A DNA stretch of 43,975 nucleotides from a virus (taxonomy: Duplodnaviria > Heunggongvirae > Uroviricota > Caudoviricetes): IMG/VR virus record IMGVR_UViG_3300013121_000002, positions 1-43,975 of that record. One strand, given 5' to 3'. Both the position numbers and the translations under genes were made by a program. The notes under the pieces are model-generated. The model was not told the origin of the DNA. It ran no database searches and was given only the letters and a program-made list of their open reading frames with translations. How positions within the stretch are numbered: position 1 is the stretch's first letter; each line of letters begins with the position of its first letter. Below, piece by piece: positions 1 to 43,975 of this stretch.

Positions 1-1256
1 AGTCTGGCGAGGAGATCGCCAAGCGCATTGCCCGCCTCGTCGGCGAGGTGAAGCCCGAGATCGTTAGCGCCATCGCTATCGAGGCGCGGTCGGACGGCAA
101 CCTCCGTCACGTCCCGCTCCTGCTCGCGCGCACGCTGGCGCAGGTCGCCAGCGGCCCGATCATTGGCAACACCATCGCCAGCGTCATCCAGCGCGCCGAC
201 GAGCTTGCCGAGTTCCTGTCGCTGTACTGGAAGGACAAGCCGGATGCGCCGCTCGACCATCAGGTCAAGCGCGGCCTCCGCATGGCGATCACCAAGTTCG
301 ACGAGTACCAGCTTGCGAAGTACGACCGGCGCGACGCCGCGGTGAAGCTCCGCGACGTGCTCCGCATCATTCGGCCGAAGCCCGCCAACGACGCTCAGTC
401 GGCGCTGTGGCGGCGCGCGGTGAAGGGCGAGCTTGCAACGCCGGACACTTGGGAGGCGGCTCTGACGAGCGGCGCGAACAAGCGCGAGACGTTCGAGCGC
501 CTGATCCGCGAGGGTAAGCTGGGCTACTTCGCCTTGCTGCGGAACCTCCGGGGCATGGCGGCGGCCGGTGTGGACGACAAGCTGATCCGGGAGGCCATCG
601 TTGCCCGCAAGGGCGGCGCTGATCGCATCCTGCCGTTCCGGTTCGTCGCCGCGGCGCGGGCAGTCCCGCAGTTCGAGCGCGAGCTTGACCGGGCACTGGT
701 CGCGGGCATTGACCGCATGGCTCCGTGGTCGGGCACGACTGCTGTGCTGGTGGACGTGTCCTCGTCGATGGACGCCGTGCTGGCGTCTCGCGGCAAGGGT
801 GGCTTCCGCCGTCCGAAGCCGGGCGAGCCCGCACCCGATCCGCTCAAGCGGGTCGATGCTGCGGCGGCGCTGGCGTCGATGATCCCCGGCAACGTCCGTG
901 TGTTCTCGTTCTCGAACACGCTGGTCGAGGTGCCGCCGCGCCGGGGCATGGCTGGTGTCGATGCGATCCTGCGTTCGCAGGTCCACAGCGGCACCCAGCT
1001 TATCGACGCCGTGCGGCAGGTGAACGCCAAGCGCGGACTGGAGTACGACCGGATCATCGTCATCAGCGACGAGCAGGCCGCGTCGGACACTGGTCGCCTC
1101 CCGGCTCCGAACAAGGGCGCACGCGGTTTCATAGTCAACGTAGCATCGGCGCAGAACGGCGTTGGCTACGGCCCGTGGGTCCATCTGGACGGATTCAGCG
1201 AGTCGGTCCTGCGCTGGATCACGGCGGCCGAGGCTGGAGGCATCAGCCTCGACTAA
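1..1256 (+). CDS. rsr: TROVE-domain RNA-binding protein (Ro60/Rsr-like) with C-terminal vWA domain; 5' end lies outside the window
   Basis: Frame is open from base 3 (SGEEIAKRIARLVGEVKPE...). TROVE-type motifs EARSDGNLRHVP, YQLAKY, KLRDVLR, PDTWE and ALLRNLR are present, as are the vWA MIDAS motif VLVDVSSSM and SDEQ. Confidence 0.9.
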   Translation, partial: SGEEIAKRIARLVGEVKPEIVSAIAIEARSDGNLRHVPLLLARTLAQVASGPIIGNTIASVIQRADELAEFLSLYWKDKPDAPLDHQVKRGLRMAITKFDEYQLAKYDRRDAAVKLRDVLRIIRPKPANDAQSALWRRAVKGELATPDTWEAALTSGANKRETFERLIREGKLGYFALLRNLRGMAAAGVDDKLIREAIVARKGGADRILPFRFVAAARAVPQFERELDRALVAGIDRMAPWSGTTAVLVDVSSSMDAVLASRGKGGFRRPKPGEPAPDPLKRVDAAAALASMIPGNVRVFSFSNTLVEVPPRRGMAGVDAILRSQVHSGTQLIDAVRQVNAKRGLEYDRIIVISDEQAASDTGRLPAPNKGARGFIVNVASAQNGVGYGPWVHLDGFSESVLRWITAAEAGGISLD

Positions 1257-1281
1257 CGATTTGGGGTGAATCCATCAGCGC

Positions 1282-1323
1282 AAAGAAAAAGGGGCGGCCC
1301 GTGAGGACCGCCCCTTTCGTTTG
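1282..1323. terminator. Bidirectional intrinsic terminator between the Ro60 gene and the HExxH gene
   Basis: GGGGCGGCCC-GTGA-GGACCGCCCC hairpin (1291-1314), with an A-tract on the left (U-tract on the minus strand) and TTTCGTTT on the right, between convergent genes. Confidence 0.85.
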
Positions 1324-1338
1324 ACAACTTGCGTTGTC

Positions 1339-1398
1339 CCATGCCGTGCCAAACCCGAGCACACCCGACCTTACCATACCTTACCAAGCCGCACCCGC
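1339..1398. repeat. Period-5 CCNNN/NNNGG array (12 units)
   Basis: ccatg ccgtg ccaaa cccga gcaca cccga cctta ccata cctta ccaag ccgca cccgc read directly; 11 of 12 units start with CC. Confidence 0.75.
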
Positions 1399-1410
1399 GC
1401 CTTGGGTTGG

Positions 1411-2001
1411 TTAGTCTAGCACTTTGGTTTTTGCGGCTCTAGCTCTTTCTAATTGAGCAGCTAGTTGGACCCGCCGTTCTTGAGCAATTGGCGCTCGTTT
1501 CCGTGTGGGCCGGTAACGAACCTTGTGCTCCTTGAACGCCGCCTTGAGCTTGTCGTGTGCCTCGCGGCCGAGCCCGTAGAGGACCAACTTGAGGTACGCA
1601 TCGCAGAACTCCCAGCCGTGGGCAGCAACCCGGCTACCGTGCGTCCGGGCGATCACCGTGTGGGCCAGTTCGTGCAGGACGATCCCTGCCCGCCTCGACC
1701 ACACCGGCATCGTGATCCCGCTGGCGCTGCCGCCTGCGCGGCGACGCCCGCGACCATCATCGACCCGAGGCGGATCGTTCTTCCACCGCCCCGGCTTGGT
1801 CGCGACCGGGAAGGCTTCCTGCACCCGCTTCATCGTCCACACCCGCTTCACGAACTGCTCCATGTCGCGGAGCGTCGGGAGCGGGAGGAGATCATCTAGC
1901 GCGTGGTCGGCCTTGTAGACCCGACTGCGCTGGCTGTCGCGCGGCTCCTTAATCGGCTTGCCGCCGAACAGCGCGCCGCGCGGCTTTCCGCTCGTATTCA
2001 T
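1411..2001 (-). CDS. HExxH zincin-like putative metallohydrolase (resembles the Rv0185/TIGR04338 or SprT-like family)
   Basis: Motifs MPVWSR..IVLHELAH and AHGWEF. Start placed at ATG 2001 because AGGAG lies 7 nt upstream; the ORF-track start at 2007 is only 1 nt from it. Confidence 0.8.
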   Translation of the reverse strand: MNTSGKPRGALFGGKPIKEPRDSQRSRVYKADHALDDLLPLPTLRDMEQFVKRVWTMKRVQEAFPVATKPGRWKNDPPRVDDGRGRRRAGGSASGITMPVWSRRAGIVLHELAHTVIARTHGSRVAAHGWEFCDAYLKLVLYGLGREAHDKLKAAFKEHKVRYRPTRKRAPIAQERRVQLAAQLERARAAKTKVLD

Positions 2002-2076
2002 TTGCATTCTCCTACGATGTCAATGAACCTGCCCGTGGTGGTATGTAGGCAGACTGCCGTACTCGGCAGTAATGAC

Positions 2077-2105
2077 ACCATAGCACAACGCTAATGAATT
2101 GTCAA
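2077..2105 (-). promoter_or_regulatory. Sigma70-type promoter for the HExxH gene
   Basis: Minus strand TTGACA (2105-2100), 17-nt spacer, TATGGT (2082-2077), with an extended -10 TG. Confidence 0.75.
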
Positions 2106-2205
2106 AGTGACGCTAATGAATGGTTCTGATTTGGGCACTTCTCGGCGGAAAAAAATCAATACTATCAATGGCCGTTCCCTGCGACAATCTGTCCATTTCA
2201 GGTTG

Positions 2206-2238
2206 CAAACAAAAAGGGCGGTCCCTACGGGCCGCCCT
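2206..2238 (-). terminator. Intrinsic terminator ending the late/lysis operon
   Basis: Minus strand AGGGCGGCCC-GTAG-GGACCGCCCT followed by TTTTGTTTG. Confidence 0.8.
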
Positions 2239-2239
2239 A

Positions 2240-2345
2240 GTTTCAGGAGGGAGGGTGGGGAGAGGAACCGCAGGGGAGCCACAGTCCCCCTCCCCGGTGT
2301 CGGGAGCTTCCAACAGGTCGCCGCAGGCGACCAAGCCCCCAACCT
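2240..2345 (-). ncRNA. Candidate structured RNA (two long stems plus a pyrimidine-rich linker) just before the terminator
   Basis: Stem 1 is GTTGGGGGCTT/AAGCTCCCGAC (11 bp), enclosing the hairpin GGTCGCC-TGC-GGCGACC. Stem 2 is GGGGAGGGGGAC/GTTCCTCTCCCC (12 bp), followed by ACCCTCCCTCCTG. No family was recognised. Confidence 0.35.
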
Positions 2346-2348
2346 CGT

Positions 2349-2852
2349 TCACGGTGGCGGATTGACCACCGTGGTAACAGCCGGTGTCGGCGTCGGCTCG
2401 ATCACCGTGAAGGCGATGTCAGGCATCACGAGCACGGCTGGCTTGAGACGCTGCACCCAATTGCACTCGAAATTGAAGATCATCCGATAGCGCGACGGGC
2501 CGGGCGGCAGATTGGCAGGCAGCGTGTAGCTGACGATCTTCTCGTCGTTGCCAAGCGGGCCAAAGGCGGGCTGACTGGTCGGCGGGAACCGACGCTCAAT
2601 CAGGTCGGCACCGAAGATCGAAGCGTAGGCGGTCGTCTGACAGACCTCGTGCCGCGTGATCTGGAAATGGACGCGAAGCTCGCCGCCCGCCTCGATCTCG
2701 GCCGTCTCGACGTGACCTTCAATCGTTATCGGAACCCCGGCTGTCAGCGGTAGCCACACGCCCCACGCCAACAGCGACGCGATGGCGATTGCCGTACCAT
2801 GAATCCTGATCCAGCGGATTGCCCGGTTCATTTGAATAGGTCCGCCACCCAA
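2349..2852 (-). CDS. Membrane-anchored protein with an extracytoplasmic domain, lysis-cassette accessory
   Basis: One N-terminal hydrophobic segment (AIAIASLLAWGVWLPL) followed by a beta-rich domain with two Cys; last gene of the operon. Confidence 0.6.
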   Translation of the reverse strand: MGGGPIQMNRAIRWIRIHGTAIAIASLLAWGVWLPLTAGVPITIEGHVETAEIEAGGELRVHFQITRHEVCQTTAYASIFGADLIERRFPPTSQPAFGPLGNDEKIVSYTLPANLPPGPSRYRMIFNFECNWVQRLKPAVLVMPDIAFTVIEPTPTPAVTTVVNPPP

Positions 2853-3055
2853 TCCTTGAAGATCACCACGGCTGCTCCGATGGCTGCGATCCAGCCGAGG
2901 AAGGTGAGGATGAGCGCTCGGACCCGCTTGGCGAACTTGTGGTCATCCACGGTGTCGCGGATGTCCCGGCGCGTTCCTGCCTGCGCCGGGCCTTCCAGAC
3001 TCGCCTCACGCGGATCATCACCATCATCGTTTCCGCCGCGTTTCACCGCGTTCAT
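2828..3055 (-). CDS. Small single-TM protein, holin/antiholin-like
   Basis: 75 aa, charged N-terminus, one C-terminal TM (LILTFLGWIAAIGAAVVIF); located in the lysis cassette. Confidence 0.55.
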   Translation of the reverse strand: MNAVKRGGNDDGDDPREASLEGPAQAGTRRDIRDTVDDHKFAKRVRALILTFLGWIAAIGAAVVIFKDWVADLFK

Positions 3056-3074
3056 GCTCGCCCCCGATCTGATG

Positions 3075-3416
3075 CTACGCGCCGTCAGCCCACGGGCCGG
3101 TCGTCGGGATCGTCGCCGTGATCTTCCACCACAGCGCGCCGATGGCGGTGCCGAACGTGCCGTAGAGCAGGACGAGCGCTGACCAGATGTTCTGTCGGCT
3201 CGACCAGTCCAGTTGCTCCCATGGGAACGTGAAGCCCGCGGCGACCATCGTACCGAGGATGCCGAGGACGCTCTTGGACCGCAGGAGCCCGGCCGGGGTC
3301 ACGTCCTGCGTGCCATCGTCGTTGGTGACGGTGCTGCCACGCTGGAGCAGGAAAGCGGCAACACGACGGAGCCCGGCTCGCAGCAGCGGGCGACTAGCGA
3401 GGATTGGCAGTGCCAT
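3075..3416 (-). CDS. Two-TM membrane protein, putative holin
   Basis: Start re-called at ATG 3416 (MALPILASR...), overlapping the endolysin 3' end; two hydrophobic segments (SVLGILGTMVAAGFTF; IWSALVLLYGTFGTAIGALWW). Confidence 0.6.
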   Translation of the reverse strand: MALPILASRPLLRAGLRRVAAFLLQRGSTVTNDDGTQDVTPAGLLRSKSVLGILGTMVAAGFTFPWEQLDWSSRQNIWSALVLLYGTFGTAIGALWWKITATIPTTGPWADGA

Positions 3417-4734
3417 TGGCGTTCCCCTTCTTGAACAACAGCCGACCAATTGGTTTGCGGAAAACCCACAGCAGGGCGATGACCGCGACGATGAAGGTCG
3501 CGAGCCCGAGCCAGCCGAAGGCGTTCCAGATGAAGGCCCCGAGGCCAACGGCGGTCGCGCCGCTCGTGGCGACGGCTGTGCCTGCGCCGGGGCGAGCTTC
3601 CAGCCCGGTGCCCGGTGCCGACACGGTGTTGGTCGTCTGGGTGGAGGTCGTCGCTGGCGTGGTGGCCCCAGCCTTCACCCTGATCGCCCATGAGCGCGCA
3701 TCGTCGAACCGACGCACCTCCGGGCTGACTGAGAGGTGCAGGTACGTGGTGTGCGGGTTCGGGCCGGTGTAGTCACGATCCACCCAAGGCTGGACGACGG
3801 AACTGGTGATCTTCCGGTTCCAGATCATGTAGAGGATGCGCGGATCGCGGCTGGCCTTGAGCGACGCCGCGAGGACGTTGCAGTCGCAGCCACCAGCCGG
3901 ATCGTGCGTGATGTCGTAGGCGCGGACGACGCCGGGCGTGCTCGGGTCGCTGTCGTGGTCCTCGGGATTGTGCTCGGACTTGCCAGCGGCATGGCGGGCG
4001 TCGCCGATGCCGCCGTCCGAGGACTTGTCGCGGTTGGGTGCGAGGGCGTTGATCTGCGCTAGGTATTTCGTTAGCGCAGCCGCCATTCTCCATGAAGCTG
4101 CCATATCATTCTCCTCTGGCGCGGTGGGCGGCGGTGGTGACGCTGATGGGGCGAGAACGATGTCGCCGAGCGCTTCAAGGCGCTTGAGCAGCACCATCGC
4201 GCCGCACTGCTCGGACACCGCAGTTGCCGACCATTGGCCGTCAGCAACGTACTTGCCCATGACGTAATGATTACTGAAACTCCACAGATAGGGAGACTTC
4301 ACGTTCGGATGGTGCAGGCGATAGCCCCAGCCGTTGTAGGATTCGAGCAAGTAAGCAATTCGCTCGATTGACCAGTCCGTGTTCTCGTCGAGCTTGGACA
4401 GCTTGAGCGCGTCGGCGGCGCTGACCTCCCATGTGAACGGTGGGTGGCCTGCCCGTGGATGTCCGGCTGGCACATGCGTCGTGCGTGCCGAGAGCGGATC
4501 GCCGTTGTGCAGATGCGTCTTGAAGTTCAGGCTGGACTCCAGACTGTGGATGACGGCGACCACATACCAAGGCACCGTCGTCTGCTGCTGGACCGCCGTG
4601 TAGCGGCCCGTGTTCGCCATGATCTTGGTGACGACCCGATCCACGGCGCTGACGCGCCGGGGCTCAATCGTTAGCGTTGACCAAAGCTGCGCGTACTCGG
4701 CCCGCAACTCCTGAAAGGTCGGCTTGGTCGCCAT
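3394..4734 (-). CDS. Endolysin: lysozyme-like domain + M15/LAS-like peptidase domain + C-terminal TM anchor
   Basis: Start MATKPTF at 4734 with a GGGGAG RBS. N-domain IHSLES..F..HLHNGDPL..RT..VP.G.P (COG5526-type lysozyme). Second domain DGGIGD..H...SEHNP...VRAYDITHD...YTGPNPHTTYLHLSV. Hydrophobic C-tail. Confidence 0.8.
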   Translation of the reverse strand: MATKPTFQELRAEYAQLWSTLTIEPRRVSAVDRVVTKIMANTGRYTAVQQQTTVPWYVVAVIHSLESSLNFKTHLHNGDPLSARTTHVPAGHPRAGHPPFTWEVSAADALKLSKLDENTDWSIERIAYLLESYNGWGYRLHHPNVKSPYLWSFSNHYVMGKYVADGQWSATAVSEQCGAMVLLKRLEALGDIVLAPSASPPPPTAPEENDMAASWRMAAALTKYLAQINALAPNRDKSSDGGIGDARHAAGKSEHNPEDHDSDPSTPGVVRAYDITHDPAGGCDCNVLAASLKASRDPRILYMIWNRKITSSVVQPWVDRDYTGPNPHTTYLHLSVSPEVRRFDDARSWAIRVKAGATTPATTSTQTTNTVSAPGTGLEARPGAGTAVATSGATAVGLGAFIWNAFGWLGLATFIVAVIALLWVFRKPIGRLLFKKGNANGTANPR

Positions 4735-4753
4735 TGCCAGAACTCCCCTTTTG

Positions 4754-5875
4754 CTAGGCCGCCACAGGGCTCGTCGTAGCGGCGCGTGCAGCGGTGATGG
4801 GGTCCGTGACCCCTTCATACCAACCCCGGCCCCAGACCGTCAGCAGGCGCTCGAAATAGCGCTCGTAGCGCGGGCCGATGACCTCCATCGAGAAGCGATC
4901 CGCCGTGTGCTGCCGGATCGCAGCAGGGTCGAGGTAGCGCACAAGCTCAACCGCCTCGACGAACTCCCGCAACATCCGACAGCGGTAGCCGTTGAATCCA
5001 TTGATAACCGTTTCCGGGAAAACACCCCAATCGGTTGTGATGACCGGCGTGCCCGAGGCCATCGCCTCGACGTGGACCATGCCGAACGGCTCGACGTAGA
5101 GTGACGGTACGAACACGGCGCGAGCCCGCGACATCAGCCGCCCGCGCTCCTCCTCACCGATCACCCCGAGATAGGTCACGTCGCCGAGCAGGCTGCGCGG
5201 TGTGCCCGGCCCGGCGAGCTTGAGTGGCACGCCAGCCGCCCGGCAGGCGTCGGCCGCCACGGCGTAGCCCTTGAGTTCGGTGATGCGGCCGACGAACAGG
5301 CAGTAGTCCTCGCGCGGCTTCTCGACGAACGGATGCTTCGTCATGTCCACGAAGCCGGGGATCACATCGTCGTAGGAGTTGCCGGTGATGTTCCCCATAC
5401 CGGCCATACGGGCGTAGGTCGTGTGCATCCACGCATAGCTCTCGAACACGCGGTAGGGCGCAAACGTGCCGGGGTAGCCGATGCCGAACTCGACCACCAT
5501 CGCGCCGGGCAGCGCGTCGGCCAGCGGCTTATTGGAGTAGCCGCCGATGACACAAACGAAATCCTTATCGTTGAGCCGAGCACGGATCGCGTTGGCTGCC
5601 CGGTGGTTGAAGTGCCGCCAGTGCGGCAGATTGTGGTCGAACGGTGCCGAGGTGTAGTGTCCTGCTGCCTTGATGATGGGCTCGATCTCGGCCTTGCTCA
5701 TGCAGCTAATGAACTCGGTACACGGAGCTTCGTTCTCCTTACCCGCGTACAGGAACACCTCGTGTCCGCGAGCCATCATCATTTGACAAAAGCCGCGCAC
5801 CTTCCATGTGAAGGCGCACGCCGAGTAGGCAGCGGTCGTTTGAGTATGTGGCAGTCCTACGACGTGAAAGCGCAT
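4754..5875 (-). CDS. GT-B fold glycosyltransferase (GT4-like)
   Basis: FVGRITELKG and VPSLYVEPFGMVHVEAMASGTPVITTDWG (E-x7-E) motifs; start MRFHVVGLPH with a GGGGAG RBS. Confidence 0.9.
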   Translation of the reverse strand: MRFHVVGLPHTQTTAAYSACAFTWKVRGFCQMMMARGHEVFLYAGKENEAPCTEFISCMSKAEIEPIIKAAGHYTSAPFDHNLPHWRHFNHRAANAIRARLNDKDFVCVIGGYSNKPLADALPGAMVVEFGIGYPGTFAPYRVFESYAWMHTTYARMAGMGNITGNSYDDVIPGFVDMTKHPFVEKPREDYCLFVGRITELKGYAVAADACRAAGVPLKLAGPGTPRSLLGDVTYLGVIGEEERGRLMSRARAVFVPSLYVEPFGMVHVEAMASGTPVITTDWGVFPETVINGFNGYRCRMLREFVEAVELVRYLDPAAIRQHTADRFSMEVIGPRYERYFERLLTVWGRGWYEGVTDPITAARAATTSPVAA

Positions 5876-5892
5876 TTGGTTTAGTTCTCCCC

Positions 5893-6555
5893 TTACCAAG
5901 TGAATGTGAGGTAGCCGACGCCGATCATATTTCGCGTCCCCTCATCATCTATATCAACAGTATGATTTACGGGCACCTCCCCCGGATTATACACCTTGTA
6001 GAAGAAGTAGTGACTCGTGCTGCCACTCAACTCGGTCATTGCCGGGTCAACAGTACGAGGATCAATCGCCCCATCGGAGGCAACGCAACCCACAGCTAGT
6101 GCTGGAAGGGATGCCGCAGCGCCAATGGTTATGGTGGAAGGGCTGGGATTGCCTGTCGTCGAAGCGCCCGCTGCACTCATGCCCTGTACGGCAGTTAGGA
6201 TCGGAATGTTTGGCCTGAACACAACGACAGCCCAATTTTCAATGTCGCTGTCCATGCCAGTGACAGTATTCTCTGTACCATCAAGAACCTTGTAGCAGAC
6301 GCCACGCGCGATACCCCCCGGCGTAGCCGCTGATGCTGCTATGAAATAATTGGTAAACCCATCGGGCGTTACCGTCGTAGGCGTGCCGCTGACGGTACTG
6401 TGTGCAAAATTGGAAATGACGGCCACGTCACCCTTACGCAAACCAGTTCCGGCAGGAATTGTTATGGTCGCGCCAGTTCCAGTCAGCGAGGCAAGCAAAC
6501 GAAAGCCCTGAACAAGCGGACGCCCAAATCCAACGAGTGGGTTGACCTTGAGCAT
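5893..6555 (-). CDS. Tail-fibre-associated hypothetical protein (beta-rich, T/S/G-rich)
   Basis: 220-aa ORF in the operon directly downstream of the fibre genes; visibly more AT-rich codons than its neighbours. Confidence 0.6.
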   Translation of the reverse strand: MLKVNPLVGFGRPLVQGFRLLASLTGTGATITIPAGTGLRKGDVAVISNFAHSTVSGTPTTVTPDGFTNYFIAASAATPGGIARGVCYKVLDGTENTVTGMDSDIENWAVVVFRPNIPILTAVQGMSAAGASTTGNPSPSTITIGAAASLPALAVGCVASDGAIDPRTVDPAMTELSGSTSHYFFYKVYNPGEVPVNHTVDIDDEGTRNMIGVGYLTFTW

Positions 6556-6560
6556 TAAAT

Positions 6561-7043
6561 TTATGCCTGCGACAGAGCGTTGCGAACGGCGGTGCGAAGC
6601 TGCGCTAGAGTGCGCTGCGGGATGGCCTGTACCGTCGCCATGCGCGTCTTGAAATCCGCCAGTGAGGTCGCCTGCGCCGCTACGTCGAGGATCGAAGCAA
6701 GCCGTGTCGAGTGCAAATTGAACTCGTCCACAATCAGCCCCAAAATCGCACGCTCAACAGCGTAGCTGCTGTCAAAGCTGTTCATTACCGAATCACGCGC
6801 CAACGCGTCGTCATCCAGTAGCTCTTGTGGCGTCTTGGTCCGCACCGTCCACACGCGGGTCACCTGCGCTTGCTCGATGGTGACGATAGGTCCAATGCGA
6901 ACCTGTGTATCGGGGTCGAACGGCGGGTCGGTGGTGACAACCGGAAGAATTTGCAGGGTCGTCTTGTGGGGCAAGCTCGGCGGTGTATCGAACTGCCGGA
7001 ACTCCCTGATCGCGCCACTGACGATGATTGCATACTCAGCCAT
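6561..7043 (-). CDS. Hypothetical protein, possible tail-fibre assembly chaperone
   Basis: 160-aa ORF immediately after the fibre, with a GGAG RBS; position is typical of fibre chaperones. Confidence 0.55.
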   Translation of the reverse strand: MAEYAIIVSGAIREFRQFDTPPSLPHKTTLQILPVVTTDPPFDPDTQVRIGPIVTIEQAQVTRVWTVRTKTPQELLDDDALARDSVMNSFDSSYAVERAILGLIVDEFNLHSTRLASILDVAAQATSLADFKTRMATVQAIPQRTLAQLRTAVRNALSQA

Positions 7044-7054
7044 AATGAAAGCTC

Positions 7055-10084
<3,030 letters not shown>

Positions 10085-10095
10085 CTAAGTGATCC

Positions 10096-13000
10096 CTACG
10101 TCCAAGTGAATTTGATGCGGCCGACCGCGCCGAGGCCGCCTTGAATATTGCCCACGCCGCGCGTACCGCCTGCGCCAACGACGAGGTCGAGTACGGTGCC
10201 TGTTGCGATGTCGCCGAAATTGTAGGTTTTCGTTACCTTGTCGCCGCCTGCGCCACCGCCACCAACAGCTTTGAAGTAGTTGATAGCACCGCTGCCGCCG
10301 CCACCCGGTGCCGCGCCGGGGTTGCCCTCCTTATCGCCCCCGTAGCTCGCGACCGAAGCACCACCAGCACCTCCATCCGCGCCACCACCATCGCCACCAG
10401 CACCTTGCGGAGATGCGAGATTAAAGCTGTCCTCGCTGCCGTTCGTACCGTGCTCGCCGTCATCGATGGTGCCGCCCACTGCGGTCGAGGAGCCGTCCGT
10501 GCCACCGCGGGGCGGATTGGACGACATGCGCGTACCTTCACCGCCCTGTCCACCTGCTGCCGTCAGCGAGAGAGCGGCGATGGTCGTGTCGCCGCCCGTA
10601 CCACCGCGCGCCGTCGAGTAGAGCGCCGAACCACCACCGCCACCGCCACCGCCCCACATTTCGATGGTGAGCGTTGTGAACACCGGCACGGTGAACGTGA
10701 ACGCGCCAGCGACGCTGTAGATTTCCTCGCCCGCCGTCGAAAGCGGGCCACCGTCGAGTGCTGCGGTCTTGCGCAGCGTGTGAATGATTAGCGGGTTGCC
10801 ATCACCATCAATGTCGATGACGAGGCAATCGACGATGGACACCGTCTCAGGCAGGACGGAAATGACGGGATCGTCGCCGAGATAGTTTGCATCCCACGTC
10901 AAATCCCAACCGCCAGTACCGTTCTGCTCGAAAATGTGCCGCCATTCGAAACCGGGCTGTGCGCCGACCGGAAGCTCAACGCTGGCATCCGCGGTCAGCA
11001 GCGTGTGGTAGACGAGGCGACGCGAGGACAGGTTCGGAGTGATGCTCCCGCTAACGATTGGAATTTCATAGGGCCGATCAGCGACGCCAAACTGATAAGC
11101 CGGGAGCACGACGCCGTTGACGACGATGTCAACGTACTGCGCCTCCATGACGATGCGCGAGTAGTACATATCGAGCGTTGTGTCGTAGTAGGCGACCAGC
11201 GACAGCGACGCCTCGGCCGCCTCACCGCCGATGCCAGCCTTCGCCTGAAACTGCACCTGACCGACCGCACCCTCGGGCAGCGACCCGGCGATCATGCGGA
11301 ACGATGTGGTCGCTTCACCAGCTTCCGAGATCGCAAACAAATCGACGAAGAACTCGGCGATGGCGCTGTTGATGCCGGTGATCGCCAGCGCGTTCTGCTC
11401 GATCCCGGCAAGGTTCTCGCCGTAGCGCGAGCCGACGCCCGTGCGCAGCCAGCCAAGCTGCTCCTGAATGGTCGCCGTCTGCGCCGCGAGCGCACCGGAG
11501 ATCACATTCAAGTCCTCGCGCAGCGTGGCGAGATCGACTGGAATCTGCTCCTCGATCTGCTGGAGCCGCGCCGCGATAGCTGCGACCACCATGTCCTCGG
11601 TGATGCGCGCATCAGGCGTAGTGAACGGTAGCCATGCCGACCACTCGGTCGTGCGCTGACTGCCGGGTATGTAGATGCCACGCGCCTCGTAGCTGGTGAT
11701 CGACAGGAGGCTCTGCGTGATGACCGCGGTGCCATCCTCCCAGTTCGCTGTCGTGCCGTCGATAACCAGCGACTGGTCCGCCGCCAGCCTGATCTGGAAA
11801 CGAATGCCGATCACGTCATCAACGTCGGCTGCCCACGTTAGCTCAACGCCCGGACGGCGCTGACCGCTGTCACCCTCGACGAGCACACCACTCACCGACC
11901 ACCCGCTGATCGCCTGTGAAGCTGGCAGGATGCGCGTCGGCGGGAAAAAGCTGACGAGAACTTCATCGGTGCCCGGCGTCCAGTCGTAGGCGTTCGGGTC
12001 CAGTTCCTTGATGCCAACGTCGATGTCGAGGTTGCTGTAGTCCATGACCTCCAGCACCTCGAACGCCTTGTTGACGTAACCGTTGCGCGTGCTGGTCCAG
12101 ACCACTGTGTCAAGCGGTTCGAGAAGAAACGCATCGGGCGGCAGCGGCAGACCATGCTGACGAAATGCGCGCTCCTCGTTGAGGATTGCCGACTGAAGCC
12201 GCTGCACCTGCGTGACCGACAGCACTGTGTCGAACGCGATATTGGCAAGCTGCCGCCGACCATCGTCCTCCGCTTCAAGATCGGAGCGCAGAAGCTGCGG
12301 CGCGTCGGCGAGGGTCCAGCCCTCCTCAGTGCTCAGGTACTGGGCAGCGATGCCGTTGACCGCCGCCGCAAGCGACGGGAACGGATCGAACTCCTGCGGC
12401 TTGTTGATGAGCGTGTCGTCGTCAGTAAACGAAAACACCGACGCTGGCGGCGCACCGACCCTGATCTTGAAGCCGCTGCCGATCTCCGCGAGCCGACCGT
12501 TACATGCTGCCAGCAGGCGCTCGATGACCTCGGCTGGCTCGTCGTCGAAGCGTACCGTGATGCCAGCCTCGAACTGTGTCTCGGTGCCGCCGACCTTGTC
12601 CACCGTAACGTCGCACTCAGCCATCGCTGCGGCCCACGACGTGTAGGGCAGCGACAGCGCACCGATGGTCTGGCCGCCGAAAGTCCACTCATAGGGCGAG
12701 GGTAGCGTGTAACGAATGCCCCGGATGATGTTGTAGATCGCCACGGCCGGGTTGGTCGGACCATCGGCATCATCCCACGTCGAGGCATCATCCCAACGCT
12801 GCGTGCCAGCGCCACCAGCCGAGCCATCACCACGCACGTCGTAAAGTGGGATGCCATCGAGAATGAACAGCAGTTGTGGGAAACCGGAGAACAGCTTGTC
12901 GTTCACCCGGCAGGTCACCACAGCGTAGGCTACGCCACGGCCGATACGATCCGCCTTGTAGGGCCGGTCGGCGTCACCATTGAACTTTGACACCAGCAGC

Positions 13001-13548
13001 GGATCAGCGGCGGCCTGCGTGCCGTCGTAAAAATTGACCCACATATAATTGGTGCCATCAACCTCATATTCCGGCACCGGGATGCCCATCTGGCCGTCAG
13101 CCGGGTCGGTCTGATCCCACGTCGTTTTCTCGCCATTGACCCATAGTTCCGGGCACCCGGACACCGGCAGGTCGGACAGGGCGATAACGAATGAAATATA
13201 TGCGTTCGGCGTCTTGCCCGCCGTGCCCCACGAGTTGGCGTACACCAGCGACATTTCGGCCGGGAACCGACCCATGACAAAGCTGCGCGGCACGGTACCG
13301 CCGCTGAACATCCTGCCTGAAACGCCAGCCGCCTCGTCGGCACGGCGCTTCTCCAGAATCTTCTTCGATATGAACGAAAGCGCGAGGCCGACGCCGAGCT
13401 TGATGAGCGAAGCGACGACCGCGTGAACCTGTAGCCAGCCGATGACTGTACCAGCGATAGCAGCGGCCGGACCCGCCGCAGCCGGTTCGGCCGACGTGAT
13501 GAGCGCCGTCGATGCGAGCAGGAACAGCCCGAGCTTGCGGAGCATCAT
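10096..13548 (-). CDS. Tail tip / host-specificity protein (gpJ-like central fibre) with a glycine-rich C-terminal domain
   Basis: RSFVMGR, RGVAYAVVT, FDEPAEVIERLLAACNG, LLEPLD and FN3-like segments; C-terminal TIEMWGGGGGGG...GAGG domain; follows the NlpC-like gene. Confidence 0.85.
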   Translation of the reverse strand: MMLRKLGLFLLASTALITSAEPAAAGPAAAIAGTVIGWLQVHAVVASLIKLGVGLALSFISKKILEKRRADEAAGVSGRMFSGGTVPRSFVMGRFPAEMSLVYANSWGTAGKTPNAYISFVIALSDLPVSGCPELWVNGEKTTWDQTDPADGQMGIPVPEYEVDGTNYMWVNFYDGTQAAADPLLVSKFNGDADRPYKADRIGRGVAYAVVTCRVNDKLFSGFPQLLFILDGIPLYDVRGDGSAGGAGTQRWDDASTWDDADGPTNPAVAIYNIIRGIRYTLPSPYEWTFGGQTIGALSLPYTSWAAAMAECDVTVDKVGGTETQFEAGITVRFDDEPAEVIERLLAACNGRLAEIGSGFKIRVGAPPASVFSFTDDDTLINKPQEFDPFPSLAAAVNGIAAQYLSTEEGWTLADAPQLLRSDLEAEDDGRRQLANIAFDTVLSVTQVQRLQSAILNEERAFRQHGLPLPPDAFLLEPLDTVVWTSTRNGYVNKAFEVLEVMDYSNLDIDVGIKELDPNAYDWTPGTDEVLVSFFPPTRILPASQAISGWSVSGVLVEGDSGQRRPGVELTWAADVDDVIGIRFQIRLAADQSLVIDGTTANWEDGTAVITQSLLSITSYEARGIYIPGSQRTTEWSAWLPFTTPDARITEDMVVAAIAARLQQIEEQIPVDLATLREDLNVISGALAAQTATIQEQLGWLRTGVGSRYGENLAGIEQNALAITGINSAIAEFFVDLFAISEAGEATTSFRMIAGSLPEGAVGQVQFQAKAGIGGEAAEASLSLVAYYDTTLDMYYSRIVMEAQYVDIVVNGVVLPAYQFGVADRPYEIPIVSGSITPNLSSRRLVYHTLLTADASVELPVGAQPGFEWRHIFEQNGTGGWDLTWDANYLGDDPVISVLPETVSIVDCLVIDIDGDGNPLIIHTLRKTAALDGGPLSTAGEEIYSVAGAFTFTVPVFTTLTIEMWGGGGGGGGSALYSTARGGTGGDTTIAALSLTAAGGQGGEGTRMSSNPPRGGTDGSSTAVGGTIDDGEHGTNGSEDSFNLASPQGAGGDGGGADGGAGGASVASYGGDKEGNPGAAPGGGGSGAINYFKAVGGGGAGGDKVTKTYNFGDIATGTVLDLVVGAGGTRGVGNIQGGLGAVGRIKFTWT

Positions 13549-13958
13549 TCGATCCTGAATGCTATAAGCAATAGCTGGCGCGACCCAACGCCGAGCCCAC
13601 CATTGGGGCGAACCGCGAGCACCGTTTCGCCGTTGACGAGGCAGAACGAATGCTCGAACCGATCCGCGTTCGCGACCAACCCGATGTCACCGTAGACCGC
13701 CTCACGCACCGGGACGATCTTGCCAATTGTGCTGGCAAGCCCGAGGAGCGAGGAGAAGCCGTTCCGCTGGAGCAGGGCCTGTCCCTCATCCGCAGTACCG
13801 TAGCGGCCTCTGTAGGGCGCAGCAGGGTCCATTCCGGTCAGGGCGGTGATGCAGTCGCTGGCAAACAGCGCGCAGTCCGTCCGACCGAACACGAACGGTT
13901 GCCGCCGCCAGTGCTCGACCGTAGCCGCCAGCCGAGCGCGCCAGTCCGCGTGCCTCAT
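13545..13958 (-). CDS. NlpC/P60-like tail-tip assembly protein (DUF6950-type)
   Basis: W..RL...VE.WRRQPFVFGRTDCALFASDCI..LTG.DP motif. Confidence 0.85.
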   Translation of the reverse strand: MRHADWRARLAATVEHWRRQPFVFGRTDCALFASDCITALTGMDPAAPYRGRYGTADEGQALLQRNGFSSLLGLASTIGKIVPVREAVYGDIGLVANADRFEHSFCLVNGETVLAVRPNGGLGVGSRQLLLIAFRIE

Positions 13959-14668
13959 CGACCGAACCCTAAGAAATTACCGCGGCGAGCCTGCCGCCGC
14001 TCGCGCCAGCGCGCGAAGAACCCGGACTTGGCGGGCGTCGTATCGGCCTTGTCGGAGGTCTGGCCCCAGAACAGTTCCCAGTCGCCGACCGTCGCCGTGT
14101 CCTTGTAGAAGGCGTCGCTGGCGTCACGCCGCTTCTGATCCTCGTTGGAGCGCAGGCCGACGTTGGTGCGGGTCAACTCCCGCATCCGCGAAACGCAGGA
14201 CAGGGTGACGGTGCTCTCACCGCCTTCCTCGGCCGTGATGATCGGAGCCTCGTCGATCACGCCGACGAACCGCGGCTTTGCCGCGGCGACCGGCAGACCG
14301 GAATCAATCGAGATATAAACCCGGAAGATTTGGATGCGCCCATTGCGCACGCTGTGCCCGCGCACCATCGCCTCGACGACGGTATGCAGCGGCGACAGCG
14401 TGACATCGACCGGGCGGATCGAGAGGTCGGTCGTGAGTGTGATCGCGCCGATTTCGAGGATGGCACCGCTGCCGTAAAACGTCCGCTCCTCAGTCAGGCC
14501 GGTGATGCCATCGACCACCTCGAACGTAGTGATGCCGTCGTCAGCCCAAAAACCGTATTCGACCTCCTCATTCGTATTGCGGTCGAACGCGGTAATCGAA
14601 ATCAAATCGCGGGCACTTACGGTGCCCGCGGCGATGGCGACGAGTTCGGCGGCGTCGAGCGAACGCAT
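13955..14668 (-). CDS. Minor tail / tail-tip protein (gpL/DUF2163-like position)
   Basis: FWADDG, FYGSGAIL.IG, F.GVID.API, RSNEDQKRR..SDAFY motifs typical of alphaproteobacterial tail tips; synteny. Confidence 0.7.
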   Translation of the reverse strand: MRSLDAAELVAIAAGTVSARDLISITAFDRNTNEEVEYGFWADDGITTFEVVDGITGLTEERTFYGSGAILEIGAITLTTDLSIRPVDVTLSPLHTVVEAMVRGHSVRNGRIQIFRVYISIDSGLPVAAAKPRFVGVIDEAPIITAEEGGESTVTLSCVSRMRELTRTNVGLRSNEDQKRRDASDAFYKDTATVGDWELFWGQTSDKADTTPAKSGFFARWRERRQARRGNFLGFGR

Positions 14669-15300
14669 CAGATCACCTGAATGCCGGTGAAGCTGACCAC
14701 CGAAAACAGCCCGGAGGTCTGGACGTTGATCGAGCCCGGTACGATGCGCATTTCAGCAGCCGGGCGGATCAGGTACACGCGGTCGCCAGCGGCTGCTCCA
14801 TCGCGGATGTTGGGGCGAACCGCCAGCGAGCCGGTGACCCCACTGCCGTTCGCGACGCCGCTGCCGATCATTTGATGCAGTGCCCGCACCGCGGGTGAAC
14901 TGTAATCAAATGCGATGTAGTCGCGGTCGAGCGTATAGCCGCTCGGTAGCCCGTTCAGCCTGATGTGTTTGTTATCGACCACCTCCTCGATGAGAACGGT
15001 GGTGCTACCGCCGAGTATGCTGCCGGTCGGATCATCGCGTGGTGCGGTGCGCCGCGTGTCGTAGCAGTAGAACGTGTCGATGGAGCCTGCGAGGTTGAGG
15101 AGGTCCGCCTGCACATCGAGCGCGTCGTCGTGGTTGAGTTCCGCCGTCGTGATCTGCGCCGACCACAGCGGCGAGCGAAGCTCGCGCACGATCATTCGCC
15201 CGGAACCCTGCCCGCTCAGTTCCTGACCGAAGATCGGCATGAACGCCGCCGAGGCGACCTTAAGCCGGTCCATGAACTCGGTTGAGAGGAGCGCGGTCAT
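14668..15300 (-). CDS. Distal tail protein (Dit-like)
   Basis: Directly after the tape measure (TGATG coupling); QELSGQGSG..LW.A and P...R.GAA.G..V.LI.PAA.MR motifs. Confidence 0.7.
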   Translation of the reverse strand: MTALLSTEFMDRLKVASAAFMPIFGQELSGQGSGRMIVRELRSPLWSAQITTAELNHDDALDVQADLLNLAGSIDTFYCYDTRRTAPRDDPTGSILGGSTTVLIEEVVDNKHIRLNGLPSGYTLDRDYIAFDYSSPAVRALHQMIGSGVANGSGVTGSLAVRPNIRDGAAAGDRVYLIRPAAEMRIVPGSINVQTSGLFSVVSFTGIQVI

Positions 15301-18300
15301 CAGAATCTCCGGTTCGTCGCGTGCTTCGCCAGCGCGCCGGGGAGCATGTCGCGGAACTTGCGATCACGGATGTCGAGCAGCCGCCCGATCTGCGCTTCGG
15401 TGAGGTTTGAGCCCTGCGCGTTGATGTGTGTGACGGGCGCGAAAATGAATGCGCCCCCGCCGCCACCGTGACCGACCATGCCGCCGTAAGCGAAGCTCGG
15501 CATGGAGTTGTCGTTGATCGCCCGCAGCAGCGGCAGGTTCCGCGCCGTCGAGGCTGCGTTGACTATGAACTCGCCCGGCGACGCGCGGATCAGAAGGTTG
15601 TCGGAAGTGCCGGTGCCCGGCCCGCTGAGCAGGCCACCTGTCGCACCGCCACCCACGGTGCCGGGCGTCACCCCAGCAATGACGCCAAATGCCGCTGCCA
15701 GCAACGGATGATCGCTGCCGATGGCACCAGCCAACTTGGCGAACAGCGCATTGATTAGCGCGTTGAGCGCCATGTCGATCAGGCGGTCGGCCAGTCGGCC
15801 GAACGCTTCACCCAGCGCCTCGACGAACGTCGCGCCCTGACGCATCGAGCCAATGATCGTGCCGAGGAAGTCGCGCGCCGCGTCCTTCCAGTTGTTGAAC
15901 CGCTCCTCGGCTTCCGCAACCTTCTTGGCGTAGGCGTCGGCCTCGTCGGCTGCGATGCGCCAGCCTTCGGCCGCACCCTCCAGCGCGAGCCTCTGTGCGT
16001 CTGTGACGGTGATCCCGGCGTCGGCAGCAGCATTGATTTGTTCCTGCACCATGAGGTACGCCTTGGCCTCATTGGTCGCCATGCCGCGCGTCGCGGCTTC
16101 CTGCTCCAGCGCGCGGGTCTGTTCAGTGATGCTGGCGAGCGCGTCGTCGAACGACCACGACGGACCACCACCACCACCACCGATGCCACTAGGCTTTAGG
16201 CCCGAATTTAGCTTCGGGTCAGCCGGGGTAACTCCTTCAGGAGGTCCGCCAGCAAGGGCTGTCTTGACCGCCATGATCTGCTGACTGGTTGTCGCGGCAA
16301 CCAACGCGATTTGGTACAGAGACTCAATGACAGCCTTATTGTTTAGCCCCTTGTCGAGCGCCATTTGCAAAGCGTCGAGCGCGATGCCAAATGTGTCAGT
16401 TGTACCCGCCGCCTGATTATTAGCCGCAGCAAGCGTATAGAGGTCGGTGATGAGTTGGTTCACCCCCGGAGTGACATCCGAAAGGAACTGCGCCAAATCA
16501 TTATCACCGGGATTAGCGCGCCCGAGGAGAGCAAGCTGTTCAACCAGTTCCGTCGAACGCTCGGTGAGCGTTTGAACTGGCACTGTCGAATCTTTTAGTT
16601 CCTGCTGAATCGTTCCAGCAAAATCACTAACCAGCGCACGCGCTTCAATAAATGCCTCACTCAGTTTCGCAGTAGCCTTATCCGTTGCTTCGACCGGCGC
16701 AGATTCCTCCAGCGTCGTCGTCAATGCCGCAGCGTTATCGTTTGCAACCGTAACCGCGTCAGCCACGTCCGCAGTCGCAGCCGCCGCCTCAGGCGCGACC
16801 TGCGCCACAGTGCGCATAGCCTCGGCGACCGCCTCAAGCTCACCAGCGTCATAAACGCCGACACCCGACTGCCCGTAGATCGACTGGTAATCCTCGTCGC
16901 CGCCCGGCCCAGTGATGGATGGTCCCCGCTGCTGCGGCCAATTCGCTTCCAGCATAGCCATGTTCGCCAGCCATGCGGCGCTGGTTGCATCCCGAGCCGA
17001 CAGCTTGCTGTCGAGCGGTGCAGGCGTGCCGGGCGTCACTGGCGTCCGCGTCTTGATGCCGAGGCCAACGGTTGCGGCGTAGGTCGCCTGAATAACCTCA
17101 TCAATCGCGTTTGCAGTGAGGACACCCGCACCAACCATGAGCCGGTCGATGAGAGAACCACCTGCCGAAATTCCGGGCACGGGCGTAGCGGTCCCAGTGC
17201 GCAGCACAGCGCGCACCGCAGCCGTCGCATCGACCCCGCTCTGCAACATGGCATCGAAGGCACTATCAACCGCTACGGCAGCGACCGCTGCACCCTTACT
17301 GTAGATCGCGTTGAAGTCCTCGTCGCCACCGGGTCCAGCGATAGAGCCCCCCGGACGGTTCATCGCCCACTGCTGCGTCGTCGGCACCAGCGACGGCTGC
17401 ACCGGCCGCCAGCCTGCGGGCTTATAAGGCGTGTTGGCGTAAGCCGTGCCCTGACGGCCCATCCACATATCCGGGGCGAGCGTGCCGCCCACGATGGTGT
17501 TGTCGAAAATGTTTGCGATGCGCGCCAAGTCGGCGGCCAGCCCAACCGCCGCAGCGGTTGACTGCACCACCCCAGCCATCTTCTCTGGGGTGAGCGTACC
17601 AACCCCAGCGATGAGGCTGCCAATGCCCCCATCGCCAAACGAAAAGGCCGCGGCACCCGGCGCAGCCCCGGTGCGCAGCACTGCCACCTTCTCCATCCGC
17701 ACGAACGTCTCGGCAGCCGCCGCCGTCGCTTGAATCAATTCGTCAATCTTCGCCGGGTCGATGAGGCCCCACTGTGACTGCTTCTCGGAAGCCACTCGAT
17801 CCTTGTAGCTGTAGGACACGCCCTGACCCGCCGCAGTGCGCAGCAGGTAGGTGACGGCCGGGTTGACCCCTGCCGCGGCACCAAGGCCCTCGATGCCCGC
17901 CTGCGCAACGCCAGTCGCCGCGGCCGAGCCTGCGTGTCCGGGAGCCGACATCAGCGCCAACGGCAGGAAACGAACGATCTGCGACGCGAGCGCCCCGGCA
18001 GTTTCCGCGCCCCACGAACTGCTGAAGTGCTCGACCACCATCGACTGGATGCTGTCGGTGAACTTCTCCAGCGAGGTCGGCTCAAAGCCACGGCCGGTCA
18101 GCGCCTCCATGCCCTGACGAATAAGGCGCGACACGATGCCGGGCAGCGCGAGCGAATCGGCGACCGCCTGCACCATGCCGTTGAAGATACCGACAACGAC
18201 TTCGTTGACGAAGGCGTTCAGGTTCTCCTCGAATGTCGGAAGGTTTTGATTAGCCGCCCAATCAGTCGGCGAGGGTGCCAGTGGATCACCCGGCATCCAA

Positions 18301-20768
18301 GGAGCCATCTGCAAGGCATCCTTACCGCTGCTCCACATCTGCTTGGTGCGGCTACTACCACCACCAGCCCCGGTGATCGCGCTGGTCAGATTGTCGATGG
18401 AGCCCTTGAGGTCGTAATTCGACTGCACCAACGGGTCGATGGCTTCCTCGACCGGAGGAACATCCCCAGCGAGCGCCCGCAGCGATTCGAGCAGTGCAGG
18501 CAGTCGATTGTTCATCAGATCGTTTACGGCAGCGGCGCGCGTCGATTCCTCAAGGTAGGCGGCATACTGCGGCCGACCCGTCATGGCGAGTTCGCCGATC
18601 CGCCCGAGCGCATCCAAATGCGCCTGTAGAGCATCAACGACCTGCTTCTCGCCGTTCAGGATCGAGGCGACCATCTGTTCATGCGCGGTCTGCACAATCT
18701 CGAACGCGTTGCCAACGTCGCCGCCCTGATCGACGATCTCCTGTAGCTGGCTAACGATTGTGTCGTAGTAGACCTGCGCCTCGTACAGCGCCTGCTCCTG
18801 CGCCGTGCGCAGCGTCGCGGCTCCCTCCTCGGCGTACTCCTGCACGAGTTCGAGGACATCGCGCTCACCCTGCTCGATGAGGCGGTTACGCGCGTCGATG
18901 AAGCCCTCGAACACCTTGAACAACTGCGCGTAGGCAGGCGTACCGGACAGCGCGGTAAGCTCATCCCAAATCGTCGAGAAATCGCCAGTTTCCAAACCAG
19001 CCAGCAAACCAGCAGGCATGGCCCGGCCCAACGAGCCATCCTCATTTTTGATTTTGCCGTAAAGGTCAGTAAGCGCATCCGACGCCAGCTTGATCGCCTG
19101 CTCCATCGCCGTCAGTTCGACAACACCGATTTCACCGAGGTCGGATACGGCATCCTCCACCAGCGTCATGCTGCCGACTAGCTGGCCGAGCGCGGAAGCT
19201 GTTGCATCAGCACTCGCCGGGCCGATGTGGAACATTTCGCGCAGTTGATCGACGACAGCCTTCGTGCTCTCCGACAAGTCGTCGTAATAGGGCTCGACGT
19301 TCTGCACCGCCTCAATCAGCACGCGCTCGGCCGACGCAGCCGTCGTTGACATATCAATGAGGTTGTTCACAAAACCGATAAACAAATCTGAATTGTCAAA
19401 ATCGTTCGCTGCCTCGGCAATCCCTTCAAGCCGCGTCTTGAAGTCGGAAGCATTGATGATGTTCGACTGGAACAAGAAGTCAGCCATCTGAAGCTGACCG
19501 ACCAGTGACCGAACAGAATCAAATCCCGAAAACTCAAGATTGGTCCCGGCAAACGCTGCGCTGATTTCGCCACGCGCTGACGTGTAAGCTCGCCGCTGCG
19601 CATCCAGATTTCGTGTCACATCGCTCAGGGTCAAACCCTCAAGCGCATCGCGCCACATGCGCACGTCACCAGCCGCCGACTGGTAAGCGGTGCGGATTTG
19701 CTCCGTGATCTTCCGATGCTCCTCAAGGCGCTTGTTAGCTGCCTCGGCGCTGGCAGAAACCAGACCAAGCCACGAACCAATTCCAACACCGGCAACCAGA
19801 CCGAGGGGGCCGCCAGCAATCAAGCCAGCAAGGCCGCCGAGCACAGGCGTAACCTTAGACAGGTTATCGGAAATACTAATGATTAGCTTGGCGATGCCGC
19901 CAAACACGCCGGTCCCCTGCTCAAACCTGTCAAGCAGTTGCATCCATGAGTTACGGATGAGAATGAAAGCGTCGCCCACGGTAGCAGGCATCGCGTCTGC
20001 TTCCTGACGAAGCTGCTCCATCGCCCCGATCAGCGAGCGCGAAATGATCTCGGCAGTGATCTTGCCTTCCGAGCCAAGGCGCTTGAGTTCAATACTCGCG
20101 ACCCCCATGCTTTCGGCGATCAGCGACACAACACGATCACCGCTCTCCAGCACGGACTGGAGGTTATGCCCCTGCAACACGCCGAGCGACATCGCCTGCG
20201 TCAGCGCGTTCTGAACCCGCGCAGCGCGCTCACCGCGCGCACCGGACACGACCAGCGCATTGTTCAATGCCTCGGTAAAATCGAGGGTCTGCTGCATCGA
20301 GTAGCCGAGGTCGGACAGCACCCGATTATTGCGCAGGAACGTCTCAGCCGTTTGCTCGAACGACGAATAGGTACGCCGGGCAATGGTCTGTAGCCGATCC
20401 ATCGTCGCGGTCGTTTCACTCGTGTCCCTTGTCAGGTTCTGAATGCGCGAGCGAAGATCGGTGACCGCATTGGTCAAGCTAACAATTTCACGCACGCCAA
20501 GGCCCAACCCAACCGCCGCGGCGAGGTTGCGAACTTGCATAGCGATGTTGGTGAAGGAACCCGCGATGGTCTGGTTGGCAGCGGCGACACGCTGCGCTGC
20601 ACCAGTAACGTCATTTGAGAACTGCCGGGTCGCTGCCCCGACAGAGCTATAGCCGCGTGCGGCTTCCTGCTCGAACGCGGACACCATCGCCCGAGCTTGG
20701 GCGAGGCCCTGCTGAAGCCCTGTCAGGTCCGCGTTGATGCGGACTGAGGCGATACCGGCGACTTCCAT
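15300..20768 (-). CDS. Tape measure protein (1822 aa)
   Basis: Very long Ala/Gly-rich helical ORF after the chaperones; N-terminal tape-measure motif (ALTQAMSLGVLQGHNLQSVLE); C-terminal GATGGLLSGPGTGTSDNLLIRASPGEFIVNA. Confidence 0.93.
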   Translation of the reverse strand: MEVAGIASVRINADLTGLQQGLAQARAMVSAFEQEAARGYSSVGAATRQFSNDVTGAAQRVAAANQTIAGSFTNIAMQVRNLAAAVGLGLGVREIVSLTNAVTDLRSRIQNLTRDTSETTATMDRLQTIARRTYSSFEQTAETFLRNNRVLSDLGYSMQQTLDFTEALNNALVVSGARGERAARVQNALTQAMSLGVLQGHNLQSVLESGDRVVSLIAESMGVASIELKRLGSEGKITAEIISRSLIGAMEQLRQEADAMPATVGDAFILIRNSWMQLLDRFEQGTGVFGGIAKLIISISDNLSKVTPVLGGLAGLIAGGPLGLVAGVGIGSWLGLVSASAEAANKRLEEHRKITEQIRTAYQSAAGDVRMWRDALEGLTLSDVTRNLDAQRRAYTSARGEISAAFAGTNLEFSGFDSVRSLVGQLQMADFLFQSNIINASDFKTRLEGIAEAANDFDNSDLFIGFVNNLIDMSTTAASAERVLIEAVQNVEPYYDDLSESTKAVVDQLREMFHIGPASADATASALGQLVGSMTLVEDAVSDLGEIGVVELTAMEQAIKLASDALTDLYGKIKNEDGSLGRAMPAGLLAGLETGDFSTIWDELTALSGTPAYAQLFKVFEGFIDARNRLIEQGERDVLELVQEYAEEGAATLRTAQEQALYEAQVYYDTIVSQLQEIVDQGGDVGNAFEIVQTAHEQMVASILNGEKQVVDALQAHLDALGRIGELAMTGRPQYAAYLEESTRAAAVNDLMNNRLPALLESLRALAGDVPPVEEAIDPLVQSNYDLKGSIDNLTSAITGAGGGSSRTKQMWSSGKDALQMAPWMPGDPLAPSPTDWAANQNLPTFEENLNAFVNEVVVGIFNGMVQAVADSLALPGIVSRLIRQGMEALTGRGFEPTSLEKFTDSIQSMVVEHFSSSWGAETAGALASQIVRFLPLALMSAPGHAGSAAATGVAQAGIEGLGAAAGVNPAVTYLLRTAAGQGVSYSYKDRVASEKQSQWGLIDPAKIDELIQATAAAAETFVRMEKVAVLRTGAAPGAAAFSFGDGGIGSLIAGVGTLTPEKMAGVVQSTAAAVGLAADLARIANIFDNTIVGGTLAPDMWMGRQGTAYANTPYKPAGWRPVQPSLVPTTQQWAMNRPGGSIAGPGGDEDFNAIYSKGAAVAAVAVDSAFDAMLQSGVDATAAVRAVLRTGTATPVPGISAGGSLIDRLMVGAGVLTANAIDEVIQATYAATVGLGIKTRTPVTPGTPAPLDSKLSARDATSAAWLANMAMLEANWPQQRGPSITGPGGDEDYQSIYGQSGVGVYDAGELEAVAEAMRTVAQVAPEAAAATADVADAVTVANDNAAALTTTLEESAPVEATDKATAKLSEAFIEARALVSDFAGTIQQELKDSTVPVQTLTERSTELVEQLALLGRANPGDNDLAQFLSDVTPGVNQLITDLYTLAAANNQAAGTTDTFGIALDALQMALDKGLNNKAVIESLYQIALVAATTSQQIMAVKTALAGGPPEGVTPADPKLNSGLKPSGIGGGGGGPSWSFDDALASITEQTRALEQEAATRGMATNEAKAYLMVQEQINAAADAGITVTDAQRLALEGAAEGWRIAADEADAYAKKVAEAEERFNNWKDAARDFLGTIIGSMRQGATFVEALGEAFGRLADRLIDMALNALINALFAKLAGAIGSDHPLLAAAFGVIAGVTPGTVGGGATGGLLSGPGTGTSDNLLIRASPGEFIVNAASTARNLPLLRAINDNSMPSFAYGGMVGHGGGGGAFIFAPVTHINAQGSNLTEAQIGRLLDIRDRKFRDMLPGALAKHATNRRF

Positions 20769-20769
20769 C

Positions 20770-21296
20770 TTAGCGTTTCCGCTTCCTTGGTCTGGGCGAC
20801 TTGGGCGGCTTGGGCGGCGTCGTGATCGGCTCGTCAGAGACGACCTCGCCGACCTTGTGTTGTGGCTTGCTGCCGAACATGGAATCGAACAGGGCTGGCG
20901 TTAGTGGGCGCTCCGCGATGTATTCGTTATCGGGGATCGCAATCGGCTTGACCGGAGGTTTCTCCGGTGGCTTCTCGTCGCCAGACTTGTTCACCCGAAC
21001 CATGTACGCGCGGTCGAGCAAACGAATGCAGTGACGAAACAGTTCCTCCTCCGCTTCGTCCATCCGGGCTTTAGCTACCCAGCGGTCGATTGCGGAGGAG
21101 GGGATCGGGCCAACCGCGCCATAACCGAGCGGTCGTTCCGTAGTCAGTTCCCAAAACGCTGCCAACCATTCACTCAGGCCGGGCAGCGTCTCAGGCGGAT
21201 AGAGGTCGTCGGGGATAGGCTCGCCCGCTTCCTCCAGTTCCTTGAGCTTGGCTTCGACCTCTGCGGCCGGGTGATCGAGAACCCAGTCGAGGGTCG
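20770..21296 (-). CDS. Tail assembly chaperone T part (reached by -1 frameshift from the G ORF)
   Basis: -1 frame after G GGA AAC reads GKLVATLDWVLDHP...; WLAAFWEL.TER..G..A.GPIP.SAI..W motif; no independent start near the boundary. Confidence 0.8.
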
Positions 21297-21713
21297 CTAC
21301 GAGTTTCCCGCGGAAACTTCCTTCGTCTCGGCGACGGCGCGATCCACATACTGGGCCGCCCACGTCACGGCGTCGGCGAAGGCGACAAAGTCGCGCGAGG
21401 TGAGCCACTGCTTGGCGAGCACCGGATCGTAGGGCAGCGGCTTGCCGTCCTGCGTGATGCCATCCCAGTCGAGCAACACCGCCTCGAACAGCACCTCACC
21501 GAGCACGGTGAGCGCCACGTCGGGCTTGAGCGTACCATCGCGCTCACGACCGGCCCGACTGACCTTGCGCTCCTTGCGCGACCGGACGGCGACGACGGTG
21601 GGCGAGGATAGGCCCCGGACCCGCAGGCGAACGTCGTCCATGTTCGGGATTTCGGACACCCACTCGCCTGCTTCGATGGCGTTGGTGTTCCGACGAATTG
21701 TGCTGATTTCCAT
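21297..21713 (-). CDS. Tail assembly chaperone G
   Basis: Follows the tail tube; GEWV..IP...DVRLRVRG and LLDWDGIT.DGKPLPY motifs; ends ...SAGNS at the slippery site. Confidence 0.85.
   Translation of the reverse strand: MEISTIRRNTNAIEAGEWVSEIPNMDDVRLRVRGLSSPTVVAVRSRKERKVSRAGRERDGTLKPDVALTVLGEVLFEAVLLDWDGITQDGKPLPYDPVLAKQWLTSRDFVAFADAVTWAAQYVDRAVAETKEVSAGNS
21303..21309 (-). other. -1 programmed ribosomal frameshift slippery site G GGA AAC
   Basis: X XXY YYZ heptamer one sense codon before the G stop (GCG GGA AAC TCG TAG); the -1 frame is open to 20770. Confidence 0.85.
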
Positions 21714-21736
21714 AACGTCTCCCCTTAGAAAGCATT

Positions 21737-21765
21737 ATAGCGGGGACCGGAATGGTCCCCGCTAT
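21737..21765. terminator. Perfect 12-bp hairpin after the tail tube gene (terminator or stabiliser)
   Basis: ATAGCGGGGACC-GGAAT-GGTCCCCGCTAT; the T-run is on the plus-strand side. Confidence 0.6.
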
Positions 21766-21786
21766 TTTCGTTAGCCGCTGAATTGA

Positions 21787-22242
21787 TTACGTCGCGGCGA
21801 CCGTCACGACATTCGAATTAATCTCGATTGACGCGTTCAGCGTCTGGATCGTGTTCGCGCCGCCGCCCGCTTCCTGCGCCGACATGACGAGGCCGATGAA
21901 ATAGCGCACCGAGCCGTCCTGTAGCAGAATCTTGAAAGCGTAGTTGTCGCGAACCTTCGACGCGGCGATGAGAGCAAGCTGCCCGGCGTCGGCGGCGATG
22001 ATCGCGAACGTGTTCTGCATCGAGCCCGCGTTGAACGTGCCCTTCTGCTTCGTCGTGCGTCCGCGGTTGATGAGGTCAGTCGAAATAAGCGCGGCGGTGT
22101 CGCCGACCGAGCCCATCGTCTGCCAGCCGTCGATCTCGACGAACGACAGCCCGGCGAAATCACTCGCCTCGAAATCATCGGTCTGATCAACGGTCTGCGG
22201 GCCGATGTAGATGCGCGAACCGGCAACAGGGTAGAGCGCCAT
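21787..22242 (-). CDS. Major tail tube protein
   Basis: MALYPVAGSRIYIG, G.VGDTA.LI, RGRT.KQKGT.NAGSM, RYFIGLVMS, L.ASIEINS motifs; strong AGGAG RBS. Confidence 0.9.
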   Translation of the reverse strand: MALYPVAGSRIYIGPQTVDQTDDFEASDFAGLSFVEIDGWQTMGSVGDTAALISTDLINRGRTTKQKGTFNAGSMQNTFAIIAADAGQLALIAASKVRDNYAFKILLQDGSVRYFIGLVMSAQEAGGGANTIQTLNASIEINSNVVTVAAT

Positions 22243-22267
22243 TTGAGTTCTCCTTGCTTGAGGGTTT

Positions 22268-22720
22268 TTACGGTTCGCTGAGCGAAATCGTCAGCGAAAC
22301 GGTACGCCCAACGATCTGCTCCTCATCGGACGCCATCGCTGATTGATGGCCCGAGGCGGCTGCCGAAGGGCCGTTGGCGATTATCTGGATCACATGCCAT
22401 CCGGGCACCGTGATGCTGGTCGGCTGGCGGTGGAACAGGTCACGGACGAGGTAGCCGAGTTCGTCAATGACCCGATAGTGCGCGGGCGTGTCGTTGCGCC
22501 CATAGATCGAAATGTCCCGCACAATGATCGGGCGGCTGTCGCTGATGCCATCCTCGTCGCCGTAGGCGATGTCGGACGACAGGACGATCATCGGATACGC
22601 TGCCAGCGAAGGAACCGGGCGGCGGGTAAACACCGCGTAGCCATCGAGGTAGCTCGCCAGCCGGATCACGATGTCGGTCGAGGCAACGATTGCATCACGA
22701 AGCGGTTCTGACAGGTCCAA
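22268..22720 (-). CDS. Tail terminator / completion protein (DUF3168-like)
   Basis: Start re-called at TTG 22720 with AGGAG upstream; AVF...P...A.YP.IV motif; precedes the tail tube. Confidence 0.75.
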   Translation of the reverse strand: MDLSEPLRDAIVASTDIVIRLASYLDGYAVFTRRPVPSLAAYPMIVLSSDIAYGDEDGISDSRPIIVRDISIYGRNDTPAHYRVIDELGYLVRDLFHRQPTSITVPGWHVIQIIANGPSAAASGHQSAMASDEEQIVGRTVSLTISLSEP

Positions 22721-22724
22721 TTCG

Positions 22725-23129
22725 TTAGCTCCTGAAGGAAACCGCAATCGACGATGCGATGATCCGCTCGATCTCGTCTTTCTTGTTCATTAGCGCCGGA
22801 CGCATGAACGGCCGGGGCTCCATGTTGCGCGTGCCGTACTCAAGGTACGGCGCATATTGTGATCGCGCAGTCACCGTGCCGGACAAGCTGCCGAAGTCGT
22901 AGTCCGTAGTGATGCTGTTGACGTTGAAGCCGGTGTCCGACGCTGGCGGCTCACCCGGAGCCGAAGCCCGGTGCGTGACGCTGCGACGGCGATAGATGCG
23001 GCCCGACTTCGGCGTATCGAGGATCAGCGAGATCGCCTCGGTGCGAACCAGTTCGGTCGCGGCAACGAGCCCCTGCGCTACAGCCTGTCTGGCGTGCTCC
23101 AGAACTTCGTCGCCGTACCAGATAACCAT
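22725..23129 (-). CDS. HK97 gp10-like neck protein
   Basis: ASAPGEPPASDTG, YAPYLEYGT.NMEPRPFMRPAL; start ATG 23129 coupled (TAATG) to the upstream stop. Confidence 0.9.
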   Translation of the reverse strand: MVIWYGDEVLEHARQAVAQGLVAATELVRTEAISLILDTPKSGRIYRRRSVTHRASAPGEPPASDTGFNVNSITTDYDFGSLSGTVTARSQYAPYLEYGTRNMEPRPFMRPALMNKKDEIERIIASSIAVSFRS

Positions 23130-23509
23130 TATGGTGCGTCGATCTCGTAGCACTGCAACGAGTAGGTCGCGCCAGCCGGATCGATGCCGATGATCCGGCG
23201 AACTTCATGCCACGCCCCGTTAATGAAAACCTTGTCACCCTTGCGCGGTTGCCCGGCCGCCGCAGCGAGTAGGCCCGCGATGATGAGCACCTTCACGTCC
23301 GTCTCCGGGATACCCGCGCCCGCGGCATACCCCGCATCGAACGTCTCGCGTATGCCCTCGAACGCGTAGGTCGTGACGGTCGGCGACACCGGGTCGCCAA
23401 AGCCGTTCGTCGTGGTGTGCGTCTCGCGCCGAAGCGTGCCCGGCAGGAGCTTGCCCTTGAAGCCCGCGGCGACCTGCTTCTTGATCGCGCTTTCGAGCAG
23501 CGAAACCAT
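23129..23509 (-). CDS. Head closure / stopper protein
   Basis: GTLRR..T....GDP...T.T.Y.F.G and D.KVLI.A.....P..GD motifs; synteny. Confidence 0.75.
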   Translation of the reverse strand: MVSLLESAIKKQVAAGFKGKLLPGTLRRETHTTTNGFGDPVSPTVTTYAFEGIRETFDAGYAAGAGIPETDVKVLIIAGLLAAAAGQPRKGDKVFINGAWHEVRRIIGIDPAGATYSLQCYEIDAP

Positions 23510-23850
23510 CAGGTCACCGGCAGCGTCGGCATCGCGCTCGCATCTTCGCGCAGCACGCCCTCGGCCTGCTTGAGCAGACGATCACGCGAGCCGCGCCGGG
23601 GCACGACGCCGCGCGTCGTCAGCCACTCGCGAAGCTGGTCGTCGTTGAGCCCGGTGAGGTAGGCGGCCGGGCCGCTCTCCTGCTTCGCCATCGTAACGAA
23701 ACGCTGGTCGTAAAGCTGACGCAGGCGACGCTCATCGACCTTGGACTTGTCGAACGGTGTGTTGGGCACCATCGCCTTGCCATGCGCCACGAACGGACGC
23801 TGGACGACGAAGTCGCGGGACGGATCGAACTTGGGCTTTGGGCTGTACAT
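23509..23850 (-). CDS. Hypothetical protein between major capsid and head closure genes
   Basis: 113-aa ORF with a GGAGAGG RBS and TGATG coupling to the next gene. Confidence 0.65.
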   Translation of the reverse strand: MYSPKPKFDPSRDFVVQRPFVAHGKAMVPNTPFDKSKVDERRLRQLYDQRFVTMAKQESGPAAYLTGLNDDQLREWLTTRGVVPRRGSRDRLLKQAEGVLREDASAMPTLPVT

Positions 23851-23880
23851 GAATTGATTTCCTCTCCCCTGACGAAATCA

Positions 23881-23911
23881 GGGTCGGCCCCGGTTTTAGC
23901 AGGGCCGACCC
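23881..23911. terminator. Hairpin after the major capsid gene
   Basis: GGGTCGGCCC-N11-GGGCCGACCC; only a weak U-run on the coding strand. Confidence 0.6.
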
Positions 23912-23935
23912 GATGTAGCAGATAGCCTTCGGAAG

Positions 23936-24925
23936 CTAGGCGATGACCTGACCGAAGAACACGCCGAGGTCGGCAGCGACCTGCTTCAAGTCCCACGCCA
24001 TGCGGTTCTGGAAGTAGTCGCTGTGCGCCCGGTCGTCCCGGCCGCGCTCCATGACGCCGCCGATGGCGTTGGTCAGGCCGGGGACGAGCCCGGTCCAAGC
24101 GAAGTTCGCGATGGCGGTCGGCGAATCGAGGCCGGGGTTCGGCTCGATGTAGCAGAGCAGCATCGCCTTCTTGTCGAGGATGTAGTCGAAGTTGTCGGTC
24201 GCACCCTCGTTGGCGTTGTTGAAAATCGAGCGAGCCACGAACACGTTCGGCACCTCGAAAAGCTGACCAAGGATGTCCTCGTCGGCGATGCCCGTCCGCG
24301 TGTACTTGATGCGGTCGGCGATGTCCGGGTGCGAGCGAAGGGTCCGCTTCACGTCCGAACCCATGATGAGGGTGTTCGGCATGAACCCGGTCTTTTCGTG
24401 CATCGTGTCCTTCCACTGGTCGATGACGCCGATGGGGTCGGAGTTGGTGCCGTCGTTGAACTGAATGAACTGGGTCGCGGACGGCGACGAGACAACGCCG
24501 GTCGCCTCGGTGGACCACTTGCCGGTGGCGAAGAAGCTGGTCGCCCAAACGCGATCCTGCTTAATCATCTGCTTCTGCGTGAGCAGAATGGTGGCGTTCT
24601 CGTCGAGCCGGATCGGCTCATCGACGTTGGAACGCTGCCGGTCATCGACGACGTGCTCCAGCGCATACTCGACCGCGCTGTAGGAGCCCTCGCCGAGCTT
24701 GTAGCCGACCTGCTTCGGCCGACCGCCGAGCGGGCGCGGCCCGGATTCATCCCGCCAAAAATAACCGCGGTCGTACACGACGTACTTGTCGGTCTGCTTG
24801 ACGACCGGGATGACACGGGCGGCGCGCTGAGCCACGAAGTTGCGCCGGTCCTGCACATAGTTGACCGAGAACCCGGTGAGGTAACGATCAACGTGAAGCG
24901 TGCCTTCAATGTTTGCGGCAGGCAT
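23936..24925 (-). CDS. Major capsid protein (HK97 fold, lambda gpE-like family)
   Basis: HVDRYLTGFSV.Y, IPV.KQ...Y..Y, SDPI..I, PNTLIMG, ED.L..LFEV motifs; 329 aa; follows scaffold and decoration genes. Confidence 0.9.
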   Translation of the reverse strand: MPAANIEGTLHVDRYLTGFSVNYVQDRRNFVAQRAARVIPVVKQTDKYVVYDRGYFWRDESGPRPLGGRPKQVGYKLGEGSYSAVEYALEHVVDDRQRSNVDEPIRLDENATILLTQKQMIKQDRVWATSFFATGKWSTEATGVVSSPSATQFIQFNDGTNSDPIGVIDQWKDTMHEKTGFMPNTLIMGSDVKRTLRSHPDIADRIKYTRTGIADEDILGQLFEVPNVFVARSIFNNANEGATDNFDYILDKKAMLLCYIEPNPGLDSPTAIANFAWTGLVPGLTNAIGGVMERGRDDRAHSDYFQNRMAWDLKQVAADLGVFFGQVIA

Positions 24926-25024
24926 TCGTTTTCTCCTGATTGCTGTAGGGCGAATGCCCTGATCTGGTTAACGATTAGAGGATCAGCGCAGCGCGCTACC
25001 TCGGTTCAGTACAGGGCCGTTTGT

Positions 25025-25393
25025 TTACGGCACGCGGCCCGACAGGAGCGCGACGGCGACGATTTCATTCGCGCCACCGGAAACCTCCAGTGCGATGCCG
25101 ATGACCTCGTTGCCGGTGGACGCGGTCGTGAGCTTGCCGTTGCCGTCCGACGCCAGCATCACACCGGCATTGAACGCACCAGCCGCGATGGCCTTGGCGA
25201 TGCCGCCGAACTGCACCGTCACCGGCTTGTTCTCGACCGCGGCCTCCGTGATGATGCCGAGCGCGGCTTCACCAGCACCGGCCAGAACGATGTCGCCATC
25301 GGTGTCAACCTTGGCGGCGTAGTAGAGCTTGGCCGACAGGTCCGCGCCTGCGTTTCGCGCATACGACAGACCAACATCAAGAGCGAAGGACAT
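25025..25393 (-). CDS. Capsid decoration/cement protein (DUF2190-like)
   Basis: AG.DLS...Y..AK, A.GI...A....PVTV...G.AK..A.GA..AG..LASD.NGK motif. Confidence 0.85.
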   Translation of the reverse strand: MSFALDVGLSYARNAGADLSAKLYYAAKVDTDGDIVLAGAGEAALGIITEAAVENKPVTVQFGGIAKAIAAGAFNAGVMLASDGNGKLTTASTGNEVIGIALEVSGGANEIVAVALLSGRVP

Positions 25394-25462
25394 TTGATTT
25401 TTCTCCTTAGAGGGGTTGCTTGCCGCTTCGCCTCACCAGCTAACCAATACTTGGCCGGGAGC

Positions 25463-25512
25463 GGCTAGGTCTGGCAGGGTCCGGTATGGCTCGGCAGTGT
25501 GTGGTTAGGCGG
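25463..25512. repeat. Period-5 GGNNN array (10 units) in the scaffold-decoration intergenic gap
   Basis: ggcta ggtct ggcag ggtcc ggtat ggctc ggcag tgtgt ggtta ggcgg; 9 of 10 units start with GG. Confidence 0.75.
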
Positions 25513-25538
25513 GAACCGCGAGGTTCCCGCCCAATTCG

Positions 25539-26708
25539 TTAGTTCGCGTCGCCCTGATAGGCGCGGAAATCATCCGGGAAATCGGTGCGAGCCTTCTGCA
25601 ACGCCTCGGTACGCGACAGACGCGGATTGGCGGCGCGGACCTCATCGACCCGCTTCTCGAAATTCCTCGCCGCCGCCTTGGCAGCATCGCGCGAGCCGAT
25701 GGTGCTGAACGCACCCTTGATCGCGGCGTCACCGGCCTTGAGCATGGCGGCCAGCGCGTCGCCGGTCGCCTTGTCCATGCCGCCGATGGCCTTGAGCACC
25801 TTGGCCTTGACGGCAGTCTCGCCGGGTAGGTTGCCGAGTTCGTCAGCGGCGCGCTTCTCCAGCGCCTCCGTCTCGCGCAGATCGCGCTCCTTGGCGAGGT
25901 CGGACTGCGCCTTGGCGATGTCCTCGGCCTGCGCCTTCATGACGGCGAACACGTCGGGGCCGACCACCGACTTGCGGATCGTGCGACCGGCAATGACAAC
26001 CGTCTCGTCGCCCGAGGCAGCCTTGGCGATGTCGGCGGCGCGATCCGGGGCGGCCTTGGCGAGGAAGCCCGCCTTGTCGGCGTCCGGCAGCGCGTTGTAG
26101 TGCGCCTTCTCCACATCGGTGAGAGCAGCAATGGCCTTGAGCGTGTCACGCTCGGCAGTCATGGCCTTGAGCGCGTCGGAAGCCTCCTTCGCCGACTTGG
26201 CGACGAGAGCTTCCTTCTCGCCGGACGACTTGGCGAGATCGTTGAGGCGCTTCGTGAGGTCGGCGACCTCCGCAGAAAGCTGGTCCGCGGTCTTGTTCAT
26301 TTCATTTGCTCCTTGTTCGATGAGTTTCGATAGTTCTTCCTCGACCTCGGGCCATTTCGTTCGCGCAATAGCCATGAACTCCTCAACCGAGGTGCGCATC
26401 ATGGTCTGCTTGGCGTTCGGGTCGAGGTTGCCATCGGCCGCGATTGACCGCAGCGATCCCTCCAGCGCGTAAATGGCAGGTCCAAGAACCTCCATCACCT
26501 CGCCGAGTTTCTTTTCCTCCTCCTCCTGCGTGAGGAGTTCGGAGAACGTCTTGGCCCCAGAGCCCACGGACGGCCAATACTTGAGAACGGCATCGACCAC
26601 GTCAGCGGGCTTCCGCTTCAAAATGGCCGCCAGCGCGGGCTCCTGCGCCGGGCGATCAACTGCCGAAATTTCGTTTAGCTTGAAAGCCTTCATCCGCCGA
26701 CGCTGCAT
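25539..26708 (-). CDS. Capsid scaffolding protein; N-terminus carries an EISAVDRPAQ protease-type strand
   Basis: Ala/Lys/Glu-rich coiled-coil ORF between protease and capsid genes, with many hydrophobic-x-K motifs. Confidence 0.75.
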   Translation of the reverse strand: MQRRRMKAFKLNEISAVDRPAQEPALAAILKRKPADVVDAVLKYWPSVGSGAKTFSELLTQEEEEKKLGEVMEVLGPAIYALEGSLRSIAADGNLDPNAKQTMMRTSVEEFMAIARTKWPEVEEELSKLIEQGANEMNKTADQLSAEVADLTKRLNDLAKSSGEKEALVAKSAKEASDALKAMTAERDTLKAIAALTDVEKAHYNALPDADKAGFLAKAAPDRAADIAKAASGDETVVIAGRTIRKSVVGPDVFAVMKAQAEDIAKAQSDLAKERDLRETEALEKRAADELGNLPGETAVKAKVLKAIGGMDKATGDALAAMLKAGDAAIKGAFSTIGSRDAAKAAARNFEKRVDEVRAANPRLSRTEALQKARTDFPDDFRAYQGDAN

Positions 26709-26729
26709 CTGCGTTCACTCCCGAATTGG

Positions 26730-27791
26730 TTAGTCCACATCTTCATCGACGAGGCGGGAGCCCCCAATCGAGAAGCCCGTGAACTCGCCCGAGCGAAACT
26801 TGTTGAGCAGCACGTCGCTGTCCGGCCGCATCGCGATCATCAGGCCGGTCTGGCGCGTCTCAAGCCCCATTGCCTTGGCGATGTCGGCGGTGACGGGAAA
26901 CGCAAATACAATTTTCCCGATTTCATCGCCAACGTGCATTTCCTTAGCAACGCGACTGTCAAGCATGAAGTCTGTTGCGGCCTTGAGCATCGAGTCCTCG
27001 GGGATGTGGTCGCCCTGAACGTCGAAATACTCCTCGCCGTCGATCTTGCTAACGATTGCCCAGCCGAACACCAGCCCGAGGCTATCGTCAACTTTAATGA
27101 ATTGGACCTTCTCGACCATGCGATCTTTCCAGCCCTCGTCGATTTCCTTGAACTCCTCAGGACCGAACAACAGGTCGCCCGTGAAGGGCTGCACCTTGCT
27201 CAGGTCCACACCGGCCGCATCCCATGTGACCGTGACGTGCGGCTGGTAGCCTTCCCAATCCCACGACGCCCCGGCGTCCTTGAGTGCGGCCCAACGCTCC
27301 GCGAGATCGGGCGACGCAAACTTCAGTACGACCGCCCCACCATCACCGAGCGGGGTCACGCTTCGCTTGCCGCCGCGCACCATCATCGTCGCGACGTTCG
27401 ACGGCGACGGCCACTCCAGCGGCGTCTTGCTGTAGGCGATGGTGACGTGCATATCCTCGGCGGGCATCGTCGTCGGGAAGCCCTGCGCCTTCGCCCACTC
27501 GATGAGCTTGTCAGCGTTCAGCAGGGGCCGGTTGACGTACAGGGTCTTGCCTGCCGCGAACTTGAACACCTCGGCGAAGGATCGAGCGGTTGTCTTGCGA
27601 ACCCACTGACCGCCGTCCTTGGGCTTCTCCCAGCCGTTCCGCACCGCGGTCCATGCTGATCCGAAGGCTGCCGATTCGCTCTTGTCGTTGGCGAGCGAGG
27701 CGTTGACCACCTGCCGAAAACGGGTCTGCGCATCAGCCGGTAGCGCGTCGCGCACCGCCTGTGGAAGGTCCGCGTTCGTCGAGTATGGCAC
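26730..27791 (-). CDS. Fusion: ChaB + 2H phosphodiesterase (Acb1/T4 gp57B-like) + XkdF-like prohead serine protease
   Basis: ChaB: MPYSTNADLP..VR..LP..AQ..FR...N.....AF..AW.AV. 2H motifs: DMHVTIAYSK and YQPHVTVTW. Protease: GLVFGWA, D.QGD.IP, KEMH, FTGFSIGG. Confidence 0.85.
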   Translation of the reverse strand: MPYSTNADLPQAVRDALPADAQTRFRQVVNASLANDKSESAAFGSAWTAVRNGWEKPKDGGQWVRKTTARSFAEVFKFAAGKTLYVNRPLLNADKLIEWAKAQGFPTTMPAEDMHVTIAYSKTPLEWPSPSNVATMMVRGGKRSVTPLGDGGAVVLKFASPDLAERWAALKDAGASWDWEGYQPHVTVTWDAAGVDLSKVQPFTGDLLFGPEEFKEIDEGWKDRMVEKVQFIKVDDSLGLVFGWAIVSKIDGEEYFDVQGDHIPEDSMLKAATDFMLDSRVAKEMHVGDEIGKIVFAFPVTADIAKAMGLETRQTGLMIAMRPDSDVLLNKFRSGEFTGFSIGGSRLVDEDVD

Positions 27792-27825
27792 CTGTCGGTG
27801 TTCCTGTCCGGGGACGCTACCGCAG

Positions 27826-27915
27826 CCCCGGTTGGAAACTCCTACCCGAAGCCAGCTAGTAGGCTGCCGCTATATGCAGGAAACCCCAAACAGACAAACT
27901 ACCCCGTTTGGAAAC
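27826..27915 (-). promoter_or_regulatory. Candidate promoter flanked by 14-bp direct repeats, upstream of the protease-capsid operon
   Basis: Minus strand TTGTCT (27897-27892), 17 nt, TATAGC (27874-27869); repeats GTTTCCAAACGGGG (27915-27902) and GTTTCCAACCGGGG (27839-27826). Confidence 0.5.
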
Positions 27916-27918
27916 CAA

Positions 27919-28890
27919 TCACTCGACAGCCTCGGAACGGATTTCAACGGCGACGACACACCGGCAATTTATTACCGTTTCGGCTGGAGCGGTCATATCG
28001 CCGGGGTACATCAGCAGGTTCCCAAGCCCGTCCTCAAATGGCTCATCCATGCCGCGTTCCTGCAAGTCCATCGACGCGTGGTGATCGCGGGTCCGGGCGT
28101 CCGGCGTCGAACGCCAGATGCGCACCACGCGGCTCTTGGGCAGGCCAACCTGCTCGACCACCTGCCGCACACTCTCATCGCGCGCCTCGTTGACCGTCCG
28201 CAGCATTTCTGTCCGGGCGATGGTTTCCGAGCGCATCATCAGCGCCCGGTCGCGGTAGCGTTCCACCATGCGGTCGATCTGTGCCGACGATAGCGGGGTC
28301 TGGTTGGTGATCGCGGCGCTGACCGTGCGGTCGAAGCGCCTGTCGCGGAGATCGCGCGCCAGTGCCTCGGCCGAGCCGTTCTCCAGCAGGCGGCGATAGT
28401 TGTTGACGGCAGCGTACTGGCCGGTCGTCAGGCCAATGCTATCCCGGAACACACGCGCCGCAGCCACCGGGCCAAGCCCACGTTCGAGCGCGCCGGTCAT
28501 CGCCACCCGCAACGTCTCCCGCTGCTGCTCACGCAGCGCCTGCACGAACTGAAGCGTCGAGTTCCGCATCAGTCCGGCCGCGCGAGGGTTGGTCGGATCG
28601 AAGGCAATCCCGATAGCCGGGTAGCGCGAGCGCAGCGCCGCGGCGAGATGGGCAGCTTCAGCGCCGCCTACCGCCTGAAACGCATCGGCGATCACGGTGC
28701 CGAGACGAACGATGTGGCTGTCGATCACCGCCATCGCGCCGCTGAGATCACCCGCCTCCAGATAATCGGCGATCTCGCGCACGACATAGTCGCTGCGCGT
28801 GTTCCTGAGAAATTCGAGGAAGGCTTCCTGAACGACCACCTCCTGCTGACGTAGCAGGCGGTCAAGGCGTAGTTGCTCGGCGCTCGGCAT
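27919..28890 (-). CDS. Minor head protein (MuF / SPP1 gp7-like)
   Basis: RSETIARTE, W.STPDARTRDHH..MD...R.MDEPF......L.YPGD...P..E.INCRC. Confidence 0.92.
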   Translation of the reverse strand: MPSAEQLRLDRLLRQQEVVVQEAFLEFLRNTRSDYVVREIADYLEAGDLSGAMAVIDSHIVRLGTVIADAFQAVGGAEAAHLAAALRSRYPAIGIAFDPTNPRAAGLMRNSTLQFVQALREQQRETLRVAMTGALERGLGPVAAARVFRDSIGLTTGQYAAVNNYRRLLENGSAEALARDLRDRRFDRTVSAAITNQTPLSSAQIDRMVERYRDRALMMRSETIARTEMLRTVNEARDESVRQVVEQVGLPKSRVVRIWRSTPDARTRDHHASMDLQERGMDEPFEDGLGNLLMYPGDMTAPAETVINCRCVVAVEIRSEAVE

Positions 28891-28934
28891 GTGGACTACC
28901 TCTCCGTTCTAGGTAGAGATCGATCCTAGCGCGT

Positions 28935-29285
28935 TCAGTCGTCTACGCCCAAATCTCGTTTCAACAACATTCGGATGTAGGCAGCCACGCTCTTGCCGAG
29001 GGTGTGGGCTCGCGCCTCGACCGCGTCGTATAGCGTCTTGTGGCAAGTGACCCGGACGTGGTGTTGCCGCTTGTCGCCGACGACCTTCTGAACGCCGAGC
29101 TTAATGCGGCGATGCCGAACCGACATATAGGGTCGATCCAATTCCCGCGCCGTCGCCCGAATACGAACACCCCGCGCGGCATCGCGCCGGATGATCGCGT
29201 CCTCCTCGGGGGAGAACTTCTTCGCCAGCCGCTTTAGACGAACTCCTTCGGCGGCAGCGGTATCGTTTGATTCGTCGGTCGCCAT
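28935..29285 (-). CDS. Putative DNA-binding protein (HTH-like + ribbon-helix-helix)
   Basis: FSPEEDAII...G..IR..ARELDR...SVR.R..KLG followed by VRVT...LY..V..RA...GKSVAAYIR.LL. Start is uncertain (52-nt overlap with the upstream gene, no clear RBS). Confidence 0.6.
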   Translation of the reverse strand: MATDESNDTAAAEGVRLKRLAKKFSPEEDAIIRRDAARGVRIRATARELDRPYMSVRHRRIKLGVQKVVGDKRQHHVRVTCHKTLYDAVEARAHTLGKSVAAYIRMLLKRDLGVDD

Positions 29286-29611
29286 AGGTGGAGGGTATAG
29301 TTATGAACATTGATGTGATCGGTGACGGCGACGTGCAACTGCATCGCCACCTCATCGGGCCGAAAGAACATACGCTTGATGCGATCCATTTCAGCCCACG
29401 TCGGCGTGCGTGACGGCAGGCTGACCGAGACGTGATCCCAACCCTCCCCCGTAGTGGCAAGCACCTTGAGCATCGCCGCGCCGGGTATAACGATCAACAG
29501 TGGGATGTAGAACACCCCGGCTTTGGAGCGAGGCGGTAGCGGATCACCCCACAACGCCTTGACCTCGGGGCCTTCGTAACGAAACTGGTTGAGACGAGTG
29601 AGGTTGATCAC
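29234..29611 (-). CDS. Conserved phage protein (DUF7694-like)
   Basis: GWDHVSVSL..RTPTWAEMD.IK..FF..DE...QLH motif; start re-called at GTG 29611 (GTGA coupling). Confidence 0.75.
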   Translation of the reverse strand: MINLTRLNQFRYEGPEVKALWGDPLPPRSKAGVFYIPLLIVIPGAAMLKVLATTGEGWDHVSVSLPSRTPTWAEMDRIKRMFFRPDEVAMQLHVAVTDHINVHNYTLHLWRPTNQTIPLPPKEFV

Positions 29612-29865
29612 CAGAACGCCTCGACCTCGGCCTCGGTCAGCAGGCCATCGGGAATCTCGGCTGTCCAATAGACGCGAACGATCTCATCCACCAAACGATA
29701 CTCATCCGGTCGATCACTAATCGGCATCCCCTGCTGCACCCTGTTCTCGGCCAGCCACTTCACCGGATGCTCCTCGATGATGGTGACGTTATCCACCTCA
29801 TCGCCCGGCCGCCCCACCCTGAACTGCGCGCGGAAGCAGTAAGAGATCATCCACCTAGTCGCCAT
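29608..29865 (-). CDS. Hypothetical protein
   Basis: 85-aa ORF filling the operon gap, with overlapping start/stop contexts. Confidence 0.5.
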   Translation of the reverse strand: MATRWMISYCFRAQFRVGRPGDEVDNVTIIEEHPVKWLAENRVQQGMPISDRPDEYRLVDEIVRVYWTAEIPDGLLTEAEVEAFW

Positions 29866-30415
29866 TGATCCACTCCGGGGTTGGTGCGCCGAGCATTTCT
29901 CGCGTCCATCCTGCTAACGAACGCACCCGGTCTTTTAGCAGCGGCAACTGCTGTTTCCAAGCGTCTCGGTAGCGTTCGCCCTCCGACCAGAGTTTGTTAT
30001 CGTCATAGCGCCCGCTAACCGTCATCGGGATGCCGCACAGGATCAGCTTGTCGCAGTGGCGCAGGCCGACGAGGGTGCCCAGCAGTCCGCTCGCGCCACC
30101 CTCGCACTCGATGTAGTGCATCGGCAACTTGAGCCCTCGGCCGAGCTTGTGGTTGCGGAAAATGCCAGTCCAGAGCAGGCCCGGCTCCGGTCGCCCGGCG
30201 TCACGGCGCACCTTCAGCCACGGCTCAAACAATTCGGGATGGAACGACGCCCAGTGGTGGACCGGACCATCGTAGTCGCGCCCGGCACGCTTCACCGCCA
30301 CGATGATCGGCTCGACCGGGGCAATCAGGCGCTTCGCCTCGGCGACTTCCTCCCACACCCCGGCACCGCGGCCGAGGATGAGGCCAAACCGACCATGCAG
30401 TGGTGGATAGTTCAC
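29855..30415 (-). CDS. MAF/DUF115 (MptE-like) Rossmann-fold glycosyltransferase-like protein
   Basis: GLILGRG..VW, IVAVKRA, GGASGLLG..VG....DKLILCGIPM; resembles motility-associated-factor type domains. Confidence 0.6.
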   Translation of the reverse strand: MNYPPLHGRFGLILGRGAGVWEEVAEAKRLIAPVEPIIVAVKRAGRDYDGPVHHWASFHPELFEPWLKVRRDAGRPEPGLLWTGIFRNHKLGRGLKLPMHYIECEGGASGLLGTLVGLRHCDKLILCGIPMTVSGRYDDNKLWSEGERYRDAWKQQLPLLKDRVRSLAGWTREMLGAPTPEWINGD

Positions 30416-31167
30416 GATTCGATACGCCGACGCTCATCCCACCAAGGATCGGCGAACTCGACATCCTGCAAATGAGCGAACCACGGACCACCGCTTGTGT
30501 AATGGATGATGCCCGGCATTCCACCGGGCACCTGATAGGTGTGATTGTAGCCGACGAGATAGTTCCAATAGAGCGGCAATTCGCCGATCTCGTCATCCAG
30601 CAGCCACGAGAAGCGATGCAGGTCGCGTCCCGGTAATGAATTGAGGATGCCGGTCGAGGATATGTCGCGTAGTACGTTGTTCGACGGATGATCGCAATTG
30701 AACAGCATCACCGATGACCAATTCTTCCGCGCGTAACGCGTCTGGACCTGACCATCCATCTTCATGTCGTTGCGCGGCTCGTGTCGATGGTGAACGCAGA
30801 ACAGTGCCTTATCCGGGTGCGCCTCGACCAACTCGAACAACGTAACCAAGTCCGTGGTGACGAGCATGTCGCAATCCATGAACAGGCTCCAGCCGGTCTG
30901 TGCGAGGTAGGGCACGAAGAACCGGCTGATCGCGAACTCGGTACTCATCGGCGCGTCGGAAATGGTGTCGTACAGGTGACCGTCCTTGATGGTTGTCGGA
31001 CGGGTGTATAGCCCCAACTGCCGCAGATCGCTCAGGCGCAGCGTGCGGATCGGCAACCGCTCACCATCGCGAAGGTGGCGCTGGATAGAGTGCCGCGCAA
31101 CCAGCAGAGCTTCTTCTTCGCGCGGATCATAACCAATATAGATCGAACGGTTCACTGAAGTCCCCAT
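30412..31167 (-). CDS. GT-A fold glycosyltransferase (GT8-like)
   Basis: IYIGYDPRE, STEF..SRF.VP, LFMDCDML (DxD), RKNWSSVMLFN, IGELP..WN.LVG, IIHYTSGGPW. Confidence 0.85.
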   Translation of the reverse strand: MGTSVNRSIYIGYDPREEEALLVARHSIQRHLRDGERLPIRTLRLSDLRQLGLYTRPTTIKDGHLYDTISDAPMSTEFAISRFFVPYLAQTGWSLFMDCDMLVTTDLVTLFELVEAHPDKALFCVHHRHEPRNDMKMDGQVQTRYARKNWSSVMLFNCDHPSNNVLRDISSTGILNSLPGRDLHRFSWLLDDEIGELPLYWNYLVGYNHTYQVPGGMPGIIHYTSGGPWFAHLQDVEFADPWWDERRRIES

Positions 31168-31170
31168 TTG

Positions 31171-31677
31171 TTAGACTGTGTCGGTGAGCGGTATCTTTGG
31201 GCGGGTGTAGGCCATGGTGCCGTGATGAGCGCAGTATTTTCCGCGCTTGATCTCGCGCCCACAGATAACGAAATTGCCCTTGGCCTCGCGCGGATCATCC
31301 CACATCGGCCACGGACACTGCTTGCGCCAGTCGTCGCCGGTACGCGGGAACGGCAGCCTCAGTGGTGTGAACTCGACAACGACCGTGGCGACCGGAACGA
31401 CAGCGACCGGGACGACCGTGACGACAGCCGCGGGCACTGGGTCGAGGTGTACTTTGGTGTAGGTCGGCGCAACGAATGAGGTCGCCTTGTTGAGGTTGTA
31501 TGTCTTGCGCCGCGGACCCGGCACCTTCTGACCGAGATTGAGCCGTGCCGCCTTGTTGGCAATTGCACCACGCGGCAGGTCAAGCTCAGTGACCAGCATC
31601 GAGATCGACACGTTCGGATCAGCCCACGCCTGACGCAGGCGCTCGATCCGCTCATCGGTCCATGTACTTTTATTCAC
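31171..31677 (-). CDS. gcrA: GcrA-family cell-cycle transcriptional regulator
   Basis: WTDERIERLRQ.W.....S...L..EL...R.AI..K..RL.L and C-terminal CPWP..D......CG......YC..H...AY. Confidence 0.88.
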   Translation of the reverse strand: MNKSTWTDERIERLRQAWADPNVSISMLVTELDLPRGAIANKAARLNLGQKVPGPRRKTYNLNKATSFVAPTYTKVHLDPVPAAVVTVVPVAVVPVATVVVEFTPLRLPFPRTGDDWRKQCPWPMWDDPREAKGNFVICGREIKRGKYCAHHGTMAYTRPKIPLTDTV

Positions 31678-31680
31678 ACA

Positions 31681-32380
31681 CTACTCCATCAACCAGCTAA
31701 GCAATTCTTGTGGCGTACACCGCGGGAAGCAAGTAACTAATGATCTCGGGCTACCGTTGCGAACCTCGATGTTGTGTTCCTTCAACTGAGGCAGCGCCGT
31801 CTCGAACAGCCACGGCAGGTGATCAAGACTACCATTCGGACGCCCCACACCGATACCGTGTTCGTCGCGAGTGCCGTCCACCCCGAGGATGCCGATCTTC
31901 CTCGGCCGAAGCAGGTAAGCCAGCCCGAGCGCGCCCCACGCGCTGTTGCCAGTGTGCAGCGCGCCCGGATCATCAGACAGGGCAATCATGTTGCGGCTGG
32001 GCTCCTTGCCAGCGACACGATGCAGGTAGGTCACATGCTCTGGCGCGTGAACGCGGTGGAAGGACAGCCGAGCCCGCGCCGTGCCATAATCCAGTGGCAC
32101 CGCCGCGTAGTAGTGTGTCCTTGCCCGTGGCGTGTTCATCAGCGCCTGCGCTCGCGGGTTGGGATCGACCGTCACCCATGCGCTGGCCGTGAACGCGAGG
32201 ATCGCCTGCTTGACGGCGATAGTGAACACGCCGGGCAGTCGGTCGAGCACGCTAAAATCCTCCAGACGAAGGATCGACGGCCCGGTCGCAACGATCAGGA
32301 TTCGGTCGGATTGACCTGTGACACGGCCGAAGCGGACGCCGTCATAGGCGACGGCACCTCGCTTGGCTTCGACGGCGACA
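31681..32380 (-). CDS. Second MAF/DUF115 (MptE-like) glycosyltransferase-like protein; start unresolved
   Basis: ILIVATGPS, TIAVKQA, W.TVDP, HTGNSAWGALGLAYLL..RKIGILGVDG motifs; no ATG/GTG/TTG in frame close to the conserved N-terminus. Confidence 0.65.
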
Positions 32381-32921
32381 TGACCATCAGATACTGCGCC
32401 GGGTCCGCTGGCAGCGTCAGGAACCAGTTCCCGTCGAACCCCAGTTGCAGCGTCCGGCGTCCCTTCTGGTCGCGCTCGGGCAACCTTCTTAGGAATTGTT
32501 TGACCGCGCGTTTGACGCCGGGGAAATCGGGGTGGTTGAAATCGTGACCGCACAGCAGCCCTCCGGGACGCACCTTCGGTGCCCAAGCCAGAATGTCGGC
32601 AGCCACAGCCTCAAACGAATGATCCGCGTCGATGTAGACGAAATCGAACGTCGCATCCGCTATCAGCTTGGCTGCCGCCAGCGAATCCATGTGCATAATC
32701 GTGTAACGATTGGCATAGGGTAGAAGGTTGCTGATCGTGTGATCCTTACCGTGCGGACGCTCGGCCCAATTATCGACCAGCGTCAACTGCAACAGCCGGT
32801 GACGGTCGAACAGGGCACGCGAGAACGCGCCGACGAGAACTCCGACTTCCGCGCCCAGCACCGTTCTATCGGCGGGCAATTTGTTTAGTAACGACCAAGC
32901 ACGTTTGCCGCGTTCAGCCAT
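32295..32921 (-). CDS. Class I SAM-dependent methyltransferase (Methyltransf_24-like)
   Basis: GAEVGV..G, LTLVDNW, FDFVYIDADHSFEAV.ADI.AW.PKV.PGGLLCGHDF. Confidence 0.9.
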   Translation of the reverse strand: MAERGKRAWSLLNKLPADRTVLGAEVGVLVGAFSRALFDRHRLLQLTLVDNWAERPHGKDHTISNLLPYANRYTIMHMDSLAAAKLIADATFDFVYIDADHSFEAVAADILAWAPKVRPGGLLCGHDFNHPDFPGVKRAVKQFLRRLPERDQKGRRTLQLGFDGNWFLTLPADPAQYLMVMSPSKPSEVPSPMTASASAVSQVNPTES

Positions 32922-33588
32922 TGTATTCCATCGCTATGTTGCGTTGATCCAAAGCGTGCATGACACGATAGTTGGGAACGGCGGCGAGCACGGCGTCGCG
33001 CTCCTCCGCACCCAACACCTCGACGAGGAGAAGCGGCTTGCACCGCTCCAGCGTCTCGCGTGCGCCGACAAGCGCCTTGGGCTCGTTACGCTCAACGTCG
33101 AGCTTGATGAATGATACGTCCTTACCCCGCAGCACGTCGTCGAGGCGCACCGTGCGGACATTGGCGAGCAGTTTCTTGCCCTCGCGCGGGATCAGGCTGG
33201 CCGCCGAGGTAAGTGGTGCAATGATGTTGGCGTACAGCGGGATCAGTTCTCCATCCTGATCCGACACCGCGGACGCGTGAACCGTCACGGCATGTTCGAC
33301 GGCATTCATGCGCAGGTTCGCACGCAGGCGCACATTGACAGCCGGGTTAGGCTCGAACGCGATCACCTGCCGACCCATCATCGCCGCGGCCAGCGAATAA
33401 ATGCCGGTGTAAGCGCCGACATCGACGAACATCCCGGAGCGGAGCTTGCACTGCTGCGTCCAGAAGGTCAGCGACTCAGGCTCGAACGGACGCGTCGCCG
33501 CCACCCGGTCACCGCCTGCGATCAGCTTAACCTGCGTCAGCCCGGCAGGAACTACCGTTGCGGCCGGAAACAGACTGTGCGTCCTCAA
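32914..33588 (-). CDS. FkbM-family methyltransferase
   Basis: FVDVGAYTGIYS, VIAFEPNP, AVSD..G, TVRLDD, FIKLDVE..E..AL.GA..TL....P.L.VE; start re-called at TTG 33588 (TTGA coupling). Confidence 0.9.
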   Translation of the reverse strand: MRTHSLFPAATVVPAGLTQVKLIAGGDRVAATRPFEPESLTFWTQQCKLRSGMFVDVGAYTGIYSLAAAMMGRQVIAFEPNPAVNVRLRANLRMNAVEHAVTVHASAVSDQDGELIPLYANIIAPLTSAASLIPREGKKLLANVRTVRLDDVLRGKDVSFIKLDVERNEPKALVGARETLERCKPLLLVEVLGAEERDAVLAAVPNYRVMHALDQRNIAMEYNG

Positions 33589-34421
33589 TTCAACCCCCTG
33601 CCTAGATGCTGCCATGCCAGCCCGGCCCTGATCTCGCCGAGCGACCACTGCGAGTAACCAATTCCGGCCAACCACGTCGTGCGCGCCGGAAAGCTCAGCT
33701 TGTCGTCGAGGCTATGTGACGAGACGGCCCACGCTCGCGAACCACGATCACAGGCGATGACCGGGATGCCATTGACGACACCATCAACCCCGGTGTTCGA
33801 GTTCCACGTCACCAACGCACGCGCCTGCTGGAGCGCGTGCCTGAGCGGGCCGACGCTGATCGGCACCGGGGGAATGTTGGGGTAGTGCTTCTGCCAGTCC
33901 GGCAGGAGACGAGGATGCGGCCGAAACATCACCGGCACACCGCGCTTGTAGAAATGATTGACCGCGGCAACACACCACGCCGGGTGATCGGTGTCCTGCA
34001 CCGTCACATCCCAAGGCACCTGCCCACACACGACGAAAGGCTGGCCCGGACGGTTGCGTTCCCACTGCTGGGCACGAACGCCAATCAAGCGCCAGCGATC
34101 CAGTGGCGTCGCCGCATCAACGCGGAACTCGGCGTTGCCGTTGATCCCGCCCCAGCCCATGCTCCAGTACGCGCCCCGGCGAACGAATGCCTGCTCAACG
34201 ACGAGCAGGCTGGTCCCTGAGTGACGCTCCAGAACCGCCTGCTTGGTCGGCGACGGGTACGATTTCTTCCACATCCCGAAGATCACGGCGATGTCGCAAT
34301 CAACATAACCATCCTCCAGCGGATAGAGAATCGAGTTGGGGATGCCGGTGGCGACCGCCTGCATGATCTCGATGTGAACCGGAACCATCGTCTTAAGCGG
34401 AACGAAAACGCCTACCCGCAT
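33585..34421 (-). CDS. Capsule-biosynthesis-type (KpsS/KpsC-like) GT-B glycosyltransferase
   Basis: VVCGQVPWD..V, FRPHP, LVTWNSNTGVDGVVNGIPV, LA.IGY.QWS..EI..G.AW; start ATG 34421. Confidence 0.75.
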   Translation of the reverse strand: MRVGVFVPLKTMVPVHIEIMQAVATGIPNSILYPLEDGYVDCDIAVIFGMWKKSYPSPTKQAVLERHSGTSLLVVEQAFVRRGAYWSMGWGGINGNAEFRVDAATPLDRWRLIGVRAQQWERNRPGQPFVVCGQVPWDVTVQDTDHPAWCVAAVNHFYKRGVPVMFRPHPRLLPDWQKHYPNIPPVPISVGPLRHALQQARALVTWNSNTGVDGVVNGIPVIACDRGSRAWAVSSHSLDDKLSFPARTTWLAGIGYSQWSLGEIRAGLAWQHLGRGLN

Positions 34422-34422
34422 C

Positions 34423-34563
34423 CTACGGTTCTTCCATTTCGTTAGCGATCCGCCGAAGCTCAGCCGCAACCTCCTTGAGGGTCAGGCGAGGCATCGCCCG
34501 CTCAGCGGCGGCCGACACCGCGTCGTTCAATTCGTTCAGCGCCTCGGCGTGGTCAGCGTTCAT
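34423..34563 (-). CDS. Small helical protein (46 aa), paralog of 34616..34765
   Basis: Starts at the ATG of an ATGA overlap inside the repeat; L.D.VSAA..RA...L..K....ELR pattern shared with its neighbour. Confidence 0.55.
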   Translation of the reverse strand: MNADHAEALNELNDAVSAAAERAMPRLTLKEVAAELRRIANEMEEP

Positions 34564-34619
34564 GGATTGAACTCCGGGTAGGTTTCGACCGTACCGTCCC
34601 AATACTCGATGCGGCTCAC
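34560..34619 (-). CDS. 19-codon mini-ORF (GTG start) repeating the C-terminus of 34762..35076
   Basis: GTG AGC CGC ATC GAG TAT TGG ... AAT CCA TGA; GTGA overlap with the upstream stop and ATGA overlap with the downstream start. Confidence 0.4.
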   Translation of the reverse strand: MSRIEYWDGTVETYPEFNP

Positions 34620-34765
34620 AGAGCCTCGATTTCTTCAAGCAGCTTGCGAAGCTCCACAAGGATGTCCTTCATTGGAAGAACATTGTGGGCTCGTTTGATG
34701 GCGGCTGACACATCATCCGCCAAAGCCCGCTTAGCAGCGAAGGCTGGGAAATTGTTAGGGTTCAT
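34616..34765 (-). CDS. Small helical protein (49 aa)
   Basis: MNPNNFPAFAAKRALADDVSAAIKRA...; ATGA-coupled to the upstream gene. Confidence 0.55.
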   Translation of the reverse strand: MNPNNFPAFAAKRALADDVSAAIKRAHNVLPMKDILVELRKLLEEIEAL

Positions 34766-35076
34766 GGATTGAACTCCGGGTAAGTTTCGACCGTACCGTC
34801 CCAATACTCAATACGGCGGATCGGCTTCATCCGGTCGTCAACCCAGCGAGCCCGGCCAATGGCGTCAATAAGAGCGAACCCCACCTGCACCGTCAGCCGC
34901 GGGATGTCCGACGAAACCACCGCGAATGCGACCGCCGTCACGTTGGGAATGACCTCGCCGGTCAGGGCGTTGTAGACGGTCGTGCCGTTGGCAGTACCGT
35001 CGCTCCTGACCCCGAGCGTGTCAGGCATTACATTCGCTTTCGGCGGCTCAGTCGCCAATCGTTTGCGTTCGATCAC
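34762..35076 (-). CDS. Hypothetical protein
   Basis: 104-aa ORF, GTGA-coupled to the upstream methyltransferase; possible later start at MPDTLG. Confidence 0.6.
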   Translation of the reverse strand: MIERKRLATEPPKANVMPDTLGVRSDGTANGTTVYNALTGEVIPNVTAVAFAVVSSDIPRLTVQVGFALIDAIGRARWVDDRMKPIRRIEYWDGTVETYPEFNP

Positions 35077-35705
35077 AGGATGCTCGCCACAAACACGATG
35101 GTGCGGCAGCCAACCGGATCAGAAAGGATCGCCGCGTCCTGCTTGTGCTTGCCCTTCTGACCGCCGAGGAAGTCCAAACCCCACCCGGCGCTGCGAAGCT
35201 CATTGGTTAGCGTAAGCGGCGTGTAATGGCGATGGTGCCACGGGTTGACGACCGGATTGAACGGTACCACGTCCTGATTGGGCACCGAACCGACGAACAA
35301 CGCCCGCGGCCCCGCCCGCTCGCGCATCTGGCGCAACAGCACCTGCGGATCGCGAAGATGCTCGATCACCTCGAACGCGGTGTAGCCCGAGTAGACGCCG
35401 GGACTGAGCGCACCGAGTTCGAGATCGGTGTTGATGCGCGTGATGTTGGGGAGCTTGTAGTTCTCCTCGCCGTAAGCCAGCGCGCCAGCGTCGTTGTCGT
35501 AGCTGTCGATCTTGCAGCCGAGGCTGATGCCCAACAGCCATGTCCCGTAGCCCGCGCCGCAGCCGAGGTCGGCGATGCGCTTCAACTGGCTGGGAACCAG
35601 ATCAATCGCCACGCTGTGCCGGACGGCAGCGAACAGGTAGCGCGCGAGGTGATCGTCTCGGATGCCTCCGAGCGAGGTTGACATCTGCCTGCCGTTCTTA
35701 ATCAT
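35073..35705 (-). CDS. Class I SAM-dependent methyltransferase
   Basis: DHLARYLFA, IADLGCGAGYG, AFEVIEHL.DP, FVGSVPN, NPWHHRHYT; GGGGAG RBS. Confidence 0.9.
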   Translation of the reverse strand: MIKNGRQMSTSLGGIRDDHLARYLFAAVRHSVAIDLVPSQLKRIADLGCGAGYGTWLLGISLGCKIDSYDNDAGALAYGEENYKLPNITRINTDLELGALSPGVYSGYTAFEVIEHLRDPQVLLRQMRERAGPRALFVGSVPNQDVVPFNPVVNPWHHRHYTPLTLTNELRSAGWGLDFLGGQKGKHKQDAAILSDPVGCRTIVFVASIL

Positions 35706-35769
35706 TTCAAACTCCCCTTATGTTGAGATACGGGCCGGGCAGTCCTACACCGCCCGACCCGTCTCCCCA

Positions 35770-36270
35770 TCACCTAGCACCCGCTGCTACCCGGTTGCCA
35801 GATTCCCTAAGCAGGCTATGTCCGTGGGCTGCCGCCTCGACAGCAAGCTGATCTGCAATTTCGTTATAGTGGTTGCCGTCGTGTCCGCGCACCCACAGGA
35901 ACTGCGCGCCGCCCTTGAGCCGGTCGATCCGTTCCCAGAGATCGCGATTGATGACCGGCTTCTTCTGCGCGTTAATCCAGCGACGGCGCTTCCACCCCTC
36001 CAGATACTCGCTCGCGCCCTTGACGACGTACTGGCTGTCCGAGACGACGAGAAGGCGGCACCCCGGCGCGTGTTCCCAGCACCATGACAGCGCCTCGATC
36101 ACCGCCGTCAGTTCCATCCGGTTGTTGGTGCTGTTGCACTCGTGCCCGAGCAAGCGAACGATCTCGGTTTCATTCTCGTCTATACCGATGCAACCCCAGC
36201 CACCAGTGCCTCCGGGGTTGCCGCCCGTGATCGCGCCGTCCGTGAAGAACTTGATCCGGTTCATCGCCAC
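35770..36270 (-). CDS. rnhA: Ribonuclease HI
   Basis: FTDGA...NPG..GGWG, STNNRMELTAVIEAL, SDSQYV..G, W...K.V.NRDLW, WVRGH.G..YNEIADQLA; all four catalytic acidic residues are present. Confidence 0.95.
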   Translation of the reverse strand: MAMNRIKFFTDGAITGGNPGGTGGWGCIGIDENETEIVRLLGHECNSTNNRMELTAVIEALSWCWEHAPGCRLLVVSDSQYVVKGASEYLEGWKRRRWINAQKKPVINRDLWERIDRLKGGAQFLWVRGHDGNHYNEIADQLAVEAAAHGHSLLRESGNRVAAGAR

Positions 36271-36929
36271 GCTTTCGTTATCCAGTCGATAGCCGCATTG
36301 TGCGGCTTGAGCGGCCCGGCGAACACGATGATAGCTGCACCGGGCGGCGGCGCAGTCCTGTTCTTAACGAGCGTGCGACGGTCGATGAAAAAGCCGGGCG
36401 GCGTCAAGTCCTGCAACAGCGGCAGGTCCGGGCAGAGCAATTCGACCGCCTTCTGATCGCCGTAGTGCCCCGCCTGCGTCATGTAGTAGGACCGGCGCTC
36501 CTCGAACCGCTCCCATACCCGGCGCAGCTTCGGGCCGATCACCTGCGTGCAGGAGCCGTACCGGCACGGGTAGGCACCGTTGCTGGCGATGCGCGCGAAG
36601 TTCGAGGTGATCGCGAAGTCGGCTTCGACCTGCGCCAGCGGCGTGAGATCGCCGATGATGACGGTGTCGAGATCGAGGTAGATGACCCGGCGTCCGGCAC
36701 GCCACGTCGGCTCATACAGCATCATTTTAGCCCACCATCCGGGCAAACCCGCAGGAGCTTCGACGCGCTCGACGCCGAGCGGTAACATGCGCGTGGGATG
36801 ATCGGTGATGCAGGCGCGGTCAAACGGGAGCGGCAGGTGGCGCTCGACCATGTTGAACAGGCGCTGAACGTACTCAGGACCGTATTTCGTTCCGGTCCAG
36901 ACTACCGCGACGACGAGCGGCGCGGTCAT
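36261..36929 (-). CDS. GT-A fold glycosyltransferase (GT8-related phage family)
   Basis: W.GTKYGPEYV.RL..MV.RHL, CITD, GWWAK..L, YLDLDTVI (DxD), I.VF.G..KPH. Confidence 0.85.
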   Translation of the reverse strand: MTAPLVVAVVWTGTKYGPEYVQRLFNMVERHLPLPFDRACITDHPTRMLPLGVERVEAPAGLPGWWAKMMLYEPTWRAGRRVIYLDLDTVIIGDLTPLAQVEADFAITSNFARIASNGAYPCRYGSCTQVIGPKLRRVWERFEERRSYYMTQAGHYGDQKAVELLCPDLPLLQDLTPPGFFIDRRTLVKNRTAPPPGAAIIVFAGPLKPHNAAIDWITKAWR

Positions 36930-37327
36930 GTCGTCTCCTCAATAACTTTAGGGCCGCGCCAGTAGAAATCACCATGACCGCGGGGCATGTAGCGAACAAT
37001 TGGCGGTCGGCGGTTGAGGAGGATGTCGATCAGCGAGCCAATCGGGCCACCCGGCTCGCCGCGTGAGTCGCGAATGAATGAGTTGGTGAACTCGTCAAGC
37101 TGTGCGCCATGTTGCAGTCCGACCGAAATAATCATCGCCGAGTCCTTGACCGACACATCGAGGGTAGTGCCCATCTTGTCGGTCGCCAGCCAGACCTCGC
37201 CGACACGGCCATCTGAGTAGAAGCCTATCGTAGCGAGAAAAATCTGTTCACGGTCATCAGGCCAGCGATGATTGAACTTGAACGTCTCCGACAAGCGGCG
37301 ACTTGGCATTGATTCGCGTTCGCTCAT
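36926..37327 (-). CDS. Stand-alone TSCPD-like domain (class II RNR C-terminal family)
   Basis: RR..ETFKF, ATIGFY.DGRVGEVW, K.G..L....KD.A..IS.GLQHG motifs; GGGGAG RBS. Confidence 0.65.
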   Translation of the reverse strand: MSERESMPSRRLSETFKFNHRWPDDREQIFLATIGFYSDGRVGEVWLATDKMGTTLDVSVKDSAMIISVGLQHGAQLDEFTNSFIRDSRGEPGGPIGSLIDILLNRRPPIVRYMPRGHGDFYWRGPKVIEETT

Positions 37328-37342
37328 CTTCTCCCCCTAAAC

Positions 37343-37380
37343 GACAACCCCTCGCAACTCAAGAATTGCAAGGGGCTGTC
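37343..37380 (-). other. 17-bp RNA hairpin at the start of the accessory block
   Basis: Minus strand GACAGCCCCTTGCAATT-CTTG-AGTTGCGAGGGGTTGTC; the mismatches are G-U pairs only on the minus strand. Confidence 0.7.
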
Positions 37381-37387
37381 TTGACGA

Positions 37388-37415
37388 ACCTTAGCACTGC
37401 CGCAGCGAACGGCAA
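37388..37415 (-). promoter_or_regulatory. Candidate sigma70-type promoter for the accessory block
   Basis: TTGCCG, 16 nt, TAAGGT with GTGC upstream; GTGCTAAGGT matches GTGCTATGGT of the 2077-2105 promoter. Confidence 0.5.
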
Positions 37416-37425
37416 GCACCTTGAA

Positions 37426-37974
37426 TTAGAGCGGACTGGACAGCCCCAAATCCTGCCCGGTGACGGACACACCATCAACGCCAGCGGCCAGTGTACCGAA
37501 GCTGACGAAGCTGCCTGCGAGGTAGTCGCGGATCAATTCGTCAACGATCAGCGGAAAGCGCAGCGGCGTGCCCTCGGCACCGCGGAAGTAGGTGAGGTTG
37601 ACCGACCCTGCGGTGATCGACTGGAGCTTCTGCGACTGGTTCTGCTCCGTCTGGAGATCGGAGCCGTCGAGCAGTGCCGATGCCATTTCGATGCTCGCGT
37701 CGATGATGTTCTGCGGCACCACGTCGTCCTCGACGCCATCGACCCCGGTGCCCGAGCGCGGCCACGCCAGCGCCTGCCCGGTGGTCAGGTACTTCTCGCC
37801 CAGCCACTTCTGGCGGTCGAGGATGCGGGTCGCCGTCACCAACGCCTTTGACTTGTCCTCTGCCGACGCCGTGGGCCACGCCACCGGATGAGTTGATGCC
37901 GCAAGGTAAAGGTCGGCTTCGCCAATGTCGGCGTAGACCTCATACGCCTGCGAGCTAATCATTACAGTTGACAT
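37426..37974 (-). CDS. DnaT-like head-tail connector (adaptor) protein
   Basis: Y.D..EAD.YL, W......K..AL..ATR.LD...W.G......QAL.WPRSG, VP..I..A..E.A, QSITAGSV.LTY. Confidence 0.85.
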   Translation of the reverse strand: MSTVMISSQAYEVYADIGEADLYLAASTHPVAWPTASAEDKSKALVTATRILDRQKWLGEKYLTTGQALAWPRSGTGVDGVEDDVVPQNIIDASIEMASALLDGSDLQTEQNQSQKLQSITAGSVNLTYFRGAEGTPLRFPLIVDELIRDYLAGSFVSFGTLAAGVDGVSVTGQDLGLSSPL

Positions 37975-37983
37975 TGCTTCCTC

Positions 37984-39504
37984 CTAGCTCAACCGACGCC
38001 GCGGCAGCGGGGCGCGCTCACGCAGCAGCTTCGCTATTTGCGCTTTGATGGCGTCAAAGGACGGCTGCCACCGAGAACGAATCCGGTTCCATCGTCCTCC
38101 ATCATCACCACTGGAACTGGCGAATTGCGATAGGACTCGGGAATACGCGCGTCGGGCGTCGTCTCTTTGGTCACGGTCACTGCCGGTTTGGAGTTCTGTG
38201 CCGATGAACTCGGCCCGGCCGCGCCGAAGGCTGACTTGCGAACCATAACGATTTGCTCCTTGCGTGATGGCAGCACCATTCTGGCCGCCAACGTCAACGA
38301 TGATGACCCGAGCCCCGCCTGCACCGGGGATCAGCGTGTGATTGGCGAGGCCGTCCGCCAGCAGGTTCTGGTGGATTGTAGCAAGGTCGCCGGTTGCGTG
38401 AAACTCTGCCAAGACGGACCCGCCGTCCGGGCTGGACTGGAAGATAAGTGCGGACTTCTGGTCCGCAAGGTAGCCCTGCATCGCCGCGGCGGCGCGCAGC
38501 GTATCCCAGTCGGCCCGGTAAGTGGTGAGCATGAAGGCGTCCTCGGCACCATCCTGCCACGCCCCGACGACGTTGACCTGCGAGTTGGCGTGCAGGCCAA
38601 GCTCACGGTTGATGTCGGCGACCGCCTTCGCCATCATCCGGTGGCGCTCGCCCTGAAGGTTGCGCATCGCCGTGTCGAATGTCTGATCCGACACGCTAGG
38701 GCTAACGAATGTTGCACCGAGCGCACCGCCGCCGCTGCCATCCGTCCAGCGACCACCGCCAGTCTGCCCAGCGGGCACGCGCGGCTGGTTGGGGTCGAAC
38801 TTCTCGACACCCCAGCCGAGGCGAGCATCCCACGCCTCCCCTGCACCGAGCCGCACCGCGGCGTACATCAGCAAGCGGTTCTTGAGCGGCACGCCGAGAT
38901 CGGCGAGCGCCCGCAGGAAAATCTGGTCGGCCTGACGCCGCGTCGGCACGGCGTGCGACGTGTAGAGATAATCATGGATCACGCCCGCACGGGCGAGCGG
39001 AAGCTGGTTGGATGGTATGCTGCGGACCTCCTCGGGAAGCCACTGCGGCGGGATCGAGGCCATGTCCGTCTCGTAGCCCTCGGGCACCGTAATCGTTAGC
39101 CCGGTCACGCGGTCGGTGTAGGACAGCGGTGCGGTCAGGCGATAAATCTCGCCGCCAGTGCCGAGCCCGGAGCCGGGCACCTGTTCGCCGGTCGGCTCGG
39201 ACTCCAGCGGACCCGAGAAGCTGCCACCGCCCTCAAGGTCGGCGTTGATGTCCTCGGCGTCGAGCGTCTTGGCATCGTTGCCCGGCGCATCCTTCCAACG
39301 GCCGAGGCGATCTCGCGGCTGCTTCGGATCGAATTTCTTCTCAACGGGCTTGGCGTCGAGAAACATCGAACCGCCGCGCTCGTCGTTGAACAGCACCTTG
39401 ATGAGTTCGGCGGTTGCCTTGGTTGCGGGCTCGAACCCCCGCGTGATGTAGGCGACCGTCGCCGGTCGCCCCCCAACTGTCGTCTGCTCGATCATCCCGC
39501 TCAT
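37984..39504 (-). CDS. Multidomain head-associated protein: two KFDP tags, DUF1353 domain, C-terminal SAM-lyase-like region
   Basis: KFDPKQPRDRLGRW; DUF1353 motifs ITVPEGYETDMASIP, AGVIHDYLY, RRQAD.IF..AL...GV, MYAAVRLG; KFDPNQPRVPAGQTGGGRWT. Confidence 0.75.
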   Translation of the reverse strand: MSGMIEQTTVGGRPATVAYITRGFEPATKATAELIKVLFNDERGGSMFLDAKPVEKKFDPKQPRDRLGRWKDAPGNDAKTLDAEDINADLEGGGSFSGPLESEPTGEQVPGSGLGTGGEIYRLTAPLSYTDRVTGLTITVPEGYETDMASIPPQWLPEEVRSIPSNQLPLARAGVIHDYLYTSHAVPTRRQADQIFLRALADLGVPLKNRLLMYAAVRLGAGEAWDARLGWGVEKFDPNQPRVPAGQTGGGRWTDGSGGGALGATFVSPSVSDQTFDTAMRNLQGERHRMMAKAVADINRELGLHANSQVNVVGAWQDGAEDAFMLTTYRADWDTLRAAAAMQGYLADQKSALIFQSSPDGGSVLAEFHATGDLATIHQNLLADGLANHTLIPGAGGARVIIVDVGGQNGAAITQGANRYGSQVSLRRGRAEFIGTELQTGSDRDQRDDARRAYSRVLSQFASSSGDDGGRWNRIRSRWQPSFDAIKAQIAKLLRERAPLPRRRLS

Positions 39505-39767
39505 TCCGCATACCCCTCCGGTTCGAGCACTGATCCCGGCATCCCGTAAGGACGGATCGTGCCGTCAACATTATAGCAGCCGACCTTGGCGTGCCCGGCG
39601 ATCTCGCCCCATGGCAGCCGATCATCAACGCGGTAATCCTTGAAGCCGTGCCCGCGCCCGCCACCCGGCAGCAGCGACAGCGACATGAGCCGGATGACGC
39701 CCTCCTCGTCGGCGGGATGGATCAAGCTGTAGAAGATACCTGTGCGTTCGGTCATTAAGTTCCTCAA
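39501..39767 (-). CDS. Hypothetical protein
   Basis: 88-aa ORF between the two tagged proteins; likely start MTERTG after a GAGGA RBS; ATGA-coupled to the next gene. Confidence 0.55.
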   Translation of the reverse strand: MRNLMTERTGIFYSLIHPADEEGVIRLMSLSLLPGGGRGHGFKDYRVDDRLPWGEIAGHAKVGCYNVDGTIRPYGMPGSVLEPEGYAE

Positions 39768-42700
39768 TTCATCATTCGCGACCGCAGGCCCGCCAGCAGC
39801 GCCGCCTGCTGCGCTACCGCAGCATCGGTCGCCGGGAAGCTCGGCATATCCTGCCCGTCAAGAATTGTTCGCACTCCCACAGCGTTCAACTGCCGCCGCA
39901 CTTCGGCTGTAGTACGCGGGAAGTTTGCAAACCAATCCTCCCGCGACAGGCCGTTAAGCGTATTGATCCGATCCGACTGTACCATAAGCCCGGTCAACTG
40001 CGCGAAAATCTCAGGCGAGGTGTGGAAGTAGCTCGTCGCATCGCGCACGCTCTGCGTCTGGCTGTAGGTATCGTCGCGCAGCCTGATCGAGAACCCGTCC
40101 GTGCTCGACCCACGAATATCAGCGGGAAGATCGACGTAGACCGGCGTGCCATCCGCCGTGCTGGTCAGTACAGCGCCGAGACGAAGGTCGTGGTCGAGCT
40201 TGTGCGCCATTTCGTGTGGAACCACCCACGCCAGCACGTCGCCAATGCGCTCGCTGTTCGGTAGACGACGCTCCTCGTAGGTGCCCTTCGTTTCGAGCGT
40301 GCGGGCAATGCCCGTCTCGTAGATCGAAATCGTTCCCCTTGGGATCAGCGTGCCATCAGGCGTGACGTGCTCCGTCTCGTAGAAGGCACCCATCACCGTG
40401 TTCGACAGCGACACCGGCAAATCGCGCTCGGGCTCCATGCGCATGTCGATGTCACGACGCACTGCATCCCGGAAACTGTCATTCGTCTGGTTCGCCGCAA
40501 GCTCGACTGCCGCGGCCACAGCCGGGTTCGTCGAGGACAGCCGCCTGACACTGACTTGATAGGGTGGGGTCTGCGCGCGGTCGCCGAGCGCGAGTTGTGG
40601 GTTGGCTGCGCGATCCGCCGTCGCGAACCGTCCGCGCTCGTCGTGGTACGGGTTGAACTTGCCTACGCGATCTCCGCTGGCAACTCCTCCTCCCATCCCG
40701 GAGGCGGATTGTTTTGATAGGCGTGTAGCCGGTACATCTCCCTCGTAAGAGGAATGCCCATCGCTTGCATAAAGGCCAGCGTCGGGTCGCGTCCCAACCC
40801 AGAGGGGCGGGTTGATTCCTCCGGCAATGTCGTAGATTTCGTTTCGTGCGGCGTTAGCGGTGATTTCACCATCTTCGTGCCTCCTCCAAACGGCAGCGAT
40901 AGTATCCCGGTTGGCGTCGGTCTTGAACTTAGCCGGGAACAGGCCGCGGGTCGCTTCCCATGTAATGGACTGCATTTCACGCGGCAACAGACCGCGTGCG
41001 CTGGCCGCCATGCGATACGCGTCGGCATGAACCCCGTAGGTACCAAGGGCACCAGTCAATGCCGACCTCGGCGGGCCGGTGAGAACCGATATAACCTCCG
41101 ACGACGTTCCCGCCAGCGGCGCAAGCAACGCTGCTGCCACCGCATGGGTATCAATAGTGACATCACCCTGCGTGGCGTCAGGCGCGATTATATTGTTATA
41201 GAAGCTGCGGACCTTGTGACGATTGCCCAGAAGCGCCGATACGTTCGCGCGAGACGGATCGCGCAGCATACCGACCGCCTTGCTTATCTCGGTTAGTCCT
41301 TTCCACTGGATTCCCCAACGTGTGCCATCACCCTTGGTAACGAAATCACCGAAAGTGCCCTCTGGCAGTAGCATCCGGTAGCCGGGATCGTCATAAGTCT
41401 CGCTGAACACCCGTATCCATGCACCGGCCGCATGATCCCGCACATCATCCGGCAAGGCCAACACCTCGGCCAGCGTCTTGCCGTTGATCAGATCGCGCTC
41501 CTGCGCGTAGGCATCCGAGGGGAAAATTCGATCAGCCGTCGCGGTCATATCATCCGACCACTCACGGTCCTGCTGATACGAATAGGCATCAAGGACGCGC
41601 TCCGCGAGGCTGACGTTCTGGAACCAATCCGTCTGCGGCGACAGCGACGCGAGTACGCCAGCGACCGCTGTGTCGGGAATGCCGTAACGCTCACTCCATG
41701 CATCCGTCAGCTTCCGCGCGCCGTCGTACCACAGCTTTGCACGATCACGCGTTTCCTCGTCGAGCGAGTCATGAAGCCACAGAAGATTGTCGCTAACGAA
41801 CTGCGTGTAGCGAGCGACTGTTTCCTGCCTGCTCTCACCTCTGACCACCGGAAATCCATCGGTCGCGCGCAGCAGCTTAACGACCTTGGCAGCAAACTTG
41901 GGATCAGCATCAAGCGCATCAGACCCGATGGTGAGGTTGCCATTAACAGCATCCTCAGTGGTCCCGACCGCCCACGGCTGCCGGGTCGAAACACGCTTCG
42001 GACTATCACCCTGCGCTGCCGCCGACCGCCCGTCCGCAGTCGCGAACCGGCCGCGCTCGTCGTGGTACGGGTTAAATTTGCCGACCTGCCCGGCGAGCAC
42101 CGGGTAACGCGCCTCGACCGCGGCATAGAGATCGATCCAAGGCTGCGGGTTTTGTACCCACGCCCGCGGCTTCCAGTCCGACGCCTTCACCGTCCGACCA
42201 AGCTGGACCGACCGGCGTGCGATCTCAGCCAGCGTTTCATGCACCGCCGCACGGAAGTCGGCAGGAGCGAAATCATTCTCCTGCGCCTGCACCCACCACA
42301 TTTCGCTGTAGTCGGTCAGACCATCCGAACTCGCCAGCTTCTCCGGGAATGAAAGGATCGGATCAACGAGCTTGAAGGTCGTGCCAGAGATACCGCCACC
42401 CCTCAGATCGTTAACGTAATCGTCGAGGACGCGCTGCCACTTCTGGTGCTCGATCTCATGCGCAACGATGCTCTCCAGCGAATCGCCATCCGTCATATTC
42501 TCAGGCGTCACCTCGCTTGGGATAACGTAAATGTTGCCAGTGGACATTTCGGCAAACGCCATCGGCTGAAACCTCTCGCCGAGAATTTCAGGCCGCCCCT
42601 CCTCACTCACCGAAGCCAAGAACATCTTCGCCGGGTCGTAGCCCCGCTTCGTGGCGATCTGCTTGACGCTGTCAAGGAGCGTCTGCTGCTCAGGCGTGAG

Positions 42701-43975
42701 GTCCGTCAGCGTGACCGTGCCGGGCGCTTCGGTCGCGCGCCCCTCCGGGCCGTAGGTGAACCGACCACGCTCGTCATGGTACGGGTTGAACTTCGTCACC
42801 GGATACTGGCTGGCGATCACCTGCTGCATCAGGCTGAATGGCACCGGCACCGGACCTCCGGGGAGACTGCCCGGATCGAGATCGGAGAACTCCCCGCTGG
42901 AATTGATGCCGCCGCCCAGCCGCGTTTCGTAATCAGTCCGCGCCAACTCAGCCAGCGTTTCGTGAACCGCAACGTAAGCGGTGTATTTGCCGGGCGTTTT
43001 CTCGTAGTTCTGCCAGAACAGATTCGCGTAACGAAGGTCGCGCAGCGGACGATTTGTTAGCTCCAATCCAACCAGAGCCATCTGCGCCGGGTCGTCGAGC
43101 CACCGCTTGATCTCAGCAACAGCCTCGGGCTGACCGAGGTTATCGCCAGCCTCGATCAAGCGCCGCGTGTTCTCCCACTTGGCGTGCGTGATCTCATGCA
43201 ACAACGTCGGCCCAAGCGAACCCATTGTCCGGTCGCTAACGAAATGGTCCGGGTTCACCCGAACCACCCCGTTGATGTGATCGTAGGTCGCCACCACCTG
43301 CGTCGGCCGCTCGCCCGGCGACATAAGCTCCACACGCTGCGGGTCGAACCCGAACTGCACTGCGTACTCGCGCGACGCCTTGAGCAGGCGCTGGTTCGCT
43401 TCAGTGGCACGAGTGAAGAAATCATCAACAGCCCCACCACCCGGTGCCTCGGCGAACCGGCCGCGCTCATCGTGGTTCGGGTTGAACTTCTCGTAGAAAC
43501 CAAATGCCGACTGCCGAGCCACCTTCGGCCACAGCGCGTTCACGAGGTGGTAGAAATCCTGCCACGGCTGCGCCACGCTCGACGGCACGCTGCCGTGCTG
43601 CGCGTGCAGGCTGGCGATCTCAGCCAACGTCTCATGGATCGGCCAGCGATACACATCCTGCTGCTCACGAACGCCCGCGTCGGCCGTAGCCTTCCACCAC
43701 GATGTGCTGTAGGGCGTCACGCCGTCTAGCGCCCGCAGCGTGTTCATCATGGCACCATCGTTGAGATAATGACTGATGCTGCTATGCAGCGCCCGCTGCT
43801 CATCCGTGAGGTCAGTCTGACCCCCGGCGTTTTCAATGCGGATGTTGGCGTCCGCCTTCTTGTACGCCTTCCACACGGTGTGCCACTTCTGGTGCATAAT
43901 CTCGTGAGCGGTGACTTGCTCGGCCTCAGACGCCAGAATATCGTTAGTGTGCAGCACCACCTCACCATGCTGAAG
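39764..43975 (-). CDS. Large polyvalent protein (>1400 aa, 5'-truncated): four HExxH zincin modules, an HhH-like domain, four KFNPxHDERGRF tags
   Basis: Frame is open to the window edge (CTT CAG CAT GGT GAG GTG...). HEIMH, HEITH, HEIEH and HEMAH motifs; tags at 43454-43489, 42758-42793, 42044-42079 and 40625-40660. Confidence 0.85.
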   Translation of the reverse strand, partial: LQHGEVVLHTNDILASEAEQVTAHEIMHQKWHTVWKAYKKADANIRIENAGGQTDLTDEQRALHSSISHYLNDGAMMNTLRALDGVTPYSTSWWKATADAGVREQQDVYRWPIHETLAEIASLHAQHGSVPSSVAQPWQDFYHLVNALWPKVARQSAFGFYEKFNPNHDERGRFAEAPGGGAVDDFFTRATEANQRLLKASREYAVQFGFDPQRVELMSPGERPTQVVATYDHINGVVRVNPDHFVSDRTMGSLGPTLLHEITHAKWENTRRLIEAGDNLGQPEAVAEIKRWLDDPAQMALVGLELTNRPLRDLRYANLFWQNYEKTPGKYTAYVAVHETLAELARTDYETRLGGGINSSGEFSDLDPGSLPGGPVPVPFSLMQQVIASQYPVTKFNPYHDERGRFTYGPEGRATEAPGTVTLTDLTPEQQTLLDSVKQIATKRGYDPAKMFLASVSEEGRPEILGERFQPMAFAEMSTGNIYVIPSEVTPENMTDGDSLESIVAHEIEHQKWQRVLDDYVNDLRGGGISGTTFKLVDPILSFPEKLASSDGLTDYSEMWWVQAQENDFAPADFRAAVHETLAEIARRSVQLGRTVKASDWKPRAWVQNPQPWIDLYAAVEARYPVLAGQVGKFNPYHDERGRFATADGRSAAAQGDSPKRVSTRQPWAVGTTEDAVNGNLTIGSDALDADPKFAAKVVKLLRATDGFPVVRGESRQETVARYTQFVSDNLLWLHDSLDEETRDRAKLWYDGARKLTDAWSERYGIPDTAVAGVLASLSPQTDWFQNVSLAERVLDAYSYQQDREWSDDMTATADRIFPSDAYAQERDLINGKTLAEVLALPDDVRDHAAGAWIRVFSETYDDPGYRMLLPEGTFGDFVTKGDGTRWGIQWKGLTEISKAVGMLRDPSRANVSALLGNRHKVRSFYNNIIAPDATQGDVTIDTHAVAAALLAPLAGTSSEVISVLTGPPRSALTGALGTYGVHADAYRMAASARGLLPREMQSITWEATRGLFPAKFKTDANRDTIAAVWRRHEDGEITANAARNEIYDIAGGINPPLWVGTRPDAGLYASDGHSSYEGDVPATRLSKQSASGMGGGVASGDRVGKFNPYHDERGRFATADRAANPQLALGDRAQTPPYQVSVRRLSSTNPAVAAAVELAANQTNDSFRDAVRRDIDMRMEPERDLPVSLSNTVMGAFYETEHVTPDGTLIPRGTISIYETGIARTLETKGTYEERRLPNSERIGDVLAWVVPHEMAHKLDHDLRLGAVLTSTADGTPVYVDLPADIRGSSTDGFSIRLRDDTYSQTQSVRDATSYFHTSPEIFAQLTGLMVQSDRINTLNGLSREDWFANFPRTTAEVRRQLNAVGVRTILDGQDMPSFPATDAAVAQQAALLAGLRSRMMN

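Follow-up and report, generated by a model that had tools for sequence, protein, structure and literature searches.

Comparison across many genomes suggests that the XkdF-type prohead protease of this phage cleaves on the C-terminal side of [V/I/L/M]-x-Lys, with a preference for sites where Ser or Ala comes next; HK97 gp4 has a comparable site, F-N-K|S. A Lys-directed head protease of this kind may process the scaffold, its own fusion protein and a set of tagged cargo proteins, an account to which, taken whole, we give slightly less than even confidence. The sequence-only reading of this DNA had proposed that one protease with P1-Lys specificity removes the scaffold and frees a payload of enzymes inside the head; sequence statistics from many genomes speak for the hydrophobic-x-Lys preference, but not for an exact K|F cut at the tags.

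The phage has a genome of 108 kb and probably infects an alphaproteobacterium; the region holds its head-morphogenesis module. Coordinates below refer to the window, the whole 43,975-nt stretch of DNA that was analysed, and all features given lie on its minus strand (-). The gene order runs from the portal through a 2774-aa polyvalent protein, an 88-aa ORF, a 506-aa DUF1353 protein (37984..39504) and the head-tail adaptor Ad1 (DnaT_2 in Pfam; 37426..37974) to an 8-kb accessory block, followed by a MuF-like head morphogenesis protein (323 aa; 27919..28890), a ChaB-Acb1-protease fusion, the scaffold, a cement protein and a lambda-E-like capsid protein. The polyvalent ORF immediately follows the Portal_Mu gene and precedes those for Ad1 and MuF; the window holds its C-terminal 1403 aa (39764..43975), and the ORF extends to genome position 48088. 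The MuF-like protein contains 41 Arg but only 1 Lys.

The scaffold and a predicted hydrophobic-x-Lys code

The scaffolding protein (389 aa, 9.5% Lys; 25539..26708) matches two PHROGs of unknown function and carries the N-terminal motif 'EISAVDRPAQ', which is common to scaffolds of XkdF-type head modules. All the hydrophobic-x-Lys tripeptides that had been listed for it (ILK, VLK, LSK and others) are present, and they are in excess: 17 [VILFY]-x-K sites were counted against 7.8 expected from 2000 shuffles (z 3.9). When 13 offsets were scanned for each of four charged residues, a hydrophobic residue at -2 of Lys gave the strongest signal, both in the scaffold (z 3.8) and in the protease (z 3.1).

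The same pattern recurs in related head modules. Among 22 non-redundant XkdF-type scaffolds, [VILM]-x-K accounts for 339 of 694 Lys residues, and Ser or Ala follows 50% of these sites vs 17% of other Lys (Fisher 6e-21), the two residues being enriched at +1 of scaffold sites 4.2-fold and 1.9-fold, respectively. Per protein, [VILM]-x-K reaches z 3-6.8 in 16 of 24 XkdF-type scaffolds, where [VILM]-x-E stays near 0, against a background of 460 other ORFs with a mean z of 0.45 (sd 1.3); scaffolds of cultured relatives score z 5.5 (RDJL Phi 1 gp72) and z 5.6 (RHph_TM3_3_9 gp051). Applied to T4 gp22, this statistic brings out the [LI]-x-E code known for gp21 ([VILM]-x-E z 3.7, x-K z 0.2), while the scaffolds of phages lacking such a protease, P22 gp8, T7 gp9 and SPP1 gp11, give z about 0 for x-E and x-K alike. 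The HK97 delta domain gives z 2.1 in this test.

It could be argued that Lys-rich scaffolds show this excess simply because they form amphipathic helices or coiled coils, in which case it would carry no information on a protease. Hydrophobic residues are overrepresented at -5 as well as at -2 of Lys, a heptad-like a/d/f pattern, and the scaffold is indeed rich in Lys; helical periodicity does contribute to the signal, as the rise at -5 (z 1.8) indicates. However, the protease-less scaffolds are helical too and show no excess, T4 gp22 displays the code of its own protease instead, the preference for Ser and Ala at +1 is foreign to heptads, and the tripeptide is also conserved in linkers that are not helical, so that we regard this explanation of the excess as improbable. 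That the specificity of the family is not established, as had been conceded, holds for Peptidase_S78_2, for which a literature search found no relevant experimental cleavage data for any member; in the sister enzyme HK97 gp4, the maturation site of gp5 is known experimentally to be cut at F-N-K103|S104 (PMC10275583). We consider degradation of the scaffold after Lys likely.

The ChaB-Acb1-protease fusion

The protease is the C-terminal part of a 353-aa protein (26730..27791) in which Pfam recognizes ChaB (PF06150, residues 9-66), Acb1 (PF23474, residues 82-223, E 1e-40) and Peptidase_S78_2 (PF14550, residues 230-345; 32.4 bits vs a curated cut-off of 24). Within the protease domain (26757..27104), D257, H286 (26934-26936) and S341 (26769-26771) are invariant in alignments of 20 and 43 sequences. 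An AF2 model of this domain (pLDDT 74.5) found T4 gp21 (5JBL) as its top match among 48,161 chains (Z 7.8, rmsd 3.4, 108 residues aligned), with herpesvirus proteases ranking next (VZV protease, Z 5.0); Foldseek alone returned no match for it. On this model the protease domain is of the T4 gp21/herpesvirus assemblin fold. The Acb1-like domain (27123..27548; PF23474 E 1.2e-40) keeps both motifs of its family, H115-x-T117 and H185-x-T187, of which H115, T117 and H185 are invariant and T187 is at least 90% conserved in the 43-homologue alignment, and by family match it is a predicted anti-CBASS 2H phosphodiesterase.

The earlier observation that hydrophobic-x-Lys motifs bound the Acb1 domain was borne out, with two motifs before it and one after. 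V64-R-K66 (27594..27602), a predicted cleavage site at the ChaB/Acb1 border, retains its Lys in all 40 homologues that align there (of 43), and position 64 is V, I, L, M or F in 39 of the 40. V75-F-K77 (27561..27569), in the linker between ChaB and Acb1, lies within 'ARSFAEVFK-F', which resembles the leader half of the tags described below but does not have their core. On the other side, V226-E-K228 (27108..27116), a predicted site in the 6-residue linker that follows Acb1, belongs to an x-[TV]-E-K motif found before the protease domain in about 41 of 43 homologues and followed by a variable insert of 0-100 aa; these homologues share about 50-60% pairwise identity with the protein of this phage (mean column identity 36%). 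In about seven other polyproteins, 'P-V-E-K' stands directly after the protease domain. The conserved Lys sites at both borders suggest release of Acb1, and we hold processing there to be somewhat favoured by the conservation.

Another role for the fusion would be compatible with such processing. Since a prohead protease can switch on CBASS, the fused phosphodiesterase may, instead of being an injected payload, serve as an antidote that acts late in the producing cell and is present at the place and time at which the trigger is made. T4 gp21 has been reported to activate a CD-NTase by cutting an exposed loop (bioRxiv 10.64898/2026.03.04.709575), the combination of Acb1 with S78_2 is widespread (508 matches, with PF23474 in nearly all of the 120 listed), and the Acb1 HxT motifs are intact. 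Nevertheless, the border sites point towards release, and the fusion of Acb1 to the portal C-terminus in other phages is consistent with a place in the virion; a late antidote in lieu of an injected payload seems to us rather doubtful.

Cargo proteins and their tags

The payload is larger than had been described, since the polyvalent protein, besides a DUF7178 module (40679..42001) and four HExxH modules, has two ART-PolyVal domains and a weak match to GNAT in the part encoded outside the window. Three of the HExxH modules are paralogous, zincin-like modules of the form HExxH...HETLAE, two at 42077..43450 and the third at 43487-43975 and beyond, and the C-terminal module (39767..40621) has a HEMAH motif. 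The 506-aa protein consists of a leader, a tag, DUF1353, a second tag and a ferredoxin-like C-terminal domain. Two proposed enzyme identities are not supported. For the putative SAM lyase (PF23780), no Pfam family was found at E <=0.05 in residues 249-501 of the 506-aa protein, and an Atlas model of this domain scores TM 0.39/0.52 to an S-AdoMet_lyase cluster, with P-II, ACT and ABM ferredoxin-like clusters scoring alike; the supposed glycosylase matches DUF7178, a family without a solved relative.

Together, the two proteins carry 13 tags, 11 in the 2774-aa ORF and two in the 506-aa protein. Six fall within the window: four of type A, K-F-N-P-x-H-D-E-R-G-R-F, in the large ORF, and two of type B, K-F-D-P-x-Q-P-R...G-R-W, in the smaller protein. 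The type-A tags are Y-E-K before FNPNHDERGRF (43454..43495) and V-T-K (42758..42799), V-G-K (42044..42085) and V-G-K (40625..40666), each before FNPYHDERGRF; the type-B tags are V-E-K-K-F-D-P...G-R-W (39295..39345) and V-E-K-F-D-P-N-Q-P-R...G-R-W (38746..38808). It had been claimed that hydrophobic-x-Lys starts all six, which is right: the prefixes are YEK, VTK, VGK, VGK and VEK, with one copy (V-E-K-K-F) offset by one residue; one tag outside the window has the prefix A-F-K. The invariant core, 11 residues long, far exceeds what a cleavage site needs. Over the whole sequence, [VILFY]-x-K shows no enrichment in the 506-aa protein (z 0.5) and only a weak one in the giant protein (z 1.7); the IAK that had been placed at the end of the former is indeed near its C-terminus but lies 15 residues from the end, with no special support.

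Across genomes, the residues preceding the core follow the protease family. A DNA scan that left the preceding codon unspecified found Lys at -1 in 81% and V, I or L at -3 in 74% of 156 tag contexts. S78_2 is present in 19 and S78 in three of 24 complete tag-bearing genomes, and [VILMF]-x-K precedes the core in all 56 tags of 23 S78_2 genomes vs two of nine S78 genomes (Fisher 1e-5); this covariation rests on few independent events, since the S78_2 genomes represent only about four protease lineages at 40% identity. Among 171 tag ORFs, the tag lies no more than 30 residues from the start in 62, and none starts at the core. The shortest leaders before it, 7-9 aa in relatives, have the form M-x-x-F-x-E-I-L-K and end in the predicted protease code; the leaders of this phage are 38 and 56 aa long.

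These observations have to be weighed against the possibility that the tag serves chiefly as a peptide for capsid targeting or docking, comparable to those of T4 and of DarB of phage P1, that is not cut at K|F; its prefix would then be part of a docking surface for a head component that varies between lineages, and the polyvalent protein would stay whole or be cut elsewhere. Seven positions downstream of the Lys are invariant in the tag, and Phe, always present at P1′ there, is depleted at P1′ of scaffold sites (4 of 369, 0.39-fold), as are Leu, Ile and Tyr. The core is also kept in genomes where -1 is Leu, His, Arg or Asn; if Leu or His occupies this position, scaffold-like ORFs are enriched in x-Glu and not in the matching residue, so that the core works there without a matching site. 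MuF occurs in 20 of 24 complete tag genomes, which makes other partners as available as the protease, the tag always stands ahead of a cargo domain (median 244 aa after the tag), and the N-terminal targeting signal of DarB measures 10-30 residues (PMC9024508). By contrast, a docking role leaves aside that the prefix covaries with the protease family and agrees with the residues preferred at P5-P1 of scaffold sites, and that the protease domain and tags share one ORF in 10 of 20 S78_2 genomes, with tags between the protease domain and the cargo fused to it, where there would be no need for a targeting signal. We consider docking without cleavage at K|F rather unlikely. We read the tag as a two-part element, its prefix matching the protease family and its universal core serving another purpose, probably docking in the head; cleavage at the tags themselves is a tentative proposal that we place somewhat below even.

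Two further routes to separate modules would dispense with the prohead protease. The zincin-like modules might cut the polyvalent protein, in line with the self-processing by metallopeptidase domains proposed for polyvalent proteins by Iyer et al. 2017 (PMC5512222). This protein does hold four HExxH modules, and the best Foldseek rows for a module model are the minimal zincins selecase and abylysin (prob 0.85-0.87), PprI and ArdC. Yet all of these have E-values above 0.1, a search found no homologues of the module, HExxH occurs in only 30 of 205 tag-bearing ORFs, and the covariation of tag prefix with protease family would not be accounted for; such cutting appears improbable. Alternatively, the tag might cleave itself at Asn, by autocleavage of the FlhB/YscU N|PTH type or at an acid-labile Asp-Pro bond. 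Type-A tags contain N-P-x-H and type-B tags D-P, and Asn at +2 is 98% conserved in a search that did not require it. However, conservation of Pro at +3 reaches only 80%, E, D, R or S standing there otherwise, His is absent from type-B tags, known N|PTH cleavage requires a folded domain and, again, the prefix is not accounted for, all of which makes self-cleavage highly improbable.

Proposed course and known systems

In the Lys-directed course that we favour, the scaffold, protease fusion and cargo would co-assemble in the prohead, where the protease would cut the scaffold at about 17 sites and, by further cuts at V-R-K66 and V-E-K228, detach from ChaB and Acb1. Tagged cargo would then be trimmed or separated at the [V/I/L]-x-K ahead of each tag, and each module would start with the conserved core F-N-P-x-H-D-x-x-G-R-F. 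That the cargo would be packaged is suggested by its gene position and by the ART-PolyVal family only; from gene position and analogy, the giant multi-enzyme protein is probably injected, and whether it is cleaved pieces that reach the next host seems to us evenly balanced. As the cargo proteins are not depleted in Lys, their folded domains would need protection from the protease. More broadly, the tag could be a portable 'load and release' signal in thousands of phages, with the 11-residue core docking cargo in the prohead and a protease-tuned prefix ([V/I/L]-x-K for the XkdF type) allowing modules, or the fused Acb1, to be cut free in the head and injected; we advance this cautiously, as a view well short of even likelihood.

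If true, this would be the first cleavage code for the large XkdF/Peptidase_S78_2 family, derived from sequence and checked against T4 and HK97 controls, and the code of a whole protease family would be readable from genomes alone. It would also explain how polyvalent proteins, since 2017 only strings of domains, become separate enzymes, and would mean that an anti-CBASS enzyme accompanies, or is set free by, an enzyme class recently reported as a CBASS trigger. An extension of about 20 residues might then suffice to bring any protein into such capsids, as a general head-loading tag. The account makes sharp, cheap predictions, both for peptide assays and for a relative in culture, Roseobacter phage RDJL Phi 1.

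T4 offers close parallels. Its gp21 shares the protease fold, its gp22 is likewise a scaffold studded with a hydrophobic-x-charged code, and its internal proteins IPI-III carry a short N-terminal capsid-targeting leader that ends in the protease code, as do the short leaders of the relatives. Unlike the Lys proposed here, however, P1 is Glu in T4, whose leaders are not followed by an 11-residue core; here, moreover, a single polypeptide joins many cargo modules and the protease itself carries cargo (ChaB and Acb1). HK97 gp4 (Peptidase_S78) has a visibly similar N-terminal protease motif, and its known site, hydrophobic-x-Lys before Ser (PMC10275583), is of the kind predicted for the present enzyme, but it belongs to a different Pfam family (hhalign probability only 6% with a single HK97 sequence), and its scaffold is a domain of the capsid protein, whereas this phage has a separate scaffold and a capsid protein without a propeptide.

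The polyvalent-protein paper (Iyer, Burroughs, Anand, de Souza, Aravind 2017; PMC5512222) describes single polypeptides with many effector domains, encoded next to portal and MuF genes, as well as fusions of 2H phosphoesterases to head proteins; this phage shares ART-PolyVal domains and zincin-like modules with them, while term searches of that text found neither a repeated tag nor a prohead-protease code. In phage P1, the large anti-restriction protein DarB enters the head by means of an N-terminal signal shorter than 30 residues (PMC9024508), as cargo here may do by means of the tags; the P1 capsid protein is cut after Glu120. Finally, T4 Acb1 (gp57B), an anti-CBASS 2H phosphodiesterase, corresponds to the domain found here in family and in both HxT motifs, but in this phage the domain, with its predicted activity, sits between ChaB and a prohead protease and is flanked by conserved Lys sites.

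Organization of the head-morphogenesis locus

The source record comprises 107,975 bp with direct terminal repeats, and the window covers its bases 1-43975. The head-morphogenesis module lies entirely on the minus strand and opens, in reading order, with a Portal_Mu gene outside the window, followed by a polyvalent ORF of 2774 aa (the last 1403 aa inside the window), an 88-aa ORF, a 506-aa DUF1353 protein, the head-tail adaptor Ad1 (37426-37974(-)), an accessory block of ~8 kb (28935-37327(-)), a 323-aa MuF protein (27919-28890(-)), a ChaB + Acb1 + Peptidase_S78_2 fusion (26730-27791(-)), a 389-aa scaffold (25539-26708(-)), a cement protein and, last, a lambda-E-like capsid protein. The ORF at 37426-37974(-) matches Ad1 in PHROGs and DnaT_2 (putative ssDNA-binding) in Pfam, and its head-gene neighbourhood favours the adaptor reading. 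The core order of portal, Ad1, MuF, protease, scaffold, cement and capsid is common to RDJL Phi 1 (Roseobacter) and RHph_TM3_3_9 (Rhizobium). Between Ad1 and MuF, RDJL Phi 1 carries one small gene, whereas the ~8-kb block here encodes FkbM-type and other methyltransferases, RNase H, GcrA, DUF7694 and a NikA-like protein, along with glycosyltransferase-like matches that are weak and under the Pfam cut-offs. The GcrA gene points to an alphaproteobacterial host for the phage.

The C-terminal domain of the fusion scores above the Peptidase_S78_2 (XkdF-type) cut-off, and D257, H286 and S341 are invariant in protease-domain alignments. Foldseek of the domain model (pLDDT 74.5) against the PDB returned no row at E <= 0.001; in the wider VIA search, the best of 48,161 chains was T4 gp21 (Z 7.8), with herpesvirus proteases ranking lower. 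When the protease-domain alignment was compared by hhalign with a single HK97 gp4 sequence, the probability was 6%, and the aligned N-terminal motif is plausible. A literature search found no study of cleavage specificity for XkdF/PF14550.

Hydrophobic-x-Lys sites in scaffolds and at the Acb1 borders

The sequence-only reading had proposed a single Lys-directed protease that removes the scaffold and frees an enzymatic payload inside the head, and every tripeptide it listed is indeed present in the scaffold. There, [VILFY]-x-K occurs 17 times against 7.8 expected from shuffled sequence (z 3.9), and in the protease fusion 12 times against 5.9 (z 3.0), three of these in its 24 linker residues (binomial P 0.04), with no enrichment of the corresponding Glu, Arg or Asp tripeptides in either protein. 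The top signal of 52 offset/residue combinations, in both alike, is a hydrophobic residue at -2 of Lys. Because a phmmer search through every fetched ORF with the scaffold as query recovered only the scaffold itself, scaffolds of XkdF-type modules were pooled by their common N-terminal motif (K-L-K-x-M-x-L-x-S-V-D-L-V-x-x-G-A-N in contigs L185-L204; E-I-S-A-V-D-R-P-A-Q in the window scaffold), beyond which phmmer detected no similarity among them. The z value for [VILM]-x-K exceeds 3 in 16 of the 24 XkdF-type scaffolds (maximum 6.8) and that for x-Glu is ~0, against a background mean z for [VILM]-x-K of 0.45 over 460 other Lys-containing ORFs, several of whose high outliers are themselves scaffold-like. 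The RDJL Phi 1 scaffold gp72 has z 5.5, and the protease of that phage is 61% identical to the one here across the domain.

Such an excess could arise as a heptad by-product of helical scaffolds, bearing no relation to a protease; however, a heptad would not be expected to produce a preference for Ser/Ala after the Lys, and in 22 non-redundant scaffolds these residues follow 50% of [VILM]-x-K lysines vs 17% of other lysines (Fisher 6e-21). Acidic residues are preferred at P5 and P4 of these sites, and P1' is depleted in bulky hydrophobic and acidic residues. Scaffolds of known systems served as controls. T4 gp22 is cut by gp21 at [LI]-x-E, and P22, T7 and SPP1 are phages that lack a head protease; gp22 gave z 3.7 for x-Glu and 0.2 for x-Lys, and both values were ~0 in the P22, T7 and SPP1 scaffolds. 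In the HK97 delta domain, z was 2.1 for x-Lys, and the sequence at the residue-103 processing point of HK97 is F-N-K|S, the capsid protein being processed after that residue (PMC10275583). From these controls it follows that the scaffold statistic reads out protease specificity. For XkdF-type scaffolds, a cut at hydrophobic-x-Lys before Ser/Ala is a well-supported prediction from sequence.

Cargo proteins display no avoidance of Lys, MuF alone being poor in it. The MuF protein (27919-28890(-)) has one Lys and 41 Arg in 323 residues (K/(K+R) 0.02, genome median 0.27), and its neighbours, the scaffold and the protease, are the Lys-richest genes of the region; this composition may reflect avoidance of a Lys-directed protease. 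The MuF protein of RDJL Phi 1 contains Lys.

Hydrophobic-x-Lys sites had also been said to bound the Acb1 domain of the fusion, and several observations sustain this. With 508 homologues, fusions of the type ChaB-Acb1-protease or Acb1-protease are widespread. In an alignment of 43 homologues, K66 is kept in each of the 40 sequences that cover this position, 39 of which have V/I/L/M/F at -2, and x-[T/V]-E-K228 is found in ~41, with inserts of 0-100 residues starting right after it. P-V-E-K also occurs just C-terminal to the protease domain in ~7 other polyproteins, ahead of Nudix or other modules. [VIL]-x-K is absent before Acb1 in two portal-Acb1 fusions, whose phages have an annotated head-maturation protease of another kind (DUF2213 label, RHEph04 record). 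Processing at the Acb1 borders is accordingly predicted with moderate support.

Two further features of these fusions were seen. The Nudix-like domain after P-V-E-K (L195-L198; contigs G030, G015, G011 and G023), recognized by eye from G-G-H-I-E-x-G-E-T-P-E-x-A-A-x-R-E-A, would be further protease-fused cargo behind an XkdF protease. Many homologues of the fusion carry an inserted module immediately behind the conserved Lys, at the ChaB/Acb1 or the Acb1/protease border, which reads roughly K-[VIA]-G-A-R-[HN]-[ST]-x-x-D ... I-Q-x-x-H-D-x-A-x-x-L-G-A-x-C. As for where Acb1 acts, prohead proteases are reported to trigger CBASS (2026 preprint, bioRxiv 10.64898/2026.03.04.709575), so the fusion may benefit the phage-producing cell during late infection rather than the next host, or both.

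Distribution and possible role of the tags

The six tags noted earlier exist, and the total is larger: the full 2774-aa ORF has 11 and the 506-aa protein two. A DNA scan with the core F-N-P-x-H-D-x-x-G-R-F alone as query, leaving the preceding codon unconstrained, yielded 156 distinct contexts, with K at -1 in 81% and V/I/L at -3 in 74%; when K-F was fixed and N-P left unconstrained, Asn was conserved in 98% and Pro in 80%. Among 24 complete tag-bearing genomes, S78_2 is present in 19, the HK97 gp4-type S78 in three and MuF in 20. [VILMF]-x-K precedes the core in 56 of 56 tags from 23 S78_2 genomes, and the prefixes in S78 genomes are mostly different (e.g. G-I-K, E-L-R, E-Q-H, L-Y-H). The association of prefix with protease family (Fisher 1e-5 when judged by the residue at -3 and 0.0035 when judged by K) draws on S78_2 genomes of just ~four deep protease lineages. 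Half of the S78_2 genomes have the protease domain and tags in one ORF.

The tag is nearly always upstream of a cargo domain, and in a third of tag ORFs it lies within 30 residues of the start; the shortest leaders have 7-9 residues and none has zero, reminiscent of the T4 internal-protein leader. Literature searches with tag strings (NPYHD, NQPRD and others) gave nothing relevant, a MuF-toxin paper has no text on the motif or linker, and the tag profile retrieved only chance OspA repeats from PDB sequences. Cultured phages yielded just nine weak records when searched by tblastn with a tag segment of 30 aa, so no cultured phage was found with both tags and a proteome. One tblastn match (H31, FR725450.1) is a tag copy within the 'putative portal' gene of Pro-Nvie1, a Nitrososphaera provirus, and the tag is thus present in an archaeal virus as well.

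That the prefix tracks the protease family would fit a cut between Lys and Phe, yet the invariant Phe is the type of P1' residue disfavoured at scaffold sites, and the long invariant core rather suggests docking. Moreover, where Leu, His or Arg precedes the core, scaffolds are not enriched in the matching tripeptide, and some show x-Glu. We therefore read the tag as having two parts, a family-wide core that would probably serve in docking and a prefix that may be fitted to the resident protease and mark a possible cut. Complex prediction for the protease domain with the tag segment (score 0.00) was uninformative in either direction. Scaffold-like ORFs in Leu/His-prefix genomes have hydrophobic-x-Glu z values of 3.3-4.1 (L097 5824-7590(+), L123 8782-10077(+), L123 2390-4312(+)), which may be a sign of a T4-like code in these genomes; one x-Glu-rich ORF opens with a degenerate tag, L-M-N-P-Y-H-D-S-K-S-G-K-F.

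Predicted payload and relation to known systems

The 2774-aa ORF holds two ART-PolyVal domains, a weak GNAT match, DUF7178, three paralogous HExxH modules and a fourth HExxH module, content that places it among the 'polyvalent proteins' described by Iyer et al. 2017 (PMC5512222). Among the payload labels proposed earlier, Acb1 is borne out at family level and zincin is plausible, yet weak. The supposed glycosylase finds no support, the module being DUF7178, and the supposed SAM lyase does not match the family HMM, its fold resemblance being weak and non-specific. Neither DUF7178, the zincin modules nor the 506-aa protein's C-terminal half had a match in PDB sequence searches, and searches with near and longer lengths gave no zincin-module homologues. 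As HExxH occurs in just 15% of tag ORFs, zincin self-processing of tagged proteins cannot be the general rule. Judging from gene position and family, the modules would be loaded into the head, released there and then injected. The proposed pathway is thus upheld well for the scaffold and moderately for the Acb1 borders, and not for the SAM lyase and glycosylase labels. On this reading, the system would be a variation on the T4/HK97 maturation scheme that extends it to polyvalent proteins, rather than a system of a new kind.

Follow-up and report, generated by a model that had tools for sequence, protein, structure and literature searches.

The gene under study, a late gene, lies in a head-gene module of the window, by which we mean the whole 43,975-nucleotide stretch of DNA that was analysed, drawn from the complete 107,975-bp genome of an uncultured phage. 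It is a single ORF without interruption that opens with GTG at 27791, has an AGGAA sequence 9 nt 5' of this start and closes with TAA at 26730-26732; its GC3 is 0.80, uniform along the coding sequence. A MuF gene lies upstream, and genes for a putative scaffold, a cement protein and the major capsid protein follow downstream in that order (Table 1). The putative scaffold, placed between the protease gene and the cement and capsid genes, has no Pfam match, and its PHROG matches are confined to families without an assigned function. A scan for promoters and terminators near the fusion gene returned nothing informative. More than 500 relatives of the product were found; its architecture is shared by many and recurs on hundreds of independent contigs. 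Among cultured phages no record carried the full-length architecture at 80% coverage or above, and a scan of bacterial genomes yielded only 6 loci, all in Alphaproteobacteria and matching the protease part only, which gives no more than a hint as to the host.

Table 1. Features of the fusion gene and its neighbourhood (positions are those of the window; residues are those of the encoded protein).
Feature	Position	Strand	Basis
MuF-like head morphogenesis protein, upstream neighbour	27919..28890	-	Pfam PF04233; phrog_3517, E 2e-83
Whole gene, 353-aa ChaB - Acb1 - XkdF-protease fusion	26730..27791	-	continuous ORF, three Pfam domains
ChaB domain, residues 9-66	27594..27767	-	Pfam PF06150, E 3e-10, 41 bits (cut-off 27)
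Disordered linker 1, residues 67-81	27549..27593	-	pLDDT 55-74
Acb1-family 2H phosphodiesterase domain, residues 82-223	27123..27548	-	Pfam PF23474, E 1.2e-40
First catalytic HxT, H115-V-T117	27441..27449	-	context DMHVTIAYSK
Second catalytic HxT, H185-V-T187	27231..27239	-	context YQPHVTVTW
W221, in alignment with the C-terminal lid Trp of Acb1	27129..27131	-	phmmer alignment to 7T26
Disordered linker 2, residues 224-232, with V226-E-K228	27096..27122	-	pLDDT below 50 at 226-229
XkdF-type (Peptidase_S78_2) prohead serine protease domain, residues 233-353	26733..27095	-	Pfam and PHROG
C-terminal match of the HK97-type protease profile (PF04586, positions 95-158)	26610..26813	-	extends past TAA and TGA into the gene that follows
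N-terminal 31 residues of the putative scaffold, with the conserved EISAVDxPAQ segment	26616..26708	-	conserved motif and complex prediction
Putative scaffolding protein, 389 aa	25539..26708	-	name from gene position and composition only
Cement/decoration protein	25025..25393	-	Pfam PF09956
Major capsid protein (E-type)	23936..24925	-	Pfam PF03864; phrog_1005, E 4e-79

Three Pfam domains share the one ORF in the order ChaB, Acb1 and protease, as the first-pass annotation had proposed from the letters, and in an AlphaFold2 model (mean pLDDT 89.3) each of them is folded, with disordered linkers between them at about residues 67-81 and 224-232. The ChaB domain of this predicted model has the fold of E. 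coli ChaB (1SG7; Z 9.6, rmsd 1.6 A over 65 residues). Among relatives the first linker varies in alignment from 0 to 85 residues and the second from 5 to 70, with E227 retained in 58 and K228 in 57 of 65. Four short motifs had been put forward as linker boundaries and possible sites of self-processing; all four are located in the protein (VRK at 64-66, VFK at 75-77, VEK at 226-228 and FIK at 231-233), but a role in cleavage gains no independent support from their surroundings. The ChaB domain ends at K66, which is conserved, and K233 falls in the opening strand of the protease domain and is shared by cargo-free proteases; as the conserved border lysines thus belong to the domains themselves, they do not locate a cleavage site. 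The hydrophobic-x-K pattern as such is mildly enriched (15 occurrences in the fusion protein, compared with 8.9 +/- 2.3 in shuffles). An internal start at M225, which would give a free protease, was rejected, position 225 being H, V or I in relatives. A junction tag, NP[YN]H..G.F, that divides modules of the phage's own giant polyvalent protein is absent from the fusion protein, and occurs in the linkers of only 5 relatives with the protease motif.

The central domain matches PF23474 far beyond chance, with 139 bits against a cut-off of 27, covering profile positions 1-143 of 144, and a genome-wide profile search returned identical coordinates for it. Fold comparisons, made with the predicted model (pLDDT 89 for the protein), agree: the best Foldseek match is Acb1 7T26 (E 9e-10, TM 0.78, with LigT at about 0.54) and the best match in the VIA structure comparison is Acb1 7T27 (Z 16.8, rmsd 1.8 A over 135 residues), the best match there beyond phage phosphodiesterases having Z 10.8 and LigT-type enzymes 10.8 or less. 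The proposed Acb1-like 2H domain is thereby upheld by both profile and fold. The LigT-type reading, which the first-pass annotation had itself named as grounds for giving up its proposal, was rejected, Acb1 being clearly the closest fold; since the domain lies nearer to Acb1 than to LigT, that ground falls away. Both HxT motifs are found exactly where, and in the contexts in which, they had been reported. The catalytic tetrad of Acb1 itself comprises H44, T46, H113 and T115 (PMC9117128). Among fusion relatives the first motif keeps its H and its T in 64 of 64 and the second its H, and T or S, in 65 of 65, and the tetrad is present in 93-94 of 94 representatives of the wider Acb1 domain. The flexible C-terminal lid of Acb1 shuts over the ligand with a stacking Trp (PMC9117128), and the aligned position 221 is W in 47 of 65 relatives and F or Y in 10 more (aromatic in 57/65). 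The segment around W221 is not a free C-terminus, being followed by linker 2 and then the protease; a cut near E227-K228 might, we infer, restore a free lid tail. The adenosine requirement of Acb1 is accounted for by E141, which contacts adenine N6 (PMC9117128). In a phmmer alignment anchored on the lid Trp, and possibly off by one, this position corresponds to K215, with E216 adjacent, and among relatives it is E in 26 of 65. The domain, its catalytic residues intact, is a putative anti-CBASS enzyme.

Two alternatives bear on this identification. The domain could act on RNA, either as a cyclic phosphodiesterase that heals ends left by host anticodon nucleases or serving as a Usb1-like RNase against host RNA, whether delivered or expressed alongside the head proteins. 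Enzymes of the 2H superfamily often process RNA ends with 2',3'-cyclic phosphates, an RNase is one of two options that Iyer et al. (2017, PMC5512222) offered for portal- and MuF-fused 2H domains, LigT, CPDase and Usb1 do appear among the lower-ranked fold matches, and the fusion protein gives weak Pfam matches to LigT and 2_5_RNA_ligase2. Yet in sequence and fold alike Acb1 leads the other matches by a wide margin, the lid Trp and the aromatic pocket residues characteristic of Acb1 are retained, and the same authors found the 2H type concerned to lack an RNA ligase partner; we consider an RNA substrate rather improbable. The second alternative grants the N-terminal part no enzymatic purpose at all, the 2H and ChaB domains acting as a structural spacer or, like a scaffold, filling the core of the prohead, or else the single ORF being an artefact. 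ChaB has no established function, and bare proteases of the family manage without any N-terminal module (23 of 57), yet all four catalytic residues are kept across relatives with 42-60% overall identity. As for an assembly or annotation artefact, the recurrence of the architecture on hundreds of contigs and the uniform GC3 both speak against it. We find this second alternative scarcely credible.

The C-terminal part matches PF14550 (Peptidase_S78_2, XkdF; E 1.1e-7, 32.4 bits against a cut-off of 24, residues 230-345), and its PHROG matches are head maturation protease families. Its predicted fold resembles the T4 prohead protease gp21 (5JBL; Z 8.3, rmsd 2.7 A over 107 residues) and, more distantly, the VZV protease (Z 5.9). 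H286 (26934-26936) and S341 (26769-26771) are invariant in 65 of 65 relatives and, from this conservation and their spacing, probably form the catalytic pair. The label 'DNA methyltransferase' carried by phrog_1530 was rejected as a name for the fusion protein, which it matches only in the protease part (223-350). Within the complete 107,975-bp genome the S78 and S78_2 profiles match the fusion gene only; ClpP (PF00574) and S49 (PF01343) profiles found nothing there while matching control genomes, and S77 and DUF2213 profiles, searched without a positive control, likewise gave no match. The fusion gene is the phage's sole recognisable prohead protease, and the claim that the fusion partner is such a protease within a head module agrees with the Pfam match, the neighbouring genes and these searches alike.

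The protease fold is not complete within one polypeptide. The fusion ORF ends 12 residues past S341 in a tail of low pLDDT, and all relatives end about 15 residues beyond the GFSIGG motif; the C-terminal part of the HK97-type profile instead matches across one TGA and one TAA into the following gene (E 1.8e-5, 21.1 bits at a cut-off of 21). That gene begins with RRIMRxFxIxEISAVDxPAQ in 41 distinct loci, in varying frames, which argues that the protease and the downstream product are separate chains; as the split is seen family-wide, it represents a two-chain variant of the fold and not a broken gene. Readthrough or frameshifting that joins protease and scaffold is ruled out in the window by the TAA and TGA between the ORFs, which here share a frame. 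A GGGAG ribosome-binding site precedes the scaffold ATG; at other loci the protease and scaffold genes are in different frames, with overlaps of 1, 4 or 8 nt or more. When protease residues 228-353 were modelled together with scaffold residues 1-45, the complex scored 0.75, a level attained in 58 of 80 solved complexes and in 2 of 110 mismatched pairs, and the best of 3 controls scored 0.11; contact agreement between runs was at least 67% and the pLDDT of the partner at least 52. Such a prediction may succeed through memory of single-chain proteases of the same fold, such as T4 gp21. The N-terminus of the scaffold is predicted to complete, or dock onto, the protease fold, and the model suggests that the strand so donated is the route by which the fusion protein docks to the scaffold.

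The Acb1 subfamily to which the window's domain belongs comprises 2,156 cluster representatives, and among the best 141 newly returned of these only 6 are 230 aa or shorter, indicating, from sequence lengths, that it is rarely free-standing. Identified partners among 94 representatives of up to 800 aa include XkdF proteases (12), DUF2213 (11; 'head maturation protease' in PHROG), S78 proteases (4), portals (12) and MuF (5), besides ART and NUDIX modules of polyvalent proteins; the three protease families are thus the commonest identified partners, with 27 of 94, compared with 17 for portal plus MuF. The subfamily domain is found also within giant polyvalent proteins, and forms the C-terminus of portals in cultured phages (phiPSA1, RHEph04, Pam3 8HDS). 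Viewed from the protease, 57 XkdF-protease ORFs divide into 23 bare, 7 with ChaB, 9 with Acb1, 7 with both and 11 with something else; the Acb1 label requires 8 changes on the protease tree, and the sister proteases of the window's (99/86 support) bear a different N-terminal module. On this evidence the N-terminus of XkdF-type proteases behaves as a swappable cargo slot.

The account that we favour, and judge somewhat better than evenly probable, views the product as a small polyvalent head protein, wherein the protease docks to the scaffold and the ChaB and Acb1 domains are cargo to be packaged, ejected and set against alarm nucleotides. The C-terminal domain would serve the phage as its serine protease for head maturation and be recruited to the prohead during assembly, as the N-terminal segment of the scaffold pairs with it and completes its fold. 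The cargo would be the N-terminal two thirds: ChaB and, with its catalytic residues intact, the Acb1-family 2H phosphodiesterase, on flexible linkers. After assembly the protease would cut the scaffold and, probably, the linkers, leaving the folded ChaB and Acb1 domains inside the head, to exit with the DNA at the next infection. An injected Acb1 domain could then cleave 3'-5' cyclic oligonucleotide alarm signals from the first minute, those of CBASS type and possibly also those of type III CRISPR type. Loading into the prohead, which the first-pass annotation had offered as one option, is plausible, and is favoured because the Acb1 subfamily is repeatedly fused to head-internal proteins and because docking between the protease part and the N-terminus of the scaffold is predicted. 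The product also has the features by which polyvalent proteins are recognised, namely unrelated activities in one chain, a C-terminal assemblin-like peptidase and a neighbourhood of virion genes. Prohead proteases usually digest themselves and disappear from the head; that the cargo is retained is an assumption that we make by analogy with the internal proteins of T4. Portal-fused copies would stay in the capsid unless cut off, and this weakens ejection as the common denominator of the subfamily.

On the other hand, the enzyme may act late, during head assembly or ahead of it, in the cell that produces it, as an antidote tied to a protease and scaffold that set off CBASS, its packaging then being incidental; the eraser would thereby be made in the amounts, at the time and in the place of the trigger. 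The T4 prohead protease gp21 activates CD-NTases by cutting their activation loop, and CBASS fires late (bioRxiv 10.64898/2026.03.04.709575); mutations that escape CBASS fall in the prohead protease-scaffold, whose scaffold domain by itself triggers CBASS toxicity (bioRxiv 10.1101/2023.05.21.541620). The protease domain of the window has the gp21 fold, proteases lead the identified partners of the subfamily, and portal-fused copies are not ejectable unless cleaved. An adjacent gene would suffice for co-expression, however, with no need of a fusion, and neither of the two studies mentions such fusions. The same domain is found on giant polyvalent proteins and MuF, the classic cases of injected cargo (PMC5512222), and the protease slot may be empty or filled with unrelated cargo, a pattern that speaks for a general device for loading and not for a pairing specific to CBASS. 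We therefore think an antidote in the producing cell unlikely, and hold equally doubtful the related proposal that phages have repeatedly welded Acb1 onto a CBASS-sensed protease, across three protease families. Were that so, each active protease, complete only with the scaffold docked, would carry the eraser of its own alarm.

The analysis indicates that a large Acb1 subfamily is nearly always situated inside head-interior proteins, and oftenest on the head-maturation protease. To our knowledge, Acb1 has so far been known as a free, soluble enzyme. If the domain is packaged, as we favour, its phages would arrive pre-armed against cyclic-nucleotide immunity, and the prediction of anti-CBASS capacity from genomes would change, a stand-alone acb1 gene being absent. 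Since prohead proteases and scaffold domains switch CBASS on, the fusion also offers a direct connection, open to testing, from trigger to counter-measure. XkdF-type proteases, with their variable N-terminus and a strand donated by the scaffold, suggest a simple means, provided by nature, of filling capsids with proteins of choice. The idea of a head-packaged 2H effector is already published, in two earlier studies (2017, PMC5512222; 2022, PMC9503650), and the ChaB-Acb1-protease fusion is a widespread variant of it; a literature search returned no relevant phage paper on Acb1 with ChaB, Acb1 fusions, XkdF with scaffold, or BCSR5 phosphodiesterase.

Among known systems, the enzyme itself is closest to Acb1 (T4 gene 57B product; Erwinia phage FBB1, 7T26/7T27; Hobbs et al. 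2022, PMC9117128), which belongs to the same Pfam family, PF23474, and shares the compact 2H fold and the HxT/HxT tetrad; W221 aligns with the Trp of its lid region. The window's domain is only about 24-26% identical to assayed Acb1 and is internal to a head protein, whereas Acb1 is a free protein of about 150 aa; the lid, a free C-terminal tail in Acb1, is followed here by linker and protease, and Lys (K215) is placed at the adenine-reading Glu of FBB1 Acb1 by an alignment that may be off by one. The proposed role has its nearest precedent in the proteins of Iyer et al. (2017/2022: PMC5512222, PMC9503650), who predicted that 2H domains fused to MuF or portal are packaged and injected and degrade defence nucleotides, including those of SMODS (CBASS) systems, and placed assemblin-like peptidases at the C-termini of phage polyvalent proteins (PMC5512222). 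The fusion of effector to head protein, the C-terminal peptidase and the predicted role are alike; the carriers of 2H named there are MuF and portal, the capsid-processing peptidase is paired with Nudix and not with 2H, and ChaB, the XkdF-type protease and a strand donated by the scaffold go unmentioned in the text consulted.

Portals with a C-terminal Acb1-like domain (Pseudomonas phiPSA1 gp44, Rhizobium RHEph04 and cyanophage Pam3 gp3) belong to the same subfamily, and the closest sequence with a solved structure is the Pam3 portal (8HDS, residues 450-617, E 1.4e-21), where the domain goes undescribed in the available part of the structure paper. Portals are present in 12 copies and remain in the virion, with the domain at their C-terminus, whereas the carrier in the window is a protease. 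Rhizobium phage RHph_TM3_3_9 (QIG67381.1, its record titled 'DNA methyltransferase/prohead protease protein') and the homologue in Roseobacter phage RDJL Phi 1 have protease domains 59-65% identical to that of the window, form its sister group on the protease tree, and show the same gene order (protease, scaffold-like gene, small head gene, capsid E); at the N-terminus they carry, in place of ChaB plus Acb1, an unrelated cargo module about 125 aa long. The internal proteins of T4, together with Alt, are loaded into the prohead, trimmed by gp21 and injected with the DNA, and serve in counter-defence or modification of the host. They resemble the favoured reading of the window's protein in being carried in the head, and the protease of the window has the gp21 fold; the T4 cargo is a separate gene product with a short targeting peptide, whereas the cargo described here is covalently joined to the protease itself.

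The window forms part of a complete IMG/VR record (107,975 bp, with direct terminal repeats), in which the fusion gene sits within the head module. Its ORF begins with a GTG at 27791, preceded 9 nt upstream by AGGAA, ends with TAA at 26730-26732, and shows a GC content at third codon positions (0.80) similar to that of neighbouring genes. The domain order ChaB, Acb1, protease, proposed in a first-pass annotation of the DNA, was matched by Pfam. An AlphaFold2 model with 65 relatives as input (mean pLDDT 89.3) predicts three folded domains with disordered linkers between them (residues ~67-81 and 224-232), and in a Foldseek-independent structure search the outer two were paired with ChaB 1SG7 (predicted residues 2-67, Z 9.6, rmsd 1.6 Å) and with the T4 prohead protease gp21, 5JBL (predicted residues 229-353, Z 8.3, rmsd 2.7 Å over 107).

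Head-module genes in the window and Pfam domains of the fusion protein
Feature	Position	Strand	Remarks
Fusion gene ChaB-Acb1-protease	26730-27791	minus	single unbroken ORF, 353 codons
MuF-like head morphogenesis gene	27919-28890	minus	upstream of fusion gene
Putative scaffold, 389 aa, Ala/Lys/Glu-rich	25539-26708	minus	downstream; name from position only
Cement protein	25025-25393	minus	downstream of fusion gene
E-type major capsid protein	23936-24925	minus	downstream of fusion gene
ChaB domain	residues 9-66		E 3e-10
Acb1 domain (PF23474)	residues 82-223		E 1.2e-40, 139 bits vs cut-off 27, profile 1-143 of 144
XkdF-type prohead serine protease domain (PF14550)	residues 230-345		E 1e-7

Profiles for the S78 and S78_2 proteases matched this locus alone in the 107,975-bp genome, and ClpP (PF00574) and S49 (PF01343) were absent by profile searches that were positive in control genomes; on such evidence, the fusion is therefore the only recognisable prohead protease of the phage. 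Searches for S77 (PF03420) and DUF2213 (PF09979) returned no match in the genome and were positive in no control genome, so that absence of these two is not shown. Since the nearest protease domains among bacterial genomes are all from Alphaproteobacteria and the phage carries a GcrA-like gene, its host is probably an alphaproteobacterium. Immediately upstream of the MuF gene, and oriented like the head genes, the stretch 28935-37415 (minus strand) contains glycosyltransferase-like and methyltransferase genes together with a DUF7694 gene and the GcrA-like regulator (31171-31677). MuF and the fusion gene are separated by 127 nt (27792-27918, minus strand), an unusually long gap for this compact operon; the RNA of the gap folds into three hairpins (-55.9 kcal/mol), with a borderline z of -1.97, 6 of 200 shuffles folding equally well.

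A solved Acb1 was the top match of the predicted 2H domain in both structure searches: 7T26 by Foldseek (E 9e-10, TM 0.78, compared with ~0.54 for E. coli LigT) and 7T27 by the independent search (Z 16.8, rmsd 1.8 Å over 135 residues), where it was followed by the Burkholderia phage BCSR5 phosphodiesterase (Z 14.3) and, below this, by LigT, CPDase and Usb1-type enzymes (Z at most 10.8). LigT was thus in neither case the nearer structure, and the Acb1 identity advanced in the first-pass annotation stands, as do its two HxT motifs, which lie exactly where they had been placed (H115-V-T117 at 27441-27449, in DMHVTIAYSK; H185-V-T187 at 27231-27239, in YQPHVTVTW). That the 2H domain acts on RNA is, in our estimation, quite improbable. 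Catalysis by Acb1 involves an HxT/HxT tetrad, aromatic stacking residues, an adenine-reading Glu and a Trp-containing C-terminal lid (Hobbs et al. 2022, PMC9117128). Among 65 aligned fusion relatives, which are 42-60% identical overall, the tetrad is represented by H115 and T117 in 64/64, H185 in 65/65 and T or S at position 187 in 65/65, and across a wider set of 94 representatives of the domain each of its four positions is retained in 93-94. W221 pairs with the lid Trp in the alignment and is aromatic in 57 of the 65; with the lid Trp as alignment anchor, the adenine-reading Glu falls opposite K215, a position where 26 of the 65 have Glu. The fusion carries an intact Acb1-family catalytic domain. 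H286 and S341 of its protease domain do not vary among the aligned relatives.

This Acb1 subfamily is recurrently fused to head-interior proteins. The full-length fusion protein has over 500 matches among database proteins, many with all three Pfam domains and others without ChaB; no cultured phage record spanning 80% of it was found. Among cultured phages, it is portal proteins that end in the Acb1-like part (phiPSA1, RHEph04-type Rhizobium phages, Synechococcus phages and Pam3); genes of Rhizobium and Roseobacter phages with a different N-terminal module share 59-65% identity with the protease part. The closest sequence of solved structure is the Pam3 portal gp3 (8HDS, E 1.4e-21), whose deposited sequence has the Acb1-like domain at its end, residues 450-617. 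When only the Acb1 domain served as query in an exhaustive search without profiles, 2,156 cluster representatives were returned, 569 of them at E 1e-30 or better; among the 141 best that were newly returned, 6 were of at most 230 aa and 32 exceeded 1,000 aa. Partners identified in 94 representatives of at most 800 aa comprised XkdF protease (12), DUF2213 (11; matching PHROG 'head maturation protease' families at E 7e-78), HK97-type S78 protease (4), portals (12) and MuF (5); ADP-ribosyltransferase and NUDIX modules occurred as well. Acb1 is N-terminal in all three protease families, the relatives P0122 and P0178 showing this for the HK97-type S78 and DUF2213 types.

The N-terminus of the protease accommodates various cargo. 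Related viral contigs yielded 57 distinct XkdF-type protease ORFs, a sample biased towards relatives of the query: 23 were bare, 7 carried ChaB only, 9 Acb1, and 7 ChaB with Acb1; the remaining 11 had other extensions of at least 70 aa, two of them with weak VapB and ParB-like Pfam matches. On a protease-domain tree of 123 columns with many weak nodes, which shows interspersion and not history, the Acb1 label takes 8 changes, at least 2 of them forced by well-supported branches, and sister to the window's protease (99/86 support) are two proteases with a different module. The PHROG family phrog_1530, 'DNA methyltransferase', matched only the protease domain of the fusion (profile 231-353 of 379), and its name probably stems from cargo fused in other members; a 245-aa Rhizobium phage protein (MN988470.1 34593-35330; 3647-4384 in the viral locus L084) is labelled 'DNA methyltransferase/prohead protease' from this family.

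The protease fold itself is divided over two genes, that of the protease and that of the scaffold. In every relative the XkdF-type ORF ends ~15 residues past the GFSIGG serine motif, and the gene that follows starts, in 41 distinct loci, with a conserved RRIMRxFxIxEISAVDxPAQ, a segment corresponding to the final part of the HK97-type S78 profile; invariant residues of this N-terminal segment are E13, V17, P20, Q22, A25 and K31. Because the two genes overlap or abut in frames that vary between loci and, in the window, where they share a frame, are separated by a TAA, a TGA and a ribosome-binding site ahead of the ATG, protease and scaffold are separate polypeptides; readthrough joining them is ruled out by the varying frames. 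Positions 95-158 of the HK97-type protease profile (PF04586) nevertheless align unbroken over both stops (26610-26813, minus strand, E 1.8e-5). Sequence comparison across the window and the viral loci L004-L080 thus points to a two-gene enzyme throughout the XkdF-type family. In complex prediction, protease residues 228-353 with scaffold residues 1-45 scored 0.75 (best of three controls, 0.11), a value attained by 58 of 80 solved complexes and by 2 of 110 mismatched pairs; contact agreement between runs was at least 67%, partner pLDDT was at least 52, and the predicted contacts set scaffold 1-19 against protease 336-352, S341 and 259-264. This result may reflect fold likeness rather than binding, since these are halves of one fold for which single-chain proteases have been solved.

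The Acb1 domain is covalently tied, via flexible linkers, to the sole recognisable head protease. We favour, with somewhat better than even confidence, a course of head loading, linker cutting, release with the DNA and signal degradation in the next host. The scaffold N-terminus would complete the protease and anchor it, together with the cargo, to the core as this assembles, and the fusion would enter the prohead bound to scaffold; the protease would cut the linkers, and the folded ChaB and Acb1 domains would stay in the head and exit with the DNA, the latter then degrading cyclic oligonucleotide signals. The principal alternative, which we regard as rather unlikely, is that the enzyme acts in the producer cell, at a late stage. 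CD-NTases are activated through cleavage by prohead proteases (Hobbs and Kranzusch 2026 preprint, bioRxiv 10.64898/2026.03.04.709575), CBASS escape mutations fall in a protease-scaffold protein, the scaffold domain by itself triggering CBASS toxicity (2023 preprint, bioRxiv 10.1101/2023.05.21.541620), and the rank of proteases as commonest identified Acb1 partner (27 of the 94 representatives) agrees with this alternative; interchangeable cargo on the same slot, however, and the occurrence of the Acb1 domain in giant polyvalent proteins, are better suited to general head loading.

With regard to linker cutting in the favoured head-loading course, cleavage close to E227-K228 would produce a short free tail C-terminal to W221 that resembles the lid of free Acb1, an outcome compatible with the proposal but not evidence for it. 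All four Lys motifs listed in the first-pass annotation exist (VRK 64-66, VFK 75-77, VEK 226-228 and FIK 231-233), and the fusion protein holds 15 occurrences of hydrophobic-x-K, against 8.9 ± 2.3 in shuffles. K66 is kept in 59 of 60 ChaB-bearing relatives but marks where the ChaB domain ends, E227-K228 likewise terminates the Acb1 domain, and K233 (57/65) lies within the first protease strand and is found in bare proteases too. A junction tag, NP[YN]HDERGRF, occurs four times in the giant polyvalent protein of the phage (39764-43960, minus strand; residues 160, 392, 630 and 1103), and similar tags lie in linkers flanking the Acb1 or protease domains of some relatives (P0059, P0061, P0117, P0099, P0021); the window's fusion protein has none. 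Nor does it have a counterpart of a conserved insert of ~25 residues, ARH...IQxIHDxAxxLGAxC, found in either linker, before or after Acb1, in other aligned relatives (P0004, P0065, P0075, P0118; alignment A1).

Fusions of Acb1 are not mentioned by Hobbs et al. 2022 (PMC9117128), and no description of an Acb1-prohead protease fusion, a ChaB partner or a scaffold-donated strand was found in the literature searched, the coverage of which is incomplete. The fusion is of value because it can be tested directly and because it provides a new link to protease-sensing CBASS. In passages of Iyer et al. 2017 (PMC5512222), 2H domains fused to MuF or portal proteins are proposed to degrade the nucleotides of nucleotide-activated defence systems, and such domains are regarded, in the relevant passages of Iyer et al. 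2022 (PMC9503650), as probably packaged and injected against SMODS (CBASS), cyclic mononucleotide and CRISPR signalling. In those same passages the capsid-processing serine peptidase is given as a carrier of Nudix domains, whereas here the cargo on such a protease comprises ChaB and Acb1.
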